A stretch of DNA of 62,378 bases from a virus (Duplodnaviria > Caudoviricetes), in IMG/VR virus record IMGVR_UViG_3300033148_010415, positions 1-62,378 of that record, one strand, 5' to 3'. The notes under the pieces are model-generated. The model was given only the letters and a program-made list of their open reading frames with translations, ran no database searches and had not been told where the DNA came from. This document shows, one piece after another, positions 1-62,378 of this stretch (within the stretch, counting starts at the first letter, position 1; each line of letters begins with the position of its first letter). Made by a program: the position numbers and the translations under genes.

Positions 1-48
1 AGCTTTATGATCTGCTTCATTGACATTACCATTCACTCTTTCTTTCAT
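1..48 (-). CDS. 5' start of the next gene of the outer operon (MKERVNGNVNEADHKA...), running off the window; scaffold protein by position
   Basis: ATG at 48-46, open to the window edge, directly after the portal gene. Confidence 0.35.
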   Translation of the reverse strand, partial: MKERVNGNVNEADHKA

Positions 49-57
49 GGCTGTATT

Positions 58-79
58 GGGGCACAGCGCGCTGTGCCCC
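58..79. repeat. 22-bp perfect palindrome GGGGCACAGCGCGCTGTGCCCC (REP-like hairpin)
   Basis: Read directly; lies just after the portal stop codon. Confidence 0.7.
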
Positions 80-88
80 TGCGGAATG

Positions 89-2080
89 TCACACCCCCGC
101 AACCCCGGCATTCCCGGCATAATCGGGCTGAGGGGATGCAAAAGCCTTCCCTGACCTGGCCATGTACTCCAGGTGCTCCTGCACGTGCCGCTCGAGCAGC
201 AGTTCCACTTCGGGATGCCGGGCCGCGATCTGCTCCACCTCGTAGAGCTTGCGGTGGTGATTGTGGAGTCTCAGGTGCACCTCGTGGTTGTCGAAGGGAC
301 GCACGCGAACCAGCCTCCCCTCCACCATGGCCTTGTTCTCGCGCTGGGCGTTGGACTCATCCAGCCTGTCGTCGCTGTAGATGTCCTCCACGATGGTGTC
401 CTCCAGCATCTTGAGAACCTTTTTCCGCACATCAGGCTCTGAGGGCGGGCCGTAGAGCCCGAGGCGATAGCGGTCCTTGATCTCCTGGTGCCGCGTGACC
501 TTGAGTTGGGGCAGGGCGGAGCCGATGTTGACGAACACATCGTGGTTTCCCCTGAGGTCGGCTCCGATGAAGTCCCGCACGTCGGGCCGCCGCTCGTTGC
601 CCGCCACTTTGAGGGTCCGCGTCTCGGTGTAGTGCTGCTCCACGATCTCCAGCATCCGCTTTCCCACCTGGGAGAGGGCGTGGGTGATATCGGTAAAGAT
701 CGCCCCCAGGGTGGTCTCGTCCTGCTCGATGAGCTGCTCGATGGCGATCCCGGAGCGCACTCCCACCGGTGCGAAAGCCTGGGAGACCTCGTGCTGGCTC
801 CAGATGTCCATCATTGTCTCGCGGATATTTTCCAGCTCTTTCCACACGTCCGAGGGCAGCGGGTGCAACTGCATCTGGAACGGCGGCCCGCCCATCGGGT
901 TGTACTGGATAATCTCGGCGTGCTCCGAGGTGAACGCGCTCTTGCGCACCTCTGCCGTGGTGGGGATGAGGATCTTCCCCTTTTTCATGGTCTCTCTATG
1001 CTCTATGACCTGGGAGAGTATCTTGTTCCATTCTTTCTGCAGGGGAATGGCGCTCACGATGGGCGACTCCCCCCAGAACCGCCCTGGGAGGCGAATGCGG
1101 CGGATGCGCACCAGGTCGTATCGGCCGAAGGGCAGGGAGGCATTCCTTAAAAGCACGCCGTTGGCCGCGGTGATCAAACGGCCTCCGGGGTACCGGGCCG
1201 AGGGGCGCTCCCGCATTTCCTTCACCACCGCGTATTGTGCCGCGTCGTTGGTGGTTGCGCCGGAGAGCCGTTCCCGGCCCAACAGATACCCCGGGTGCCC
1301 TGTGGCGGGGCCTGGTGTAACGTCCTCTGCGCCGACCTTTTCTCCGGCTGCGGGATAATCCGTGCGGATATCTTCCAGCGTGCGCACCCTGGCATTGATT
1401 ATCCAGGGCTGCCCCTCCAGATCAACACAACGGGCACTGGCAGGAAAAACCTCGAAGGGGCTCAGCACCTGGCAGTTCACCTCTCCCAGGTTGAATTCGT
1501 CCACCGTCGGCAGTCCCGTCTCATCCAATATCGGACTCTCCACCAATTCCTCACCCGTCCGGTTCCCCTGCTCGTCCAATACCGGGATACTCACCGTTTC
1601 CATCCGGGGTTTCCGGATGCGCTCCCCGGCGCGGGGGTCCCACCCCACCTGGAAGAAAACCGTGCCCACCCCTGCCAGCCACTCCCGGGCCTCCAGGTAT
1701 TTGCGTCCCATGTCCAGGGACCTCCACAGGTACTGGAGCACCATCTCAGCCACACGGGCCGCCGAGACATCCTCGTCGTCGTTGGTGTTCTGCACCACGT
1801 TGAAAATAGGGTCGTTGCGGCCCAGTCTGGCCACCTCGCGGTTCCAGTACGGCAGGATAATGTTGCTCACATGGCGAACCCGGTGGGGCACCGGCCGCAG
1901 CTCCTCCAGCCGCTGGGTGGCCCGGTTCCAGAATGCGTAGTGATGCCCCTCCAGAAAGGCCAGGTTCAGATGCCACTGCTGTTCATAGGGAAGCCGCTCT
2001 TGCCTGGCCCGGTGGAATCTCTCCTCCACCAGTGCCACCAGCTCTTTTTCCGTGGGTGTGCCTTCTTTGCTTTTCATCAT
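89..2080 (-). CDS. Portal protein (P22/podovirus-like) of the outer phage-like element
   Basis: 663 aa; P22-type portal features (N..DDEDVSAARVAE..L.Y, GRFWGES, SGIAIEQL.EQD); downstream of terL. Confidence 0.85.
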   Translation of the reverse strand: MMKSKEGTPTEKELVALVEERFHRARQERLPYEQQWHLNLAFLEGHHYAFWNRATQRLEELRPVPHRVRHVSNIILPYWNREVARLGRNDPIFNVVQNTNDDEDVSAARVAEMVLQYLWRSLDMGRKYLEAREWLAGVGTVFFQVGWDPRAGERIRKPRMETVSIPVLDEQGNRTGEELVESPILDETGLPTVDEFNLGEVNCQVLSPFEVFPASARCVDLEGQPWIINARVRTLEDIRTDYPAAGEKVGAEDVTPGPATGHPGYLLGRERLSGATTNDAAQYAVVKEMRERPSARYPGGRLITAANGVLLRNASLPFGRYDLVRIRRIRLPGRFWGESPIVSAIPLQKEWNKILSQVIEHRETMKKGKILIPTTAEVRKSAFTSEHAEIIQYNPMGGPPFQMQLHPLPSDVWKELENIRETMMDIWSQHEVSQAFAPVGVRSGIAIEQLIEQDETTLGAIFTDITHALSQVGKRMLEIVEQHYTETRTLKVAGNERRPDVRDFIGADLRGNHDVFVNIGSALPQLKVTRHQEIKDRYRLGLYGPPSEPDVRKKVLKMLEDTIVEDIYSDDRLDESNAQRENKAMVEGRLVRVRPFDNHEVHLRLHNHHRKLYEVEQIAARHPEVELLLERHVQEHLEYMARSGKAFASPQPDYAGNAGVAGV

Positions 2081-2163
2081 TTTAATTTCTCTTTTTTACG
2101 CGGCACGGTCATCATGCCCATGATGGCCATGCCAGGGTTTCAGATCACAGCTTAATACTACTT

Positions 2164-2442
2164 TTACTCGGCCGGGATATGTTGCACCGTTCCGGCTATG
2201 CCGTCATCTTCCAGGGGGTCATACTCCTCCTCTACCGCAGCCTCGGGCGTCTGCTGACCCGGCGTTGACAGGCAGAAACGGGTATAATCCACCGCCATGA
2301 TGCGATCCAGCAGCCGGGCGCGTTCCCGGGCCCATCCCCTGCGCTCCCCGGCGGCTCGCTCCCGCTCGCGGACCAGAAGGCCCAGAAGACACAGCCCGAT
2401 AACAGACAATGAGCCAATCGCCACAATCATAGCTTCCTGCAT
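2164..2442 (-). CDS. Small membrane-anchored protein of the outer packaging operon
   Basis: 92 aa with N-terminal hydrophobic helix; start overlaps the terL stop. Confidence 0.7.
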   Translation of the reverse strand: MQEAMIVAIGSLSVIGLCLLGLLVRERERAAGERRGWARERARLLDRIMAVDYTRFCLSTPGQQTPEAAVEEEYDPLEDDGIAGTVQHIPAE

Positions 2443-2875
2443 TAGATAATCCCTCCCATATGATCATCCATCACCCCGACTTTCTGAGCGGCAAGCTCAT
2501 CGGGGTGCCCTCGAGCTTTTTGCTGCAGAGTAAGATATTCGGGTTTTTCCTTTTCCAGGGGGCCGGGTCGGCTAGCCAAAAAATACCGAAGGGCATCCAG
2601 CGCGTGGTCGTCCACGCCCAGAGGCTCCTCCGGCTGGTTCCTGGCCCCCATCTCCGCGCTCTGGAGTTGCCTCCACCGATACCGGGGAAACTCTCGGATA
2701 AGGTTCTCGCATGAGCCGAAAACGAAAAGCCTCGGAGATCCCTTCTCCCCCGTCAGGGGATGAATGCGCTCCGGGTCCACCCGCAGGTATTCACCCACAC
2801 GGTTGATTCCAGCCCTGAGTCCGTTGGCGGCGGGCACGGTATCGATCCCGTGATCCAGGTACTCGGCCACCACAG
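2442..2875 (-). pseudogene. terL: 3' fragment of the interrupted terminase large subunit (C-terminal nuclease part) of the outer element
   Basis: AEYLDHGIDTVPAANGLRAGINRV...CENLIREFPRYRW...DDHALDALRY; joins in frame to the 60847-61816 fragment through the att core. Confidence 0.9.
2867..2875 (+). repeat. Left att core CCACCACAG
   Basis: Identical to 60847-60855; similarity extends as CCACCACAGnnnTGTAyCC. Confidence 0.88.
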
Positions 2876-2948
2876 CAATGTACCCCTTTTCCAGGAGGTT
2901 CAAAGAAATTACAAAACATCGATGTTTACATGATTCTCGAAAAACGTC

Positions 2949-3020
2949 GGGGTAAAATCCGGAGTAAATTATTACGATTTTGCAGCGTTTTGAAAATGTT
3001 TTTACCCCGGATTTTACCCC
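2949..3020. promoter_or_regulatory. Putative integrase arm-type sites (two pairs of TTTAC[C/T]CC, 12-bp spacing, inverted to each other)
   Basis: GGGGTAAA 2949, GGAGTAAA 2961, TTTACCCC 3001 and 3013; same motif pair at 60765 and 60777. Confidence 0.7.
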
Positions 3021-3034
3021 AAAGGTGATTGCGA

Positions 3035-3253
3035 ATGAGGCCACGATATAACTCCGAAAAGATGATTAAAGAGCAGGGAGGAATTATCAAGCAGACAAGC
3101 ACATCCCAGCCAAACAGATGTGGAATTTGCGGTGGACCCATTCTGACGGCATCCATCTGGACGGCAGAAAGGGGGTATGTGCATATAAACGAAAAGGATT
3201 GCCTGAAACAGAAGTACAAGGTTTTGGATGAAGACGACGGGTATTGCGATTGA
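3035..3253 (+). CDS. Small hypothetical protein with CxxC motif
   Basis: CGICGG...H...C; SD-like AAGGTG upstream. Confidence 0.55.
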   Translation: MRPRYNSEKMIKEQGGIIKQTSTSQPNRCGICGGPILTASIWTAERGYVHINEKDCLKQKYKVLDEDDGYCD

Positions 3254-3265
3254 GCCGCCGCGTGC

Positions 3266-3574
3266 TTGAAATCCATAGGAGGTATGCGAGCCATTGATGG
3301 TGTGAAACCCAAAAATATGGTGCGAGCCACTGCGATTTTGAAATCCAGAAGCGATGCGACCAATATGGAAAAACCCAAAAAACCACGAAAATCAGGACCC
3401 CATCAGCTAGATAGTAGAAAAGCTCTTTTCCGCCGAACGGAGAAGACAAAACGAAGGTGCTTGAAATGCAACCGGATATTTCTGTCCGAAGGAAAGCATA
3501 ACCGGTTGTGCATTAGGTGTATCGATTGGAATCGGCATGTAATTACAGGGGAAGAATATGGAGGGTTGATCTAA
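3266..3574 (+). CDS. Zinc-finger protein (possible late regulator); start uncertain
   Basis: RRCLKCNRIFLSEGKHNRLCIRC two-CxxC motif. Confidence 0.6.
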   Translation: MKSIGGMRAIDGVKPKNMVRATAILKSRSDATNMEKPKKPRKSGPHQLDSRKALFRRTEKTKRRCLKCNRIFLSEGKHNRLCIRCIDWNRHVITGEEYGGLI

Positions 3575-3580
3575 AAAAAA

Positions 3581-3615
3581 GGGGGGGAAGGGGGACTATA
3601 GGGGGATAGGGGGGG
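3581..3615 (+). other. G-quadruplex-capable tract G7-AA-G5-ACTATA-G5-ATA-G7
   Basis: Four G-runs of at least 5 with short loops, intergenic, followed by an AT-rich stretch. Confidence 0.55.
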
Positions 3616-3712
3616 AATATAATAATAAGAGTATATATATAAGTAATTTATAAGTAAGGGAAAAACCGGAACCAGGTAATTTCTAACTCATTGAATTTAT
3701 AGGAGGTATTGG

Positions 3713-4480
3713 TTGTTACACAAATTTAAAAGAGATTCAAGATATAGCAGAAACGGTAAGGGAGTCCGGATGGCATACGATAGAATCGCTTCGTCATACG
3801 ATCTCCATTATCGAGACAATTTCTCAGTTGCAGAAAACGCTGTTATCAAACAATATCTTGCCAGAAAGGGTTTTACCAATGGTAGGGTCCTGGATTTGGG
3901 ATGTGGAACCGGCCTGTTGATAACAATGTTCAATATCCCTCCGACCTATTACGCCGGCCTGGATGTTTCAGAAGGGATGTTGACCGTGGCTCGGAGGAAG
4001 TTTCCGAATCATCACTTCGTGCAGGCGAGTATGGATAACATCCCTTTTGGAGATGCGGAATTCGACCGGGTGATATGTCTGTTCGGCGGTATAAGCTATG
4101 TGAAATCGCATCATCTCAGCGCTACGATCCGTGAGATATTTCGAGTCCTGCGTGCCGGCGGAAGGCTGTTTATCATGGCGTATGGGAAAGCTCATTACTG
4201 CAAAAAAGAAGATTATATTTTACATGATCAGAAAATAGAGAGGCATCTTTTCACGAACAGAGAATTATTTGACCTGGTTTTTCCTTTATTCCCAGTATCA
4301 AAGGTCATTGGGATGAATTCAGCGGTTGAGTTATATCGTCGGGCTTCTCTATCAATTAAATCCTTAATGTTTCTTATGCAAGCCGAGATTGATACTGTGG
4401 GCCATGAGATACCGGATTTTTGCCAATATCAAATAGCGATAGGAGAAAAGATAATTGGGGAAACGAGTTTTAAACATTAA
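3713..4480 (+). CDS. Class I SAM-dependent methyltransferase (alternative start 3770)
   Basis: VLDLGCGTG, GLDVSEGML, RVLRAGG motifs. Confidence 0.85.
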   Translation: MLHKFKRDSRYSRNGKGVRMAYDRIASSYDLHYRDNFSVAENAVIKQYLARKGFTNGRVLDLGCGTGLLITMFNIPPTYYAGLDVSEGMLTVARRKFPNHHFVQASMDNIPFGDAEFDRVICLFGGISYVKSHHLSATIREIFRVLRAGGRLFIMAYGKAHYCKKEDYILHDQKIERHLFTNRELFDLVFPLFPVSKVIGMNSAVELYRRASLSIKSLMFLMQAEIDTVGHEIPDFCQYQIAIGEKIIGETSFKH

Positions 4481-5603
4481 CGTATTTGATGCTGCAATAG
4501 ACAGGTTGATCAGGTTATATCGAGACGGCCATAGGGTCGTTGTTTCTTTTTCCGCAGGTAAAGACTCCGGAATATGCTTGGAGCTTGCCATTATAGCAGC
4601 CAGTGTAATGGAAAAGCTTCCAGTGGATGTAGTCATGCGGGATGAGGAGATCATGTATCCAGGAACATTCGAGTATGCTGAAAGAATGGCGAAACGCCCG
4701 GAAGTGAAATTTCACTGGATGATAGCCAATCAACCTGTAGTTAATTGTTTTAACCGTAAACAACCGTACTTTTGGGTGTTTGATCCTCTCCTAAAACCGG
4801 AGCAATGGGTCCGTCAGCCGCCGGATTTCGCAGTCCATATCGAAGAGAAATGTATTGAGGGAATGATTACAAAAGAGCGGTTTCCCCCCGATCCTGGAAA
4901 AGAGCTTATAACTATTATCGGACTTCGGACTCAGGAAAGTATGCTGAGAAGATTAGGGGTTTTCTCTTCTCAGGGATACATTACAAAATCTAACCGATAC
5001 GGCTGCCGATATGCCCGGCCTATCTATGACTGGTCTGATGGAGATGTATGGAAAGCGGTTTGGGATAACAAATGGGACTACAATGAGGCTTACGATGTTA
5101 TGCACCGCCTAGGGGTTCATAGAAACAGGCTCAGGATCGCTCCCCCGACCCTGACAGCTGCAGGAATCGATGAGTTGAAAATAGCCTCCCAGGCATGGCC
5201 GAAGTGGTTCGACAAGGTTTGCGAACGGCTCCCTGGAGTGAGAACGGCAGCCATGTTCGGACGGCGGGCCGTAGAACCGAATCGAAGGCTCGGGGAGACC
5301 TGGGAGCAAGTCTTTAAGCGCGAATGCTTGGAAGAAGCACCGGATTGGATCAGGGAGAGGGCTCAAAGAGTTATGGGAAGAGCATTGCAGGAGCATAATC
5401 GGCATTCTACCCATCCCTTTCCGCAAAGCGATAAATGTAATAGATGCCAAATGATTGGTTCCTGGAAGCATCTGGCAAAGATCATGTATATGGGAGATCC
5501 TTTCGCGATGAAAACGAGCGGGGGTTCTGGAAGGCTAACAGCTATTGAACCCGAATTTTTCAGACCAGGAGCAGGAACATGGGGAGGGAAACCAACATGG
5601 TGA
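4455..5603 (+). CDS. PAPS-reductase-fold PP-loop protein (IbrA/YbdN-like)
   Basis: SFSAGKDS PP-loop, IGLRTQES..R, PIYDWSDGDVW; next to a ParB-N gene. Confidence 0.85.
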   Translation: MGKRVLNINVFDAAIDRLIRLYRDGHRVVVSFSAGKDSGICLELAIIAASVMEKLPVDVVMRDEEIMYPGTFEYAERMAKRPEVKFHWMIANQPVVNCFNRKQPYFWVFDPLLKPEQWVRQPPDFAVHIEEKCIEGMITKERFPPDPGKELITIIGLRTQESMLRRLGVFSSQGYITKSNRYGCRYARPIYDWSDGDVWKAVWDNKWDYNEAYDVMHRLGVHRNRLRIAPPTLTAAGIDELKIASQAWPKWFDKVCERLPGVRTAAMFGRRAVEPNRRLGETWEQVFKRECLEEAPDWIRERAQRVMGRALQEHNRHSTHPFPQSDKCNRCQMIGSWKHLAKIMYMGDPFAMKTSGGSGRLTAIEPEFFRPGAGTWGGKPTW

Positions 5604-5902
5604 AACCGAAAAAAAGAGAAATACAAAGAGTTAGAAATTATATCGCATCCGTACATTGGAAATTCGCCAAGACTTACGCAAAAACATGGCCTCACGAATA
5701 TACGGTAAAGGACTGGAACCCTGATAAAAAAAAAGAATTTGAATTTTTTGTCATGTTTATTCGAGAGTATGGTTATCCTGAGATGTTTTTCAGAAAACAC
5801 CATATTTACTATAACTTAGATGGATATAAATACTGGACAATGGGAGCACCGTTGGAGCAAACCATCATCATAAACAGGGTAGTATTAGAGGAGGTAAGAT
5901 GA
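5597..5902 (+). CDS. Hypothetical protein (WKFAKT..PHEY motif)
   Basis: ORF overlapping both neighbours, SD present. Confidence 0.7.
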   Translation: MVKPKKREIQRVRNYIASVHWKFAKTYAKTWPHEYTVKDWNPDKKKEFEFFVMFIREYGYPEMFFRKHHIYYNLDGYKYWTMGAPLEQTIIINRVVLEEVR

Positions 5903-6714
5903 AAGATAAAGGCCGTAAAGCAATTGAGAAAAAGAACCAGGTACTGGAGAAATTGAGTATTGAGTATGTCCCTGTAAATTCCATTCAACCGAACAAGTAC
6001 AATCCTAATCGCCAGAGTGAACATGATTTTGAGCTTCTCTTAAGGTCCATGCGCGAAGATGGATTTACTCAGCCTATTGTCTGTCAAAAAAAGACGAGAG
6101 AGATCGTAGATGGGGAGCATCGATGGCGCGCAGCGATGGAATTAGGATTCAAAGAAATCCCGGTGGTTTTTGTGGATATGACGCCGGAGCAAATGAGGAT
6201 TTCCACACTCCGGCATAACCGGGCCAGAGGTTCGGAGGATATTGAACTATCGGCACAGGTCTTAAGAGACCTTCAGCAGTTAGGAGCACTTGACTGGGCT
6301 CAGGATTCGCTGATGATAACGGATACGGAACTGAACCGTCTCCTGGAAGATATTTCAGCACCTGAAGCCCTTGCTGGAGAGGAATTCTCGCAAGCCTGGC
6401 TACCGGATAACGTAAATCAAGAGGATATAGAGGGGATCGAATCAAGAACGGTATCCGATGTATCCAGCGAATCGACAGTTGAAACTTTCATGTCTAAAGA
6501 TGCAATCATGAAAGCCAGGGAGCGGGAAAAGCAAATCAAAGAAGCCAAAACCCTGGAAGAACGTGAGATGGCTCAAAAAGATCGATCCCTTTACCGGATT
6601 TCACTTATTTTTTCAGGGGACGAGGCGGATATGGTTAAATCCGTATTAGGAAAGGCTCCTGCGGATAAAATCCTAACGTGGTGCAAACAAGAATATAAGG
6701 CGAAGAATAATTAA
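5899..6714 (+). CDS. ParB/Srx N-terminal domain protein (IbrB/YbdM-like)
   Basis: PNKYNPN, GFTQPIV, IVDGEHRW, TLRHNRARG. Confidence 0.85.
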   Translation: MKDKGRKAIEKKNQVLEKLSIEYVPVNSIQPNKYNPNRQSEHDFELLLRSMREDGFTQPIVCQKKTREIVDGEHRWRAAMELGFKEIPVVFVDMTPEQMRISTLRHNRARGSEDIELSAQVLRDLQQLGALDWAQDSLMITDTELNRLLEDISAPEALAGEEFSQAWLPDNVNQEDIEGIESRTVSDVSSESTVETFMSKDAIMKAREREKQIKEAKTLEEREMAQKDRSLYRISLIFSGDEADMVKSVLGKAPADKILTWCKQEYKAKNN

Positions 6715-7388
6715 TGGAACCCTGGGAACGACAAAAGGGAGAGCGGTCAAGAGCTTATAGCGCATTCGTATATTACCGCGATATGGGCCCCAAACGAAGC
6801 CTTAAAAAAATGGCTACTGAAACAGGTCGGTCTCTTTTCCCTTTACAGCGATTTTCAAAAAAATACAACTGGGTAGCCCGTGCAACCGCCTGGGATGAAG
6901 AAGTAGATCGTCGCCGGCGGGAAGCGCAGATAAAAGAAATTGAAGAAATGAGCAAACGCCAAGCCCAGCAGGCTCAAGCGATAAACCAAGCTATCATGAT
7001 TCCGGTGATGGCCTTCTTGGAACGCTTGAAAAAGTCTCAGAGGGAAAAAGGCGCTGAAGCAATAGACAGCTTGATGAATATGCTGGGAACATCTGATTTG
7101 CTCGATCTGGTTATTAAGATAGGTCATGTCTGGCCTCATATAATGAGGGCCGAACGGCTTGCACGAGGAGAATCCACGGAAGCCGTCGAACAAAAAGTAT
7201 CTGCAAAAATACGGGTAGTGGAGGAAGAGATTGCCTTTCAACGTCTTATCAGAGACGAGGATAGCAGGCAGTTGCTATGCGAAGTTTACAGACGAATTGT
7301 TGAGTGCGAGGATGATGCCCGCAGGACTGGCTCGTTTAGCCAGTCGGAAAACATGGCAACTTCCGAGGCATCTATCAGCACTGAATAA
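6714..7388 (+). CDS. terS: Terminase small subunit
   Basis: WERQKGERSRAYSAFVYYRDMG.KRSL...WVARATAWD; immediately upstream of terL. Confidence 0.75.
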   Translation: MEPWERQKGERSRAYSAFVYYRDMGPKRSLKKMATETGRSLFPLQRFSKKYNWVARATAWDEEVDRRRREAQIKEIEEMSKRQAQQAQAINQAIMIPVMAFLERLKKSQREKGAEAIDSLMNMLGTSDLLDLVIKIGHVWPHIMRAERLARGESTEAVEQKVSAKIRVVEEEIAFQRLIRDEDSRQLLCEVYRRIVECEDDARRTGSFSQSENMATSEASISTE

Positions 7389-8661
7389 CTTTTTACTGGC
7401 AGCATCTGAAGGGATAATCAAGAGGTTAATGATCTTTATACCTCCAAGGCACGGGAAATCGGAGTTCATATCCAAATACTTCCCGGCCTGGTATATCGGT
7501 AAATATCCTGATCGCAGGATTATCCTTACAAGTTATGAAGCGGCTATTGCATCATCCTGGGGCCGGAAGGCCAGGGATATTCTTTTAGAGTATGGAGAGC
7601 AAGTATTCGACATGAAGGTTACCCAGGATGTAAAAGCCTCGAACTGGTGGGAAACTCGAAACGGCGGCGGTATGATGACAGCGGGTTCTTTAGGGCCTAT
7701 TACCGGTAAGGGAGCCAATTTATTCATTATTGATGACCCCATCAAGAATTTCCAGGAAGCATTAAGTTCCACGCATCGGGAAAACCTTTGGGAATGGTAT
7801 AGATCAACAGCGTATACGCGGCTGGAACCTGGTGCTTCCCTGATAATTGCGATGGCAAGGTGGGATCGTGATGATATCGCAGGAAGGATTTTAAAAGAAA
7901 TCGGTGATAATTGGGTGATATTGAAGTTACCGGCTATCGCTACAAGGCATGAAAAAGAGACCGGACGTAAACCCGGAGATCCGCTTTGGCCCGAAAGGTT
8001 CCCACTTCAAACTCTTAACGAAATTAAAAATCAGGTGCAAACGTATTGGTGGGAAGCATTATATCAACAAAGCCCGCTTGAGCGAAGGGGAACAGGGATT
8101 TTTCAGCCCCAATGGTTTGAAATCATTGACCCTGGCAATGTATCAACCAGCTTGACCAAGGTCCGTTATTGGGATTTAGCAGCGACACCGGCAAGCGATG
8201 GGGAGGACCCTGATTGGACCGTAGGGGTACTAATGGGTATCAGGAATAATATCTATTATGTACTGGATATTCGGAGAGACAGAAATACTCCGGCACGGAT
8301 AGAAGCTTTAGTAAGAAAAACAGCGGAAATAGACGGTACATCTGTACGTATTTTTATGGAGCAGGAACCCGGAGCAAGCGGTGTCAATACTATCGATCAT
8401 TACAGACGTAATATTCTGCAAGGATTCAGTTTCCGGGGAGATAAAGTATCAGGCTCGAAAATATTAAGAGCTATGCCGTTCAGCGCAGCAGCCGAAGCTG
8501 GACGGATTAAATTAGTCAAAGCTTCTTGGAATAAAGATTTTCTTGAGGAATTAACCAATTTCTCAGGAAACGAGACTGAACATGATGATCAGGTTGATGC
8601 TGCTTGCGGTGCTTTTGAAAAACTATCAACTCCGAAAAATCTATTTGTATGGGGGAGATAA
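7312..8661 (+). CDS. terL: Terminase large subunit of the inner prophage
   Basis: PPRHGKS Walker A, IIDDP Walker B, YWDLA and HDDQVDA nuclease motifs. Confidence 0.93.
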   Translation: MMPAGLARLASRKTWQLPRHLSALNNFLLAASEGIIKRLMIFIPPRHGKSEFISKYFPAWYIGKYPDRRIILTSYEAAIASSWGRKARDILLEYGEQVFDMKVTQDVKASNWWETRNGGGMMTAGSLGPITGKGANLFIIDDPIKNFQEALSSTHRENLWEWYRSTAYTRLEPGASLIIAMARWDRDDIAGRILKEIGDNWVILKLPAIATRHEKETGRKPGDPLWPERFPLQTLNEIKNQVQTYWWEALYQQSPLERRGTGIFQPQWFEIIDPGNVSTSLTKVRYWDLAATPASDGEDPDWTVGVLMGIRNNIYYVLDIRRDRNTPARIEALVRKTAEIDGTSVRIFMEQEPGASGVNTIDHYRRNILQGFSFRGDKVSGSKILRAMPFSAAAEAGRIKLVKASWNKDFLEELTNFSGNETEHDDQVDAACGAFEKLSTPKNLFVWGR

Positions 8662-8864
8662 TTTTGACTGAAGAACTACTCAGGGGATGGAAAAAAATAG
8701 CACGATACATGGGTGTATCAGAATCCAAAGCAAGACGATGGCGGCGGGAAATGATTAACGATCGAGTAATACGTTGCATGCTCGAAGGACGGCCTCCGCG
8801 GAGAATATATCATGCGTTTGGCTCCGATTTGAAAGAATTTATTAAGAAAAAATGTATTTTATGA
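8649..8864 (+). CDS. Small helix-turn-helix DNA-binding protein
   Basis: LRGWKKIARYMGVSESKARRW. Confidence 0.7.
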   Translation: MGEIILTEELLRGWKKIARYMGVSESKARRWRREMINDRVIRCMLEGRPPRRIYHAFGSDLKEFIKKKCIL

Positions 8865-9007
8865 AAAAAATAGCAGGGTTATAACTGCACATATAATCAT
8901 CATATATGATTTCCTTCCTATAACTATCTTAAAACCATCCTTATGACCACTCTAATTATCGTTTTATAAAATCCAGTTAAGCCATATATAATTAGAATAA
9001 AAGGGTT

Positions 9008-9088
9008 CTGCCTGATGTACTGATCAGCATCACGCAGCTAAGAAACAAGGGCGGCTGGTGGGAGCCCACCCTCCATCAGTCGCTTTTT
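9008..9088 (+). promoter_or_regulatory. Two-hairpin leader ending in a terminator-like stem upstream of portal (element A)
   Basis: CTGCCTGATG..CATCACGCAG hairpin, A-rich linker, GCGGCTGGTGG..CCATCAGTCGC-TTTTT. Confidence 0.55.
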
Positions 9089-9107
9089 GTTTGCCCTGGA
9101 GTCGATT

Positions 9108-10523
9108 ATGGCTTTAAGTAACGCGGAAAGACAACGTAAATATAGAGAAAAACGCCGTAGCGCGGAAAGCCAGAAATTAGTCGTTCTGGCCTCAGAACTC
9201 GTAAGCAGGGCTACCCTTGCTCAAAAACTGGGCCAGAGCTATGGGACCGCCAGGGATATTTACACTGCGCTAGGATATCCTAAAATCCTAACCTTCGATC
9301 ATTACTATTCTCGATATAAACGGCAAGATATTGCAAAACGAATAGTAAACATGCCAGCTATAGCAACATGGCGCGGGAAACCGGTCATCACGGAAAACGT
9401 GGACAAAGAGACGGAATTTGAAAACGCATGGGCGAAGCTGGTCAAATCATTGAATGTCTATCATTACCTGACGCGGGTAGATAAGATCGCCGGTATCGGG
9501 CAATACGCGGTTTTGCTGATGGGTTTTGATGACGGGCATCCGTTGAATCAGCCCGTAGAAAAAGCAACGAAAGTGCTTTACTTACGCCCGTACAATGAAA
9601 ACCATGCGCAGATAAATACCTGGATACTGGATACAAAAAATGAACGATACGGATTACCGGAGACATACAGAATAACAATATCCGCGGGAAACAAATCTAA
9701 CAGTGTAAGCCAGGTAGTTCATCATTCACGTGTCTTACATGTGGCGGAAGGTCTTGATGAGGATGATATTTACGGTACACCCCGCTTGCAAGCAGTCTAT
9801 AACAGATTGCAAGACCTGGAATTAATAGTTGGGGGTTCAGCAGAAATGTTCTGGCGCGGGGCTTTCCCAGGATATGGATTCAAGGCCTCTGCGGATGCTA
9901 ATATTGATCCGCAGGCTATGAGCGCGCTTGCGGATGAAATTGACGAATACATGCACGGACTCAAAAGATACCTGAGACTCCAGGGGATTGACATAGAAAA
10001 CCTAGCTATGCAGGTGGCTGATCCATCGAATCACGTTGAAGTTCAATTAAAGCTTATATCGGGAGCCACAGGTATTCCAGTGCGTATTTTGACTGGCTCT
10101 GAGAGAGGTGAATTGGCCTCATCGCAAGATGAGACCAACTGGAACGCAAGGATAGACGAAAGACGGAAGGATTTTGCAGAACCAAGGATTCTGAGGCCAT
10201 TCATCGACCGGTTGATCGAGATCGGTATTCTTCCAGAGCCAAAGGAAGGCTATACCGTAGAATGGCCCGATATATTCGCCTTGAATGAGGAGACAAAGGC
10301 TAAAATCGGGGAGATCAAAACCCGATCACTGGCAGCTTATGTTAATGCTCCTGGTGCCGATATGATGGTACCGATAGAAATCTTCCTCGAAGAAGTCTTG
10401 GGGTTTGAGCGGGAAAAGATAGATAAGATCAGAGAAGTTGCTGAAAAAGAACTCCGCGAAGAGGCCGAAGAGGAAGAAACGGAAAACGAGAGCCGCAATT
10501 ACAATAATGGCAACCGCACTTAA
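9108..10523 (+). CDS. Portal protein (DUF1073-type)
   Basis: After terL; VHHSRVLHV, GIPVRILTGSERGELAS..D..NW motifs. Confidence 0.85.
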   Translation: MALSNAERQRKYREKRRSAESQKLVVLASELVSRATLAQKLGQSYGTARDIYTALGYPKILTFDHYYSRYKRQDIAKRIVNMPAIATWRGKPVITENVDKETEFENAWAKLVKSLNVYHYLTRVDKIAGIGQYAVLLMGFDDGHPLNQPVEKATKVLYLRPYNENHAQINTWILDTKNERYGLPETYRITISAGNKSNSVSQVVHHSRVLHVAEGLDEDDIYGTPRLQAVYNRLQDLELIVGGSAEMFWRGAFPGYGFKASADANIDPQAMSALADEIDEYMHGLKRYLRLQGIDIENLAMQVADPSNHVEVQLKLISGATGIPVRILTGSERGELASSQDETNWNARIDERRKDFAEPRILRPFIDRLIEIGILPEPKEGYTVEWPDIFALNEETKAKIGEIKTRSLAAYVNAPGADMMVPIEIFLEEVLGFEREKIDKIREVAEKELREEAEEEETENESRNYNNGNRT

Positions 10524-13011
10524 AATACCTTTGACTTTCAATGAGATTTCAAACGCGGACCCGACCTATACACGTATGATCCGTAGAGCATTCGTGGCAG
10601 AAGTTAACAAGCGCTTTAGGCGACTTAAGGGTGCCATTCGCAAGGCTATCGTGGATCAAGATTGCTTCGGGCTGCAATCGCCATCCTTGATCGCGATGGA
10701 CGTTGCGCTTTCCCTGCCACGGGAGAGACAGTTCGCATTTACACGGTCAGCTGATAAAGTCCAGGCATTCATGGACTGGCTGGACGAAGCAGAAAAAGCT
10801 GAAATTCTAGAAGTTGTGATCCGCCCAGGAATACGGCCTGGTGTGGAAGGTGCTTGGACGGATAGGTTCATACGTTCGGCTTACCAGAGAGGTATCGCTA
10901 GGGCCCGGACTGAACTTAGAAATGCTGGGAGGACAGATATTCCATCGTTTGAGCAAATTCCGGGCGGGATAAGCGCAGTTTTCAACCAGCCGTTCCATGC
11001 TGATAGAGTGGGGCTTCTGTATACCCGTTGTTTCAGCGAACTCAAGGGCATTGATCAGGCAATGGATCAGGCCATATCACGTTCTTTGGCTGAAAGCATT
11101 GCGGAGGGCAGGAACCCCAGACAGATAGCCCGGATATTGAATAAGCGTGTTGATGCAATCGGGATCACCCGGGCCAGAACAATGGCCCGTACTGAGGTGA
11201 TAAGAGCGCATCATGTAGCAAGCATTCAAGAATATAGACATGCAGGGGTTGAGGATGTCACGGTAATCGTTGAATGGCTCACCGCCGGATACAACGTCTG
11301 CCCGGTATGCCAGGAACTCGAGGGACGTACGTTCACCTTGGACGAGATTGAGCCGATGATTCCCAGGCACCCGAACTGTCGGTGCGCAAGCATACCTGCG
11401 GGTGTGGGGGAATGGCCTCATGAATTCCTCAGGCCGGAGAAGGAGACAGCTAGGGAACGGGCTGCAAAAAAGGCGGCAGAAACAAGGAAAAGAAAAGCTA
11501 AGCTTAAAGCCGTTCCTCCAAAAGCGAAGGAACCAGATATAGGTCTTGCCGATGATATTGTAAACCGCCTCGAATACCAGCCAGGAACGCAATTAGGAAG
11601 CAATCCTGGCGGGATGTATAAAGACCCGCAAACCGGCAAGCAATATTATATCAAGTTCTACGCTGATCCCGATCAGGCCCGGACGGAATGGGCTGTCAAC
11701 CGGATATATAATGAGTGGGGGATAGAAACCCCGAAGTCCTATCTAAACGAAATGCCAAGGTTGGGAGGAGAGACCAAAGCGCTGGCACACGTTACTGAAT
11801 GGGAAAAGAATTTGACACGGGTAGACTGGACACCAAGAAACATCAAAAAATATTCAAAAGAACTGGCAAAGATTCATCAAGCATCAGCGATGGTGGCTAA
11901 CTGGGACGTGGTAGGACTTGAGTTCGACAACCTAGTACTAAACAAAAAGACCAAGAAACTATTCGTGATAGATTCCGGCGGTTCCCTTAGATTCCGGGCA
12001 CAGGGAGCGTCAAAACCGTTTACCGGAACACCGGAGGAAATCAAGAGCCTGCTTAATACTCGATATCCAGCCGGAAAGGTTTTTTCCAAGGTCTATGAGA
12101 TGGATGTTTTCCTGGAAGAAGATGGTGCAAGGGGAATATGGCAGGCCTGGAATAAAAGGACCTTTGATAACATCCTTATCCAAAGCGGAATTAAGAATGC
12201 AAAAGAATTATCCGAAGCACTCGCCCAGCGTATAGAATATATGATTGACCGTTATAACCTGGATGGTAGACATAATGTCTTTGGTCCCGAACAGGGTAAA
12301 TGGATAGCTAAGTTTAGGAAGTTGAAAGGTGGAGAGCGATGGCCTGATATAAAGATAGGTGAATATGGCTCAGTATATACGGTTGAAGGGCGAAATGAAA
12401 TGAGGTTACTTGCGAAAAGTTTACTTGAAAAAGAGTTAAAACGCGAATTAAGTACCGATAAAATGCAAAGATTACAGTATCTTTTTAACAGTGAATGGTC
12501 AAGTTCGAGCCAGAGCAGAGGCGGTATGGTGCTGAAATACTGGGCGAAACATATCAAAGGGATCGGCGGTAGTATTTACCCTCATCAGGAAATAACCTCA
12601 TTAAAGGAAATGTATGAAGCATATGCAGCCCTTTACGGGGGTCTTGATAATTTTCATAAAGCTTTACAGATTGAATACGAATTTAACCAATACATCTTGA
12701 GACGGCTGCATGGCTATGATAAATTCAAATTATGGCGCGGATGCGGTTTAAATGAAATGAGGATAGCGGCTCCTGGATTGCGTAATGGAGAGGTTGGTAA
12801 TTATATGAACGGTAATCCCGTAATCTCTTCTTCAGCTAGAAGGAGTAAGGGTTTTATTTTCGGGAGCACTACAATTGAAATAGACGCGAGGATAGAAGAT
12901 GTGTTAAAAGTCTATTATCAGGGTAGCAAGTGGATGCACTATGGCCCAAGTGAAGCAGAATATATTCTTATAGGAAACAGGTGGGGAAGACAGGTAAGAA
13001 GAATACGATGA
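10507..13011 (+). CDS. MuF/SPP1-gp7 head morphogenesis protein with C-terminal kinase-like and ADP-ribosyltransferase-like domains
   Basis: ARTE, CPVC, PRHPNCRC (MuF); GSNPGG/YYIK/NWDVVG..DN/IDSG (kinase-like); LWRG/SSS/EAEY (R-S-E ART). Confidence 0.85.
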   Translation: MATALKIPLTFNEISNADPTYTRMIRRAFVAEVNKRFRRLKGAIRKAIVDQDCFGLQSPSLIAMDVALSLPRERQFAFTRSADKVQAFMDWLDEAEKAEILEVVIRPGIRPGVEGAWTDRFIRSAYQRGIARARTELRNAGRTDIPSFEQIPGGISAVFNQPFHADRVGLLYTRCFSELKGIDQAMDQAISRSLAESIAEGRNPRQIARILNKRVDAIGITRARTMARTEVIRAHHVASIQEYRHAGVEDVTVIVEWLTAGYNVCPVCQELEGRTFTLDEIEPMIPRHPNCRCASIPAGVGEWPHEFLRPEKETARERAAKKAAETRKRKAKLKAVPPKAKEPDIGLADDIVNRLEYQPGTQLGSNPGGMYKDPQTGKQYYIKFYADPDQARTEWAVNRIYNEWGIETPKSYLNEMPRLGGETKALAHVTEWEKNLTRVDWTPRNIKKYSKELAKIHQASAMVANWDVVGLEFDNLVLNKKTKKLFVIDSGGSLRFRAQGASKPFTGTPEEIKSLLNTRYPAGKVFSKVYEMDVFLEEDGARGIWQAWNKRTFDNILIQSGIKNAKELSEALAQRIEYMIDRYNLDGRHNVFGPEQGKWIAKFRKLKGGERWPDIKIGEYGSVYTVEGRNEMRLLAKSLLEKELKRELSTDKMQRLQYLFNSEWSSSSQSRGGMVLKYWAKHIKGIGGSIYPHQEITSLKEMYEAYAALYGGLDNFHKALQIEYEFNQYILRRLHGYDKFKLWRGCGLNEMRIAAPGLRNGEVGNYMNGNPVISSSARRSKGFIFGSTTIEIDARIEDVLKVYYQGSKWMHYGPSEAEYILIGNRWGRQVRRIR

Positions 13012-13298
13012 CGATACCAACAGATAAACAGTTAGAAAAATATAGAACACGGTTTGAATCCATCCGTATAGACTGGGATGAAGTCAAAGGTACATGGGCT
13101 AAACGCTTCCTGATATGGAAGCATTTTAAAGACTTTGGTCCTGGAACCGCTGTCATGATGTCGGGAATGAATAAAGAACAACAAAATGAAATGCGCAGCA
13201 TCCTACCAGAATTATTCGATCTAGTAATAGATGCTTTTTCCGGGGTAACTAGAGAGGATTTAGATAATTTTTACGATAACATGCCCTGGGAGGATTAA
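13008..13298 (+). CDS. Candidate immunity protein for the MuF toxin
   Basis: Small acidic ORF with ATGA overlap on the MuF stop, followed by a terminator. Confidence 0.55.
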   Translation: MTIPTDKQLEKYRTRFESIRIDWDEVKGTWAKRFLIWKHFKDFGPGTAVMMSGMNKEQQNEMRSILPELFDLVIDAFSGVTREDLDNFYDNMPWED

Positions 13299-13341
13299 TG
13301 CTGTATTTATCATAACAATTAAAAATTAATTTACAATCAAC

Positions 13342-13397
13342 AAAAGCCGGGTTTTCCAGGGGGTTCTACCCGGCTCCCCCTGGTACCCGGCTTTTTT
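13342..13397 (+). terminator. Intrinsic terminator (possibly bidirectional)
   Basis: AAAAGCCGGG..CCAGGGGG / CCCCCTGG..CCCGGC-TTTTTT. Confidence 0.75.
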
Positions 13398-13550
13398 GTT
13401 GAGATACAGGAATCAAAAAATGCGCTTGATAAGGGCATTACAGGCGATCTTGAAAACAATATGGAAATTTATAAGCTGTGTTCATCTCTGCTACTCGTAT
13501 GATCTTGAACGCAAAAGTAATGATACCAAGAAATGATAGGAGGGGTGTTA

Positions 13551-15596
13551 ATGCCCTGGAAAAAAAAGGACGTTGACCGTTTCAAGAAAGGTCTTACCGA
13601 TAGGCAAAAGGAGCAATGGGTCGAAATAGCGAATGATGTGCTCAGGCGATGTAAGGCCGATGGCGGTAACGAGAAAGAATGCGAAGCCAAGGCCATAAGA
13701 CAAGCAAACGGCGTTGTGGGAAATATGAAAGCAAACTCGTTTAAAACATGTGCCAGTTCTATTCTTAGACATGAATGGTGGGAAGGAAAATATTACGCCG
13801 TAGCCCCTGTAGTGGCGCTAGTAGAGGGCGTGCATAACGGATTTCTCTACCCCCTAGATGAAATATCCAAATTTGTACCGGCGTGGAACGGCGTTCCGGT
13901 TCCTGTATTCCATCCGGAGGACGATTTCGGGCCTATCAGTTGCAACGATCCCCAGATCATTCAGAAGCAATCCATAGGACGATTTTTTAACGCTTACATG
14001 GAGGACGGAAAACTCAAGGGCGAAATATGGATCGATGTTGAAAAAGCCCAGAGGATAGCACCTGAAGTTATGGAATATCTCCAATCGGGAAAACGATTAG
14101 AAGTATCTACCGCTCTATGGAGCGATCATGAAGCGATTACCGGGGACTGGAACGGTGAGCCATACGAGGCGATATTTAGAAATATCCGGCCCGATCATTT
14201 AGCTTTACTTCCGGGCGGACAGGGGGCTTGTAGTTGGGAGGATGGATGCGGCGTAAGAATAAACCAGGGAGGAAACAATGACATGGAAAGTAACGTGAAA
14301 GGCAGAGCTAGAACTCCCGAATACAAGGGAATCGAAAATATATCCTGGGCTAACGTTACTAAGACGTTCGCTGCCTATCGGGATGGATATTATAAACACG
14401 GCGGAGAAAAACCTTCTGACAAAGATGATATTCCTAGTCGAATCCAGGATGCACCGGCAGCCATGAAGCGCTGGATCGCGTCAAAAACGCTTTTAGGCGA
14501 TGCTGGAGCGGATAACGAGCGCGATCTTATCTTTTTTCCTGTGGTGAACCCCTCGACAAACAAGCTGAATGAGGGCGCATTGCGGGCTGTGCTTGGTGGC
14601 AGAGCGGCTCAGGCGGACATCCCGGAAGCTGCGAAGGAATCGGCCCGCGCCAAGGCTCGAAGCCTTTTGAATAAGGAATTTGATGCAGGGCTGGAAACAA
14701 GCGAAAAAAGCGGTATCAGGCATTGGTTCAAGGGGCTTGCGGAAGCGCTTGGCTTCAATATTCAAGAGCCAAGCCATGAGGATATCAGGGTAAAGCTCCA
14801 ACAGGCTATCGACGGGCTGGATCAGGCTCCGGTGACTATGCCTGCACTGGTGCATTATGTGAAAGAAGTCTACGACGACTATTTCATTTATGCGCAGGAT
14901 GGTCCCGATGGACAGAAACTTTTCAAGCGTGGTTATTCTATCGATGATAACGGGCAGATTAAACTAAAAGACAAGATTGATGAGGTCAGGCAGGAAACCC
15001 GCTATGTTCCTGTTGGAAACGAACAAAAAAATATGGAGGTAAATAAAATGAATAAAGTCAAAGAACTTGTAGATGCTCTCATTACCAATGATAATACACG
15101 GTTTGTAGAGTGCGACCGTGGATGGCTTGAGTCGTTGGGTGAGGAGCAATTGACAAAACTGCAACCGGTAGAGCCGAAGGCGAACGAGAAAAAACCTAAG
15201 GATGAAGACAATGAGAAGCCCAAAACTAACGAAGACACCCATGATGACAAGCCGGATACCCATGAAAAATCCGAGCACGGTGTTCCGACGTTTGAGCAGT
15301 TCATCGCCAATGCCCCTGCCGATTATCGCGAGATGATTGAAAGCGGGGTAAGGATGCATAAGGAACGAAAAGCTGAGCTGGTAAAGAGGTTGTTAGCCAA
15401 CAAGCGCAACCGGTTCACTGAGGAACAGCTTTCATCGAAAAGTATTGAAGAATTGGATAACCTTGCTGTGCTTGCACAGGTGGAGGTTGATTACAGCGGT
15501 AATGCCGGGGCTCCGAGTGAACAGTTCAAGCCAAATGAACGAAAACCGGATGGTACCGGTGTTCCCGATCCCCCGGTTCCCCAGTGGAATAAATAA
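13551..15596 (+). CDS. Prohead protease (DUF2213-like)/scaffold fusion with ChaB-like N-terminus
   Basis: WNGVPVPVFHP, LEVSTA, PDHLALLP..GACSWEDGCG; charged C-terminal region; upstream of capsid genes. Confidence 0.75.
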   Translation: MPWKKKDVDRFKKGLTDRQKEQWVEIANDVLRRCKADGGNEKECEAKAIRQANGVVGNMKANSFKTCASSILRHEWWEGKYYAVAPVVALVEGVHNGFLYPLDEISKFVPAWNGVPVPVFHPEDDFGPISCNDPQIIQKQSIGRFFNAYMEDGKLKGEIWIDVEKAQRIAPEVMEYLQSGKRLEVSTALWSDHEAITGDWNGEPYEAIFRNIRPDHLALLPGGQGACSWEDGCGVRINQGGNNDMESNVKGRARTPEYKGIENISWANVTKTFAAYRDGYYKHGGEKPSDKDDIPSRIQDAPAAMKRWIASKTLLGDAGADNERDLIFFPVVNPSTNKLNEGALRAVLGGRAAQADIPEAAKESARAKARSLLNKEFDAGLETSEKSGIRHWFKGLAEALGFNIQEPSHEDIRVKLQQAIDGLDQAPVTMPALVHYVKEVYDDYFIYAQDGPDGQKLFKRGYSIDDNGQIKLKDKIDEVRQETRYVPVGNEQKNMEVNKMNKVKELVDALITNDNTRFVECDRGWLESLGEEQLTKLQPVEPKANEKKPKDEDNEKPKTNEDTHDDKPDTHEKSEHGVPTFEQFIANAPADYREMIESGVRMHKERKAELVKRLLANKRNRFTEEQLSSKSIEELDNLAVLAQVEVDYSGNAGAPSEQFKPNERKPDGTGVPDPPVPQWNK

Positions 15597-15635
15597 TACA
15601 CGAAGGACTAAACCTTAATAACGGAGGTAACAATA

Positions 15636-16112
15636 ATGGCTCACAAAACTATAGTTCTAAAGGGCGATCCCCTGCAAAAAGAAAAGGTAGCGGCGGGAAC
15701 CATTACGCCGGGGGATCTGATCGAGCGAACAAGTGCCGGTAAGGTGCAGCGGCATTCCACGAAAGGTGGTGATGCTTTCCCGATCATGTTTGCTATCGAG
15801 GATTCTCTACAGGGTAACGAGATTGGAGATAATTATAGTACTGGTGATCAGGTGCAGTTCGTCTGCCCGCGTCCCGGCGATGAAATCTATGCTTATCTGG
15901 CTCAGGGTGAAAATGTCAGCATCGGTGACCCGCTGGAAAGCGATGGTGATGGTAAACTACGGAAACACACTACAAAGACGGTGGCTGCCAGTAGCGCTCA
16001 GGAACTTTCCGAAACCATTTACTCCCAACCAGTCGTGGGTATAGCGCTGGAAGCACTCGATTTGTCTACTTCCGCAGATAGCGATACAAGGATAAAAATC
16101 GAGATCGTATAA
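15636..16112 (+). CDS. Head decoration/cement protein
   Basis: AAGTITPGDLI...GDPLESDGDGKL; position before the major capsid gene. Confidence 0.7.
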   Translation: MAHKTIVLKGDPLQKEKVAAGTITPGDLIERTSAGKVQRHSTKGGDAFPIMFAIEDSLQGNEIGDNYSTGDQVQFVCPRPGDEIYAYLAQGENVSIGDPLESDGDGKLRKHTTKTVAASSAQELSETIYSQPVVGIALEALDLSTSADSDTRIKIEIV

Positions 16113-16141
16113 GGAGTATATAACTTAACTAATAATGGGGT

Positions 16142-16231
16142 CCGGCCAGGATAAGGCCAAATCCGGTGCCGGTATAAAAACAAGAGAGGGCAGTCTAGGT
16201 GCCTAGACCACTTAGACTGCCCTTTTTCTTT
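16142..16231 (+). promoter_or_regulatory. Two-hairpin leader/terminator upstream of major capsid gene (element B)
   Basis: GGAT-AAGGCCAA-ATCC hairpin, A-rich linker, GGGCAGTCTAGGT..ACTTAGACTGCCC-TTTTT; homologous to 23523-23609. Confidence 0.65.
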
Positions 16232-16252
16232 GCCCCGATAGGAGGATAACAA

Positions 16253-17227
16253 ATGAACGATTTCTTTGCCAAAGGAAAAGCGGTAGGAAGCGTAGCGAAA
16301 AAGCTTCTTGCATGCGGGTTCAATGTCAATGCCTTAAGAACAAACGATACGTTACTCTATGACGAGTGGAAAGAGATTGATAAGGCTGTATTGAAGTCTT
16401 ATCAACAGCGGCTCGTGGGAGTCGCCGACCTCGAGTCCCGGGGTCTTGTCTACAACATCGGCAACGGTATGGCCAAGACCGTACTTGCCTATCAGGATGC
16501 ATCCGATACCGAGGTTGCCCAGATGAGCATGGACGGGAAAACCAGGGGACAGCGCGACCGGCCAGAGTTCGATATCAATTATTTACCCCTGCCGATCATC
16601 CATAAGGATTTTTCGTTCAGCGCACGTGAAATCCAGGCCTCGCGAAACGGCAACATGCCCCTGGATACGACCATGGCGGAGCTCGCTGCTCGTAAGGTGG
16701 CTGAGAAGATCGAAGAGCTTCTATTCGTTGGTTCCGGCAGTTACACCTTCGGAGGCGGGACAATACATGGATATACTACGCACAGTAGCCGAAATACAGG
16801 AAGCCTGAACGGCAACTGGGATGATTCTGCTACTAGTGCTGATAATATCCTGGATGATGTGCTCTCCATGAAGCAGGCCCTGATCAATGATCGTTGCTAT
16901 GGACCGTATATGCTGTATATCCCGACCAATTTTGAAACGGCCATTGAAGAGAATTACAGCGACTCATATCCGGGTTCGATCCGACAACGGCTCATGCAGA
17001 TCGATAATCTCCTGGGTATTAAGGTGGCTGATAAGCTCACCGCAGACAACGTTGTTATGGTGCAGATGACAAGCGATGTAGTGCGCATGGTCAACGGCCT
17101 TGAAATCCAGACCCTGGAGTGGGAAGAGGAAGGCGGCTTGGACCTCAAATTCAAAGTCATGGCCATCAAGGTCCCGCAGATCCGGGCGGATCAGGACGGG
17201 CGTTGCGGCGTAGCTCACTGGTCATGA
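16253..17227 (+). CDS. Major capsid protein (HK97 fold, encapsulin/linocin-like family)
   Basis: 324 aa; LPLPIIHKDF, PLDTTMAELAARKVAEKIE, GPYMLYI, FKVMAIKVPQIRAD; strong SD. Confidence 0.85.
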   Translation: MNDFFAKGKAVGSVAKKLLACGFNVNALRTNDTLLYDEWKEIDKAVLKSYQQRLVGVADLESRGLVYNIGNGMAKTVLAYQDASDTEVAQMSMDGKTRGQRDRPEFDINYLPLPIIHKDFSFSAREIQASRNGNMPLDTTMAELAARKVAEKIEELLFVGSGSYTFGGGTIHGYTTHSSRNTGSLNGNWDDSATSADNILDDVLSMKQALINDRCYGPYMLYIPTNFETAIEENYSDSYPGSIRQRLMQIDNLLGIKVADKLTADNVVMVQMTSDVVRMVNGLEIQTLEWEEEGGLDLKFKVMAIKVPQIRADQDGRCGVAHWS

Positions 17228-17292
17228 TGGTACTGATAGAATGCCGGTAACCAGTCCGGCTTTATCGATATTTTTCAAAATGGAGGCTACCC

Positions 17293-17649
17293 ATGTCCAA
17301 ATTTAAAGTTAAATCCGGGAAGCATTACCGGAAAGAAAAAGATGGTGTGAAGGTTTATTGCACCGGCGATGTTATCGAGGCGGAAGAGCATGAACTCCGC
17401 AACTGCATGGATAAATTCGAACGGCTTGATCCGAAAAAGCCCGAGGAGGCTATGAAGCCGAAAGTGGGCCTTAAAGCTGTGCATCGCGGTGGGGGGAAAT
17501 ACAACGTCATTAATGAGCGCTCAGGCAAGCCCATAAATGACCAACTGCTTTCGAGGGAAGAGGCCGAGCAACTCGCAAACAGGGGCTTTGATGAGAATAT
17601 AGTTGAAGAACCTGAGGCGGCCGGAGACGTGACAGTCATTGAGGAATGA
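17293..17649 (+). CDS. Hypothetical virion-associated protein
   Basis: Strong SD, follows the capsid gene; HRGGGKYNV motif. Confidence 0.65.
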   Translation: MSKFKVKSGKHYRKEKDGVKVYCTGDVIEAEEHELRNCMDKFERLDPKKPEEAMKPKVGLKAVHRGGGKYNVINERSGKPINDQLLSREEAEQLANRGFDENIVEEPEAAGDVTVIEE

Positions 17650-18323
17650 ATTGGAGCGCACCCAAAATATGGCCGGATGCGACCGCATATATCATCGGCG
17701 GCGGGCCCAGTGTCAACAGCACGAACCTTGAGCTCATCAAGGGAAAGCACGTCATAGGCGTGAATAACGCCTATCTGCTCGGTGATTGGGTTGATGTTTG
17801 CTGGTTCGGGGACTGCCGGTGGTTCGATTGGCATAAAAAGAATCTCAAAAGATTTGCCGGCCTGAAGGTTACGTGCTGCGAACGATGCATCCGGGAACCC
17901 GGCATTAATGTGCTTAAACGCAGCACGAAGCGGTGGGGCATCGAAAAAAATCCCAATGCCGTGTCATGGAACTTGAGTTCCGGCGGGAGCGCTATCAACC
18001 TGGCGGTACATTTCGGAGCAAAAAGGATCGTGCTTATAGGGTTCGACATGAAACGGGTGCGGGTCGAGGTCGCACCGGGGAAATTTGCAGATAAGGCTAA
18101 CTGGCATGATGACCATCCTGCACCGGATAAAAATCCTTACGAGCGGTTCCTGAGGCCGTTCAAGATCATCAGGAAGGACCTCGAGGAGCTCGGGATCGAA
18201 TGTATAAATGCGACACCCGGAAGTGCGCTGACGCTTTTCCCTGTGATGGCTTTGGAGGAGACGTTTAAAGATGGCGCGAACGAAACGCTGGCAATGGCTG
18301 GCCAAAATCGTCAGGAAACATAA
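17646..18323 (+). CDS. Maf/DUF115 (MptE-like) glycosyltransferase-type protein
   Basis: IIGGGPS, IGVNNAY, SSGGSAINLA..GAKRIVLIGFDM, INATPGSAL. Confidence 0.7.
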   Translation: MNWSAPKIWPDATAYIIGGGPSVNSTNLELIKGKHVIGVNNAYLLGDWVDVCWFGDCRWFDWHKKNLKRFAGLKVTCCERCIREPGINVLKRSTKRWGIEKNPNAVSWNLSSGGSAINLAVHFGAKRIVLIGFDMKRVRVEVAPGKFADKANWHDDHPAPDKNPYERFLRPFKIIRKDLEELGIECINATPGSALTLFPVMALEETFKDGANETLAMAGQNRQET

Positions 18324-18789
18324 TCTGATGTTTGGCGCTGAGCTAGGCGTCAAAAGTGGGAGAACCTGTATATATCTCCTTGAGCAATTCCCGCGCTTAA
18401 GAATGATCGCGGTGGATTGCTGGCAGCCTCAACCCGATAATCCCGGACCTCAGAACTACACCGATGGATGGGATCACATCGCTAATGAACAGCAGTTCAG
18501 GCGCCAGGCCGCGCGCTTCAAAGACAGGTTAATCATATTCAAGGGCTTTACGCATCAAATAGCCGGGAAGATACAAGACAGCTCTCTGGATTTCGTGTTC
18601 ATCGATGCAGACCACGGGTATGAGGCATGTAAGCGGGATATTCTGATGTGGCGGTCGAAAATCAAACCCGGCGGTTTTCTTACAGGCCATGATACCCATT
18701 TTGAGGGCGTTCACCGGGCTTTAATGGAACTTTATCCTAGCTATAAAGATACGGGAGTCGATCACGTATGGTACGTAAGACTACCATAA
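18271..18789 (+). CDS. SAM-dependent methyltransferase (Methyltransf_24-like)
   Basis: AELGVKSG, DFVFIDADHGYE, KPGGFLTGHD. Confidence 0.85.
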   Translation: MARTKRWQWLAKIVRKHNLMFGAELGVKSGRTCIYLLEQFPRLRMIAVDCWQPQPDNPGPQNYTDGWDHIANEQQFRRQAARFKDRLIIFKGFTHQIAGKIQDSSLDFVFIDADHGYEACKRDILMWRSKIKPGGFLTGHDTHFEGVHRALMELYPSYKDTGVDHVWYVRLP

Positions 18790-19394
18790 AAGCAGGCAAA
18801 GAAATTCTACTCTTGCCCAATGAAAAGCTGATCTTTCTTCTCAGTGCCAAGTGTGGCAGTAGCTCGATACGGCGTATGGCCATGTATAAGCTTGATTATG
18901 ATAAACCCGGAGACCCAAACCGGGGCCTGCACTATCTTCAAGCTCATGAAGTAAAAAATTATCCGGAGTATTTCAAAATTATGATCACGCGGAATCCTTG
19001 GGCAAGGATTGTATCTCTTTACACTGACAAGGTGGTGCGAACGCTTTATAAGTCTTTCAGATTATTTGGGATTAAACGTAAGTGCCCTTTTGGGGAGTTT
19101 GTCAGAATCATTTCCCGCGTACCTGATCATAGGACAGACCCGCATTTCATATCGCAATCGATTTTTATTGATCAAGTAAAGCCGCACATCGTTTGCAAGT
19201 TAGAAGAAGTGAGGAATTACTGGCATTTTTTACAGCATGCATTGAAAAAGATAAATGATATAGATTTGCCTGATTTGCCTCACTTTAATAAGAAACCACA
19301 CGGGCCTTACCGGGAATATTATGATGACGAAACCAGGACATTGATTGCTAAACGCTATAGACGCGATGTGGAGCTTTTCAACTATGCATTCTGA
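18768..19394 (+). CDS. Sulfotransferase (family 2, carbohydrate sulfotransferase-like)
   Basis: KCGSSSI 5'-PSB, RNPWARIVSLY 3'-PB, DPHF..Q, YREYYD...Y..D.ELFNY. Confidence 0.85.
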   Translation: MVRKTTIKAGKEILLLPNEKLIFLLSAKCGSSSIRRMAMYKLDYDKPGDPNRGLHYLQAHEVKNYPEYFKIMITRNPWARIVSLYTDKVVRTLYKSFRLFGIKRKCPFGEFVRIISRVPDHRTDPHFISQSIFIDQVKPHIVCKLEEVRNYWHFLQHALKKINDIDLPDLPHFNKKPHGPYREYYDDETRTLIAKRYRRDVELFNYAF

Positions 19395-20034
19395 TATTAC
19401 CGTAGCCTGCGTTTTTTGGAAGGGCAGGTTCAGGGGCCGTGATTATACGCCGGAGTGGGTAGAGAAACTCAAGAATATGGTCTCACGTAATTTTTCTATA
19501 CCTCATAGATTTGTATGCTTTTCCAATGTTGAAGTACCGGTTGAGAGGATTCCATTGCGTCATAATCTCCCCGGGTGGTGGAGCAAGCTCGAGCTCTTCG
19601 ACCCTGACAATAGATTGCGGGGACGAATCCTTTATATTGACCTGGATGTGGTGATTGTCGATGACCTTTCGCCAATCGTGGACTATCCATCAGAATTTGC
19701 CATTGTGCCGCATTTCCACCCCTCCATGAAGTCTGGAACGATAATTGGCAACGAGGTGGTCAGATACAACTCATCGGTAATGGTTTGGAACGCGGGCGCT
19801 GGGGGAAGGATATGGAAATATTTCAAGCTTAAGGATATGGCTCTTTTCCGAGGCGACCAGGACTGGATAGCCTCTATTATGCCGGACCTTGACACATTTC
19901 CGAAGAGATGGGTGACCAAGCTGCGGTTTTGCCCGGATGGCCCGCCGCCGGATGCGAAGGTAATCCTGGTAATGCCTGGAAAAAATGAAAAAGCTGCAAG
20001 GCGGTACAGATGGATAAAAGAACTCTGGATTTAA
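19384..20034 (+). CDS. GT-A glycosyltransferase (GT8-like)
   Basis: GWWSKLELF, YIDLDVVI (DxD), NSSVMVW, GDQDWI. Confidence 0.85.
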   Translation: MHSDITVACVFWKGRFRGRDYTPEWVEKLKNMVSRNFSIPHRFVCFSNVEVPVERIPLRHNLPGWWSKLELFDPDNRLRGRILYIDLDVVIVDDLSPIVDYPSEFAIVPHFHPSMKSGTIIGNEVVRYNSSVMVWNAGAGGRIWKYFKLKDMALFRGDQDWIASIMPDLDTFPKRWVTKLRFCPDGPPPDAKVILVMPGKNEKAARRYRWIKELWI

Positions 20035-20681
20035 CTGTAGTGTGTTTTCTCTGGATCGGGGATCGATGGCATCGATCAGACCTGGGAGTTGAATACGTAA
20101 ACCGACTTTTCCGGGGAGTGCAGAGGAATATTTCAGCATCTCATCGATTCGTATGTTTCAGCAATATATCAGGGAATTACGAGAATTTGATTGAGGTTCG
20201 TCCTTTGAATGCTCCGAGCTGGAAAGGTTGCCTGCCGAAAATAACGGCCTTCGATCCGAAACACGGTTTTCACGGGCATGTGATGGTGATGGATATTGAC
20301 ACAGTCGTAGTCGGCTCCCTGGATGACATTGCGTCTTACAGGGGGGACTTCTGTGTCAGGGCGAAATTCCGGGCGCCGCACCTACCGGACGGCGATCTCG
20401 TAGGCTTCAATGCGGAAAAATGCGCATGGATATGGAGCGAATTTGCGGAGAACGTAGACAATGTTGAGAAAATGACTCGGGGACGAGAACGGTTTTTTTA
20501 TCGTGAATTACCCATCAAGCCCGACATCTGGCAGAGACTTTTCCCTGGCCAGCTTGTGAGTTACAAGAATCACGTGAGGAAGCAAAAAACGCTTCCCGAT
20601 AATGCGCGACTTGTCTCATGCCATGGTAATCCCAGGCCGCACGAGATCAACGAGTCCTGGGTAAAGGAGCATTGGATATAA
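20010..20681 (+). CDS. Second GT-A glycosyltransferase (paralogue)
   Basis: YVNRLFRGVQRN, MDIDTVVV (DxD), SYKNH, CHGNPRPHE. Confidence 0.8.
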   Translation: MDKRTLDLTVVCFLWIGDRWHRSDLGVEYVNRLFRGVQRNISASHRFVCFSNISGNYENLIEVRPLNAPSWKGCLPKITAFDPKHGFHGHVMVMDIDTVVVGSLDDIASYRGDFCVRAKFRAPHLPDGDLVGFNAEKCAWIWSEFAENVDNVEKMTRGRERFFYRELPIKPDIWQRLFPGQLVSYKNHVRKQKTLPDNARLVSCHGNPRPHEINESWVKEHWI

Positions 20682-21127
20682 TCATGGTCTACTGGATCAC
20701 GGGACGTGCGAAATCCGGCAAGACGACGCTGGCGAAGAGCCTGATCGAGGCTAATAAATTCAAGTCTATCGTATTATTGGATGGGGATGAGGTTAGAGAG
20801 CATTTTCCGGGTACCGGCTACTCGGATGAGGAACGATATGAACATATCATGCGCATCGCCCGGTTCGCAGCCATCCTGGAGAAGCAGGGATTTCTCGTAA
20901 TCATCGCCCTGGTTTCTCCCCGCAAAGCGTGGCGCCAAGAGGCCCGGAAACTGTTTAGGGAATCGAAGCTGATCTATCTCCCCGGCGGCCACCTCTGGGA
21001 AGGAACGGTCTATGAAGAGCCGGATGAAGAGGAACTGAGAGATAGCGGAATGGTTTATGAGCGCCATCCGAGTTATTACCGAAGAATCTTATGTACTCTC
21101 ATGAACGAGGGAGGAGGCGGTGACTGA
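20672..21127 (+). CDS. cysC: Adenylyl-sulfate (APS) kinase, short form
   Basis: WITGRAKSGKTT P-loop, LLDGDEVR, GYSDEER, ALVSP. Confidence 0.8.
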   Translation: MDIIMVYWITGRAKSGKTTLAKSLIEANKFKSIVLLDGDEVREHFPGTGYSDEERYEHIMRIARFAAILEKQGFLVIIALVSPRKAWRQEARKLFRESKLIYLPGGHLWEGTVYEEPDEEELRDSGMVYERHPSYYRRILCTLMNEGGGGD

Positions 21128-21815
21128 TCCCATTCTGATAACCGGGGCGGCCCGTTCGGGAACATCCATGATCGCCGGCTGTGTATTCCGCTGCGGTGCC
21201 TGGGGCGGGAAAATGTCCGGCCCTACACGCTATAACCAACGAGGAATGTACGAAAACTCGGAAATTCGCAATCAGATCGTGAAGCCTTTCCTGAGAAAAA
21301 TCGGGGTCGATCCTTTGTGCCAGAATCCATTACCGGATATCGTGAAGATTGAAGAGATGGCATACGAAGTCGGGGAGCAATGGGTAGGATGGGTTTTGAG
21401 AATCATCAAGCGGCAGGGGTACAAAAAGGGTCCCTGGTTTTATAAGGGAGCTAAAATGTGCCTGCTATGGCCTATCTGGCACGAGATGTTTCCCTTTGCG
21501 AAATGGGTCATTGTGCGGAGGAATGCACATGATATTGCTTCGTCATGCCTTAAAACCGGATTCATGCGCGGCCACAAAAATCGTGCAGGCTGGTTATATT
21601 GGGTGGCGCAACACGAGAACCGTTTCCGGGAGATGTACGAGGCCGGACTGAAAATCAGGGAAGTGTGGCCGCATAAAGCTATTGTGTATGCCGATTTTTC
21701 GGAATTAAGGGGTGTTATCGAGTGGCTCGGTCTCGAATGGAACGAGAAAGAGGTCATGGAATTCATTAGCCCTGCACTGTGGAGCGGGAAGAAACACCAG
21801 GCAAACGTAGCTTGA
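21120..21815 (+). CDS. Sulfotransferase (family 3-like P-loop)
   Basis: ILITGAARSGTS, N.RG.YEN, AKWVIVRRNAHDIASS. Confidence 0.8.
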   Translation: MTDPILITGAARSGTSMIAGCVFRCGAWGGKMSGPTRYNQRGMYENSEIRNQIVKPFLRKIGVDPLCQNPLPDIVKIEEMAYEVGEQWVGWVLRIIKRQGYKKGPWFYKGAKMCLLWPIWHEMFPFAKWVIVRRNAHDIASSCLKTGFMRGHKNRAGWLYWVAQHENRFREMYEAGLKIREVWPHKAIVYADFSELRGVIEWLGLEWNEKEVMEFISPALWSGKKHQANVA

Positions 21816-21834
21816 GTATAAGAGTTAGGGGGAC

Positions 21835-22197
21835 GTGGTGGCTAGGGTAACCGATGACGAAGTCAAGGAAATCATCGAAACATCAATAACGACAACGCCG
21901 TTTATTACCGTAGCCAATCTGATAGTAACAGAAAGGCTGGCTAATGAAGGACTTGGTGATAGTCTACTCAAGGAAATAGAACGTTGGTTGGCAGCACATT
22001 TAGTAGCTATACGCGATCAGAGACCACAAAACGAAAGGATTGGAGATGCGAATATTACTTACCAGGGCCGGAGCGGTTTGGGATTAGATGCTACACAGTA
22101 TGGCCAGCAGGTTAAAATTTTGGACACTTCCGGTAAGCTTGCTAATCTTGGTAAACGGGTCGCCAGAATAGAGATGATCGACTTCAGTACGGAATAA
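21835..22197 (+). CDS. Head-tail adaptor
   Basis: IERWLAAHL, GLDATQYGQQ motifs; position. Confidence 0.75.
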   Translation: MVARVTDDEVKEIIETSITTTPFITVANLIVTERLANEGLGDSLLKEIERWLAAHLVAIRDQRPQNERIGDANITYQGRSGLGLDATQYGQQVKILDTSGKLANLGKRVARIEMIDFSTE

Positions 22198-22212
22198 AGG
22201 ATAGTAAAAAAT

Positions 22213-22551
22213 ATGGATACTAGCAGGTTTTTAAATCAAACTATCACTTATTGGGCTAATCCGTTAACTGATGGATGGGGAGGATATACGTTCGATGATC
22301 CCATAGCCATATCAGGCCGCTGGGAGGATAGACAGGAGCTTTTCATTGACGCGGAGGGCCGGGAGGTTAGATCACAAGCGGTGGTCTACCTGAACCAGGA
22401 CGTGGAACTCGGCGGTTATCTGGCCCTAGGAACGCATACAGACTCTTCGGATACTGATCCGAGGGATGTAAGCGAAGCTCATAAAATACGATCGTTTCAA
22501 AAGATTCCCGATGTAAAGGGAAGTACATACGTGAGGAAGGCGTGGCTGTAA
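22213..22551 (+). CDS. Head closure protein
   Basis: Position and size; DGWGGYTF motif. Confidence 0.65.
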   Translation: MDTSRFLNQTITYWANPLTDGWGGYTFDDPIAISGRWEDRQELFIDAEGREVRSQAVVYLNQDVELGGYLALGTHTDSSDTDPRDVSEAHKIRSFQKIPDVKGSTYVRKAWL

Positions 22552-22913
22552 ATCCTGAAATTAAGGGCCTGGATGAGGTTTTGAAAAATTTAAACCGTGA
22601 AATCCAGGCTATCGAGGGGAGGTCAAAAGCGGGTATCAGGCAAGCAGTACTTTTGGTAAGACGCAGATCGCAAATATATACGCCCGTAGATACAGGCAAT
22701 CTAGTTAATAGTATATATACTGAGGTTTATGATACATCGAAAGGTCCCGTAGGAGAAATCGGTTATACAGCAGCATATGCACCTCGTGTTCATGAAATGA
22801 TAGGAGCCACTTTCAAAAAGCCAGGTGCGCGGGCAAAGTTTCTTGAAACGGCCTTGAATGAGAGCGTAAAAGATATTTTAAGTACTATTAAAAAGAGAGT
22901 AGAGGTGAAATAA
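22542..22913 (+). CDS. HK97 gp10-like tail completion protein
   Basis: TPVDTGNL..S, YTAAYAPRVHE, AKFLE. Confidence 0.8.
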   Translation: MAVNPEIKGLDEVLKNLNREIQAIEGRSKAGIRQAVLLVRRRSQIYTPVDTGNLVNSIYTEVYDTSKGPVGEIGYTAAYAPRVHEMIGATFKKPGARAKFLETALNESVKDILSTIKKRVEVK

Positions 22914-23116
22914 TGGCGAAAATGGGAAATATAACGATGCAAATTGATAAATATTTTATTCAAACGAGAATCCCTATATGTTTATCTAAGCATTGCAAAC
23001 ACAATATGCTAAGTTTACATGACGTTGCTTTCTGTAATCTTAAAACAATTGAAATTGGAAAAGAGGGGAATTGTTTATCTTTTGAGGAGCGCAAAAAGGA
23101 TGAACCCTCCCAGTGA
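22913..23116 (+). CDS. Small Cys-containing hypothetical protein
   Basis: AT-rich ORF overlapping neighbours; CLSKHCKHN..C..C. Confidence 0.5.
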   Translation: MAKMGNITMQIDKYFIQTRIPICLSKHCKHNMLSLHDVAFCNLKTIEIGKEGNCLSFEERKKDEPSQ

Positions 23117-23495
23117 AGATATTAAGGATATATTAGAAAGCTCACAGTCAGGCACCGGGCTTGTATTCGGGACTGATCTATTTATCGGGGAGGAGCCGGT
23201 ATCACCCGACCAGTGCATAACTATCTATGATACAGGCGGGCCGGAACCGCAGGCAGGATATGTCTACGATTATCCTACGGTGCAAGTTAGGATTCGCGGG
23301 AATAAAGGAGCGTACAAAGAGACATGGGCGCTTGCTGATACCATCAAAAGCGCTTTGCATGGGCTTCATAATGAATCATGGAACGGGACGAAATATCATG
23401 GTATCTGGTGTCAATCCGACATTATTTTTATCGGATATGATGATAATTCACGGCCTGTATTCACCGTGAATTTCAGGATACACAGAAGCGCATAA
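23100..23495 (+). CDS. Tail terminator protein
   Basis: ITIYDTGG, YPTVQVRIRG, GYDDNSRPVFTVNF; upstream of tail tube. Confidence 0.75.
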   Translation: MNPPSEDIKDILESSQSGTGLVFGTDLFIGEEPVSPDQCITIYDTGGPEPQAGYVYDYPTVQVRIRGNKGAYKETWALADTIKSALHGLHNESWNGTKYHGIWCQSDIIFIGYDDNSRPVFTVNFRIHRSA

Positions 23496-23522
23496 CGTAA
23501 CGTAACGAAAATTCAATATCGG

Positions 23523-23609
23523 ACCTGGTTTCGGATAGGCCGATCTGAAGCCGGTGCAAAAAAAGGAAAAGGGCAGTCTAGGTACCCATTACTTAGACTG
23601 CTCTTTTTT
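23523..23609 (+). promoter_or_regulatory. Two-hairpin leader/terminator upstream of tail tube gene (element C)
   Basis: GGAT-AGGCCG-ATCT hairpin, A-run, GGGCAGTCTAGGTA..TACTTAGACTGCTC-TTTTTT. Confidence 0.65.
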
Positions 23610-23626
23610 ATTAGGAGGATAAAAAA

Positions 23627-24055
23627 ATGGGAAGCGATGGAATTGTTGGCGTTGGAACCTTGTTTAAACGAGGGGGAACTGAAGATTCCAGCTCACAATC
23701 TTTTACTACCATTGCAGAAGTGAATTCTATTAGTTGGGGCGGAATGAGCCGTGCAATTATAGATTTCACTAACCTTAACTCTACAGGTGGATACCGGGAG
23801 TTCAAGGGTGGTTTCCGGGATGCCGGTGAACTTACTCTGAACATGAATTTTACCCGAGACGGGTACGATCAGATGAAGGATGATTTCGAGTCCGACGACC
23901 TTCGGTATTACCAAATCGTTTTACCGGACGATGGACAGACCACATTTGAATTTCTCGGACTCGTGACCGCTATTCCATTCGATATTCCGACCGATGACAA
24001 GATCACCGTATCGGTTACCATCAAAGTTAGCGGTCAAGTGACTATGAGTTCATAA
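23627..24055 (+). CDS. Tail tube protein (lambda gpV-like)
   Basis: IDFTNLNSTGGYREF..GFRDAGEL, VTIKVSG. Confidence 0.85.
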   Translation: MGSDGIVGVGTLFKRGGTEDSSSQSFTTIAEVNSISWGGMSRAIIDFTNLNSTGGYREFKGGFRDAGELTLNMNFTRDGYDQMKDDFESDDLRYYQIVLPDDGQTTFEFLGLVTAIPFDIPTDDKITVSVTIKVSGQVTMSS

Positions 24056-24067
24056 AAAGGAGGAACC

Positions 24068-24463
24068 ATGAGAGTCTTAACCAAAGACGATATATTAAAT
24101 GCGGATGATCTGCCGCGCGAAACAATCGAGGTACCAGAATGGGGTGGAAGCGTGATCATACGCACACTCACTGGAGCGGAAAGAGACGAGTTTGAAGCAT
24201 CCCGGTTCATAGTAAAGGGCCGAAGCGTTAAAACTAACCTTGTCAACCTGAGGGCACGGTTAATATCAATGTGCGCGGTTGATGAAGAGGGAAATCGGCT
24301 TTTCACATCGGAAGACGTTCGCAAGCTCGGAAAGAAATCCGCCAAAGCCCTTGATCGATTATTTGAGGCCGCACAGAGGTTATCCGGTCTGACTCCCGAA
24401 GATATTGAGGATATGACAAAAAACTCCGAGAGCGGCCAGAGCGAAGGTTTTATTTCAGATTAG
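24068..24463 (+). CDS. Tail assembly chaperone (gpG)
   Basis: VPEWGGSV.IR.LTGAERD; between tube and tape measure genes. Confidence 0.85.
   Translation: MRVLTKDDILNADDLPRETIEVPEWGGSVIIRTLTGAERDEFEASRFIVKGRSVKTNLVNLRARLISMCAVDEEGNRLFTSEDVRKLGKKSAKALDRLFEAAQRLSGLTPEDIEDMTKNSESGQSEGFISD
24418..24424 (+). other. -1 ribosomal frameshift site A AAA AAC (gpG/gpGT)
   Basis: The -1 frame continues LRERPERRFYFRLALALGCTVKELL into ORF 24466-24807. Confidence 0.85.
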
Positions 24464-24465
24464 CT

Positions 24466-24807
24466 TTGGCCTTAGGTTGTACGGTTAAAGAGCTTTTAGA
24501 CAGGATAGACAGTAGGGAGCTTGCCGAATGGATAGCATTTTATCGTTTGGAACCGTTCGGGGAGGAGATGGCTTTTTTGCGGGCAGGAATTATCTCTTCA
24601 ACGATGGTCAATATGTGGAGGGATTCAAAGAGTAAGCCGGTCAAACCGGAGGATTTTATTCCGACTTGGGATGTTAAGAAATTAGCGGAAACCAAACAAT
24701 CCCCTGACGAAATGAAGCAGATACTTCAAACGATCACAAGATTATTCAAGAATAGAGGCAAAGAAAATGGCAAACATCGGGAACCTCGTAGCGACAATCG
24801 GGGCTGA
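24466..24807 (+). CDS. gpT portion of frameshifted tail chaperone gpGT
   Basis: LALG.TV.ELL..IDSRELAEWIAFY..EPFG. Confidence 0.8.
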   Translation: MALGCTVKELLDRIDSRELAEWIAFYRLEPFGEEMAFLRAGIISSTMVNMWRDSKSKPVKPEDFIPTWDVKKLAETKQSPDEMKQILQTITRLFKNRGKENGKHREPRSDNRG

Positions 24808-26695
24808 TGTTAGTAAGCTCCAAAATGATCTGCAAAAAGCAGACAGAATGTTTAAGTCTTTTGCTAATCGTACGGCAAATCATCTCAAAAGGGTGAAATC
24901 GGCTGTTTTTTCGCTTCAGGGTGCTTTTATTACGTTAGCTGGTGGATACGGTCTAAAGCGACTTATGAGTAGTTTTCTCGATACTGCTCGTACTATGGAA
25001 AACTATCAAGTGAGATTAAAAGTCTTGCTTGGCAGTACGGAAAAAGGGAACAAGCTTTTTAAAGACATGCGCGATTACGCGTCAAAGGTGCCTTTTACCT
25101 TTCAAGACATCATGGGCGCAGCTACTCAGCTAGCTGGTATTATGGGAGGCAGCGTTGACAGGATAAATCAATGGATACCTTTGATAGGAGATCTTGCCGC
25201 TGCTACTGGTCTGAGTATACAGAAAACCACAGAGCAAGTATCAAGGATGTATTCAGCCGGGGCTGCGAGTGCTGATCTGTTTCGAGAGCGCGGCGTTCTG
25301 GCTATGTTGGGATTTCAGGCAGGGGTTAGTTACTCGGCTGAGGAAACTCGGAAAAAGCTCATAGAAGCTTGGACCAAATCGGATAGTAGCTTCCGAGGTG
25401 CCACAAAAGAGATGGCTAAGACGTGGGACGGGCTCATGTCGATGATGGAGGACGCTTGGACAGATCTAAGGGACATGATTATGAAGGCCGGCATCTATGA
25501 TGCCTTGAAACAAGCCTTAAGTGATGTGAATGAAGGCCTGAGAATGTGGATCGCAAATAATAAAGAATTAATCCAACAAAAAATACCCGTGTGGGTAGAG
25601 AGGTTCAAGCAAGAGCTAAAGGATATCAAATCTCTTTTGATCGGTATCTATGAACTCTATCAGATTATATCATTGCCAGCAGATAAACTAATAAATTTTA
25701 CTAGAGATTTAGGAAAAGCTCTTGGAATGGCGACTGGCGGTCTTTTTTCATTTAGCCAGGTAGCTGAAGCCGTGGCAAAAGGCCAGTTGGCCGAACTGGT
25801 AAAAAGAGGCGAGGAACTTCTAAGTATCTACGACAAGATCAATAAGGGCAGGCCAGTAATAGATGTTTTCAATAGAACCCCACGCGGTCCAATTGAAGGA
25901 TTATCAAGGGATACCCTGACGCTTAAAGAGAAAACTGAATTATTGAACAGAGCGCTTTTAATTTCAGAAGATATTCTAAGAGCTAGAGATCTGGCGATGG
26001 AAGAGGCGGCGATTCCTATCGGGGAAATAATCGCGGGTACGAAGGAATATCAGGAGTTGCTACGACGCGGTATGCTTATCAGCGATGATTACATTAGAGC
26101 GCATCATATAGGATTGGAACTAGCTGCTCAATCTGTTGACGACATGAGCGATAAAATAAAGAGACTTAGCGATACGTTCTCACGGGCCTTCGTCGACATG
26201 CTTTGGGAGGGAGAGTTCACGTTCAAGAGGCTCGGTGAATCGCTAGTTAAGGATTTCCTTTCAAAACTTATGAGTGAGCAGATGCAGAGTCTGTTCACAT
26301 CTGTAACTAATACAGGCGGAATGTTTGGTGGCTTTTTCCGAACCCTCGCAAGCATTTTCCATGGTGGCGGTATCGTCGGCATGGGCAGTCCGAGCAGGAT
26401 GGTCCCAGCAGCAGCTTTCATCGGAGCGCCGCGGCTTCATTCCGGTCTTGCAGCGGACGAATACCCGGCAATTCTGCAGCGCGGTGAAGTGGTGTTGCCC
26501 AGGATCACAGGTAGAACCGCATACGGTCCTAGCATCCAGATCACAAACAACAATGATTTCCGCGGTGCGGACCCAACCTCGGAAATGCGTATGATTTCCG
26601 CAATGGAAATCCGGGATGAGCAAACCAAGCAGGACATACTAGAATCCCTCGAACGTGGTGGTTTGTTTGCAACGGCTATTAGGAGGATATCGTAG
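24767..26695 (+). CDS. Tape measure protein
   Basis: 642 aa helical protein, MANIGNLVATIGAD start, FHGGGIVG..HSG..DEYPAILQRGEVV C-terminus. Confidence 0.9.
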   Translation: MANIGNLVATIGADVSKLQNDLQKADRMFKSFANRTANHLKRVKSAVFSLQGAFITLAGGYGLKRLMSSFLDTARTMENYQVRLKVLLGSTEKGNKLFKDMRDYASKVPFTFQDIMGAATQLAGIMGGSVDRINQWIPLIGDLAAATGLSIQKTTEQVSRMYSAGAASADLFRERGVLAMLGFQAGVSYSAEETRKKLIEAWTKSDSSFRGATKEMAKTWDGLMSMMEDAWTDLRDMIMKAGIYDALKQALSDVNEGLRMWIANNKELIQQKIPVWVERFKQELKDIKSLLIGIYELYQIISLPADKLINFTRDLGKALGMATGGLFSFSQVAEAVAKGQLAELVKRGEELLSIYDKINKGRPVIDVFNRTPRGPIEGLSRDTLTLKEKTELLNRALLISEDILRARDLAMEEAAIPIGEIIAGTKEYQELLRRGMLISDDYIRAHHIGLELAAQSVDDMSDKIKRLSDTFSRAFVDMLWEGEFTFKRLGESLVKDFLSKLMSEQMQSLFTSVTNTGGMFGGFFRTLASIFHGGGIVGMGSPSRMVPAAAFIGAPRLHSGLAADEYPAILQRGEVVLPRITGRTAYGPSIQITNNNDFRGADPTSEMRMISAMEIRDEQTKQDILESLERGGLFATAIRRIS

Positions 26696-27330
26696 TGGCA
26701 ACGATAAACTTTCCCACGTTATCGAGATACCCGGATAAGATTAATTTTTCGCCTATATCCAATACCCAGAGGCATCAAAGCCCTCTGTCCGGTTCAATCC
26801 AGACAAAAGAAATACCGGGCACCAGGTGGAAAGTTGTTCTCCAGTACGGCATTTTGTGGGAAGACGATATCCGAAAATTACAGGCTTTTCTTGCTGAAAT
26901 GAATGGCATGGCGGGAAGATGTCATCTGTGGGATTTATCACGCGAAACGCCGCGAGGAGTTGGTACGGGAACGCCCCTGGTTAAGGGAGGCAGCCAGACA
27001 GGAAAAACTTTGAATACCGATGGATGGACTCCCAACCAGACCGGAATACTTCTAGCTGGTGATTATTTTGAAGTCAATAGCGAGATTAAACGCATGACTG
27101 CTAATGTGAACAGCGATGGAAGCGGGAACGCCACGCTCCAGTTCGGGCCGGAATTGCGGGTCAGTCCCTCTGATAATGATCCGGTTAAAGTTAACTTTTC
27201 CATGTCTTCCCAGTCCGCCTCGAAATTCATGCTTATTGATGATAATCAGGACAAATTGATGATTGAGGGAACACGGGATTTAAAGGTTTGTAAAAATATC
27301 GTTTTAACGTTCATTGAGCAGTGGTTATGA
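26695..27330 (+). CDS. Distal tail protein
   Basis: SPLSGSIQT...W motif; directly after tape measure. Confidence 0.7.
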   Translation: MATINFPTLSRYPDKINFSPISNTQRHQSPLSGSIQTKEIPGTRWKVVLQYGILWEDDIRKLQAFLAEMNGMAGRCHLWDLSRETPRGVGTGTPLVKGGSQTGKTLNTDGWTPNQTGILLAGDYFEVNSEIKRMTANVNSDGSGNATLQFGPELRVSPSDNDPVKVNFSMSSQSASKFMLIDDNQDKLMIEGTRDLKVCKNIVLTFIEQWL

Positions 27331-27887
27331 CAAGAAATCTCACACAAGATTTTAAAAATGCGATTACAGCAGACCATGTTCCCTACTTAGTTTTTGCGGA
27401 ACTGGACTTTGAATCAGGCCCGCTACGCGTCTGCAATGCTGGGTACAATTTTACCTGGGATGGCAAGACATGGCTCGGTGTAGGGCACCTTGGAAGGATA
27501 GATGGTATTAAAGAAGAAGCCAGCTTGACGGCACATGGTATCAAGTTGACGATAAGCGGAATTCCTACGGAGCATGTTTCAAAAGCCCTGGGGGAGCATT
27601 ACCAGGGTAAATCATGCAAGGTATGGCTAGCACCGCTCGATCCAGTCACATATCAGCCAGTATCCAATCCTCACATGATATTCGATGGCCTAATGGATAC
27701 GATGGACCCTAAAATCGGTAAACGGGCAACCATCACCGTTAGTGCTGAATCTATACTTGCCGACTGGGACAGGCCGAGAATACGGCGCTATAACCATCAG
27801 GATCAGATCGCGGAATTCCCGCAAGATAAAGGGTTTCAGTTCGTGGAAAAAATGGCTGACCTCACATTGATATGGGGGCCGAAATGA
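27327..27887 (+). CDS. Minor tail/hub protein
   Basis: WDGKTWLGVG.LG, FDGLMD, R.RRYNHQDQ..FPQDKGFQFV. Confidence 0.75.
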   Translation: MTRNLTQDFKNAITADHVPYLVFAELDFESGPLRVCNAGYNFTWDGKTWLGVGHLGRIDGIKEEASLTAHGIKLTISGIPTEHVSKALGEHYQGKSCKVWLAPLDPVTYQPVSNPHMIFDGLMDTMDPKIGKRATITVSAESILADWDRPRIRRYNHQDQIAEFPQDKGFQFVEKMADLTLIWGPK

Positions 27888-28285
27888 GAAAGCAGAATTG
27901 GCCTCATATATTAGCAATGGAAATCGAGGCATGGAGGAATCAGCCGTTCAGCTGGGGATTCAACGATTGCGCGATGTTCGCGGCCAACGTAGTAGAAGCG
28001 ATGACCGGAATCGACTATGCAGCGGAGTTTCGTAATAAATACACTACCCGCGAGGAAGCACAGGCCATGCTCGATGAGCACGGTGGGTTATGTTCCATCA
28101 TGGATAAGCTGTTCGACAGGATTAACCCCCGGCTTGCCCACCGGGGAGACGTAGTCTTGATAGAGGTGGATAGCCGCGAATTTCTCGCCGTAGTGATTGA
28201 TTGGCGGTGCGCAGCGCCAGGTAATGACGGGCTTTTGTTCAACAACGTCATTGACGTGGCGAAAATCGCTTGGAGGATCGATTAA
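27884..28285 (+). CDS. Tail assembly protein, NlpC/P60-like (gpK-like)
   Basis: PFSWGFNDCAMFAA, RGDVVL. Confidence 0.75.
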   Translation: MRKQNWPHILAMEIEAWRNQPFSWGFNDCAMFAANVVEAMTGIDYAAEFRNKYTTREEAQAMLDEHGGLCSIMDKLFDRINPRLAHRGDVVLIEVDSREFLAVVIDWRCAAPGNDGLLFNNVIDVAKIAWRID

Positions 28286-31200
28286 GTGGAAGCGGTAACA
28301 GCCGCAATACTTGATTTTCTTGTTATAGAAATTGGCGCAACCGTGGGATTTGCCAACGTTGTAGCCGGTGCTGTAACGTTCGGTCTGAAAGTAGCAGTAT
28401 TAGGTAGTGGAGCCTATCTGGCCGGGCGCGTATTCCAGGGCCGTAGGCCTTCTTTTACCTCTGAGGCGCAGGACAGGACGCACGTTGTTCGTTCGGCAGT
28501 GCAACCGTATCGCGTCATATATGGTGAGACCATGACCTCCGGTGCGCTGGTTTTCGCCACATCCGTAACGGGCGAATCCTCTTCCCAGAGCCAGAATTCA
28601 TATGCGTTAAAGGTTTGGGCCGATGAAGAGGCTGGGAGCAATACTATTACACTCTACACAAACGTATTGTGGAATCCACACAACACAATAGACCTCACTA
28701 TAGAGCAAAACACGGAGATTACTTTCGCCGGCGATGGTACCACCTACACCGTCCAAGCCGATGCCACGGGTACGCTCCTTTATCATGATGATGACCATAT
28801 CTGCAAAGTTGATCTAACTATATCTCCGGCCCTGCAGCAATATACCAATTCTGAAACAGAGGTCTACGAAGGCTCGGTTCCCCTTGCCTTTGTGGAAACC
28901 GTACCTGCGCGACAAGGAACAACCCATAAATACGTACACATGGTCATTTCGCTTGCGGGACATCAGGTACAGGAAATCGGTGATATATATTTTGACGATA
29001 CCATCCCGCACGATATTCCGATAACCTCATCGAGTGTCGCCAACCCTACAACTATAACTACCACGAGAAGGCACAGCCTTAAGACCGGGGATAAGATAAA
29101 GATTCAGAATCATTCCGGCGGATCTCCGGATATTAACGGAGAGCATACGGTCCTTGCTGCTCCTACTCCCACTACGTTCCAGATAGACGTGAACGTTACC
29201 CAGGCTGGTACCGGAGGGGAGTGTTTTGTAACGAGATTCTATGAGGATGGTGATTATAATAGCCCGCTTTTCCGCATCAAAAAACATCTTGGTAGCCGGA
29301 ACCAGGATGCAGACCCGGACCTTGTCTCCGAAGTTTCGGACTGGACTAATGACCACAGGCTTAGGGGGCGAGCTTATATTTATGTGAGATTTACGTTTGA
29401 TGAAAAATACAAGGCATGGCCCAACGGCATTCCCAACATCAAGGCTATCGTCAAGGGGCGTCGCGTCCATGACCCACGGACAATGCAAGAGGGCGATATA
29501 ACGTCTTCAGTTCCCTACGATTCGGTGAGCACCAAGATAACAGCGATCGGACACGGCCTCGAAACCGATGATTTGGTGAGAATTACAGGACACAGTGATG
29601 ACGATATCAATGATGAGCATATCGTAACCGTGCTCGATGACGATAATTTCACCGTTCCAATCGTCATGTCTTCAAGTGCGGGATCCGGCGGAACGTTCAG
29701 CGAAATAGCGTATTCAAACAATTCGGCTTTATGCGTACGGGACTATTTGACCGCTGAATTCGGTCTGAATTGCGGTAGAAATCGTATTGACGATGCTATC
29801 TGTATTGCAAGCGCCAATGTATGTGATGAAGACGTTGAACTTGATGCCAGTTCCGATCCTGAGACCCAAAAGCGCTATACATGCGACGGGTCGTTTACGC
29901 TCGACATGATTCCCAAGGATATCCTCGAATCACTTTGTAGCTCCATGGCAAGCCCTCCGCCGGTATGGACTGAGGGTAAATATAGGATTTTTGCCGGCGC
30001 GTATCAGGCACTGTCTTTGACCCTTGATGAAGACGATTTAAGAGATGATATAGAAATTCATCCGCGGACGTCGCGTCAAAAACTGTTCAACGCCGTGCGC
30101 GGCGTATTTACCGATCCCAACCGTGAATGGCAGCCCACAGATTTTCCACCCATAGTAAATTCTTATTACGAATCTCAGGACGGCGGACAACGCATCTATA
30201 AGGACATAGAGCTTCCATTTACCCAAAACATAATCCGGGCCCAGCGGATAGCGAAAATATATCTTGAGAAGGAAAGGCAGCCTATAACCGTTCGATTTCC
30301 TGCAAAAATAACAGGATACCAGGTCGCCCTGCTGGACACGATCGGGCTCAAGATAAACGTCCTTGGATGGAATGGTTCGGCATTTCCCAACGGCAAGGAG
30401 TTTACCTGTGTTGGCTGGTCTATCTCAAAGGACGGAGGAATCGATCTTGATTTCAGGGAAGAAGCATCCGGGATCTATGATTGGAATTATGGCGAAGCTA
30501 CGACTTTTGACTATGCGCCCGATACGGCATTGCCGCGACCTCACGAGATCGATGCACCTAACAATCTCACGTTGACTGAAGAAGTTTACAAAGAGGGAGG
30601 ACGATACAAATCCCGCGTGCGGATCACCTGGGACCCGGTAGATGATTATTCGATCATGCACTATATCCTTGAGGGGGCTTATTACGGCTCTGATACCTAT
30701 TATTCGCTCAATATGGGTACCCGCACCTGGTATGTGGTTGAGAACGTACCGCGGGGACGATATAGCGTGCGGTTGAAGGCGGTCAACCTCTACCAGTGCT
30801 CCAGCGACTGGATAAGCGCAGATATCACGGTCTTCGGTATAAACCCGATCCTCGCGTCCGCGGGCCTGGCGCCTCCGATTCAGCCGAAGCTCTTCTACAC
30901 GCCGGACAAATACGGCCACGTCAACAAGGTACGGTTTCAGTGTCAGTACAGGGTCGGTGCGGGCGGAGTCCCCACCGGCATACTGCTTCTTTATGCCATA
31001 TCCGACTATCCGAACATGCTCACCCTGGGGACCGACTCCGGATCCACTATCGACATCGCAGGGGGAGCCGTCATCGACCAGGGTGAGTACGAGGGGGAGA
31101 TCCTCGCCGGCTCCACCAGGTCCCGGCTAATTCTCAGGACGGAAACGAACCCGTTTTCCACCGAGTTCGACCGGGCCGGGATGTTCTGGTTCCAGTTCGG

Positions 31201-31705
31201 CTCGTCCCAGTGGCGCAAGGCCAGCGGCTACGATGAGCTGGGCGTCGACTTCCGCATTCCGTTCGATGTGGACCCCACGCCCGGGCAAAAACTGAACTAC
31301 ATCATGATCGGCTGGATAGACGACCGGGACCCCGACAACCGGCTTCTGTTCGTCAGGAACGCGGGCGGCGACTACGAGGTCATCAAGTGGGGCGCGGTGG
31401 AACAGGCCGGTAACACGTTCCGCCTCACCGGGTGCAGCCGCGGGCAGGAAGGAACTACCCAGATGGACGTGAGCGGCCTTGATGCTCATTATTACCCGTG
31501 GATCGGCCCGGGCACGGCCTTCATCAACTTCCCGCTGGATTCGTTCTCCGAGGTCGGCAAGGGCATCTACGAAGCCAACGCGGACGCGGGGTTCAACTGG
31601 CTGCCGCAGTTCTGGTCATCGTTCGCCTGCCTGGCGTATATCGAGACCGAGGGCGGGTATATCCGTTCTTATATCGTTCCGGCGCAAAGAGGAGGAGGGT
31701 TATGA
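28286..31705 (+). CDS. Tail tip/host-specificity protein (gpJ-like)
   Basis: 1139 aa; YGET..SG, HRLRGRAY, GIPNI, SNNSALCVRDYL, FN3-like region. Confidence 0.9.
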   Translation: MEAVTAAILDFLVIEIGATVGFANVVAGAVTFGLKVAVLGSGAYLAGRVFQGRRPSFTSEAQDRTHVVRSAVQPYRVIYGETMTSGALVFATSVTGESSSQSQNSYALKVWADEEAGSNTITLYTNVLWNPHNTIDLTIEQNTEITFAGDGTTYTVQADATGTLLYHDDDHICKVDLTISPALQQYTNSETEVYEGSVPLAFVETVPARQGTTHKYVHMVISLAGHQVQEIGDIYFDDTIPHDIPITSSSVANPTTITTTRRHSLKTGDKIKIQNHSGGSPDINGEHTVLAAPTPTTFQIDVNVTQAGTGGECFVTRFYEDGDYNSPLFRIKKHLGSRNQDADPDLVSEVSDWTNDHRLRGRAYIYVRFTFDEKYKAWPNGIPNIKAIVKGRRVHDPRTMQEGDITSSVPYDSVSTKITAIGHGLETDDLVRITGHSDDDINDEHIVTVLDDDNFTVPIVMSSSAGSGGTFSEIAYSNNSALCVRDYLTAEFGLNCGRNRIDDAICIASANVCDEDVELDASSDPETQKRYTCDGSFTLDMIPKDILESLCSSMASPPPVWTEGKYRIFAGAYQALSLTLDEDDLRDDIEIHPRTSRQKLFNAVRGVFTDPNREWQPTDFPPIVNSYYESQDGGQRIYKDIELPFTQNIIRAQRIAKIYLEKERQPITVRFPAKITGYQVALLDTIGLKINVLGWNGSAFPNGKEFTCVGWSISKDGGIDLDFREEASGIYDWNYGEATTFDYAPDTALPRPHEIDAPNNLTLTEEVYKEGGRYKSRVRITWDPVDDYSIMHYILEGAYYGSDTYYSLNMGTRTWYVVENVPRGRYSVRLKAVNLYQCSSDWISADITVFGINPILASAGLAPPIQPKLFYTPDKYGHVNKVRFQCQYRVGAGGVPTGILLLYAISDYPNMLTLGTDSGSTIDIAGGAVIDQGEYEGEILAGSTRSRLILRTETNPFSTEFDRAGMFWFQFGSSQWRKASGYDELGVDFRIPFDVDPTPGQKLNYIMIGWIDDRDPDNRLLFVRNAGGDYEVIKWGAVEQAGNTFRLTGCSRGQEGTTQMDVSGLDAHYYPWIGPGTAFINFPLDSFSEVGKGIYEANADAGFNWLPQFWSSFACLAYIETEGGYIRSYIVPAQRGGGL

Positions 31706-33342
31706 GCCTCGCGGGGATCGGCGACTATCTCATAGGCGTCCAGGCCAGCGAGGGGCTTGATTTCGGGATAATACCGCCCAATCCCTTTGAGGAAGGCCCG
31801 GTGGATCCCTACGGCATCCTCCTGGATTTCGCAAAGCGCCTGGCGGATGTGGAGGATCGTCTTGAGTTCAAAGTAGACAAAGGCCGCGTGGCGTCCGAGA
31901 TCGTCATTGCAAAAGAGGCCGTGAAAATTCAGAGCGACATGATCGGCCTTATCGGGGCCGTTTCCTTCTGGGACTGGTACAGGGATGTCTCCGGCGCGGC
32001 CACGGGCATCATCGATCCAAGCCAGACGCAGATCCGCGGCGGCGTCATAAGGACTGAAAAAATCCTGAACTGGGACGGAGACTCCTATATCAACCTGGAA
32101 GCAGGTAAGAATCCCGAGGACGATATATTTCTAAAAGCCCTGGATGGGGTGAAGATTTACTCCGATGGCAGCGCTTTTCTCGGCAAGGAAACGGGCGCAT
32201 ATCTGGAGTACGACGCGGACACCGGCGCATTCCTGATCCAGTGCGCGGGGACAAGCGACATTGAGGGCCTTATCGTCGGAAACGTTCCCACCACAACGGG
32301 ATATCTCATCAATGACAAGGGCCAGCGCGGATTTTACGGCGGAGACCTCGTGTTCGTCCACGCCCTCCAGGACATCAACGAAGGCGGGTGGAACATCGGC
32401 GCGGGCGATGTGGGATGGGGTAGGCCGAACCAGTCATACATCTACTGGGACCAGGATGAGAACCGCTTCCTTATAGATATCAAATCGACTGCGAACAATG
32501 CGGGACTGGCGATCGGCGACTTTTCATCCTTCGACCCGATCACGGGCAGTGGGTTCATCCACAACGCAAAGGCTATACGAGGATACGCGGACAGCGATCT
32601 GGTCTACGTCGCGGCGATCCAGGCGATCAACGAGGGAGGGTGGAACATCGGCGCGGGCGACGTGGGATGGGGCAGGCCGAACCAGTCATACATCTACTGG
32701 GACCAGGATGAGAACCGCTTTCTCATAGATATCAAATCGACTGCGAACAACGCGGGTTTGGCGATCGGCGACTTTTCATCCTTCGACCCGATCACGGGCA
32801 GTGGGTTCATCCACAACGCAAAGGCTATACGAGGATATGCGAACAGCGATCTGGTCTACGTCGCGGCGATCCAGGCGATCAACGAGGGAAACTGGAACAT
32901 ACCAGCGGGAAGCTGGGGCATAGGGAATCCCTCCACCAACAAGTATCTCTACTGGGACGGATCGACTGGTGATATGACGATCAGAGGAAACCTGAATGCT
33001 GATGATATCACGGCAGGCACCATCACCGGCAGGATGCTCAGGACAGCCGTTAGCGGCCAGAGATTTGAGGTAAGTGTATCGGATAATTGTGCTTACTGGT
33101 ATAATTCCAATGGAATAAAAAAAGTCATAATAGGTGGAGGTGGTGGAGGAGCATTTGTTGATATAGCTGGTTTATTATACACCGATGGCATATGGAGCAA
33201 TGGAAATGTAACCTTGGATGGTACCGGGTCAGACCTACGCGTGGGTGGCACCATAAAGTGGGCCGGGAGCCAGTCAAATCCGTTTACTCTGTATATTTAT
33301 CAAAACGGATGGAAGGCCTATTCAGCTTACATACTTACATAG
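31702..33342 (+). CDS. Tail fibre/receptor-binding protein with internal 84-aa duplication
   Basis: Strong SD and ATGA overlap with gpJ; ADDITAGTIT motif. Confidence 0.7.
   Translation: MSLAGIGDYLIGVQASEGLDFGIIPPNPFEEGPVDPYGILLDFAKRLADVEDRLEFKVDKGRVASEIVIAKEAVKIQSDMIGLIGAVSFWDWYRDVSGAATGIIDPSQTQIRGGVIRTEKILNWDGDSYINLEAGKNPEDDIFLKALDGVKIYSDGSAFLGKETGAYLEYDADTGAFLIQCAGTSDIEGLIVGNVPTTTGYLINDKGQRGFYGGDLVFVHALQDINEGGWNIGAGDVGWGRPNQSYIYWDQDENRFLIDIKSTANNAGLAIGDFSSFDPITGSGFIHNAKAIRGYADSDLVYVAAIQAINEGGWNIGAGDVGWGRPNQSYIYWDQDENRFLIDIKSTANNAGLAIGDFSSFDPITGSGFIHNAKAIRGYANSDLVYVAAIQAINEGNWNIPAGSWGIGNPSTNKYLYWDGSTGDMTIRGNLNADDITAGTITGRMLRTAVSGQRFEVSVSDNCAYWYNSNGIKKVIIGGGGGGAFVDIAGLLYTDGIWSNGNVTLDGTGSDLRVGGTIKWAGSQSNPFTLYIYQNGWKAYSAYILT
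32374..32900 (+). repeat. 252-bp tandem duplication (two near-identical copies plus partial third)
   Basis: ATCAACGA anchors at 32374, 32626 and 32878. Confidence 0.9.
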
Positions 33343-33359
33343 CTTAGCAGGAGGCGTTC

Positions 33360-33665
33360 GTGAAATTCCGAATAATCAATTACTTCAAAAGTCCGGATGC
33401 CAGCAAATTCACGGCTTCGATTGAGATTGTGGATAATGACGGGCATGCCGTATACCAATGCCACGTCGATGTGCCGACGGATAGAGCGATGACGCAGCAA
33501 GAAATCGAAGAATATATTCGATACTCAGCGGAGAAGCGGTATGACCGATACCTTCGAACGATCGCGAGGGCCGGAAAGGTCTCCGAGGACAAGGTCGGAG
33601 CGCTCGTTGGGAAAACCTTTGATCTGCGCAGGGGAGGCAATCATGGCCAAAAAACCGAAAATTGA
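33360..33665 (+). CDS. Hypothetical tail-region protein
   Basis: SD AGGAGG with GTG start. Confidence 0.6.
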   Translation: MKFRIINYFKSPDASKFTASIEIVDNDGHAVYQCHVDVPTDRAMTQQEIEEYIRYSAEKRYDRYLRTIARAGKVSEDKVGALVGKTFDLRRGGNHGQKTEN

Positions 33666-33906
33666 GCCGGTTACGAGTGAAGCGATCAACATCGAGGTCG
33701 CCAAAGACCAGATCGCTCAGATACTGCGCCGGAACATCGGCAGCATGATGACCGTCGATCTTTACAACGGCGTCATGGTGGCGATCAATCAAATACTCCC
33801 GAGGTCCCCGGCTCTAACAAACGTGGGGACCAAGAAAGTCGGCAAGCAGCAGAAGGAAGCAAAGGAAACAGCCAATGACAGCGCAAGGAATACCGACAAA
33901 GCTTGA
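33643..33906 (+). CDS. Hypothetical tail-region protein
   Basis: SD GGAGG; overlaps neighbours. Confidence 0.55.
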   Translation: MAKKPKIEPVTSEAINIEVAKDQIAQILRRNIGSMMTVDLYNGVMVAINQILPRSPALTNVGTKKVGKQQKEAKETANDSARNTDKA

Positions 33907-35458
33907 TCTGATCATCAAGCAATTAGTAGAACTCAGGGCTTACGTGCACGGCAAGTATCCCAGCGGCAAGCTCTACGCAATGATCGGGAACCATTGCGTC
34001 TACGGATGCAAGGTAACAGAGGGTTTCTCCGCATCCGACATGCTCCTGGCGTTGGACGGCCAGGCCGCGGGCGATGAGTCTCACCTGAACCCCGACATCG
34101 AAGATCCCCCGACCAGGTATGAACATTACCCGAACATGGCTCTCGTTTACGGCGAGGTCTTCCTCAAGAAAAACGTGAACAAAACCACGGAGGAAGACGA
34201 TTCGCTGCTCCTGGGCGATGCTCCAGGCACGTCGGGCTATGGGCGCTATGATGTTATCTATCTTTACATGGGCCATGCGGGTCCGGGGATCGGCATCCTG
34301 CAGGGGACGGCGTCAACGGAGTGCTATAACGACTTCCAGGCGAACGGATTGGAACAGGGCGCCTATCCTCAGACATACGACCCCACCGGACTGCCTGCCG
34401 GCGTTATGGTCGTAGCGCGTGTTTACGTGCAATACGGAGATACGGGCATCGGGAATGCACGGATAGCCGACTTGCGAACGTTTACGGGTCGCATACACAG
34501 CGACGTGATGGAACTGGCCAATGCCAAGGGCGACCTACTGGTCGGCAAAAGCAACAATGTGCTGGAAGCGATTACGGCGGGTTCTCAAGGGCAATTGCTC
34601 ATAATCGACAGCAATCAGACTCTTGGCGTCAAATGGGAGTCAGTTCTCAAGAATCTGTGCGACGGGCGGGTGATACGTCAATCGGCGACCGTAGCGAGGC
34701 TTCAGGGATTGGACGGCTCAAGCAAGCTTATTTTCATCAACGGCAATTTCGGAGATCTTTCCACACCCTGGGACTGTGATCTAACGGCTGATAATACCAT
34801 TACCGCTGCGGGAGTGGATTCGGGAAGCTTACCGTCTGCTGATACAACATATTGTTCATATGCGATAGGTCCTGGTCATAGCAATGCAAATCTCAGAAAC
34901 AAACTAAGATTAAGTACAACCGCGCCCGCGAGCGATGGATATTTGGGGGGAAGTGGAGACGCGGCCCACTGCAGGCATGTGGGATGGTTGCATACGGATG
35001 GAAGCACGCAGATTGCGGATGAGACTTGCCACAGCAAATTCAAGGGAAAAACCGCCTCGGTCAGAAATACTTTAACTTCAGGCACTTATTCTCCCGGCAA
35101 TGCGTCCACATGGGAGGATACGGGCGTGGAGGTCGATTTTCTGTGGCCTCCCGGCTGGGCTGCGATCATTGAATTCACTTCCACTTCATATCATAACGCA
35201 GCCAACCAGAACATAATGGTCAGAACACACCTCCAGCAGAAAAACGAAGAAACGGTCGGGCCGCTCGCCACATGCGCTGCTAGCACTGCTAGGGTTGTCA
35301 TCGCGGGAGCGAGGACATGGCGCGGTGGGGCGTCGCCAGTTTTTGAAACGGCGAAGCTGCAGATATGGACAAGTCAGGTATCCCCGAACAACGCTACTAT
35401 TTTTAAAAGCAACGTTTATTCGGACGTGATTGTCACACTGATACCGGAGGTAACATGA
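33875..35458 (+). CDS. Putative tail fibre protein
   Basis: 527 aa; GRYDVI..IADLR N-terminus, AKGDLLVG..GSQGQLL..DSNQTLGVKW fibre-like motif. Confidence 0.65.
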   Translation: MTAQGIPTKLDLIIKQLVELRAYVHGKYPSGKLYAMIGNHCVYGCKVTEGFSASDMLLALDGQAAGDESHLNPDIEDPPTRYEHYPNMALVYGEVFLKKNVNKTTEEDDSLLLGDAPGTSGYGRYDVIYLYMGHAGPGIGILQGTASTECYNDFQANGLEQGAYPQTYDPTGLPAGVMVVARVYVQYGDTGIGNARIADLRTFTGRIHSDVMELANAKGDLLVGKSNNVLEAITAGSQGQLLIIDSNQTLGVKWESVLKNLCDGRVIRQSATVARLQGLDGSSKLIFINGNFGDLSTPWDCDLTADNTITAAGVDSGSLPSADTTYCSYAIGPGHSNANLRNKLRLSTTAPASDGYLGGSGDAAHCRHVGWLHTDGSTQIADETCHSKFKGKTASVRNTLTSGTYSPGNASTWEDTGVEVDFLWPPGWAAIIEFTSTSYHNAANQNIMVRTHLQQKNEETVGPLATCAASTARVVIAGARTWRGGASPVFETAKLQIWTSQVSPNNATIFKSNVYSDVIVTLIPEVT

Positions 35459-36447
35459 AAAAATTATACTTTTTGTTTCTTTTATTATGGGTATCAACAG
35501 CATTCGCTCAAGATATCAGGCCTGATGTTCTTGAACGAAGAGATTATGTGATCTATGACTATATATGGAAAGCTGGTGATATTCCAACGATTGAAGTCGA
35601 ATACAATATCAGCGACCTAATATATGCGGACGTGGATAGGCTTGGTCGCATTGACAAATTGATTGTCCAAATGGATAACGGTTTTTCATCTACTGTCTAT
35701 CACTTCAGGTCTCGTCTGGGGAATAATCGCTTAATCATTTATCATCAGGGACATGGGGGGCACTTTAATATCGGCAAAGACACTATAATTTTCTTTATTG
35801 AACATGGTTATGATGTTCTGGCATTTGCGATGCCGCTTCGTGACCCGAATCCACACCCAGTTGTCGTCAATATTCCAGGATTTGGCGACATCACCATTGC
35901 CAATCACCCGGATTTTCACTTCATGGAAATTCTTGGAATTTCGCCGATTAAATATTTTCTTGAACCCGTGGGAATGGGGGTCAATTATGTAAAAGAAAAT
36001 TATGACTATGACCTTATTGCCATGATAGGGATAAGTGGCGGGGGATGGACAACAACGGTCTATTCAGCCCTTGATTCTCGAATAGATAAAAGTTATCCCG
36101 TGGCTGGCAGCTTGCCCATGAGATATAGGAACATGGAAAACGGTACGAGGCATCTCGGAGATTATGAACAATCAGTACCGGAATTATATTCGATATTAAA
36201 TTGTACTGAACAATATTTCCTTGGAGCACAGGGGGGCAGGAGACAGCTACAGATTCTCAATAAATACGATCCTTGTTGTTTTCAGCCTCCAGCTAACTAT
36301 CAAGAAGAAGTGGTCCAGCAAATTAAAGATGAATTGCGACGGCGATGGGATACCGGGCAATTCGATTTATTTATTGATGACACACACAGCAGTCATATGA
36401 TTTCCCCTACCGCTTTAAATGTTATTTTACAAGACTTGGAGCAATAG
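35455..36447 (+). CDS. Secreted alpha/beta hydrolase (esterase-like) moron
   Basis: Signal peptide MKKLYFLFLLLWVSTAFA; HQGH, GISGGG nucleophile, YDPCCF, C-terminal His; AT-rich. Confidence 0.75.
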   Translation: MKKLYFLFLLLWVSTAFAQDIRPDVLERRDYVIYDYIWKAGDIPTIEVEYNISDLIYADVDRLGRIDKLIVQMDNGFSSTVYHFRSRLGNNRLIIYHQGHGGHFNIGKDTIIFFIEHGYDVLAFAMPLRDPNPHPVVVNIPGFGDITIANHPDFHFMEILGISPIKYFLEPVGMGVNYVKENYDYDLIAMIGISGGGWTTTVYSALDSRIDKSYPVAGSLPMRYRNMENGTRHLGDYEQSVPELYSILNCTEQYFLGAQGGRRQLQILNKYDPCCFQPPANYQEEVVQQIKDELRRRWDTGQFDLFIDDTHSSHMISPTALNVILQDLEQ

Positions 36448-36517
36448 AGACCACGCAGGGATCGTGTGATGCGGGATCGGTGAGAAGTATTGATCAGCCC
36501 GTTTTTTTCGAGGTGGA

Positions 36518-36715
36518 ATGATGACTCAGGAAAGAAATGTTTGTGCCCTGCATGAGGGCATGAAAGACAATGTCGATTGTCTCTGGGAGAAGATCGGCAA
36601 GCTTAATGACAAGCTTTTCTGGATCATGCTTTTGCTGGCGCTGAACCTGTTTCTCTCAGGCATGAATGTTGCCAGGGAATTTATGATGATTTTCGTGAGG
36701 GGAATCCCGAAATGA
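36518..36715 (+). CDS. Small membrane protein (holin/antiholin-like)
   Basis: One TM helix, start of lysis cassette. Confidence 0.55.
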   Translation: MMTQERNVCALHEGMKDNVDCLWEKIGKLNDKLFWIMLLLALNLFLSGMNVAREFMMIFVRGIPK

Positions 36716-36927
36716 TTGGTTCACCGGCTAGAGATGCAATCATAAGATATCATGCGGCGGTTGCGGGGCTGCTGCTGAAAGCGAAAGTCCCGGCGGAATA
36801 CAAGACACGAATATGTGTGATCCTGGCGCGGGGAGAAAAGGAGCTTGACAGGTGCTGCAAGAAATGTGTGGAGCGGCCCAGGCCGTGGTATTGGAAACTG
36901 TTTAAGAGAGGAGGGGCAAAGACATGA
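36712..36927 (+). CDS. Hypothetical protein
   Basis: ATGA overlaps on both sides. Confidence 0.55.
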   Translation: MIGSPARDAIIRYHAAVAGLLLKAKVPAEYKTRICVILARGEKELDRCCKKCVERPRPWYWKLFKRGGAKT

Positions 36928-37094
36928 AGGCGCTGACAAGGAAGGCAACGGCTGCAGGTATCGGGATGCCTGTAGCGGTCATTTCTGTATGGCTTATTGA
37001 GACATTCGGCAAGATCACGGTTCCGGCGGAAGTGGCGGCGGCTATGGGATCAGTGGCGAGTTTTGTACTGGCGTATGTGGTCAATGAGAAGTGA
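36924..37094 (+). CDS. Putative holin (56 aa, two TM helices; below the ORF-track cutoff)
   Basis: MKALTRKATAAGIGMPVAVISVWLIETFGKITVPAEVAAAMGSVASFVLAYVVNEK; SD GGAGG. Confidence 0.7.
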   Translation: MKALTRKATAAGIGMPVAVISVWLIETFGKITVPAEVAAAMGSVASFVLAYVVNEK

Positions 37095-37876
37095 TCAGAT
37101 TTCTGCATATCAGCGACCGACACTGGCATTCATCGAATGAGAGAAATGATACCCAGCTGAGGCTTCAGGAGGCCTTGGATAGCCGGTTCCGGGACCATAT
37201 CCTCATCGAGACAGGCGACATTACCGATGACGGCCACCAGGCGCAGTACGAGCGGGTCAGGGAGGCTATGGAGTCCTGGAGAGGGAGATGGTTTTTTTGC
37301 CCGGGCAACCACGATTATGGCATAGCAGGCAATTTCTATGATTCCGTGAGGGCGCTGCGCTTTGACGAAATGCTTTCGGAGCCGTTCAGCCAGGGCGGGG
37401 TATTCAGCGGAATAAATGCGCCCGTGGTCAATATGATCGAGGATGAAACCGACAGGGTAATGCTTATTGCCCTGGATTCCAATCTTGAGACGCCAAGTCC
37501 GTGGGATTTTGCTTGTGGAGAGATCGGGAATCATCAATTGAAGCCCTTAAGCCGGATATTGAAAGACGTTCCCCGGGATGTGATCAAGATCGTCTTCATG
37601 CACCATCACCCGTGGATCCACTGGGACCCGTTCATGAAGCTCCTGGATGCTCAATCACTTCTCATGCGCCTGCGGGGCAGGATCAACGTTCTTCTGTTTG
37701 GGCACCGGCACAAGGCGGGCATATGGAAAGGGAAATGGAACATTCAGCTGGCAATTGCGGCGCCCAGATCGCCGGAGGTTCCGTGGGTCAGAGAGATTGT
37801 GGTGGATAACGGCGAAATAATTATTAACCGTTTGTCATGGAGGGAATCAAACCATGAAAAGGAACCAGTTTTTTAA
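37091..37876 (+). CDS. Calcineurin-like metallophosphoesterase (CpdA/Icc-like)
   Basis: SDRH, GDITDDG, GNHD, HHHP, GHRH motifs. Confidence 0.85.
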   Translation: MIRFLHISDRHWHSSNERNDTQLRLQEALDSRFRDHILIETGDITDDGHQAQYERVREAMESWRGRWFFCPGNHDYGIAGNFYDSVRALRFDEMLSEPFSQGGVFSGINAPVVNMIEDETDRVMLIALDSNLETPSPWDFACGEIGNHQLKPLSRILKDVPRDVIKIVFMHHHPWIHWDPFMKLLDAQSLLMRLRGRINVLLFGHRHKAGIWKGKWNIQLAIAAPRSPEVPWVREIVVDNGEIIINRLSWRESNHEKEPVF

Positions 37877-38252
37877 ATGTATGGCTATGTTGCTGTTTTG
37901 TACGTTTCTCCTTGGCTGTGCTCATGGCAGGGATGCGATGCTGAGAGTAACGGATGAGCACGTGGCCAATGTGAAGGCAGCGAAAGAGGTGGCTGATAAA
38001 ATAAGAGATGTTGTGGTTTTTGAAATCACCTTCATCCGTGCGGCGCTGGGGTCAAACATCAACATGCTGCCGATGGAATCGATTAAGGCGATGGAATATA
38101 CATATCTTATCGCTAAAAAAGAAGGTCCTCTCACCGATGAGGAATTGGGCTGCCTGCTGGGATGGAGGGTGAATTTTTACAGTCATATTGTATTAGAAGT
38201 TCTTAATGCTTATGCTCCTGATGTACTCAAGGCCCTTAAAATTACTCTATGA
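37854..38252 (+). CDS. Lipoprotein (possible spanin-type lysis accessory)
   Basis: Lipobox LLGC after hydrophobic signal. Confidence 0.6.
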   Translation: MKRNQFFKCMAMLLFCTFLLGCAHGRDAMLRVTDEHVANVKAAKEVADKIRDVVVFEITFIRAALGSNINMLPMESIKAMEYTYLIAKKEGPLTDEELGCLLGWRVNFYSHIVLEVLNAYAPDVLKALKITL

Positions 38253-38659
38253 TGAGAGATATTGCGGAACGTATTGCCTGGCATTTCCTGGGGACTCCTT
38301 ACCTGTGGGGCGGGGATGATCCCTCCGGCTATGACTGTTCTGGGTTTGTCATTGAGATACTGAAGTCCGTGGGCATCCTTCCTGGGAAAGGGGACTGGAC
38401 GGCGGACGGGTTGTGGCGGATGTTCAAGGATCAGGAGGTTCCCTCCCCTGCCCGTGGATACCTGGCTTTTTGGTTTAATGATGCAGGCCGAGCAATTCAT
38501 GTGGAATTTTGTCTTGATGATAAGCTTTCCATCGGGGCGTCGGGAGGCGGGCGGAACGTCAAGACGTTCGCAGATGCATACAGAAAAAACGCATATGTCA
38601 AAATCAGACCCATCGCGTCAAGGCGGGGATGGGTGAGATTTGTTAATCCTTTCAAATAA
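38249..38659 (+). CDS. NlpC/P60 peptidoglycan endopeptidase (probable endolysin)
   Basis: GTPYLWGG, YDCSG, IHVE; end of lysis cassette. Confidence 0.85.
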   Translation: MMRDIAERIAWHFLGTPYLWGGDDPSGYDCSGFVIEILKSVGILPGKGDWTADGLWRMFKDQEVPSPARGYLAFWFNDAGRAIHVEFCLDDKLSIGASGGGRNVKTFADAYRKNAYVKIRPIASRRGWVRFVNPFK

Positions 38660-38720
38660 CCTTCCATTCAAAAATCATTAAAAAAAATTAAATTTTTTTT
38701 AAAAAAATTGCATTTTTTAC

Positions 38721-38749
38721 TTGACATTGTCAGACAAATGTCATACTTT
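38721..38749 (+). promoter_or_regulatory. Sigma70-type promoter TTGACA-N17-TACTTT overlapped by inverted repeat TGACATT..AATGTCA
   Basis: Read directly; AT-rich upstream element. Confidence 0.65.
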
Positions 38750-38807
38750 ATACTCAGAAGCCGGGATGACGACCTGGCGGAATCAAAAAAAACGAAAGGA
38801 GAAAAAA

Positions 38808-39215
38808 ATGAAAAAGATTGTCAGCATCCCAAATATCGGGGACCGGAGATTTAAAAAGTGGGCGAAATTGCTCTCAAATGTCGATCAATCCAAAACGAAC
38901 GGATATGCGTTTGAGGGTGAATTCCTCAGGTTTGACCGCAAATATGAATTAGAAATAGGGACCATTGTGCTGTGCTATGGCGAATCGGGTAGTGCAAAAT
39001 ACCATTATCCGGAAGTAAGGCTTTGCATCTTGACTGAAGATGGATGGAAGGAACTTTTCTATCGAGATAATTTGGATAAAGCCTGGGCCCTGGACGTGCG
39101 CGATGAGATCGCACGCCTGATGGATGAGGCCAAGGGCCTTGAGCCCCCGAACCCTTTAGCAGCATGCAGTGATGAAGAGCTTCTAGACGAAGTGAAGAGG
39201 CGAGGATTGATCTAA
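38808..39215 (+). CDS. Hypothetical protein
   Basis: SD AAGGAG; KTNGYAFEGEF motif; C-terminal SDEELLDEVKRRGL. Confidence 0.7.
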   Translation: MKKIVSIPNIGDRRFKKWAKLLSNVDQSKTNGYAFEGEFLRFDRKYELEIGTIVLCYGESGSAKYHYPEVRLCILTEDGWKELFYRDNLDKAWALDVRDEIARLMDEAKGLEPPNPLAACSDEELLDEVKRRGLI

Positions 39216-39304
39216 TAAACGGAAAGCCGGGGGTTTCGGGCAGGAGAAAGCCCCCGCGGTGACGAGCCGCGGCCCCCGGCAATAATATTTTAAGGGAGGT
39301 CATC

Positions 39305-39745
39305 ATGGCTGTCAAATCGGAAAGAATAACAGCAAGAATTGACCCTGAGCTGAAAAGTTTCCTGGAGAGATATGGCGCGGATATTTCCGCACAGCTCCGG
39401 GAAGACCTGATTGTTTTACAGGAATTGGTCCGCCGGACAGAGGCGGACCTGGCTGGCCGCTTCACCGTTGGTGAGGCGAGCCTGCTTTGCGATGTGCTCA
39501 ACGGCTACCATTTTACCCCGGAGCACATCGGCAGTCAGGCACAGGGCCTGGCCCTGGAGGTCTCAGACGGATGCCGTCTGAACGCCTTGGACGAGAAGTG
39601 GGGGGTTTTTGCCGAAGGTCTTGTGGACAAGCTCAAAGATCTGACGTCCCTGGAGGCATATATCCTGGTCCATTGGGCCCGGATATTCTGGACCAAACCG
39701 GAGGCTGGAAAAGATGATATCAAGAAAATATTCAGGTGCAACTAA
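39305..39745 (+). CDS. Hypothetical protein with ribbon-helix-helix-like N-terminus
   Basis: SERITARIDPELKSFL; SD GGAGG. Confidence 0.65.
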   Translation: MAVKSERITARIDPELKSFLERYGADISAQLREDLIVLQELVRRTEADLAGRFTVGEASLLCDVLNGYHFTPEHIGSQAQGLALEVSDGCRLNALDEKWGVFAEGLVDKLKDLTSLEAYILVHWARIFWTKPEAGKDDIKKIFRCN

Positions 39746-39800
39746 AGATTCTTGCCAAAAAAACGCTTGACACCCCCTCGATCAAGCGCTATTTTTTTTA

Positions 39801-39965
39801 AGCCCCATCCTGCCTGCCCCCTCCGGGCGCCGCCGGTCCCCGGGGGAGAAAAGAGGGTCGCCCGACACGCTGAAATCGTGTCTGATCGCCACGCATGCCG
39901 GCGGCGATCGGGAGTGAATGGGGCGACCGGCGCAAAAAAAGAGCGGCCATGAGCCGCTTTTTTCT
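39801..39965 (+). ncRNA. Candidate structured small RNA
   Basis: TTGACA(39767)-N17-TATTTT promoter, GC-rich multi-stem body, terminator AGCGGC..GCCGCT-TTTTT. Confidence 0.45.
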
Positions 39966-40446
39966 TTCTTTTGCGGTGCGGGGCTACTCTTTCAGTCCCC
40001 GAGCTTCCGCCCTTGATAGAAGTTTCTTCAGGGACTCTGGCGAGGTGCCCACGAAGCGCTCCGGAGGGCGCTTCTTTTGACTAGGACAGGAAGCTGCATG
40101 CTTATTGGGAGATGTTGGGTGGCGAACCGATGCTCAATTGGGATCTGGCGCATTTTGAGGGGTGATCCTCTGGCTGTTCCACGTTGAACGGTCAGTGAGA
40201 AGCGCCATGCCGTTGTCCCGAAATCAAGAAGTCACATCGGCGGGGTTTACTGAAAAAATAAAAAGATGCTTAAGAAATTAAACAAATGTATCGATAATAT
40301 AAATACAAGAAAATGCTCTTGCAGTTGTATGAATCTTATGGTACAAAATAAATCACCAAAGGAAACGAAAGGAGGAGATATACTAATGAACTGCAAATGG
40401 CCGTTTCCAGAACCACTTGAATAAATAAAATAAATTTCTTGCTCAA

Positions 40447-41829
40447 TCAACGATACATTTGAGCTAGGCGGAGAAAGGCAAGGCGTTCATGCCTAGCGCA
40501 AAATGTATCAGCAAACAATATCGCTTTAGAATCGTTGCTTTGATACGCCAAGGAACGAGCTAGGCGAACAAGCTTTAATCCCTCTTCAATTTTTTTAATA
40601 TCCTTTTCGAGTGCAATCAAAACAAAACCCCCTGTGTCTAAATAACTTGGATTTTTAGGATGCTTATCAATTAGTTCATGTGCATATTTTAACACCTGAG
40701 AATAGATTTCCGGATTTAATTTTTTCCCTTTAAGAACAGCATCAGCAGCCCAATAGCAAAAATTGGCTTTATGCGGATCAAGTTTCTTTCCTTCTTGATT
40801 TTCAATTGATTTTTCAATGGCCTCTTTTCCACAAATGATGGCTTGATCAAAACGGTTAAGCCCCCAGCATACCGCGGCTTTTGCGGCCACCGCAATTGGA
40901 TCGTTTGGGTGAGTATCTACATATTCATTAGCGAGAGTTAATGCCAACCCCTCTTGTTGGGGATCCTTGTGGCATATCGCAATCAGTGCTGCAAGATAGC
41001 AGAGGTGGATGTTCACCCCTGCTTCTCGACGATATTGGATAAGAGCGATATTAAGATTTTGGCAATCTTGAAATGTCCACTGACGAGGATCGTCAACTGA
41101 AAAATTAATGCTATATCGATCTTTAAGATAATTAATAAGAGATGTGGATTCCCCAAAAAAGGTAATTGCAGCCGCATCTTTACGCTCTCGCTCTTCCAAT
41201 TCTAACCACTCTATTTGCATTTTTATGATTTCTCCCTGCTCATCGACTGCAGTTAAAATATGGCTGAGTTGTGTCATGTGTCGCAAGAGATATGGATCGA
41301 CAGTCTCCTCCTGTTTATACGTGATTTCATGTGTCATGGCATCCCACGCCTCTTGACACATCGTTTTAACTTGGATCTCACAAATGAGATCATACCAATC
41401 TTGGTATCTGATAACATTTGGTGTGGCGGCAAAATGATAACCTATATAACCCGTCTCATAACTCACAAATGCTTCTTCAATGGTTAGAGGAGAGATATTA
41501 AAGTGATCGGTATTAGTATAAAGCCATTTACAAACTTCTTTCACGCTCGATGTATATGGGCAAATGATTTTGATCCCAATCAAATCTGTAACATCCCTTA
41601 AGTCAAAATTTGGATTGTTTTTACGTTCCTTGGTTATCTTCATAACAATACTCTTTAAGCTTTTCACTTTATGACGAGCCAAAACTACTCTAATGAATCG
41701 CATATCCATTCTTTGGCGTTGCTCCTCACAAATCTTATATGCCTCATTTTGAAAGGCCATAAGCCTTTCGTTATCAGAATATAATCGTTTTTCCCAGGAT
41801 TCTATTTCCTTTGGAGTTGGATCTTTCAT
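40447..41829 (-). CDS. RelA/SpoT synthetase-domain protein with C-terminal TPR-like repeats
   Basis: KVKSLKSI..K, DLIGIKI, GYIGYHF, EIQVKTMCQEAW...H..YK; TPR-like NPSYLDTGG. Confidence 0.85.
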   Translation of the reverse strand: MKDPTPKEIESWEKRLYSDNERLMAFQNEAYKICEEQRQRMDMRFIRVVLARHKVKSLKSIVMKITKERKNNPNFDLRDVTDLIGIKIICPYTSSVKEVCKWLYTNTDHFNISPLTIEEAFVSYETGYIGYHFAATPNVIRYQDWYDLICEIQVKTMCQEAWDAMTHEITYKQEETVDPYLLRHMTQLSHILTAVDEQGEIIKMQIEWLELEERERKDAAAITFFGESTSLINYLKDRYSINFSVDDPRQWTFQDCQNLNIALIQYRREAGVNIHLCYLAALIAICHKDPQQEGLALTLANEYVDTHPNDPIAVAAKAAVCWGLNRFDQAIICGKEAIEKSIENQEGKKLDPHKANFCYWAADAVLKGKKLNPEIYSQVLKYAHELIDKHPKNPSYLDTGGFVLIALEKDIKKIEEGLKLVRLARSLAYQSNDSKAILFADTFCARHERLAFLRLAQMYR

Positions 41830-41932
41830 AAATACACCTCTTTCCCAAAATTTAAAATCCCCTCTTTCCACTATGGGAAACGGAGTCTTTTCAACCTTTT
41901 AATTCATGGTGTTTTTCCGAAAAAGCATGTGT

Positions 41933-42209
41933 TTACACCATAGAAATAGACCAGAAAAACGTTTTAAAATTAACATGAAATTGGTCAGCCTTGACGCGAA
42001 AATACGTCCAGATCCCCAGGATGGGCTTTCCCAGGCCGAAGGCGTATCCCACTTCCCAGCTCGTTCCCGAGTCGGTGTTCGCCTGGTCCAGTATCGTTAT
42101 CATAATATCACATTTCTGGATAGCGTCAACGTTCTTTTTGAAGATGTAGCGCCCGGTTCCAGGAGCGCTCCGCTAGGGTGAAGAGGGGGGCTGATAGGTA
42201 GATTATCAT
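41933..42209 (-). pseudogene. Nucleoside 2-deoxyribosyltransferase-family pseudogene (internal deletion with frameshift)
   Basis: MIIYLSAPLFTLAERSWN in one frame; IFKKNVDAIQKCDIMITILDQANTDSGTSWEVGYAFGLGKPILG in another. Confidence 0.75.
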
Positions 42210-42249
42210 TTTTCTGGATATCTTATTAAATCATTTTATATGGGACCAC

Positions 42250-43182
42250 TTATTCACGAAAGCTGTTGCTATTGAATGGGAGAGCATCTAAATATTTTTC
42301 TCTTTCCTTATCATTATTGAATTTTTCAATTAATTTGTGATTTATGAGTATCTTATTCAATGTTTTCCTTATTAAGCACTCGGTTTTATATAAAATTTCT
42401 TCTGATTTATTTTGTTTTCTCGAGTCCATTCTCAATCCATGAACCACTTTACATCTCCAATCATAACAACACTTTGCAACTTCAAATTGATTTAAGGCTT
42501 CTTTCCTGCTTGAGGATAAAAAGAAAGCGATTCTCTGAGATAACTTATATCTAATCTCTCGCGCATCCTTTGGACCAAAAATGCTTTCCAAAGCAATCCA
42601 TAGTAGCATGTATCTAATTTCCCATATCTCAGAAAGAGCAGCATAAACCGCCCAAATAGCTCTCCAAATAGGACCATTCCTGGTCAAGCAATTAATAGAT
42701 GAAAAAAGTTTACGGGCTAAATTTAAGTCATTTATTTTTAGACGATTATCACAATCCCTTTCATGAGATAGAAGTGGGCGGGGGTAATAAAGTGTTCTGA
42801 GATACCATTTATCATTGATTTGCTCTGAGTGAATTAATATCTTAAGTTTAAAAGAAGAAGGCTTTGCTAGCCATAGTGATAAAGAGCATATTTTTATTAA
42901 TTCATCAGCAATATTTTGTTTTGATCTTGTCTTCTTCCCCTGCCAAGAAGGGTCTGTTTCACCCATAGACCCTGCTTCATATTCACGAATAAGAGCAAAT
43001 TTGGCGGAATCTATTATATTGCTATAAAAACCTAACTCTTTTCTCATATCCTCTTGTGTAAGCCAACTTGGCGCCGGACGAAGAATAATTCCCTTTTCAA
43101 ATTCAAAGGGTTCCTTGATAAAATTCCATGATTTCCAATAAGAGATTGGAGCTATAGTGCACCACTTATTCACGGCCCACAC
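42250..43182 (-). CDS. ApeA-like HEPN domain protein (candidate RNase defence effector)
   Basis: LWIALESIF, LSQRIAFFL, YDWRCKVVHG (RxxxxH). Confidence 0.8.
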   Translation of the reverse strand: MWAVNKWCTIAPISYWKSWNFIKEPFEFEKGIILRPAPSWLTQEDMRKELGFYSNIIDSAKFALIREYEAGSMGETDPSWQGKKTRSKQNIADELIKICSLSLWLAKPSSFKLKILIHSEQINDKWYLRTLYYPRPLLSHERDCDNRLKINDLNLARKLFSSINCLTRNGPIWRAIWAVYAALSEIWEIRYMLLWIALESIFGPKDAREIRYKLSQRIAFFLSSSRKEALNQFEVAKCCYDWRCKVVHGLRMDSRKQNKSEEILYKTECLIRKTLNKILINHKLIEKFNNDKEREKYLDALPFNSNSFRE

Positions 43183-43898
43183 ACCTTACACGGCACATAC
43201 CCTCGATCAAGCGCCTCCTGCCTCGAATTGAAATACACCCTGTTCCCCGGGGATATCTTCTTGGCCCACCTGCAGGAGGGATAATGGAATTTATTGGACT
43301 TCTTGCTCCCGACGTATTTCCCGGAGGAAGGAACGACAGAATATTGCTCACGGGGTGGCGGTCTTCTCTGTCCCCATTTTGATTTGAGCCTCAGGTATTT
43401 TCTTGCAAGCTGGGGATCACCCCAAATGTTCAGTCGGTTTTTCCGGGCGTATCTTTCGGCCTCTCTGAATTGCCGGTCATACTTTTTACTCAGACCATAC
43501 TTCGTGTAATACGGGCTTAATCCTTGCTTGACCAGCTCTATGTTGAAATTAACCCCGTCGATGATGACATAGGCCAGGAGCCGCCCATAATTTCCCCTGC
43601 GCCGTCCCTCGAATTCAAGATCAACCGCTTTCCCCTCAAGCCTGGTTTCGGTGTACCTGGAGGCCGTCTTGCCCATAGGGATGTTTTGTTTCTTGTCCCG
43701 ATGGACGGATTCGGGTGTGTTCACGCATAGTAGCCTCACCTTCTCCAGCTTCCCGGTGGGCATCCTCACGACTATGGTATCTCCATCAACGACGCGGGTG
43801 CAGAAGGCTTTGAAGCCATTGGAATAGGATGCTGTGAGAGACAGAAAAGCAAGAATGAAAAGGAGAGATAAAATCACTCGGAGAGGTTTGTATAACAT
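43170..43898 (-). CDS. Secreted thermonuclease (SNase) with C-terminal Ada-type metal-binding domain
   Basis: Signal peptide; RVVDGDT, VRLLCVNTPE, YGRLLAY; FHYPSC...GYVPCKVC. Confidence 0.9.
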   Translation of the reverse strand: MLYKPLRVILSLLFILAFLSLTASYSNGFKAFCTRVVDGDTIVVRMPTGKLEKVRLLCVNTPESVHRDKKQNIPMGKTASRYTETRLEGKAVDLEFEGRRRGNYGRLLAYVIIDGVNFNIELVKQGLSPYYTKYGLSKKYDRQFREAERYARKNRLNIWGDPQLARKYLRLKSKWGQRRPPPREQYSVVPSSGKYVGSKKSNKFHYPSCRWAKKISPGNRVYFNSRQEALDRGYVPCKVCGP

Positions 43899-44117
43899 AG
43901 CGATCCCCTCCCTACCCCATATGGGTACAGAATTCAGATTATGTGTTCCGGCCCGCAGTTGCCAACCTTTCCTCATAGGTCAAAATTATTAAATATCAAC
44001 CATCCCTTTGCCCGCAAATTGAGGATAATAATAGGTGGAATGATGATTTGCTAATAGTGCCCTAATATGGTATGGCTCTTTTGCAATGTATTTGAGAAGT
44101 TTTTTCCTAGTATTTTT

Positions 44118-44597
44118 CTATTTGCATTGACAGTTGTTTTGTCGAACCCAGCCATGCCTAGCAATAGCTGAACATATATAACCTTCTAAAGGTCTTTTCT
44201 TGAATTTATAGTTAACAGCAGTCACATTAGTATCATAATTCAAAGCGATGTTTCCTTGAAGAGCGGCACCAGCAATAATTAAACAGATATCAGGAGATAT
44301 GGTTTTGAATCCAATATATACAAAGTTTCTGTGAAATTTGACCCATGATACTTCTTCTATATCATCCAAATAATAAAGTCTCTCTTTGAGTATAGAAGAA
44401 GCGTTTTTTGGTAATTTATCTTGAGTCGACCCCCTGATTATTGATTTTGATGGTTCTACCTTTTCTTTCTGACTGGGAATAACCCAAATAACGATAAAAA
44501 CAAGCAAAATGAATAAAAACCAACCTTTAACTTTAGAAAAACTTTGCCTTTTTATCCGTGCTTTGGGATTTGATTCCCAACAGTTTAATTTGCCCAT
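44118..44597 (-). CDS. Membrane-anchored hypothetical protein
   Basis: One TM helix; AT-rich. Confidence 0.6.
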   Translation of the reverse strand: MGKLNCWESNPKARIKRQSFSKVKGWFLFILLVFIVIWVIPSQKEKVEPSKSIIRGSTQDKLPKNASSILKERLYYLDDIEEVSWVKFHRNFVYIGFKTISPDICLIIAGAALQGNIALNYDTNVTAVNYKFKKRPLEGYICSAIARHGWVRQNNCQCK

Positions 44598-45086
44598 TTT
44601 CGAAATTACATATATAGTAATTTTTAATTTAATATAATGATGGTGTCCTCATCAACAACACAGGTGAATCGGTGGCGGTGAGAGAAAGAGCGGTGAGGAT
44701 GAGAAGAGCTGGGAGGAGATTTGAAAGAAGTATTGAGCGACGGTTTTGGAACATCGGGCAACCTCACCATGATGAGCGGTTATCCGCCGGAGAGCATAAT
44801 GATATTCTGCTATTCGGTCTGAGGATTTACATTCCACCTATGACAGAAAAATGAGCAGGAGTCAAGAAAAAATGTAAAAAGAGCAGCCACCATCGCATGA
44901 CGCCCAGGATAATTTCCTGTTCAAATATACTTTGAAAAAGAAATATCAGGGACAGTTAATAAAGTTAGCTATCATCAGTTTTAGCCTCCTTCCTGGATGC
45001 GTGCATAATTATTTGACAAACATGCAATAATCTGCTATTAAAAAAAATAGTATTGTTTTGGACCTTTTTAAAAAGGGAGGGGAGTC

Positions 45087-45539
45087 ATGGAAAAAAATCA
45101 GTCAGCTATGAAAAGGGAAGAACTTATTCTAGCAGCGATGTCTGTGGCCGGATGCGCTGATTACCAACCAGTCCAAGTTCAAAAACTATTTTTTTTGATC
45201 GATAAGACTATAGGTCATAAAATTGGCGGGCCTTTTTTTAATTTCCAACCCTATGATTATGGTCCTTTTGATAAAGATGTGTACATTACGCTCGAAAGGC
45301 TTGAACTTGAAGGTCTTGTGGAAATAGTTTATGAATATGGTTTTAGCCGCCGACGGTTTCGCCTTACACCTACTGGATTAGCGGCAGGGAAAAAATTCTT
45401 TTCAAACCTTCCTGAAGATCTCAAAGAGTACATTTCTAAACTTGTAGAGGCAATTCGAAGACTCTCCTTTGCGCAGTTGGTCTCAGCAATATATAAAGCT
45501 TATCCAGAAATGCAAAAATATAGCGTATTTTCGGAATAA
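45087..45539 (+). CDS. SocA/Panacea (DUF4065/YwgA)-like protein
   Basis: VQKLFFLID, FQPYDYGPF, winged-helix-like LTPTG, IYKAYP. Confidence 0.7.
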   Translation: MEKNQSAMKREELILAAMSVAGCADYQPVQVQKLFFLIDKTIGHKIGGPFFNFQPYDYGPFDKDVYITLERLELEGLVEIVYEYGFSRRRFRLTPTGLAAGKKFFSNLPEDLKEYISKLVEAIRRLSFAQLVSAIYKAYPEMQKYSVFSE

Positions 45540-45544
45540 TAAGA

Positions 45545-46306
45545 ATGACCATTCTAGTCGGGATTCTCTGTGAAAACGGTATCGTAATAGGAGCTGATAC
45601 CTCAGCAACGTTTGGGCGAATTTCACGTTCAACCATCGAGCAACCATGTAAAAAAATCACAATTATCAATAATTATGTGATTATTGCAGGAACCGGTTTT
45701 ATGGGTTTAGGGCAGCGTTTTGTTGAAGTTATAAGAAAACAATATGAAAATAAATTGTTTCAAATTTCCTCACCTATTGAGATAGCTAGAATATTATCAA
45801 GAGAAGCAATAAAAGATTTTCAAGAAACTAACACTCCTAAAGGTTTGTTTGGTGCGCTTGTTGCTTTCCATTGTGGGGGAAGGGCCTGCCTTGTTGAATT
45901 TGATATTGATAATTTTCAACCATCTGTGATGGATACAAATATATGGTATGCATCAATGGGAAGTGGACAACCCATTGCAGACCCTTTTCTTGGATTAATG
46001 AGGCGTGTATTTTGCCCCAAATCACCGCCGCAACTTGCTACAGGCATTTTCATTACAGCGTGGACACTCGAGCATACCATTGATGTCAATCCCGGAGGTA
46101 TAAAAGGTCCTTTTCATTTGGCAATCTTAAAAAGAGATGTTGCAGCTAAAGGGAAATTCGTTGCAAAAGAATTGGATGAGGCAGAATTAGACGAGCATTA
46201 TAACAACGTTGAAGCGGCTTATAAACATTTGGGGGAATATGCATACATTATTTCAGGAAAAGATGCTCCGGAACTACCGAAAACACCAGTATCCAGTATA
46301 ATATAA
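45545..46306 (+). CDS. Proteasome-beta/HslV-like Ntn hydrolase
   Basis: N-terminal M-T, GIVIGADT, KKI, AGTG, SMGSG. Confidence 0.8.
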   Translation: MTILVGILCENGIVIGADTSATFGRISRSTIEQPCKKITIINNYVIIAGTGFMGLGQRFVEVIRKQYENKLFQISSPIEIARILSREAIKDFQETNTPKGLFGALVAFHCGGRACLVEFDIDNFQPSVMDTNIWYASMGSGQPIADPFLGLMRRVFCPKSPPQLATGIFITAWTLEHTIDVNPGGIKGPFHLAILKRDVAAKGKFVAKELDEAELDEHYNNVEAAYKHLGEYAYIISGKDAPELPKTPVSSII

Positions 46307-46417
46307 GTATCTATTATTTCATTTTTCTTTCTCATGTTAATTCAAGTTGTTCGGGTTTTTTCTTTATTAATTTCGGGGCTTTTTTAAAGGAGATTGATAA
46401 AATCCGGCTTAGCCATA

Positions 46418-47503
46418 TTAACTCAACAAAGCTTTCAATTGATCATTCCATGCCACTTTAAGGTTGGCAGGGACATCGGGTGAATCCAATAATTTTAAAA
46501 ACTCACTGGTGAAAATTCCACGACATGATGGACCTATTGTGCCAAGAGAATTTACTAACCAGTCTTTTACTGGTAAGAAGCTGATATCATGGCCTTGGGC
46601 GAAATACTGTCGCGCGGCAGCTCGAGCTTCATTATCGGGTAGACCAGAAGAAAAGAAAAAGAGATAATCATCTATTCCTTGGGGCGAAATTTTTGTATTA
46701 AAAGTTGAGACGACACGGGAGCGGTCTATCGGCCTTTCTGTAACTTCAACGGCAAGAACAATATCTCCATTAGATTCTAGTGTGATATCACCTCCAGCAC
46801 CAGAAGCTCGATCAGCCACATTTATTCCCTGCCATTTTATTTGCCAATTGAGATTAAAACATTTACGTATAGTTCCAAACATTGCAACTGATAATAAGAC
46901 AGGTAACAAGCCGCCGCTTGGTATCTCAAGAAGGCGACTAATCAAAATTTCATACTGCTCCAAGCTTAATCGATGGATCTTTGTAAGAGTAATTTTTGAA
47001 TCACTTCGAAGGATAAGGAAGGTATAAAATAGAAATCGAAGATAATCACGGGCTTTCTCAGACTCTACTTTCTCCAATTCGCCAATAAAATCAAGAAATG
47101 CTGCATATGCTTTCTTATCTCGGACTCCTCGTGCCGTTTCGGGTACAAATCTGATATTGCGTCGAAAAACATTCAGATATGGACCTTTGGAACAGGGAAT
47201 TTCTCGGTCTTGAAGAAATGGATTGACTACTCTTTCGTCAAGAGTGCGCCCATTAAAGGCGTTATCTCCTTGATTCATGTAAGGCAAGCGAATGTCAATA
47301 TTTGAATCTATGATGCGTGCCAAGGCGCAACCGAGCAAAGCTTCTCGGTAAGCCTGAGTTGAAGAGATGAATAAGGATTTTATAGCCTTATGGAGTGCTT
47401 GAGGTACATTCACAGACTTATTGATACTGAAATCGCCTTCTGCTTTTCCAAACTCCTCAGAGAGGATTTGTCGGGCTATAATGTAATCTATTTGCCTGCC
47501 CAT
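46418..47503 (-). CDS. Type II restriction endonuclease (SacI-family-like)
   Basis: FNGRTLDERVVNPFL, NVADRASGAGGD...AVEV; downstream of a DNA methylase. Confidence 0.75.
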   Translation of the reverse strand: MGRQIDYIIARQILSEEFGKAEGDFSINKSVNVPQALHKAIKSLFISSTQAYREALLGCALARIIDSNIDIRLPYMNQGDNAFNGRTLDERVVNPFLQDREIPCSKGPYLNVFRRNIRFVPETARGVRDKKAYAAFLDFIGELEKVESEKARDYLRFLFYTFLILRSDSKITLTKIHRLSLEQYEILISRLLEIPSGGLLPVLLSVAMFGTIRKCFNLNWQIKWQGINVADRASGAGGDITLESNGDIVLAVEVTERPIDRSRVVSTFNTKISPQGIDDYLFFFSSGLPDNEARAAARQYFAQGHDISFLPVKDWLVNSLGTIGPSCRGIFTSEFLKLLDSPDVPANLKVAWNDQLKALLS

Positions 47504-47528
47504 GGATTGACCTGTAATTGAGCTAACC

Positions 47529-48452
47529 TTAATAATTCATCCAAAGACATTCTTGGCGGAGTTTCTTGATGGAATGGCAATGCTTAACAGGGGCATCGAA
47601 GCGCCGCCAATCCTTCCAAAGCTGATCCATCGAATCGCACCGATAGCCGGAGACAGCGACCTTGCCTTTGCAGTGGTGCAATAAGGCGGCAAGTTCGGAG
47701 TGTTGCTCCCTATCCATCTCAAAACCATAAGCTTTGTCATCACCGCGGGTTTCGTGAAGATAGGGTGGATCGCAATAAAAAAGTGTGTCTGTATCATCAT
47801 AAAGTCGAATTACATCCTTAGCGGGTCGGTTTTCAATCTGTACCCGTAAAAGGCGTTCAGCGATATCCGCCAGAGCATCGATTCCACCTAACCAGCGAGA
47901 AATTACGCCAGACATCCCAGATCGACTGGTGTTCTTACAGTTAGCCCATCGCCCTAAAGTGGCTGTTTGAGCCAATCCGGTTCGCGCTTGGCGAGCTCTC
48001 ACATAAAAGAGACGAGCGCGTTCAAGCTCCGAGATTCCTCGCGGTGAACCGTTAGTTGCCTTGTAAAATTCCTCGCGAGAGAACGGTGTAAGCCCAATTG
48101 TTTGGATGAGATCTTCGGGTCTATCTCTAAGAACCCGAAAGAAATTTACAACATCGCCATCAATATCGTTGTATGTTTCAACTGGGGATGGTTCCCGATT
48201 TAGCAACACAGCAGCGGAGCCGGCAAACGGTTCACAATAATGATGAGCTTTGGGAAGCAAAGGGAGAAGCCAATCGAGATGACTGAACTTACCTCCATAC
48301 CAACCGAAGGCGATTCGTTTTCGCATGCGTGATCGAGGAAAGATAACAATGGAGTTGTCTGTTTCGTTTTTGTCAAGGTAAATTGGGGATAAATTGCGCT
48401 TGCCATTATTTATTTTTTCTGGACGACTATTTTTCGTCATTACTTTCCTCAT
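47529..48452 (-). CDS. N6-adenine DNA methyltransferase (D12/Dam class)
   Basis: WYGGK, EPFAGSAAV, YNDID, YCDPPY. Confidence 0.9.
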   Translation of the reverse strand: MRKVMTKNSRPEKINNGKRNLSPIYLDKNETDNSIVIFPRSRMRKRIAFGWYGGKFSHLDWLLPLLPKAHHYCEPFAGSAAVLLNREPSPVETYNDIDGDVVNFFRVLRDRPEDLIQTIGLTPFSREEFYKATNGSPRGISELERARLFYVRARQARTGLAQTATLGRWANCKNTSRSGMSGVISRWLGGIDALADIAERLLRVQIENRPAKDVIRLYDDTDTLFYCDPPYLHETRGDDKAYGFEMDREQHSELAALLHHCKGKVAVSGYRCDSMDQLWKDWRRFDAPVKHCHSIKKLRQECLWMNY

Positions 48453-48622
48453 ATATTTATCCTTATTAAAGAGTAAAATGGCTGATAGTCTGTTATATTA
48501 CACTTGTTCTATATATACCTCAAACATCGTCAAAAAGTCATATCTCAAATAAAATCCTCATCCCCAGACGACGGAGCACGTAGGTCAAGGTATGGCTTCG
48601 TGCAATAATTACTTGCTTTTCA

Positions 48623-48847
48623 TCATAACTGCTGGACATTAATTACGATACCGTCTTTCATGGTCAGGTTTAGGTTTTGTAGTTTGACAGTTCCCGTTCC
48701 GAGAAAAATCATGCCGGCGATGATTGCTATCAAATTATCAGCATTGTCACGAGTAAGTATGTATTCACCAACCTTTCCGGATCGTCTTTGAGATTCCTTC
48801 TCAAGGAATTCAAGGACAGCATCTTTGCCTTTTGCTATGGTATTCAT
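48623..48847 (-). CDS. Small hypothetical protein
   Basis: SD AAGGAG with ATG. Confidence 0.5.
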   Translation of the reverse strand: MNTIAKGKDAVLEFLEKESQRRSGKVGEYILTRDNADNLIAIIAGMIFLGTGTVKLQNLNLTMKDGIVINVQQL

Positions 48848-48983
48848 GGCATTCTCCTTATTTATCTGCCAGAAAGATAATCCGCAACCCGAAAATATGC
48901 TTCTTTCTGATCTATCGGCCATGTTCTTATATCAGTATTCGGATTTGTTGCGATGGCTTTAGTTCCAATTGTTGTATGTCCTT

Positions 48984-49565
48984 CTAATATCCCCCTTTTA
49001 TTGGTGGATGCTTATTGAGCCACTTCTCAATATTCCGCTTCAAGCACGGATCGGCTTGTGCTTTAGACAATATAAGTTTGTTTACTTCAATTAGATCATC
49101 AATGAAATCTTCGGCGACAAAGAGAGCGGCGTTCAATTTCTGCGGTCCAAGATAATTACACAGATGCTTCCACCCTTCTGCATCTGCTTGCTTCTTATGC
49201 ATAAGCGCTATTGAGCGATTTCGACCTGGCTGACTTAAACGTGATTTGTCAGGGATTAACGAGAAAGAATGTACGATGCCACATCGTAACACGTGCCACA
49301 TTTGATCATGAAGGTCTTGTTTTCCATTTTTGTAAGTGAAATTAGCATAGGCTGGTCTAATCTTGCCAAGGTATTTTTTGATGAAATCTTTATATCCTGA
49401 TCCTTTATTGTCTTCCCCTGCGACCATCTTGGAAAAATAATCGATGAATGCTGCACCAATGACAAAAGGCAATGGTTTTCCATCTTCGCAATACTTCCGC
49501 GTAGCATCAAGAAGATCCCTGAAATAACATTCAGCTTCTTCTGCTTTCACCAAAACCTCCAACAA
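48984..49565 (-). CDS. HEPN-like protein
   Basis: AFIDYFS, YKDFIKKY, LRCGIVHS (RxxxxH). Confidence 0.6.
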   Translation of the reverse strand: MLEVLVKAEEAECYFRDLLDATRKYCEDGKPLPFVIGAAFIDYFSKMVAGEDNKGSGYKDFIKKYLGKIRPAYANFTYKNGKQDLHDQMWHVLRCGIVHSFSLIPDKSRLSQPGRNRSIALMHKKQADAEGWKHLCNYLGPQKLNAALFVAEDFIDDLIEVNKLILSKAQADPCLKRNIEKWLNKHPPIKGGY

Positions 49566-49569
49566 ATTC

Positions 49570-49649
49570 CTCCAACCTAGACAACCCGGCCAATCAAACC
49601 AGCGCGAGACCGGCTTTGATGCAGATTCGGGTTAATTGAGGTGTTAACA
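49570..49649 (-). other. attC-like imperfect hairpin between two accessory genes
   Basis: TAAC..AACCCG..ATCAAAGCCGG/CTGGTTTGAT..CGGGTT..GTTGGAG, 80 bp, begins at a stop codon; R boxes only partly match consensus. Confidence 0.35.
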
Positions 49650-49889
49650 AACATAATTACTTATAAGCTGAAGCACAAAGCCGAAAATTATTAACGCAAG
49701 CCCAATACTTGATAAAATGTTCATGCGTTTCAGCTTCTTCTGATAATTTTCAGGCAATTCTTCTTTAAAAGTTGCCAGCATACCTATAAAAGCTGTCTGG
49801 GGTACCACCCAGAAAAAGAGCAATAGTAAAACGCCGATTATATCACATATGAGACCAATACTATTCAGTGTTGTTGATGAAATGCACAT
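49644..49889 (-). CDS. Two-TM membrane protein immediately downstream of cI
   Basis: IGLICDIIGVLLL...IGLALIIFGFVLQLI. Confidence 0.7.
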   Translation of the reverse strand: MCISSTTLNSIGLICDIIGVLLLLFFWVVPQTAFIGMLATFKEELPENYQKKLKRMNILSSIGLALIIFGFVLQLISNYVC

Positions 49890-49893
49890 TCCA

Positions 49894-50664
49894 CTACCCC
49901 CTCTTACTCCACCACCAGGCAATCCGGCCCACGATGGCATTATCGATTTCCTCATCCACAAAAATCAGGGTGGTATCCTGGCGGTCTTTATTCTCAGGAT
50001 AGCAGATCAATTCATTCCTCTTTCCTCTTTTTCTCAGGAAAACCCATTTAATGGTCACTCCTCCGTCTTCTCTGATCGCCGTCATAACAGGTTTTTTTGG
50101 ATTCCTGGACGGTTTTCTGGCTTCTTCTGAATGTTCTATGGCCACAATATCGTTGGGCGCGAGAATCGGGTACATGGAATCGTCTGTAGGCCCGATGCGG
50201 GCGCAGGTGAAGTTTTCGGGATTGCGGCACCATTCGCGGTAGATGACGGCGGCGCCATCGAGGTCGTTTTCATTTATCTCCCTGGGGTGACCGGCGGCCA
50301 CGGGGTCCTTGAGAAGCGGGATGGGCACATAGTTGTCGAGAGGTTCCTTGGCCTTGCCGGGTTCGTCGGATATGAGGCGGTCACTCCAGCGTGGGTGATC
50401 GGCAAGGACGAGAAGAAAATTTTCGAGGGAGATTTTTTTTGGCTGTTTATCTCGACCAAGAAAATAATCGGCAGAATATCCTGTTTGATCGCACAACATT
50501 TTTAAATGATCCGCTCGAGGAATTGCATTGTTATCAATCCAATTACGGACAGTCGTGTAATTAATCCCGATTTTCCGCGCAAAAGCTTTTTGGCCTCTTT
50601 CCTCAAGACCCATCAACGACAATACACGTTCTTTAAATACAGGTAATTTATGATTATTTGACAT
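49894..50664 (-). CDS. cI: CI-like repressor (HTH plus S24 peptidase)
   Basis: FARKIGINYTTVRNW HTH; VAAG cleavage site, DSMYP, TIK; divergent from cro. Confidence 0.9.
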   Translation of the reverse strand: MSNNHKLPVFKERVLSLMGLEERGQKAFARKIGINYTTVRNWIDNNAIPRADHLKMLCDQTGYSADYFLGRDKQPKKISLENFLLVLADHPRWSDRLISDEPGKAKEPLDNYVPIPLLKDPVAAGHPREINENDLDGAAVIYREWCRNPENFTCARIGPTDDSMYPILAPNDIVAIEHSEEARKPSRNPKKPVMTAIREDGGVTIKWVFLRKRGKRNELICYPENKDRQDTTLIFVDEEIDNAIVGRIAWWWSKRG

Positions 50665-50701
50665 TTTCTTAAAAAAAGTTCAGCAAACTGTATTTTTATC
50701 C

Positions 50702-50758
50702 TTGACAAAATACATTTTACTGTATATATTAATACATGAAACTGTATAGGAGTATACA
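50702..50758 (+). promoter_or_regulatory. PR-like promoter (TTGACA-N17-TATATT) with two TGTAT-N6-ATACA operators (50721-50736, 50743-50758)
   Basis: Read directly in the cI-cro intergenic region. Confidence 0.75.
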
Positions 50759-50763
50759 ACAAA

Positions 50764-50994
50764 ATGGATTCCCTGACAATAAATTATTTCCTTCGGCAGA
50801 TGGGTAAAACACAGGGCGACATCGCCGATGAGTGCGGGGTTTCTACGCAATATATCTCTCATGTGATCACTGGCCGCCGCAACGGGCCCAAGACTATCCC
50901 GATCCAGGAAGCGGTCGCCAGAGCATTGAACCGAAAACGAGAGGATGTTTTTCCTGACAGCAAAAAGAAACCCAGGGAGGGTACAAGCCGTTGA
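50764..50994 (+). CDS. cro: Cro-like HTH regulator
   Basis: TQGDIADECGVSTQYISHVITG; divergent from cI. Confidence 0.85.
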   Translation: MDSLTINYFLRQMGKTQGDIADECGVSTQYISHVITGRRNGPKTIPIQEAVARALNRKREDVFPDSKKKPREGTSR

Positions 50995-51123
50995 TCCATT
51001 GGCGGCGGATGCCCCGGGTCCAATGACCCGGAGAAAAGACCCCGGTAGGGACTTCCAAGATAGCCGCCCCGGGGGATGGCCCTGGCGAGTACCCTCCTCC
51101 TTTTCAAATAACAGGATAAAGCC

Positions 51124-51618
51124 ATGAGTTCAGGCAATCAATCCTATTCTCATACCACATCTAGTACTCTCGCTGAGGAGATACACAACTGGGCGCGCTC
51201 CCAGAAAAACATCAAACAGCTTGCCTCAGACCTCTATCCCCACCTGTCGCTGGATTCATCATATGCCCGGTTCATGGATGAAACGGATAAAAACCGGGAC
51301 CGGGCGAAGTTCGGTCTCCTGGATGCAGTAAAGGCTGCCAAGCTGTCGGGTGACCCCTCGCTGTTTATCAGGATTATGTGGGAGCTGGGTTATTCGGTAG
51401 TGCCGCGGGAGAGGGCAAAAACAATCGATGACTTGAGGGATGCAGCTATGAGCACTGCTAAGGAGACGGGGGATTTCATAGGCGCAGTACACGAAGCGGT
51501 GCAGGACGGGAAGATAAGCTGGTATGAAATTTCCATCCTGGAGAAAGAGTGCAGGGAGGCCAAGCAGGCCCTGTGCGATGCCCTGCAAAGGGCCAAGGAT
51601 ATGGCGGACAGGACGTGA
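51124..51618 (+). CDS. CII-family phage regulator
   Basis: Position after cro; KETGDFIGAVHEAVQDGKISWYE C-terminal pattern. Confidence 0.65.
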   Translation: MSSGNQSYSHTTSSTLAEEIHNWARSQKNIKQLASDLYPHLSLDSSYARFMDETDKNRDRAKFGLLDAVKAAKLSGDPSLFIRIMWELGYSVVPRERAKTIDDLRDAAMSTAKETGDFIGAVHEAVQDGKISWYEISILEKECREAKQALCDALQRAKDMADRT

Positions 51619-51668
51619 ATGTAATGGGGGGGCCGCGCATCCCGGACCACGCGGGGAAAGGAGAGAAG

Positions 51669-51845
51669 ATGAAAAAAAAGGACGTGGAAATTGGCAGGAA
51701 ATACATGGCGAAGGTGAGCCGCCAGATGACGGTGGTCAAGATACTGGATGAATCGCCGTACGGCGGCTGGAGGGCGCGGAATGTCCTCACGGGCAGGGAG
51801 GTCAGGGTTAAGAGCGCGGCCCGGCTGAGATATCCAGTTCGATGA
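51669..51845 (+). CDS. Small basic protein
   Basis: MKKKDVEIGRKYMAKVS...TGREVRVKSAARLR; SD present. Confidence 0.6.
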   Translation: MKKKDVEIGRKYMAKVSRQMTVVKILDESPYGGWRARNVLTGREVRVKSAARLRYPVR

Positions 51846-51961
51846 AAGGAGGAGAGAATGAGTGCATCGCTGACATTGTTGAAATTACTGGAAAAATATT
51901 CCATCCAGGAAATCATGGCAGCGCTCGAAAAACTCCGGGAGCGATATGAAAGGAAGACAAA

Positions 51962-52405
51962 ATGACTGATTTCACCCATGCACGAAATCTGGTATGCCCC
52001 GAATGCTTAACAGAGTACTGCGACCAGGAGGGGTACAACTGTGATTGCCTCCTGCCGCGGGTTCCGTTCAACTTCGGCGGTGAAACTTTTGAAATCCCGG
52101 AACACATTTATGAAGAGATTATATCTCTCCGGGATGTTGATGAACTACCACCGGATGAATGGGAAAAGGCGGTTGAGAAGATCCTTATCGACATGGGTCT
52201 TATCGTGAAAAGACCTTTACCAAAGGAGGTGCACGGTCAAAACGGAGATGAATTTCTAAGGAAATGGCAAGAGGCCAAAAAAGAAGTCCCACCAGAGCAT
52301 ATGTGTGAGGCATATGGCTATCTGGTGGGAACAATGGCAGGGTATATACCCTCAAGCAAAGCTGAGGAGATTATATCCTGCGTCCTTAAGTATGTCAAGC
52401 AATAA
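51962..52405 (+). CDS. Hypothetical protein with N-terminal Cys cluster
   Basis: CPEC..C..CDC. Confidence 0.6.
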   Translation: MTDFTHARNLVCPECLTEYCDQEGYNCDCLLPRVPFNFGGETFEIPEHIYEEIISLRDVDELPPDEWEKAVEKILIDMGLIVKRPLPKEVHGQNGDEFLRKWQEAKKEVPPEHMCEAYGYLVGTMAGYIPSSKAEEIISCVLKYVKQ

Positions 52406-52462
52406 TTTCTGTCCCGGCCTGGGAGCCGCTGGTAAGGCTCCGGGCCGGGTGAAGGAGGCGTT

Positions 52463-53539
52463 ATGAAACAAGGGATGAAATTGATAGAAATGGCGCAGGA
52501 GATCGAGAGAATCGAGCGGTCTAAGCGTGACTATATTGCGCCGACCACGAAGCTCCACATGACAGTTGTCGGCGATCCGAACTTAGAGGATGGCGGGTTC
52601 GAGACGGAAATGACGGTGGAAGGCAACGGGACATACTCTATCGGCGAAGTTGCCCACGAACAAATCGCCGATAGGCTGGGGATACCGTTCCGGTATTACA
52701 ACAGGATGTTATCCGAAGCCCCGCAGCTGGCGGCAGCCAATGTGAACACCTGGCTCAATAAGAAACCGGAGCGCCGTCTCATCCGTACCCTGGACGGGCG
52801 GGTCCGGGCCTTCCTGTCCGACCGTTATCGGCCCTTGGACAACGCCTTGATCGCCCAGGCTACGCTTCCTGTCCTGATGGAGCAGGGAGAGCAGATCAAG
52901 GTCAAATCTACAGCCCTCACCGAACGGCGTCTATACATCCAGGCGATCAACGAGAGGATCGCGGGAGAAGTCAGGGTCGGAGATACCGTTCAGGCCGGGG
53001 TTGTGATCAGCAATTCCGAAGTCGGGTGCGGGAGCGTTCGTGTGGAGCCGCTGATCTACCGGCTGGCATGCCTCAACGGGATGATCCGGGCATCGGCCCT
53101 CAAGCGCTACCATGTAGGAAAACGGATCGAAACAGATGGAATAGTCAATTACGAATTTTACGAGACTGAGACTATCGAGGCCGATAACCGAGCATTCCTG
53201 CTGAAAATCAGGGATACCGTCCGGCACGCCTTCGATGAGATCAAGTTCGTTGAGGAAATCGAAAGACTCAAGGCCGCGACGGAACGGGAAATTCCGCCGG
53301 CGAAGATACAGGATACCGTTGAAGAGGTTACCCGGCGGTTCAGCCTCACCCAGGGAGAAGGCGAGAACGTTCTGGGGTTCCTGATCCGGGATGGCGATCT
53401 CACGCAATACGGAATGGCCAATGCGGTTACTTCCTTTGCCAATACTGTAGAAAGCTACGACCGGGCGGTAGAACTCGAACGAATCGGGGGCCAAGTGATC
53501 GATCTCGATCCGAAGGAATGGCAGGCGTTAACATCGTAA
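52463..53539 (+). CDS. DUF932-family protein
   Basis: RAFLSDRYRPLDN, SNSEVGCGS, RLACLNGMI, RYHVG. Confidence 0.8.
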   Translation: MKQGMKLIEMAQEIERIERSKRDYIAPTTKLHMTVVGDPNLEDGGFETEMTVEGNGTYSIGEVAHEQIADRLGIPFRYYNRMLSEAPQLAAANVNTWLNKKPERRLIRTLDGRVRAFLSDRYRPLDNALIAQATLPVLMEQGEQIKVKSTALTERRLYIQAINERIAGEVRVGDTVQAGVVISNSEVGCGSVRVEPLIYRLACLNGMIRASALKRYHVGKRIETDGIVNYEFYETETIEADNRAFLLKIRDTVRHAFDEIKFVEEIERLKAATEREIPPAKIQDTVEEVTRRFSLTQGEGENVLGFLIRDGDLTQYGMANAVTSFANTVESYDRAVELERIGGQVIDLDPKEWQALTS

Positions 53540-53566
53540 CGTAACGCCGTTGGTAACGGAGGAATT

Positions 53567-53764
53567 ATGAATACTCAAGTAATGCCGGTTGACGGCACAA
53601 AATACTGTCCCTTATGCAGGTCGTTTTTCAGGAATGCAGGGGATCGTTGCCCCTGCGGTTCCAGATTGTGGAAATACGCCAATCGGCTGGTGGATGACCC
53701 GCGAAAGCACGTTTTTGAAACCACGAATGATATCCCCTGGCCGCTGAGGAGACAGGCGATATGA
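53567..53764 (+). CDS. Small zinc-finger protein
   Basis: CPLC..CPCG; SD GGAGG. Confidence 0.55.
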   Translation: MNTQVMPVDGTKYCPLCRSFFRNAGDRCPCGSRLWKYANRLVDDPRKHVFETTNDIPWPLRRQAI

Positions 53765-53888
53765 AACGAAGGGGAGGGCGCCATTTAGCAAAAAATACGT
53801 ATTGGTGCCCAAGATGTAAAGAGTACTGGGTGGCAGGGCTTTATGTAGAAAAAAACCCTGTTAACGCAAAACGCAAAATTTGTAAAGC

Positions 53889-54443
53889 TTGCAAATCATG
53901 AAATGGGTGAGTGTTACGGAATGTCTCTCGATTTTGAGACGGTTCGAGGGGATTCCCGATCGAATATTAATACAGGCTGCTGAAGAGGGGACGCAGGTAC
54001 ATAAATACTGTCTAGCCTATGCAAAAGGGTTGTATCTGCCCCCTCCGGCAGAACTTGCCCTAGCTATCGGAGGTTTTAAACGCTGGTTCAATACCGCAGT
54101 CGATCAGGTTCTATGTGTAGAGGAGCAATTAGAAGATCAGAATCTCTGTTTGACAGGTCGTCTTGATCTTATAGCAAAGCTTAAGGGTGAGCGGCTGTAT
54201 AGCGTGATAGACCTCAAACGGGCTTCCGCAGACTGGATTGTAGGGCTCCAACTTGCAGCATATGAACATCTGGCATCCAAGCGATTCGAGCGGAAATTCG
54301 GTCCGCGTTATGCCCTTCTGATCGGTAAGGATGGCTCCACGAGAATGATACCGTTTCAAGACCCGAATGACTTTCCAGTATTTCTAGGCATTCTATCTGC
54401 TTATAACCATTCAAGAAAGAGCTTTGAACAGGAGGCGATATGA
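53889..54443 (+). CDS. PD-(D/E)XK exonuclease (Cas4/RecB-like)
   Basis: GTQVH, GRLDLI, IDLK, QLAAY. Confidence 0.8.
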   Translation: MQIMKWVSVTECLSILRRFEGIPDRILIQAAEEGTQVHKYCLAYAKGLYLPPPAELALAIGGFKRWFNTAVDQVLCVEEQLEDQNLCLTGRLDLIAKLKGERLYSVIDLKRASADWIVGLQLAAYEHLASKRFERKFGPRYALLIGKDGSTRMIPFQDPNDFPVFLGILSAYNHSRKSFEQEAI

Positions 54444-55108
54444 ATATCATCGCATTGGCGGAAAAGAAAAGTATGATCGAGCATGATCCCGAGGTGATGA
54501 GCGCCACGGAGATCATCTCGGCCATTGCTCGGACGAAAGTTCTAACTATTAAGGATGACGGCCAAGAAAAGCAATATTCCGAGATGTTGATCCAGGCCAA
54601 AAGCGTTGAGAAAGCGCTGGATACAAGACGCCGTCATTACACGGACCCGCTCAATCAGGAGGTCAAGGCAATTAAGGCCATGTTCGACCAATTGGCCCAC
54701 CCGGTCAAAAAGAAGGTTATCGAGATTGAGGGTGTGATCCGCAAGTGGCGCATCCACAAGGCGGAAGAGGAACGCAAGGCCCGGGAGCGGGCGGAGCGAG
54801 AGCAGGCCCGTATCCGGGCCCGGCTTGAGAAACAGGGTATGACCGAGGTCCCGGTTCCGACCATCGTCACACCAAGGCGGGAGACGATAACCCGGACCGA
54901 GAGCGGCGCTATTCATGAACGCAAGACGTGGAAGGTAGAGGTGGAAGATATCCGCGTCTTAGCCCGGGCTGTCGCGGATGGGCAAATACCTCCCCATTGC
55001 ATCCAGCCCGTTATCAGCAACTTGCAAGCCTTGGCACGCCAAGGAGTAACGAACATCCCAGGTTGCAAAGTCTGGCAAGAGACTTCGATCAGTACAAGGA
55101 GTGCATAA
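54440..55108 (+). CDS. Coiled-coil phage early protein
   Basis: Long helical region ending IPGCKVWQE; in recombination cluster. Confidence 0.65.
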   Translation: MNIIALAEKKSMIEHDPEVMSATEIISAIARTKVLTIKDDGQEKQYSEMLIQAKSVEKALDTRRRHYTDPLNQEVKAIKAMFDQLAHPVKKKVIEIEGVIRKWRIHKAEEERKARERAEREQARIRARLEKQGMTEVPVPTIVTPRRETITRTESGAIHERKTWKVEVEDIRVLARAVADGQIPPHCIQPVISNLQALARQGVTNIPGCKVWQETSISTRSA

Positions 55109-55113
55109 ATGAT

Positions 55114-55225
55114 ATGCCAGCGGCGGCGTGGTGGGAACACCGGGGGAGTTGCTAACTCCGGACCTCCTGCTCGTGGTACCGGAGACCAGACGAGCAAACC
55201 AGGTTCAAATCCTGGCCGCTGGCAT
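55114..55225 (+). ncRNA. tRNA-like RNA (canonical T arm, extended acceptor stem, GCT loop, long extra arm, no CCA)
   Basis: ATGCCAGCGG/CCGCTGGCAT; CCAGG-TTCAAAT-CCTGG; GGAG-TTGCTAA-CTCC. Confidence 0.6.
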
Positions 55226-55245
55226 TTAAATATCACAAGGAGTGC

Positions 55246-55437
55246 GTGATGTCTGTTGACCTTCGCTTAGAAATTGAAAGGGCTATAGGGTGCGACAAGA
55301 ATGATTTTACCCCAGAGCATCTCCAGCTATTACTCATTATCGCAAAGGGGATGCTCTGGACTCGCGTGTTGTACTTAAAAGCACAGCTATTGGCCGAGGA
55401 AATCAAGGAAGACATGCGGATTTTTGAATTTAAATAG
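55246..55437 (+). CDS. Small hypothetical protein
   Basis: SD AAGGAG. Confidence 0.5.
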   Translation: MMSVDLRLEIERAIGCDKNDFTPEHLQLLLIIAKGMLWTRVLYLKAQLLAEEIKEDMRIFEFK

Positions 55438-55448
55438 GAGGTATCAAA

Positions 55449-56786
55449 ATGGAAGATCAAAGTTATCCGGCTCCGATTGGCCCAGGGGGAATTGAATTAA
55501 TAAATCAAGGTAAAACGCTAACAAAAATAGAGGCGGGATATCAGACGGCTATCGCTGTACAGAGGCCAAGAAAGTTAAAAGAAGTTACCGAAAGATGTTT
55601 ATCCGAAGCGGATATAGCAGGCGAAGCGTTTTACTGGACCTGGCAGGTCTGGGACAATAAAGAGAAAAAATATAAGACGGTTGAGGGACCCAGCATCGAT
55701 CTGGCCATGACCGTTGCTCGGAATTTTGGCAACTGTGCAGTTCCGACCGAAGTTGTGGAAATAGAAGGCGAATGGATATTTCGGGCTGCTTTCGTGGATT
55801 TAGAAACAGGATTTACTTTTCAACGAGTCTATCGAGTACCCAAGTCCGAAGCTCCCGGAAAATTTGATCAGGACCGCTGGGATGATATGACTTTTCAGAG
55901 AGCACAATCTAAGGCTCAGCGAAACGTCATCATCAAGGGCGCTCCCCCGTGGCTTATACAACAGACCATGGATAGGGCCAAAGAAGCGGCGTTGAAAGGC
56001 ATCGGCAAGATGGGCAAGGAAACGGCGAAAACAAAAGTACTCCAGTTTTTCATGCGCTATCAAGTCACAAAGGAAATGCTTGAAAAGCTCATGGATGAAT
56101 CGATAGGCAATTGGACAGAAGAAACACTAATGAAACTACGAGGTATAGCGCGAACTCTTCAAGATGGACAGGAGACCGTTGAGACGATCTTCGGTCATGC
56201 TAAATCGGAATTTGACGAAGGCGAAAAAACAATATTAGTAGCCGCTTTCTGGTCAATACTAAACGAGTCCGCCGGTATCAAGCCTGATGACGAGCAAATG
56301 CTCGCATACATCAAAGAAACCGCTCAATTTGTTGACAATAAAAACTATATCGAGGGCGAATCGGAAAAGAAGTTGATGGCTGATTTAAGTAAAGCTTTCC
56401 AGGCAGATCCATCGCAGGTTGAGTTGTTCGTAAAAGCATTTCGGTTGAAACATCAAAATGAGACCGAATCAAAACCAGAGGAACACTCAACACCCAAACG
56501 TGGCCGTAAAAAGCAAGAAACCCCCGAACCTCCGCAAGAAACACAGTCCGAATCAATAGATGAGGAAAAGAACGCCCAGGCTCATGAGTTCGTTGAACGC
56601 ATTCGTCCAGACCTCCGGGAGCACATTAAGGAAAAGCTCCCGTACTATAACGATGATCAGATCATGCTAATGATGAGTAGCAAAGGCATGCTCTATCCGG
56701 AGAAAATGACGGAAAAACAGATAATGGATATCATGACATATGTCAATGAGCTCTATCACCAGAGGAATATACCTGATGACGATTAA
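55449..56786 (+). CDS. Hypothetical protein, possible single-strand annealing recombinase
   Basis: VEGPSIDLA..ARNFGN, FVDLETG, AQSKAQRNVI; near the exonuclease gene. Confidence 0.5.
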   Translation: MEDQSYPAPIGPGGIELINQGKTLTKIEAGYQTAIAVQRPRKLKEVTERCLSEADIAGEAFYWTWQVWDNKEKKYKTVEGPSIDLAMTVARNFGNCAVPTEVVEIEGEWIFRAAFVDLETGFTFQRVYRVPKSEAPGKFDQDRWDDMTFQRAQSKAQRNVIIKGAPPWLIQQTMDRAKEAALKGIGKMGKETAKTKVLQFFMRYQVTKEMLEKLMDESIGNWTEETLMKLRGIARTLQDGQETVETIFGHAKSEFDEGEKTILVAAFWSILNESAGIKPDDEQMLAYIKETAQFVDNKNYIEGESEKKLMADLSKAFQADPSQVELFVKAFRLKHQNETESKPEEHSTPKRGRKKQETPEPPQETQSESIDEEKNAQAHEFVERIRPDLREHIKEKLPYYNDDQIMLMMSSKGMLYPEKMTEKQIMDIMTYVNELYHQRNIPDDD

Positions 56787-56974
56787 ATCTTACGCCCGCC
56801 TCCGAGGCGTCAATATCGGGGCATGATTCTCCTTTCAATAGCCCGCTGGCAGGCCGGTCTGAATAGCCTGCTCCCCCAGCTGATCTTAGGTAGCCGGATG
56901 TGGGAGGAGCTTCCCTGATAAATCCTAACAAGAGAACGGGCTATGGAAATAGTCCACGAACCGGAGAAACATGA

Positions 56975-57895
56975 ATGGATATAAGATTAGCGGTATCGTT
57001 CCAAAATCATCCTAAAAGAAAAAAACTTAAAAAGAAATTAGGCGCCGAAGGCGTGCTCGGATTCATAGACTTGATGCTTTCAGTAAGGGAAAACAAGCCT
57101 GATGGCATATTGACGGGTTGGGATGAGGATGATATCGCGCTGGCCGCGCAATGGGAAGGAGATGTTAACATTTTCGTCAATACCTTACTCGAATTGAAAC
57201 TCATTGAAAGAAACGGTTCGGGAGAGTATCTGATTCACGATTGGGAGGAACACAATCCCTGGGCAGCACATGCAAAAAAGAGATCGGAGCAGGCGAGGGA
57301 GGCTGCAAAGATAGGTTGGGAAAAACGTAAACAGAATAAACCTGATATGCGAAATGCATGCGAAACGCATACGAATAGCATACGAAACGCATGCGAAACG
57401 CATGCTGATCGCAATGCCCCATCTCCATCTCCATCTCCATCTCCTTCTCCTTCTCCAAAAGATACAGGGGTTGTCACCCCTGTTATCCCCGAAAACGGGG
57501 ACGATGCAAAAATCCCATCATGTCCTCACGGGAAAATCATCGACCTTTATCATGAAATCCTGCCAGAACACCCTAGAGTCGACAAGGACGATTGGAGAGA
57601 AGATCGGGCTCAATTTCTACGTACCAGGTGGAGGGAAAAACCTGAACGTCAATCCCTCGATTGGTGGCGCGGTTATTTTATGAGTGTGAGGACTTATCCT
57701 TGGCTTATGGGAAACAATGACAGCGGTTGGATGCCCGACCTGGAGTGGCTTGTAAGACCAAAAAATTTCAGAAAGGTTAACGAGGGGTTTTACCAGTCCA
57801 GGGCTTCACCGTTGAAGGGGAAATACGGCGAAAAGGCTCTCAAGTCGGTACAGAATATCAAGAATTGGGTGAATAAACCGGAGGAGCCGCCATGA
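56975..57895 (+). CDS. Phage replication initiator
   Basis: F.NHPKRKKL N-terminus, IHDWEEHN, internal iterons, PDLEWLVRPKNF.KV.EG.Y. Confidence 0.85.
   Translation: MDIRLAVSFQNHPKRKKLKKKLGAEGVLGFIDLMLSVRENKPDGILTGWDEDDIALAAQWEGDVNIFVNTLLELKLIERNGSGEYLIHDWEEHNPWAAHAKKRSEQAREAAKIGWEKRKQNKPDMRNACETHTNSIRNACETHADRNAPSPSPSPSPSPSPKDTGVVTPVIPENGDDAKIPSCPHGKIIDLYHEILPEHPRVDKDDWREDRAQFLRTRWREKPERQSLDWWRGYFMSVRTYPWLMGNNDSGWMPDLEWLVRPKNFRKVNEGFYQSRASPLKGKYGEKALKSVQNIKNWVNKPEEPP
57347..57405 (+). repeat. Replication-origin iterons (about five 11-bp GCAT[A/G]CGAAAC-type repeats)
   Basis: ATGCGAAATGCATGCGAAACGCATACGAATAGCATACGAAACGCATGCGAAACGCATGC inside the initiator gene. Confidence 0.7.
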
Positions 57896-58542
57896 GAAAT
57901 CGAAAAGAATTCGCTGAAACGATGATTGCCATAGCGGCTATGTTCGAGAAGGTATTATCCGAAGCTGTAATCGATATCTATTGGCAATCGTTCAGAGAAT
58001 ACGATGATTCCGTTGTAAAGGAAGCTCTCATGAGAGGTGTCAAGACCGTATGGAAATTTTTCCCCAAGCCGGCGGAGGTGGTGGAGCTTATTGAAGGCTC
58101 TCCTCAAGCAAAACAAACAATGGCTTGGATGCTTCTCGTTGAAGGGATCAAGAAAGCAGGCGCCAAGGAGTCGGTAAGATTTCAAGACCCGATAATTCAT
58201 ACCATTGTGGAACTGTGGGGCGGATGGACGCAAGTTTGCTATGAGTATGATTTAGACGCCCGGGATTTTAAATTCAAAGAGAAGGATTTCAAGACTCTGT
58301 ATCAATACTTCTTATCCAGATGCGAAAAACATCCAGAATATTTACCCGGTGGTGCGGAAAAGCATAACAAGAAATACAGCTTTCTGGATGCGATCAAGCC
58401 GCCATTGGAGATAGGGTTTTCGGATGGCACTATTATGATAACAAGAAAGCCTGAAATAACCGATGGAAGAGGGGGAGATAATCAACAAAATGTCATAGAT
58501 CAAGCTTCCCGTGAGGAAAGCATAGAACTTGCAGGGGGATGA
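57892..58542 (+). CDS. Helicase loader/replication P-like protein
   Basis: FFPKPAEV, SVRFQDPIIH..V..WGGW; coupled to the initiator. Confidence 0.7.
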   Translation: MRNRKEFAETMIAIAAMFEKVLSEAVIDIYWQSFREYDDSVVKEALMRGVKTVWKFFPKPAEVVELIEGSPQAKQTMAWMLLVEGIKKAGAKESVRFQDPIIHTIVELWGGWTQVCYEYDLDARDFKFKEKDFKTLYQYFLSRCEKHPEYLPGGAEKHNKKYSFLDAIKPPLEIGFSDGTIMITRKPEITDGRGGDNQQNVIDQASREESIELAGG

Positions 58543-58543
58543 A

Positions 58544-58672
58544 ATGATTGAGTCTTGGCAATCCTTCATATTCGGTTTTCTGAGCGCCATAGTTTTAATC
58601 ATCGTCATGATTTGCTGGTTCATGGTGAGATTGAACCGAATCGATGATGATTATGATAACCCCTGGAAATGA
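58544..58672 (+). CDS. Small single-TM protein (42 aa)
   Basis: MIESWQSFIFGFLSAIVLIIVMICWF; fills the gap between genes. Confidence 0.45.
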   Translation: MIESWQSFIFGFLSAIVLIIVMICWFMVRLNRIDDDYDNPWK

Positions 58673-58673
58673 G

Positions 58674-59291
58674 ATGAAAATCCTTGGTATTGATCCAGGC
58701 CAAACAACCGGATGGGCAGTAATTGAAATCGGAAAAGACAGGATCATCAAACCTATAGACTTCGGCACTATTCCGGTTTTAAGCAACCATCCTCACGCTC
58801 CGCTTGAGTGCGTCTATGATTGGCTCAGAGATGAGTATCACGTCAACGAGAGATTTCAGGTTTTGGTTTATGAAGAGGCTCCAACCAAGGGACGGTTCGT
58901 CAGCTATTGGCAGCACCAGCTCCTGGGAGTAGTTAAGCTTTTCATCTACCAGGAGCCTGAATTGAAATCATACCGTTATCACGCTGTGACGGTCAAAGCA
59001 ACTCTAGGGTGCGGGCGTATGACAAAGGCCCAGATGCAGACGAGGATATCAGCTTTCCTGGGGATACAGAGGATCAAATCTCCGGACGCGGCTGATGCGA
59101 TGGCTCTGGCCTGTACGTGTGCGTTGAGGATATACGGCGCTCAGTGGCCGCAAGGGATAGGACAGATCGAGGCACCCAGGGCAAGGGGCGGCAGGAAGAA
59201 AGCGGACAGCCTCACGCCGGAGCAGATGGCGGAAGCGATCCGCACCGGGCGGGCGGTGTGGCAGGGCAAGAGGATCGTGGGGATCAAGTAA
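58674..59291 (+). CDS. ruvC: RuvC-like Holliday junction resolvase
   Basis: ILGIDPG..TGWAV, YEE, VKA..G.GR.TK, DAADAMALA. Confidence 0.85.
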   Translation: MKILGIDPGQTTGWAVIEIGKDRIIKPIDFGTIPVLSNHPHAPLECVYDWLRDEYHVNERFQVLVYEEAPTKGRFVSYWQHQLLGVVKLFIYQEPELKSYRYHAVTVKATLGCGRMTKAQMQTRISAFLGIQRIKSPDAADAMALACTCALRIYGAQWPQGIGQIEAPRARGGRKKADSLTPEQMAEAIRTGRAVWQGKRIVGIK

Positions 59292-59334
59292 ACAGGCAAA
59301 GTCAGAGAAATCATTTGTTTAATATAGTGAATCA

Positions 59335-59610
59335 ATGAGTATCAACATAAATCCAACCGAATGGCTCAACCGGAACGCCTTTTATTGCGAAAAACATAAA
59401 GCTCGTATTAGCCTAAAAGCATGTAAAAAAATTAGAAAAGAAGCGAAAAAGCGAGGTTCAGCATGGAGCTGGGGAAACGGCTATCTTATTCCAGGGGAAT
59501 ATCATCCGTGCAAAAGCTGTCCAGGCCCTAAACCGAAATGGACAAAAGAAGAAGTAGAAAAAATAGCGGATAGAATTGTCAGGCAGTCGATGAGAGATTT
59601 AAGGTTATGA
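59335..59610 (+). CDS. Cys-containing hypothetical protein
   Basis: FYCEKHKARISLKAC..CKSC. Confidence 0.6.
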   Translation: MSININPTEWLNRNAFYCEKHKARISLKACKKIRKEAKKRGSAWSWGNGYLIPGEYHPCKSCPGPKPKWTKEEVEKIADRIVRQSMRDLRL

Positions 59611-59927
59611 CCATCCTTACCCCTCAAGAAGTAGCAAGCATGTTGAACAAATCCACCCGATGGGTTTATATTCATGCCGGTGATCTGGGAGCGGCCCGGA
59701 TTGGAGGCTCATGGATTTTCACACAGGAGGGGTTAAAAAATGCCATACAGAGAGGGCAAGAGATGGCGCGGATGCGTGATGCACGCCGGACGGCGGTATC
59801 AAAAGCTGTTTCAGTCAAAGAAAGAAGCCCTGGCTTGGGAGTACGAGAAACGGAAAGAGATGATGTCAGGGACAGAAAAAAAAGAGACCGTCATAACATT
59901 GTTCGAGTTGTGCGACCGGTACCTTGA
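59607..59927 (+). CDS. xis: Excisionase-like HTH protein
   Basis: LTPQEVASMLNKSTRWVY...RIGGSWIF; directly upstream of and overlapping int. Confidence 0.75.
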   Translation: MTILTPQEVASMLNKSTRWVYIHAGDLGAARIGGSWIFTQEGLKNAIQRGQEMARMRDARRTAVSKAVSVKERSPGLGVRETERDDVRDRKKRDRHNIVRVVRPVP

Positions 59928-60807
59928 TTATGCTGAAAGGTTTCATAAGAGGACATATAGTCAGAAGCGTCTGGTATGTAGAAAAATTATAGCAGAATGG
60001 GAGCCGGATCGCGAGGCTGACAGTATAACACCGGCGATGGTCTTGGAATATTTGGATAGACAAGCCAGGGAGAGGACGATCTGTGCATCGAACATGGACC
60101 GAAAAGAACTGATGGCCTTGTGGCGCTGGGGAGCTGAGTTCTGTGGACTAAAACATAATCCCATAGCCATGGTAAAGCCGAGAGCTTATGAAAGGATACC
60201 TCAATATACGCCGCCGCAAGAGGATGTTCTGAAAGTCCTTGCCGTGGCCACCAGGGAGGAAGGGGTTTTTCTCGATGCGTATTTGCAGACGGGCGCGAGG
60301 AAATCGGAGATATTCAGGTGGACTTGGATTGAGGATGTCAATTTCGAGAGACGAGAGGTTCGACTGGGCACGAGGAAAACTAAGGATGGTTCGATGGAAT
60401 ACGAATGGATACCGATGAGCGATAGTTTGTTCAAATCCCTGATGTGGTGGTGGCAAAACCGGCCTGTCAAGGATTCACCTTATGTATTTTGCAGGATTGG
60501 AGCAACCGACAGGGGAGAGCCTTTTACTGTGAGAAGGAATTTCCTGAAAAGATTGTGCTTGAGGGCGGGAGTTAAGGCATTTGGGTATCATGCCCTCAGG
60601 CGTTACGTGGCCTCTGTTCTGGCGGATACCCATAAGGTGAGCGCTAAGACGATTCAACGTATTCTCAGGCATAAGAACGTGAGCACGACTGAGAGATATA
60701 TCCAAAACATCAACAAGGATTTGCAGGCCATTATCAATTTGCTTTCAAGGGAAAATAAAACTGATTTACCCCTGGATTTACCCCAGAGCAAAAGGGATGA
60801 TGTTTAA
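59740..60807 (+). CDS. int: Tyrosine integrase
   Basis: TGARKSE (R), HALRR (HxxR), LRHKNVSTTERY (H, Y); 40 bp from the att core. Confidence 0.95.
   Translation: MPYREGKRWRGCVMHAGRRYQKLFQSKKEALAWEYEKRKEMMSGTEKKETVITLFELCDRYLDYAERFHKRTYSQKRLVCRKIIAEWEPDREADSITPAMVLEYLDRQARERTICASNMDRKELMALWRWGAEFCGLKHNPIAMVKPRAYERIPQYTPPQEDVLKVLAVATREEGVFLDAYLQTGARKSEIFRWTWIEDVNFERREVRLGTRKTKDGSMEYEWIPMSDSLFKSLMWWWQNRPVKDSPYVFCRIGATDRGEPFTVRRNFLKRLCLRAGVKAFGYHALRRYVASVLADTHKVSAKTIQRILRHKNVSTTERYIQNINKDLQAIINLLSRENKTDLPLDLPQSKRDDV
60765..60784 (+). promoter_or_regulatory. Putative integrase arm-type site pair TTTACCCC x2
   Basis: 12-bp spacing, same as the left-arm pairs. Confidence 0.7.
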
Positions 60808-60820
60808 CTATTTGAAAACA

Positions 60821-61816
60821 TTAACATATTTTTTTGATGTCATGCTCCACCACAGAGCTGTATCCAAGGGCGGAGGATTGCCTGGCGGACGGGTCGATCA
60901 CGGTATAGACGTAGCGTTCGGCTCCGGACATTTCAGAGACGGCACGGGCGTTTTCGCTGACAATTCGTCCGGCCCGGTAATATTCCCGGTACACGAATAC
61001 GTTCCCGTCGGTATCCAGCGCAAACCAGAGACAGCATGTAGGGTTGGTCCGGCCGGGATCGATGGATCGATATCGCGGCCATCCCTCAGGGATGCGGAAC
61101 GGCTGGATCACATGGACCCCGGGGTCGAACCCGCCGTAAATCTGTCCCTCGAACACATCCCAGGAGCCATACACATAGCGCCGGACCCAGACCTCCGGGT
61201 AACTGCGCATAAGCATGGGCACATAGTCCGGGGGCAGATGGGGATTCTCAAGGCTGGCGGCCTGCACCATATGATACTCCGGGTTGCCTTCTTTTATGAA
61301 GCGCCGCCAGATCCAGTTGTGGCCCTCGGGATTGCCCGTCAAAAAGCCCTGACGCACAGGTACGCCCTCCAGACGCAAACGGCTCTGAAGGATCAAAAAC
61401 ATATTCTCTGAGATCTCCTCCGCCTGATCCACATAAAACCACCCTAAGTTCAGGCTGAGCAGGTCCGAGGGCGTGTCCAGATGGCGGAAGAGAATCTCGG
61501 ATCCATTGGAAAAGCGCAGCAGGTTCTCAACTTTATTGAACTTGCTCACGAGGGGGTGTGCGGCGACGATGTCCTCATTGCACCCGAGCAGTTCGAAGAA
61601 TGTTTTCCGGGTTGTCGCCCTCAACTGCGGCTGGGATAGGCGACCCATGACCCCCACGTTGCCCGGATGCTCCATGCTTAACCGCAACGCCTTGATGCAC
61701 CCCGCCAGGGTCTTGCCGTTTCCGAAGCCCCCGAAAAAAGCGCAAAACCGGGCATTGCTGAAGACGAACTCATCCTGTTGCGGAAGCAGTCGAATTTCCA
61801 TGACCTCGTATTGCAT
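60821..61816 (-). pseudogene. terL: 5' fragment of the interrupted terminase large subunit (ATPase domain and start of nuclease domain)
   Basis: GGFGNGKT Walker A, YVDQAEE Walker B, TGNP, SIDPG, VIDPSA; last 8 aa come from prophage sequence. Confidence 0.92.
60847..60855 (+). repeat. Right att core CCACCACAG
   Basis: Identical to 2867-2875; GC content rises abruptly beyond it. Confidence 0.88.
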
Positions 61817-61919
61817 TTCGTAATTGAAGTTTGAAATCTTGATAAGATGACAGGAGTGAGAAAATCAAGTTGACCCTGTTATCCCTTCGAAACTCTCTCT
61901 GTTTTTAAGGAACGTAACA

Positions 61920-62378
61920 TTACGTCTCCATGCGACCGGGTCGTATTATTACCACCGGGCTGCCCGGGCCTTCGGGCTCATCACCCCGGGGCCGGATATC
62001 CCCGGCCAGCTCAAGATACAGCTTGATGTGCTGGAAGCTTCCCTTTAGGGCCTCCCGGATCAGGGCGCGCCAGACCGCGGCGCGTGCCTCTCCCCGCCGC
62101 TTCACAAGCTCGGCATCGACTTCCGTCTGGAAGTCGGGCTCATCCATCCAGGCCCGAACATCCTCCTCAGAGACCCCCAGACCCCTGATCAGGTCGGCAT
62201 CCAGTCGAACCTCCAGCGGGTTGGCCAGCGCCCGGATCAGTCGTTCCCGCGCTTTCATCCACCGATCAGGCGGGTCAGCTTTCTGCGGGGATACATCCTG
62301 AATAGACAGGGAGGTCTGTTTCGCGCTGCCGGCCTCACTTGCATCGCCATGTCGATTTTGTGTCTGTTTCGGCTTCAT
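61920..62378 (-). CDS. terS: Probable terminase small subunit of the outer element
   Basis: HTH-like LGVSEEDVRAWMDEPDF, AVWRALIREALKGSFQHIKLYLELAG; upstream of terL. Confidence 0.7.
   Translation of the reverse strand: MKPKQTQNRHGDASEAGSAKQTSLSIQDVSPQKADPPDRWMKARERLIRALANPLEVRLDADLIRGLGVSEEDVRAWMDEPDFQTEVDAELVKRRGEARAAVWRALIREALKGSFQHIKLYLELAGDIRPRGDEPEGPGSPVVIIRPGRMET

What the first reader, a model, noticed from the sequence alone, without database searches (positions are those of the whole stretch)
2442..61816. A complete prophage integrated inside the terminase gene of another phage-like element
Seen: the outer terL is cut into a 323-aa 5' part and a 141-aa 3' part separated by 57,980 bp. 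Both junctions carry CCACCACAG, and joining them gives an uninterrupted frame (VIDPSARQSSALGYSSVV|AEYLDHGIDTVPAAN, about 464 aa). Neither half nor terS nor portal shows decay. The predicted attP is TGCT-CCACCAC-AGCA, a 7-bp overlap flanked by inverted repeats as expected for a tyrosine integrase. Established: prophages can act as reversible gene switches (Listeria comK, Bacillus skin and SPbeta). Inference: the target here is the packaging motor of a second phage or GTA-like element, so lysogeny would disable that element's DNA packaging and excision would restore it. This would be either phage-on-phage interference or an excision-gated switch.
Basis: partly seen in the sequence, partly recalled or inferred. 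Interest (0 to 1): 0.9.

Follow-up and report, generated by a model that had tools for sequence, protein, structure and literature searches.

The report
Prophage splitting a domesticated terminase gene
A complete 58-kb temperate phage sits exactly inside the DNA-packaging (large terminase) gene of an older, chromosome-resident phage-like gene cluster of an uncultured deltaproteobacterium, and near-identical genomes without the insertion show the intact gene, so the insertion is real, recent and precise but looks like a one-off rather than an evolved switch.

Summary
CCACCACAG occurs only at 2867-2875 and 60847-60855. Between the copies lies a 57,980-bp, ~46% GC siphovirus-like prophage with integrase, Xis, CI-like repressor and its own terminase, portal, capsid and tail genes. 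The ~60% GC flanks carry terS, a split terL, and a P22-like portal.

A MAG contig (G002:C34, 98.5-99% identical) has the same flanks joined through one core copy and encodes an intact 464-aa terL. That is a natural empty attB.

Two results change the interpretation.
- The outer element is not an active rival phage. It is a ~19-20-kb cluster of packaging, head and unknown (tail?) genes between host respiratory genes. It is syntenic in two genomes of one order, with dS like the host flanks and dN/dS 0.05-0.34, so it looks domesticated, GTA-like or defective.
- None of 52 integrase relatives sits in a terminase gene; most abut tRNA-Glu. The window's attP has lost the tRNA piece, so its core is new.

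The inner phage lies antiparallel to terL, and one of three contigs is occupied. I read this as a reversible insertional knockout. No evidence supports a dedicated switch. Satellites in terminase genes and prophages in prophages are already known.

The parts
61920..62378 (-). Outer small-terminase-like gene (152 aa). The window ends at its ATG.
   Evidence: ORF. Weak HTH_Tnp_1_2 match, E 2e-5, below the cutoff. Orthologue at L078 8975-9433.
60848..61816 (-). Outer terL 5' part (323 aa: ATPase domain and the start of the nuclease domain). The ORF runs on for 8 phage-derived codons to a stop at 60821.
   Evidence: Terminase_3 and Terminase_6N. 100% identical to residues 1-323 of P0121 by BLASTP.
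60847..60855 (.). Core copy at the integrase-proximal junction (attR in this orientation).
60763..60784 (+). Doubled candidate arm-type site (GATTTACCCC, twice), about 77 nt from the overlap centre, inside the 3' end of int.
   Evidence: 2 matches against 0.15 expected. A similar ATTTACCC pair lies before the tRNA in L069.
59740..60807 (+). Tyrosine integrase of the inner phage (355 aa).
   Evidence: Phage_integrase, E 2e-17. R187, K213, R287, H311 and Y320 are invariant, and H284 nearly invariant, in alignment A1.
59607..59927 (+). Xis-like HTH protein overlapping the int start.
   Evidence: HTH_17, E 6e-7. Homologue directly upstream of int in 21 of 52 related loci.
2876..60846 (+). Inner prophage body, ~46% GC. 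Genes include ParB-like, terL 7231-8661, portal 9108-10523, MuF-ART fusion 10438-13011, protease/scaffold 13533-15596, major capsid protein (MCP) 16253-17227, tape-measure protein (TMP) 24767-26695, J-like tail protein 28286-31705, CI-like repressor 49894-50664(-), replication O-like 56975-57895 and RuvC-like 58644-59291.
2867..2875 (.). Core copy at the distal junction (attL in this orientation).
2950..3020 (.). P' arm. An inverted candidate arm site lies at 2950-2959. A doubled co-oriented motif lies at 2998-3020, about 139 nt from the overlap centre.
   Evidence: The stretch is 81% conserved with G002:C104.
2445..2867 (-). Outer terL 3' part (141 aa: the rest of the nuclease domain).
   Evidence: Weak Terminase_3C match. 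Colinear with P0121 residues 324-464.
2164..2442 (-). Outer 92-aa ORF between terL and the portal gene.
   Evidence: Orthologues in G002 and G006.
89..2080 (-). Outer portal (663 aa, P22-like).
   Evidence: P22_portal, E 1.6e-15. 658 of 663 aa identical to the G002 portal.

Best explanation
What happened. A temperate siphovirus-like phage of about 58 kb integrated into the middle of terL. Its lambda-type tyrosine integrase did this, acting with an Xis-like HTH protein and an attP that has doubled arm motifs on both sides of a 7-bp overlap.

The target. The terL gene belongs to a chromosomal phage-derived cluster of about 19-20 kb. The cluster holds terS, terL, portal, variable cargo, scaffold?, major capsid protein and about ten unknown genes. 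It lies in an uncultured 'deltaproteobacterial' lineage and appears vertically inherited and under purifying selection. I read it as domesticated, GTA-like, or a functional defective prophage.

Mechanism. Strand exchange fell within the 9 bp shared by attP and attB. attP carries no replacement for the 3' end of terL. While the phage is resident, the cluster can therefore make only a TerL that ends just after the first nuclease strand. Precise excision would restore the gene.

Specificity. The integrase belongs to a family whose usual target is the 3' half of tRNA-Glu. This phage's attP has a different core, so the terL site is either a newly acquired attB or a secondary one.

Shown: the insertion, its precision, the empty site, the attP architecture, the family's tRNA habit, and the synteny and selection on the cluster.

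Inferred: that the cluster is functional or domesticated, that the event is recent, and that it is an opportunistic knockout rather than an evolved switch.
For: Junctions and empty site. Intact 464-aa terL on two other contigs.

The inner phage is complete.

attP architecture. Arm motifs. The P' arm is conserved with a G002 element.

Integrase family. Of 52 loci, 23 have tRNA-Glu within 400 nt by ARAGORN, 2 more start inside the same tRNA sequence, and 7 carry only the tRNA 3' half. None of the 52 has a terL or portal match. The window's integrase is nested in the 99/96 clade and has a long end branch. Its attP has no tRNA-Glu remnant: score 7-10 against controls of 29-48.

The outer cluster.
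- Host cytochrome genes lie immediately upstream of terS.
- The major capsid protein and further genes lie on G002:C60, which overlaps the window start.
- The host right flank follows.
- The same locus is syntenic in G006.
- Cluster genes have dS 0.43-0.76 and dN/dS 0.05-0.34 (excluding the two fast-diverging distal genes). Host flanks have dS 0.60-1.13 and dN/dS 0.10-0.20.
- 17 of 18 G006 cluster genes have orthologues in G002; most are full-length single matches.
- No integrase, repressor or replication family was found in or beside the cluster.

No decay in the window's copy.
Against: - Only one occupied contig exists and no reads were available, so neither excision nor recency is demonstrated.
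- The closest integrase relatives (58-64% identity) sit on short contigs that I could not inspect. The 52 loci examined are at most 62% identical over the full length, so they may not predict this enzyme's specificity.
- No better attB was found in the 4.8-Mb MAG, so the terL site may be this phage's true primary site.
- attB also shares TGTA.CC just right of the core, which hints at real core-site recognition.
- Domestication rests on two genomes only: 2 of 2 in the order and 2 of 401 in a phylum sample.
- Most cluster genes have no family match, so lysis or regulatory genes could be hidden among them.
- The G002 cluster is joined across two contigs by a 58-nt overlap. The G006 cluster is on one contig.
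Confidence: 0.7

Rival explanations
1. Evolved phage regulatory switch ('active lysogeny'). The inner phage resides in terL of a GTA-like cluster as a controlled interrupter. Regulated, precise excision restores terL and licenses particle production.
For: Excision would restore an intact frame, which exists naturally. The cluster is under purifying selection. The phage has int, Xis and a CI-like repressor. attP has a dedicated non-tRNA core. No better attB was found in G002.
Against: There is a single occurrence, and 2 of 3 near-identical contigs are empty. G006 is also uninterrupted. None of 52 integrase relatives is in a terminase gene. The phage is a full, apparently lytic-competent virus with no sign of being a reduced 'skin'-like remnant. 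Its orientation is antiparallel to terL.
Confidence: 0.12
2. Phage-on-phage interference. The inner phage targets the packaging motor of a competing active prophage to disable it.
For: The disrupted gene is essential for packaging. Mobile elements that target terminase genes of prophages are known (PMC10111431; abstract and passages read).
Against: The outer element is only ~19-20 kb. It is flanked closely by host genes, syntenic in two species, and has no detectable integrase, repressor or replication genes. It is therefore not an autonomous competitor. Bona fide phage relatives of its terL sit on 39-50-kb contigs.
Confidence: 0.08
3. Secondary-site accident in a non-native host. The phage's primary attB lies elsewhere, possibly in another, lower-GC host, and the terL site was used only because it shares the 7-9-bp overlap.
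For: Identity between attP and attB is only 9 bp plus a short patch. The phage's GC (~46%) is 10-15 points below the flanks. The family normally uses long tRNA identity blocks.
Against: No site with longer identity to either attP half was found in G002. There was no exact 13-mer. There were 14 one-mismatch sites against 5 in the control, and none of the 12 fetched and inspected extends further. The 18-mer gave 4 hits against 2 in the control. G002 is an incomplete MAG, and other hosts were not searched.
Confidence: 0.25
4. Assembly chimera that joins two unrelated genomes.
For: The contig comes from a metagenome. No read data were available.
Against: Both junctions fall on one point of one reading frame. 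The flanks are contiguous in independent assemblies. int, Xis and the arm motifs sit where an attP should be. A 9-bp repeat is too short to mislead an assembler (inference).
Confidence: 0.02

Closest known systems
Helper-embedded PICIs (Tommasini, Mageeney & Williams 2023, PMC10111431; abstract, passages and section 19 read)
   Same: A tyrosine-integrase element sits inside a phage late gene, and the paper's sites include the large-terminase cognate (A:Terminase_1:245). The interruption blocks the gene until excision. attP has a doubled motif about 81 bp upstream and 132 bp downstream of the centre; here the distances are about 77 and 139 nt.
   Different: The inner element here is a full 58-kb phage with its own terminase, portal, capsid and tail, not a satellite. 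It is antiparallel to the interrupted gene. The outer element is a ~20-kb cluster without detectable lysogeny or replication genes, not an inducible helper. The integrase family is tRNA-Glu-linked and shows no repeated late-gene tropism (0 of 52). I did not test kinship with the HE-PICI integrase clade.
Prophages integrating into prophages in E. coli (Nakamura et al. 2021, PMC8112680; abstract and passages read)
   Same: Full-size temperate phages integrate inside resident prophages. All host prophages there were apparently defective.
   Different: In that study the attB sequences lie in effector-locus regions and were copied from chromosomal genes. 'Terminase' occurs 0 times in the text. Here attB is an internal coding site of terL, and no chromosomal look-alike was found in G002.
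Phage regulatory switches and intervening elements (Listeria comK phage, Bacillus skin/sigK, SPbeta/spsM; recalled, not read here)
   Same: Disruptive integration in a coding gene without a replacement sequence. Precise excision restores the frame.
   Different: Those elements are fixed or common in their species and excise under host developmental control. Here the insertion is polymorphic and unique, and regulation is untested.
Gene transfer agents (review PMC11841831; passages read)
   Same: The outer cluster is a chromosomal head and packaging cluster without detectable replication or lysogeny genes. It is syntenic between species and under purifying selection.
   Different: There is no evidence of particles or of random DNA packaging. 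The terS-like protein has a weak HTH match, whereas the review says GTA TerS proteins lack a DNA-binding domain. The cluster is known from only two genomes. It carries a variable cargo island.

Membership tests
Lambda-type tyrosine-integrase prophage integration | Tyrosine recombinase catalytic domain with the R-K-H-R-H-Y residues | tested here: met
   PF00589, E 2e-17. R187, K213, R287, H311 and Y320 are invariant, and H284 nearly invariant, in A1.
Lambda-type tyrosine-integrase prophage integration | A short direct repeat at both junctions, and an empty attB that equals the two outer flanks joined | tested here: met
Lambda-type tyrosine-integrase prophage integration | Arm-type sites on both sides of the core, and an excisionase-type partner | tested here: met
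   Motif positions are over-represented and conserved in relatives. HTH_17 gene lies upstream of int. Binding itself was not tested.
Helper-embedded satellite (HE-PICI) | Satellite gene content: no full virion module of its own | tested here: not met
   The inner element has its own terL, portal, major capsid protein, tape-measure protein and J-like tail protein.
Helper-embedded satellite (HE-PICI) | Co-oriented with the interrupted late gene of an inducible helper prophage | tested here: not met
   int and the late genes are on + and terL is on -. The outer element lacks detectable lysogeny and replication genes.
Helper-embedded satellite (HE-PICI) | Integrase in the HE-PICI clade | not tested
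   No HE-PICI integrase sequence was fetched.
Phage regulatory switch / intervening element | Precise excision restores an intact functional gene | tested here: met
   Met at sequence level only. The joined frame equals the natural intact terL.
Phage regulatory switch / intervening element | The insertion is conserved across strains or lineages at the same site | tested here: not met
   1 of 3 near-identical contigs is occupied. G006 is empty. 0 of 23 IMG/VR terL relatives is interrupted at that site.
Phage regulatory switch / intervening element | Regulated excision that is uncoupled from lytic growth | not testable with these tools
   No sequencing runs were listed.
Gene transfer agent | Chromosomal structural and packaging cluster without its own replication, lysogeny or integration genes | tested here: inconclusive
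   None was detected by Pfam or PHROGs in or beside the cluster. Most genes have no family match at all.
Gene transfer agent | Vertical inheritance with purifying selection | tested here: met
   Same locus in G002 and G006. dS is like the host flanks, and dN/dS is 0.05-0.34. Only two genomes were available.
Gene transfer agent | Particles that package random host DNA, less than the cluster's own length | not testable with these tools
   Needs particle purification and sequencing.
Gene transfer agent | TerS without a DNA-binding domain (criterion taken from PMC11841831) | tested here: inconclusive
   Weak HTH_Tnp_1_2 match: 25 bits against a cutoff of 27.9.

The most novel reading that the evidence does not exclude
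A temperate phage has retargeted a tRNA-Glu-type integrase module to an internal codon of the terL gene of a domesticated, GTA-like particle cluster in an uncultured sulfate-reducer-like lineage. Lysogeny then reversibly switches off the host's own DNA-packaging particles, and prophage excision switches them back on. This would be a phage-controlled on/off switch for a new, podovirus-derived GTA family.
Probability: 0.12. Interest if true: 0.8.

Novelty: new variant of a known kind. Interest (0 to 1): 0.5.

Why it matters
This is a clean natural example, with occupied and empty alleles at about 99% identity. A full-size temperate phage knocks out the packaging ATPase-nuclease of a resident phage-derived cluster.

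It shows an integrase module from a tRNA-Glu-targeting family working with an entirely different, protein-coding core. That is useful for studying how att specificity shifts.

It also flags a ~20-kb, P22-portal-type cluster that is syntenic and under purifying selection in two species. This cluster is a testable candidate for a new domesticated phage element (GTA-like) outside the Alphaproteobacteria.

The finding does not by itself establish a new regulatory principle.

Tried and rejected
Searches that gave little or nothing:
- Sequencing runs for the outer flank: none was listed.
- Metagenome scan with the outer portal: one 1.8-kb contig at 83% identity (L024). The parent contig was not returned.
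- Integrase in the isolate-phage collection: at most 27% identity. Integrase in IMG/VR: no relative.
- Inner terL in IMG/VR: at most 54% identity, partial. An exact or IUPAC scan for the P' arm in IMG/VR gave 0 hits. The inner phage therefore has no close relative that I could use to see other insertion sites.
- Inner phage DNA in G002: the first 20 kb matched only 90 nt of the P' arm. The remaining 38 kb of the inner phage was not searched against G002.
- Search for a better attB in G002: nothing beyond chance. This does not settle whether the terL site is primary or secondary.
- A tRNA-like reading of the attP core was considered and rejected. ARAGORN finds no tRNA in the window, and there is no tRNA-Glu similarity.
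- Equal spacing between the arm sites and the crossover in the window and in L069 was considered. I make no such claim, because the distances differ (about 62 nt against about 87 nt to the anticodon loop, by my reading).

Tree: 29 rows. 24 of the 52 loci were left out because the integrase match was partial or held stops or X. The window's nearest group has only 84/86 support.

Protein Atlas search for the 817-aa cluster protein: viral hypothetical proteins only, with a weak Phage_stabilise lead at 0.89.

Literature: searches found no report of a full-size prophage inside the terL of a GTA-like cluster. The library is partial, and supplements were not opened.

Not used: structure prediction, fold search, complex prediction, the search of protein representatives.

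Full report
1. THE OBSERVATION

The window is a complete virus record of 62,378 bp. CCACCACAG occurs only at 2867-2875 and 60847-60855 (0.18 expected).

On the minus strand, ORF 61816..60821 encodes 323 terL residues. It ends ...SSVV and then runs 8 more codons into the inserted DNA. ORF 3044..2442 ends with the last 141 terL residues, which begin AEYLDHG. The GTG GTG of the core is in the same frame at both copies.

GC falls from about 0.56-0.63 in the flanks to mostly 0.37-0.55 between the copies.

Pfam gives these matches:
- 5' part: Terminase_3 and Terminase_6N.
- 3' part: a weak Terminase_3C match.
- The 663-aa protein: P22_portal.
- Inner element: a Phage_integrase protein and a second, complete terL.

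2. THE INSERTION IS REAL, AND THE EMPTY SITE EXISTS IN NATURE

I joined the terL halves in a script only. The joined protein has an HSP crossing residue 323/324 in 23 of 23 related IMG/VR loci.

The protein search with the 5' part returned P0121. It is 464 aa long, identical over the query, and reads straight through the predicted junction. Its cluster has three kinds of member:
- the window's 331-aa fragment, on an 84,728-bp contig;
- intact forms on a 16,068-bp contig;
- intact forms on a 13,388-bp contig.

The 13,388-bp contig is G002:C34, from a 4.8-Mb MAG labelled 'Deltaproteobacteria bacterium'. It aligns to window 2875..1 at 98.5% and to window 62378..60847 at 99.0%. The two alignments overlap by exactly the 9-bp core. 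In a 61-nt view, attB equals the left half of attL plus the right half of attR, base for base.

Between the split and the intact terL there are 8 synonymous and 3 nonsynonymous codon differences among 464, with no stops or frameshifts.

Taken together, these results make an assembly chimera very unlikely.

3. THE INNER ELEMENT

It is a full siphovirus-like temperate phage. Its genes are:

| Gene | Coordinates |
|---|---|
| PAPS-reductase-like and ParB-like pair | 4455-6714 |
| terL | 7231-8661 |
| Portal (PF06381) | 9108-10523 |
| MuF-like protein fused to an ADP-ribosyltransferase-like domain | 10438-13011 |
| Protease/scaffold | 13533-15596 |
| Major capsid protein | 16253-17227 |
| Tape-measure protein | 24767-26695 |
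| J-like tail protein | 28286-31705 |
| Accessory island (low GC) | about 40-50 kb |
| CI-like repressor | 49894-50664 (-) |
| Replication O-like | 56975-57895 |
| RuvC-like | 58644-59291 |
| Xis-like HTH_17 | 59607-59927 |
| Integrase | 59740-60807 |

The integrase stop lies 40 nt from the core.

Candidate arm sites:
- GATTTACCCC is doubled at 60763-60784 (2 matches against 0.15 expected).
- A co-oriented doubled variant lies at 2998-3020.
- An inverted copy lies at 2950-2959.

By my count the two doubled motifs lie about 77 nt upstream and 139 nt downstream of the overlap centre.

The P' arm is 81% conserved with a stretch in G002:C104. L069, the closest integrase locus, has an ATTTACCC pair in the equivalent place.

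The recombination therefore used the phage's own attP. The crossover can only be placed somewhere within the 9 shared bases.

4. WHERE THE INTEGRASE FAMILY NORMALLY GOES

The integrase has 426 database relatives, the best at 64% identity. An alignment of 32 of them retrieved 52 loci in species-representative genomes. Most are Desulfobacterota-type MAGs.

What lies just downstream of int in the 52 loci:

| Downstream of int | Loci |
|---|---|
| Complete tRNA-Glu within 400 nt, by ARAGORN | 23 |
| Sequence starts inside the same tRNA (L029, L033) | 2 |
| Only the tRNA-Glu 3' half | 7 |
| tRNA-Asp, tRNA-Val or tRNA-Arg | 5 |
| Contig ends at the gene | 2 |
| No tRNA within 400 nt | 13 |

None of the 52 loci has any match to the outer terL. 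None matches the inner terL, either portal, the major capsid protein, the tape-measure protein, RepO or RuvC. Only the Xis gene is shared, in 21 loci.

In a tree of 29 full-length rows, the window's integrase lies inside a 99/96-supported clade dominated by tRNA-Glu-linked rows. Its nearest rows are L069 and L025, and it has a long end branch (0.62 against 0.22-0.30 for those two).

The window's attP, rebuilt in-script, has no tRNA-Glu remnant. It scores 7-10, which is the level of shuffled sequence. Relatives that carry the tRNA half score 29-48.

This phage therefore uses a new core. The caveat is that the loci examined are at most 62% identical over the full length.

5. IS terL THE PRIMARY SITE?

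attP and attB share the 9-bp core plus TGTA.CC three bases to the right: 20 of 39 positions.

In G002:
- There is no exact match to the 13-nt left half.
- 14 sites match with one mismatch (control 5). None of the 12 that were fetched and inspected extends further.
- 4 sites match the 18-nt right half with up to 3 mismatches (control 2).

No better site was found, but the MAG is incomplete. The question stays open.

6. WHAT THE OUTER ELEMENT IS

Left flank in G002. Upstream of terS on G002:C34 lie host genes: multihaem cytochromes c, cytochrome b561 and class II fructose-bisphosphate aldolase.

Continuation in G002. The window's first 58 nt are identical to the end of G002:C60. C60 continues as follows:
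- a low-GC cargo patch;
- a major capsid protein (phrog_14242, E 1e-59);
- about ten genes with no family match;
- host genes: an MFS transporter, an Hdr-like CCG/4Fe-4S protein and Nuo/Mrp subunits.

The second genome. The only other genome of G002's order in the set, G006, carries the same arrangement on one 48,665-bp contig. The order of features is:
- the same cytochrome genes;
- terS, terL, a 94-aa ORF and the portal;
- a 3.5-kb variable cargo region (TA toxin, HTH-metalloprotease, ClpP-like protein);
- scaffold-like genes and the major capsid protein;
- the same unknown genes;
- small ORFs, a transposase and host genes.

The cluster spans about 19.7 kb.

Selection:
- 17 of 18 G006 cluster genes have orthologues in G002; most are full-length single matches.
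- Cluster genes have dS of 0.43-0.76 against 0.60-1.13 for the host flanks.
- dN/dS is 0.14 for terS, 0.12 for terL, 0.08 for the portal, 0.05 for the major capsid protein and 0.10 for the 817-aa protein.
- The last two genes are only 48-50% identical, as receptor-binding genes often are (that comparison is inference).

What is missing. No integrase, repressor, replication or lysis family was detected in or beside the cluster.

Size comparison. terL relatives that are bona fide phages sit on 39-50-kb contigs.

Distribution. The cluster's capsid gene was found in 2 of 401 genomes sampled from the phylum, and in both genomes of the order.

Conclusion. The outer element is best read as a vertically inherited, selectively maintained phage-derived cluster. 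It may be GTA-like or a functional defective prophage. It is not an autonomous rival phage. I put this at about 0.75, because it rests on two genomes and on many unannotated genes.

7. MECHANISM AND CONSEQUENCE

attP carries no replacement for the terL 3' end. The lysogen can therefore make only a TerL with the ATPase domain and the first nuclease strand, so the cluster cannot complete packaging (inference from terminase biology). Precise Int/Xis excision would regenerate the allele seen in G002.

The inner phage's genes run opposite to terL. Read-through coupling of the kind described for helper-embedded satellites is therefore not available.

Occupancy is 1 of 3 near-identical contigs, and no decay is visible. 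This fits a recent, polymorphic insertion.

8. COMPARISON WITH WHAT IS KNOWN

Helper-embedded PICIs (PMC10111431; abstract, passages and section 19 read). These integrate in 14 sites of lambdoid late genes, including A:Terminase_1:245. They delay the helper's gene until the satellite excises. The present case shares the target class and the attP layout. It fails the satellite and co-orientation features.

Prophages integrating into prophages (PMC8112680; abstract and passages read). These are known in E. coli, and all the host prophages there were defective. Their attB sequences were copied from chromosomal genes, and no terminase gene is involved.

Phage regulatory switches (comK, skin, SPbeta; recalled, not read here). 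These share the disruptive, restorable design, but they are conserved and developmentally controlled.

GTAs (PMC11841831; passages read). These share the cluster's genomic signature. The defining behaviour cannot be tested here, and the terS-like protein has a weak HTH match.

9. VERDICT

This is a prophage in the terL of a phage-derived, probably domesticated cluster. The switch and interference ideas have no support beyond the geometry.

It is a new variant of known kinds and is of moderate interest. The candidate domesticated cluster and the retargeted integrase core are the parts most worth following up.

Noticed in passing
G002:C34 8975-13388 plus G002:C60 about 20000-35375 (L078, L087); G006:C10 (L103-L105): A ~19-20-kb cluster with a P22-portal-type packaging and head module. 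It is syntenic between two genomes of one order. Its dS is like that of the host flanks and its dN/dS is 0.05-0.34. No lysogeny or replication genes were detected. It is a candidate domesticated (GTA-like) element.
   Followed up: partly
window 1-88; end of L078; G002:C60 33021-35375; G006:C10rc 13074-16266: Directly after the outer portal lies a low-GC cargo patch that differs between G002 and G006. In G006 it holds a TA toxin, an HTH-metalloprotease and a ClpP-like protein. The window and G002:C34 both end at the same base there, which suggests population variation that breaks assemblies.
   Followed up: partly
window 10438-13011 (+): An 857-aa protein has a Mu F-like head domain fused to a C-terminal domain that resembles DRAT ADP-ribosyltransferase (Pfam E 1e-7). 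It looks like a MuF-type polymorphic toxin or ejected effector of the inner phage.
   Followed up: no
window 40247-48452 (-), GC 0.37-0.45: A low-GC accessory island in the inner phage. It holds a RelA/SpoT-domain protein (40447-41871), a nuclease (43170-43976), and a SacI-like restriction endonuclease next to a DNA methyltransferase (46418-48452).
   Followed up: no
window 4455-6714 (+): A PAPS-reductase-like protein and a ParB-like nuclease-domain protein lie side by side just upstream of the inner terL. I recall this pairing from IbrA/IbrB-type pairs.
   Followed up: no
L089 (G002:C104 10103-10192): A 90-nt stretch is 81% identical to the inner phage's P' arm, including the arm motifs. No tRNA is nearby. 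It may be the end of a related element at yet another site in G002.
   Followed up: partly
L034, L026, L045, L048, L051, L064, L066: Integrase relatives with no tRNA within 400 nt downstream. One example (L034) lies upstream of a yebC-like and a ruvC-like gene. The family may have shifted targets more than once.
   Followed up: partly
L078 3-500 (+): A partial tyrosine recombinase sits at the far end of G002:C34, 8.5 kb upstream of terS and beyond the host cytochrome and aldolase genes. Its relation to the cluster is unknown.
   Followed up: no

What the first reader, a model, noticed from the sequence alone, without database searches (positions are those of the whole stretch)
23139..28591. 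Recurrent S-S-Q-S motif in unrelated virion proteins: candidate acceptor sequon for the glyco-sulfation cassette
Seen: tail terminator ESSQSG (23139-23150), tail tube EDSSSQSF (23687-23701), distal tail SMSSQSAS (27205-27216), tail tip GESSSQSQ (28577-28591) and MuF SSSSQS (12499-12516). Related Ser patches occur in the decoration protein (AASSAQE, STSADS), capsid (DDSATSAD), head closure (DSSDTD) and gpJ (DASSDP, MSSSAGS). The codons differ in each copy (AGC TCA CAG TCA; AGC TCA CAA TCT; TCT TCC CAG TCC; TCT TCC CAG AGC), which points to protein-level convergence, not DNA duplication. Inference: these are surface-loop tags read by the phage transferases so that head and tail are both decorated.
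Basis: partly seen in the sequence, partly recalled or inferred. Interest (0 to 1): 0.85.

Follow-up and report, generated by a model that had tools for sequence, protein, structure and literature searches.

The report
Repeated Ser-Ser-Gln-Ser in phage tail proteins
The same four-residue motif really does recur in five virion proteins of this uncultured phage more often than chance predicts, but relatives carrying the same sugar-and-sulfate gene cassette lack it, so it is more likely a coincidence of serine-rich variable loops than a proven modification tag.

Summary
Observation confirmed: SSQS occurs five times in coding frames, at the stated coordinates, in MuF, tail terminator, tail tube, distal tail protein (Dit) and the gpJ-like tip protein. 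Expected count is 0.12-0.32. It is the most over-represented tetrapeptide of the 82-gene proteome: 2 of 300 and 4 of 300 shuffles match it, 0 of 400 match it with a clustering statistic, and 2 of 58 real phage loci (one phage) match it.

The glyco-sulfation cassette is real and is a hallmark of a large lineage: 61 of 65 informative relatives have the Sulfotransfer_3 gene and 28 of 29 the sialyltransferase-like gene.

The link between motif and cassette is not supported. In 82 related loci SSQS occurs once against 2.2 expected. None of 119 other tube homologues or 119 other Dit homologues has it. The MuF copy is an inherited SSxS motif of a DRAT-like domain. Capsid and decoration proteins have none.

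In its favour, the four tail copies lie in indel-prone hairpin loops, and the Dit copy lies in a unique 5-residue insertion.

Verdict: chance in Ser-rich loops about 0.5; phage-specific modification tag about 0.25. Untestable without mass spectrometry.

The parts
12505..12516 (+). SSQS in the MuF protein (gene 10438-13011), residue 690, inside the C-terminal DRAT-like ADP-ribosyltransferase domain
   Evidence: One search gives the position. PF04233 Phage_Mu_F at residues 212-318 and PF07357 DRAT at residues 676-847, 31.6 bits against cut-off 25; all 17 aligned domain sequences (the window's own plus 16) have W-S-x-x-S here and most have SSxS, so this copy is inherited.
23139..23150 (+). SSQS in the tail terminator (probable start 23100, end 23495), residues 14-17 from that start
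   Evidence: PF12691, E 3.6e-20; in the 60 lineage terminators aligned with the window's, this segment is mostly E-[AS]-[ED]-S-S-L-G; the closest (L060) reads EQSSVG. None of the 60 has SSQS.
23690..23701 (+). SSQS in the tail tube protein (23627-24055), residues 22-25, in the loop between strands 12-15 and 27-37
   Evidence: 1 of 120 homologues (the window's own) has SSQS; the nearest, at 70% identity, read GDGESNES; the S22 column is 95% Ser/Thr and its neighbours are among the most variable columns. AlphaFold model, loop 16-26, block pLDDT 84 and 79; lambda gpV-like fold.
27193..27216 (+). Dit (26695-27330): unique 5-residue insertion (residues 167-171, NFSMS) running into SSQS (residues 171-174)
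   Evidence: the aligned segment is 41 residues in the window against 35-37 in all 119 other homologues, and none of them has SSQS. AlphaFold mean pLDDT 94, loop 166-175 between strands 163-165 and 176-180. T5 pb9 / DT57C Dit fold, TM 0.70-0.73.
28580..28591 (+). SSQS in the gpJ-like tail tip protein (28286-31705), residues 99-102, at the start of an insertion of about 116 residues
   Evidence: seven homologues from loci lack the insertion and have short Ser/Thr-rich loops such as STTSTTST; only P0269 (53% identity) shares the insertion, and it reads GEATGAGEAN at this place.
17646..21815 (+). Cassette between the capsid and head-tail connector genes. 17646-18323 sialyltransferase/Maf-like; 18271-18789 Methyltransf_24; 18768-19394 Sulfotransfer_2; 19345-20034 and 20010-20681 glycosyltransferase-like paralogues; 20672-21127 APS-kinase-like; 21120-21815 Sulfotransfer_3-like
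   Evidence: Pfam; PHROG 4603, E 1.4e-36; PHROG 1962, E 6.5e-20 and 5.2e-27; NCBIfam apsK, below cut-off. Sulfotransfer_3 homologue in 61 of 65 relatives with enough upstream DNA; Maf-like in 28 of 29 with the capsid gene in view; Sulfotransfer_2 in 0 of 65.

Best explanation
The five SSQS copies are real sequence, but most likely they are not a shared signal. Each sits where Ser-rich sequence tends to accumulate anyway.

- The MuF copy is one variant (x = Q) of an SSxS motif conserved throughout a DRAT-like domain family.
- The terminator copy builds on a di-serine that most of the lineage already has.
- The tube copy builds on a loop serine conserved in 95% of homologues.
- The Dit and gpJ copies lie in loops that change by insertion and deletion.

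On this reading, identical tetrapeptides in four neighbouring tail genes are a rare coincidence, about 1 in 100 to 1 in 400 per genome after correcting for all tetrapeptides. Short local DNA copying between neighbouring genes may have helped. Such a coincidence is to be expected somewhere in a scan of very many windows.

The cassette probably does make and transfer a methylated or sulfated sugar. This is inferred from the gene families and from the cassette's fixed place in the virion module. Its acceptor sites, if they are virion proteins, are not defined by SSQS.

Shown: the positions, the statistics, the comparisons with homologues, and loop location in monomer models. Inferred: the absence of function.
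For: - The motif is absent where the enzymes are present. In 82 lineage loci SSQS occurs once against 2.2 expected in 256,739 non-redundant residues. 61 of 65 informative loci carry the Sulfotransfer_3 homologue, 28 of 29 the Maf-like gene, and 29 of 29 at least one cassette gene.
- No relative has a Ser-rich recurrent tetrapeptide of its own (top tetrapeptides of 38 loci). The tube-loop sequence does not recur in other proteins of the same phage in any consistent way.
- 0 of 119 other tube homologues, 0 of 119 other Dit homologues and 0 of 60 lineage terminators have SSQS. The closest gpJ homologue reads GEATGAGEAN at the site.
- The MuF copy is ancestral: 17 of 17 domain sequences are Ser-rich there.
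- Capsid and decoration proteins have no SSQS.
- With the MuF copy set aside, four occurrences proteome-wide would be on a par with QKLF, FTSE and QAIN, each found 4 times with p about 1e-5.
- Cassette-less gpJ homologues also have Ser/Thr-rich loops at the same place.
- Maf-type transferases are reported to lack a defined sequon (PMC11339370, passages).
Against: - The excess is large for a coincidence: 5 against 0.12-0.32 expected.
- 0 of 400 shuffles under each of two nulls reach the clustering statistic.
- Only one other phage among 58 real loci reaches it, and none of 4 GenBank genomes.
- The motif is exact. Of 7 SSxS in structural proteins, 5 have Q. There are no Thr variants.
- The Dit copy lies in an insertion unique among 120 homologues, in a turn otherwise fixed in length.
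- All copies are in virion proteins.
- The window has one cassette enzyme (Sulfotransfer_2) that none of 65 relatives has, so a window-specific acceptor cannot be excluded.
Confidence: 0.5

Rival explanations
1. SSQS is a phage-specific acceptor or recognition tag. One of the cassette enzymes of this particular phage would recognise Ser in [E/D]-S(0-1)-S-S-Q-S at the end of a hairpin loop and modify the four ring-forming tail proteins. The candidate enzymes are the diverged sialyltransferase-like or glycosyltransferase-like proteins, or the Sulfotransfer_2 that only this phage has. The motif would have been acquired convergently by loop insertion and substitution.
For: - Statistical excess and clustering in tail genes.
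- Exactness of the motif.
- Unique 5-residue insertion in Dit.
- Loop location in confident monomer models.
- An acidic residue one or two places before the motif in 3 of the 4 tail copies.
- The cassette genes are real and lie in the virion module.
- Sulfotransfer_2 is present in the window and in 0 of 65 relatives.
- Precedent: mycobacteriophages glycosylate capsid and tail tube proteins with their own transferases (PMC12363180, passages).
Against: - Relatives with homologous enzymes lack SSQS and lack any equivalent recurrent motif.
- There is no copy in capsid or decoration proteins, although the cassette lies in the head module.
- One of the five copies is an inherited domain motif inside an internal head protein.
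- The nearest enzyme family (Maf) uses no sequon.
- Exposure in the assembled tail is unknown. In the RcGTA tail the short loops and N-termini of tube-fold proteins make disc-to-disc contacts (PMC7296036, passages).
- No modification has been observed.
Confidence: 0.25
2. SSQS is functional but unrelated to the cassette. It could be a contact or recognition element shared by the stacked rings of the tail (terminator, tube, Dit, tip), for example for ring stacking, for a common assembly partner, or for a host factor.
For: - The four tail copies are in the proteins that form the axial rings.
- In RcGTA these proteins share one fold, and their loops and N-termini mediate disc-to-disc binding (PMC7296036, passages).
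- The statistics are as above.
Against: - The loops differ in length among homologues: 0-12 residues in the tube and a unique insertion in Dit. That fits poorly with a conserved packing contact.
- The copies are at different topological positions in each protein.
- There is no conservation in relatives.
Confidence: 0.1
3. Local DNA copying. Short templated insertions or conversions between neighbouring genes spread a word of 9-12 bases, from terminator to tube and from Dit to gpJ, so that only two independent origins need explaining.
For: - Terminator and tube, 551 bases apart, share AGCTCACA. Dit and gpJ, 1,375 bases apart, share TCTTCCCAG.
- Each word is found only at these two places on the + strand.
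- The chance that two copies use the same first three codons is 0.015.
Against: - Identity stops at 8-9 bases and there is no flanking similarity.
- In tube and terminator the motif replaces residues of an existing loop and is not a clean insertion.
- It does not explain why both pairs encode the same peptide.
Confidence: 0.1

Closest known systems
Virion glycosylation in mycobacteriophages (Che8, Corndog, Myrna; Freeman et al. 2023)
   Same: Phage-encoded glycosyltransferases modify capsid and tail tube subunits (PMC12363180, passages read). Here too, transferase-like genes lie in the virion module.
   Different: No sulfotransferase or APS kinase is mentioned for those phages in the passages read. 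No modification is shown here. The original paper (PMC10527164) is not held, so its acceptor sites could not be compared. My memory that they lie in C-terminal extensions is recall only.
Maf / FlmG flagellin O-glycosylation with nonulosonic acids
   Same: A sialyltransferase-like, MptE/Maf-like transferase acts on surface Ser/Thr of a polymerising structural protein. The window's 17646-18323 matches PHROG 4603 'alpha-2,3-sialyltransferase' and weakly matches PF01973.
   Different: No conserved sequon is known for flagellin glycosylation, and Maf does not recognise a defined sequon (PMC11339370, passages). The Pfam match here is below the curated cut-off (26.3 against 34.6 bits).
Defined bacterial glycosylation sequons (PglB D/E-X-N-X-S/T; PglL WPAAASAP)
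   Same: A short linear motif that marks several unrelated acceptor proteins.
   Different: Those motifs are conserved wherever the transferase is conserved, and they are read by periplasmic oligosaccharyltransferases (quoted from PMC11339370). SSQS is confined to one phage, and no oligosaccharyltransferase was seen in the ORFs scanned.
MuF proteins with C-terminal polymorphic toxin domains
   Same: The window's MuF carries a C-terminal DRAT-like ADP-ribosyltransferase domain. Homologous domains end other long proteins of 700-1,000 residues.
   Different: This is relevant only to the MuF copy of SSQS. That copy is a variant of the family's conserved W-S-x-x-S-S-x-S stretch. That MuF-toxin fusions form a described family is recalled, not looked up.

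Membership tests
Protein-glycosylation sequon | The short motif recurs in several acceptor proteins above chance | tested here: met
   5 observed against 0.12-0.32 expected. Shuffles that match: 2 of 300 and 4 of 300, 0 of 400 twice. Real loci that match: 2 of 58.
Protein-glycosylation sequon | The motif is conserved in acceptors wherever the transferase is conserved | tested here: not met
   1 observed against 2.2 expected in 82 related loci, while cassette genes are present in 61 of 65 and 28 of 29. 0 of 119 tube, 0 of 119 Dit and 0 of 60 terminator homologues have it.
Protein-glycosylation sequon | The motif is exposed on the folded, assembled acceptor | tested here: inconclusive
   Hairpin loops in monomer models of tube and Dit. 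The loops vary in length. The assembled rings were not modelled, and in RcGTA such loops can be disc contacts.
Protein-glycosylation sequon | A residue of the motif carries the modification | not testable with these tools
   Needs mass spectrometry of virions or of co-expressed protein.
Phage virion glycosylation by phage-encoded transferases | Glycosyltransferase genes encoded by the phage, beside the structural genes | tested here: met
   PHROG 4603 (E 1.4e-36) and PHROG 1962 (E 6.5e-20, 5.2e-27). The genes lie between capsid and connector genes in the window and its relatives. L001 adds formyltransferase and DegT aminotransferase genes.
Phage virion glycosylation by phage-encoded transferases | Capsid or tail subunits carry glycans | not testable with these tools
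   No virion material and no proteomics.
Maf-type (MptE-like, PF01973) flagellin glycosyltransferase | Match to the family model above its curated cut-off | tested here: not met
   26.3 bits against cut-off 34.6, covering only residues 106-135. The L001 homologue scores 20.5 bits. The PHROG sialyltransferase family matches over the full length.
PAPS-dependent sulfation module | APS kinase and sulfotransferase domains above Pfam cut-offs | tested here: met
   PF01583 72.2 bits against 21.1; PF03567 59.3 against 22; PF13469 28.3 against 27, which is borderline. The NCBIfam apsK models match below their cut-offs, and the kinase covers only about two thirds of the profile.
DRAT-like ADP-ribosyltransferase domain (PF07357) at the MuF C-terminus | Pfam match above cut-off, and a conserved Ser-rich stretch at the SSQS site | tested here: met
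   31.6 bits against 25. W-S-x-x-S in 17 of 17 aligned sequences.

The most novel reading that the evidence does not exclude
An uncultured siphophage marks the ring-forming proteins of its tail (terminator, tube, distal tail protein, tip) with an exact Ser-Ser-Gln-Ser tag. The tag would have been acquired convergently by loop insertions. It would be read by the phage's own glycosyl-, methyl- and sulfo-transferase cassette, perhaps through the Sulfotransfer_2 that only this phage has. The result would be a sulfated glycan coat along the tail. This would be the first defined sequon for phage virion glycosylation and the first sulfated virion.
Probability: 0.22. Interest if true: 0.8.

Novelty: not a real feature. 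Interest (0 to 1): 0.35.

Why it matters
If SSQS were a true acceptor tag, it would give a portable sequon for decorating phage tails. It would also point to sulfated glycans on virions. My searches for virion sulfation or phage-encoded sulfotransferases found nothing relevant in print.

As it stands, the useful results are negative and comparative:
- The cassette is a conserved hallmark of a large uncultured phage lineage: 454 tube relatives in IMG/VR, with cassette genes in nearly every informative locus.
- The enzymes of that cassette evidently do not need SSQS.
- Anyone testing virion modification in this lineage should therefore look first at lineage-conserved serines. Examples are the tube-loop Ser (95% conserved) and the terminator di-serine. 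The window-specific tetrapeptide is a weaker starting point.

Tried and rejected
- **DNA-level repeat.** The two shared words (8 and 9 bases) occur only at the motif sites and have no flanking similarity. They are kept only as a minor rival.
- **A lineage-wide sequon.** Rejected.
- **The idea that each relative repeats its own tube-loop peptide in other virion proteins.** There is no consistent pattern. There are only scattered matches, such as WD[DS]S in the tube and a 366-residue capsid-like protein of L032 and L044.
- **Correlation of tube-loop type with cassette content.** Both long Ser-rich and short W-S-G-S-A loops occur with Sulfotransfer_3 and Maf-like genes, so this is uninformative.
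- **N-x-S/T reading of tube loops (WNGT, WNSS).** The position is N, S or D, followed by G or S. I read this as a turn motif, by inference.
- **Solved relatives by sequence.** None for the terminator, gpJ or the MuF domain. Only weak hits for Dit.
- **Host assignment.** Close relatives sit in genome bins of eight different phyla, so binning is unreliable.
- **Exposure in the assembled tail.** This could not be computed, because the tools return no coordinates and at most four copies in a complex.
- **Literature.** No paper combined SSQS with glycosylation. None held 'phage-encoded sulfotransferase'. Searches on phage virion sulfation gave nothing relevant. Freeman 2023 is not held. Supplements were not opened, and they may hold acceptor-site tables for the mycobacteriophages.

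Full report
**What is there.** The window is a whole 62,378-base contig. Most of it is a siphophage with these genes:
- terminase (7231-8661) and portal (9087-10523);
- MuF (10438-13011) and a protease-like protein;
- decoration protein (15636-16112) and capsid (16253-17227);
- a seven-gene cassette (17646-21815) and connector genes;
- tail terminator (23100-23495) and tube (23627-24055);
- chaperones and tape measure;
- Dit (26695-27330), two small tail proteins, and a 1,139-residue gpJ-like tip protein (28286-31705).

SSQS is present at all five stated places, in frame. The six other quoted Ser patches are also present.

**Is it more than chance?** I used a curated set of 82 genes (19,570 residues).
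- The expected number of SSQS is 0.12 from global composition, 0.16 from per-protein composition, and 0.32 when residues are shuffled only within 15-residue blocks.
- SSQS has the lowest Poisson p of all tetrapeptides (1.8e-7). A shuffled proteome produced any tetrapeptide that extreme in 2 of 300 and 4 of 300 trials.
- Five other tetrapeptides also occur in five or six proteins (ARER, RERA, LEKE, LRAG, LPGG), but their expectations are 3-4 times higher.
- A statistic that also rewards clustering in neighbouring proteins gave 5.3e-9 for SSQS. This was lower than all 400 shuffles under either null.
- Against real sequence, the window's 20-kb tail region scores 1.95e-8. Of 58 fetched phage loci of at least 13 kb, two reach that value. 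They are L038 and L039, the same phage, with CFKG in three adjacent proteins.
- Four GenBank phage genomes reach only 5e-7 to 9e-6, against 1.3e-8 for the window with the same automatic gene caller.
- The motif is strikingly exact. Structural proteins hold seven SSxS, five of them with Q. There is no Thr variant. Non-structural proteins hold none.

So the recurrence is unusual at roughly the 0.3-3% level per genome. That is notable, but it is not beyond what a scan of very many windows will turn up.

**The cassette.**
- Pfam finds Methyltransf_24, Sulfotransfer_2, APS kinase and, at the borderline, Sulfotransfer_3. It also finds a sub-threshold MptE/Maf-like match.
- PHROGs name 17646-18323 a sialyltransferase family (E 1.4e-36) and the two paralogues glycosyltransferases.
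- The tube protein has 454 relatives in IMG/VR.
- Of 89 fetched loci with a tube of at least 50% identity, 65 have enough upstream DNA, and 61 of these carry the Sulfotransfer_3 homologue.
- Of 29 loci that include the capsid gene, 28 carry the Maf-like gene and all 29 carry at least one cassette gene.
- The methyltransferase (6 of 65) and the APS kinase (9 of 65) are sporadic. Sulfotransfer_2 is found in none of 65.
- In L001 the cassette also holds a formyltransferase and a DegT aminotransferase.

The cassette is therefore a variable sugar-making and sugar-transferring module. It is fixed between the capsid and connector genes of a large uncultured lineage. That it acts on virion proteins is an inference from its position.

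**Does the motif go with the cassette?** No.
- In 82 lineage loci (256,739 non-redundant residues) SSQS occurs once against 2.2 expected.
- The top tetrapeptides of 38 relatives are not Ser-rich.

Site by site:
- **Tube.** 1 of 120 homologues, the window's own, has SSQS. The nearest, at 70% identity, read GDGESNES. L001-type relatives have a short W-S-G-T-A turn. Cassette-less Firmicutes prophage tubes also have short turns. The first Ser of the motif (S22) lies in a column that is 95% Ser/Thr, flanked by some of the most variable columns.
- **Terminator.** The segment is mostly E-[AS]-[ED]-S-S-L-G in the 60 lineage sequences aligned with the window's. The closest reads EQSSVG.
- **Dit.** Among 120 homologues only the window's has SSQS, and only the window's has the 5-residue insertion that carries it: the aligned segment is 41 residues against 35-37. 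The L015-type homologues belong to lambda-like phages with no cassette between capsid and connectors.
- **gpJ.** The motif opens an insertion of about 116 residues that seven homologues lack. Those homologues have short loops, some Ser/Thr-rich (STTSTTST), at that place. The one homologue that shares the insertion (P0269, 53% identity) reads GEATGAGEAN.
- **MuF.** The motif lies in a C-terminal DRAT-like domain that lineage relatives lack; their MuF matches end near residue 320. In all 17 aligned sequences of the domain family the stretch is W-S-x-x-S-S/x-S, so SSxS is inherited and only the Q is particular.

**Structure.**
- The AlphaFold model of the tube (pLDDT 74, lambda gpV-like by Foldseek) places SSQS in the loop 16-26, between strands 12-15 and 27-37. 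This loop is separate from the long disordered loop 39-64.
- The Dit model (pLDDT 94; T5 pb9 / DT57C Dit fold, TM about 0.7) places SSQS in a 10-residue loop between strands 163-165 and 176-180.

Both copies are loop residues in the monomer. Whether they are exposed in the stacked rings is open. In the RcGTA tail, N-termini and short loops of these folds make disc-to-disc contacts (PMC7296036, passages). Against burial, the loop lengths vary freely among homologues.

**Codons.** Terminator and tube share AGCTCACA, and Dit and gpJ share TCTTCCCAG. Each word occurs only at those two places on the + strand. There is no flanking similarity. Two copies would share their first three codons with probability 0.015. 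This hints at local copying between neighbours but does not prove it.

**Weighing.**
- *For a real signal:* the statistics, the exactness, the restriction to virion proteins, the unique Dit insertion, and a window-only sulfotransferase.
- *Against:* no conservation among dozens of relatives with homologous enzymes; no equivalent motif in those relatives; one copy inherited; none in capsid or decoration proteins; and the nearest enzyme family (Maf) uses no sequon (PMC11339370, passages).

I put coincidence in Ser-rich variable loops at about 0.5. A phage-specific modification tag gets about 0.25, another shared function about 0.1, and local DNA copying as the main cause about 0.1.

**Comparison with what is known.** Phage-encoded glycosylation of capsid and tube is established for mycobacteriophages (PMC12363180, passages; the original paper is not held). 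My searches found nothing in print on sulfated virions or phage sulfotransferases acting on virions, and nothing combining SSQS with glycosylation.

**Verdict.** The proposed function is unproven and is weakened by the comparisons with relatives. Interest is moderate to low for the motif itself. The lineage-wide cassette is the more solid lead.

Noticed in passing
window 1-2900 and 60821-62378: The contig ends carry genes of a second phage, both on the minus strand. A P22-like portal lies at 89-2080 (GC 0.60-0.64). A second terminase large-subunit N-domain lies at 60821-61816 (GC 0.53-0.56), next to a tyrosine integrase at 59740-60807. On the minus strand the order is terminase, then the 58-kb lower-GC siphophage, then portal. 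The studied phage may be inserted in another prophage, or the contig may be chimeric.
   Followed up: partly
window 17646-21815; loci L001-L106: The capsid-[glycan cassette]-connector layout is a hallmark of a large uncultured lineage: 454 tube relatives in IMG/VR, with cassette genes in 61 of 65 and 28 of 29 informative loci. The content varies. L001 adds formyltransferase and DegT aminotransferase genes. Only the window has Sulfotransfer_2.
   Followed up: partly
window 28580-28930 (gpJ residues about 99-215): There is an insertion of about 116 residues in the conserved N-terminal region of the gpJ-like protein. Among the homologues aligned, only one metagenomic protein shares it (P0269, 53% identity). 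Its fold and role are unknown.
   Followed up: partly
window 12388-13011: MuF carries a C-terminal DRAT-like ADP-ribosyltransferase domain with a conserved W-S-x-x-S-S-x-S...G..[LM]K.WA stretch. Homologous domains end other proteins of 700-1,000 residues. Lineage relatives' MuF proteins lack it.
   Followed up: partly
L032 and L044 (tube loop and 366-residue capsid-like protein): In two relatives the tube loop peptide (WDDST, WDSS) recurs at residue about 230 of the capsid-like protein. This is a small echo of the window's pattern and may be chance.
   Followed up: no
window 22913-23100: There is a gap of about 190 bases, with a 67-codon ORF (22913-23116), between the last connector gene and the terminator. 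In L001 the two genes abut.
   Followed up: no
window 56975-57895: A 306-residue protein of no known family has a (PS)6 repeat at residue 149. This accounts for PSPS/SPSP ranking just behind SSQS in the tetrapeptide test.
   Followed up: no
window 40447-48452: This low-GC block holds a RelA/SpoT-like protein (40447-41871), an SNase-like nuclease (43170-43976), a SacI-like restriction enzyme (46418-47503) and a D12 adenine methyltransferase (47529-48452).
   Followed up: no
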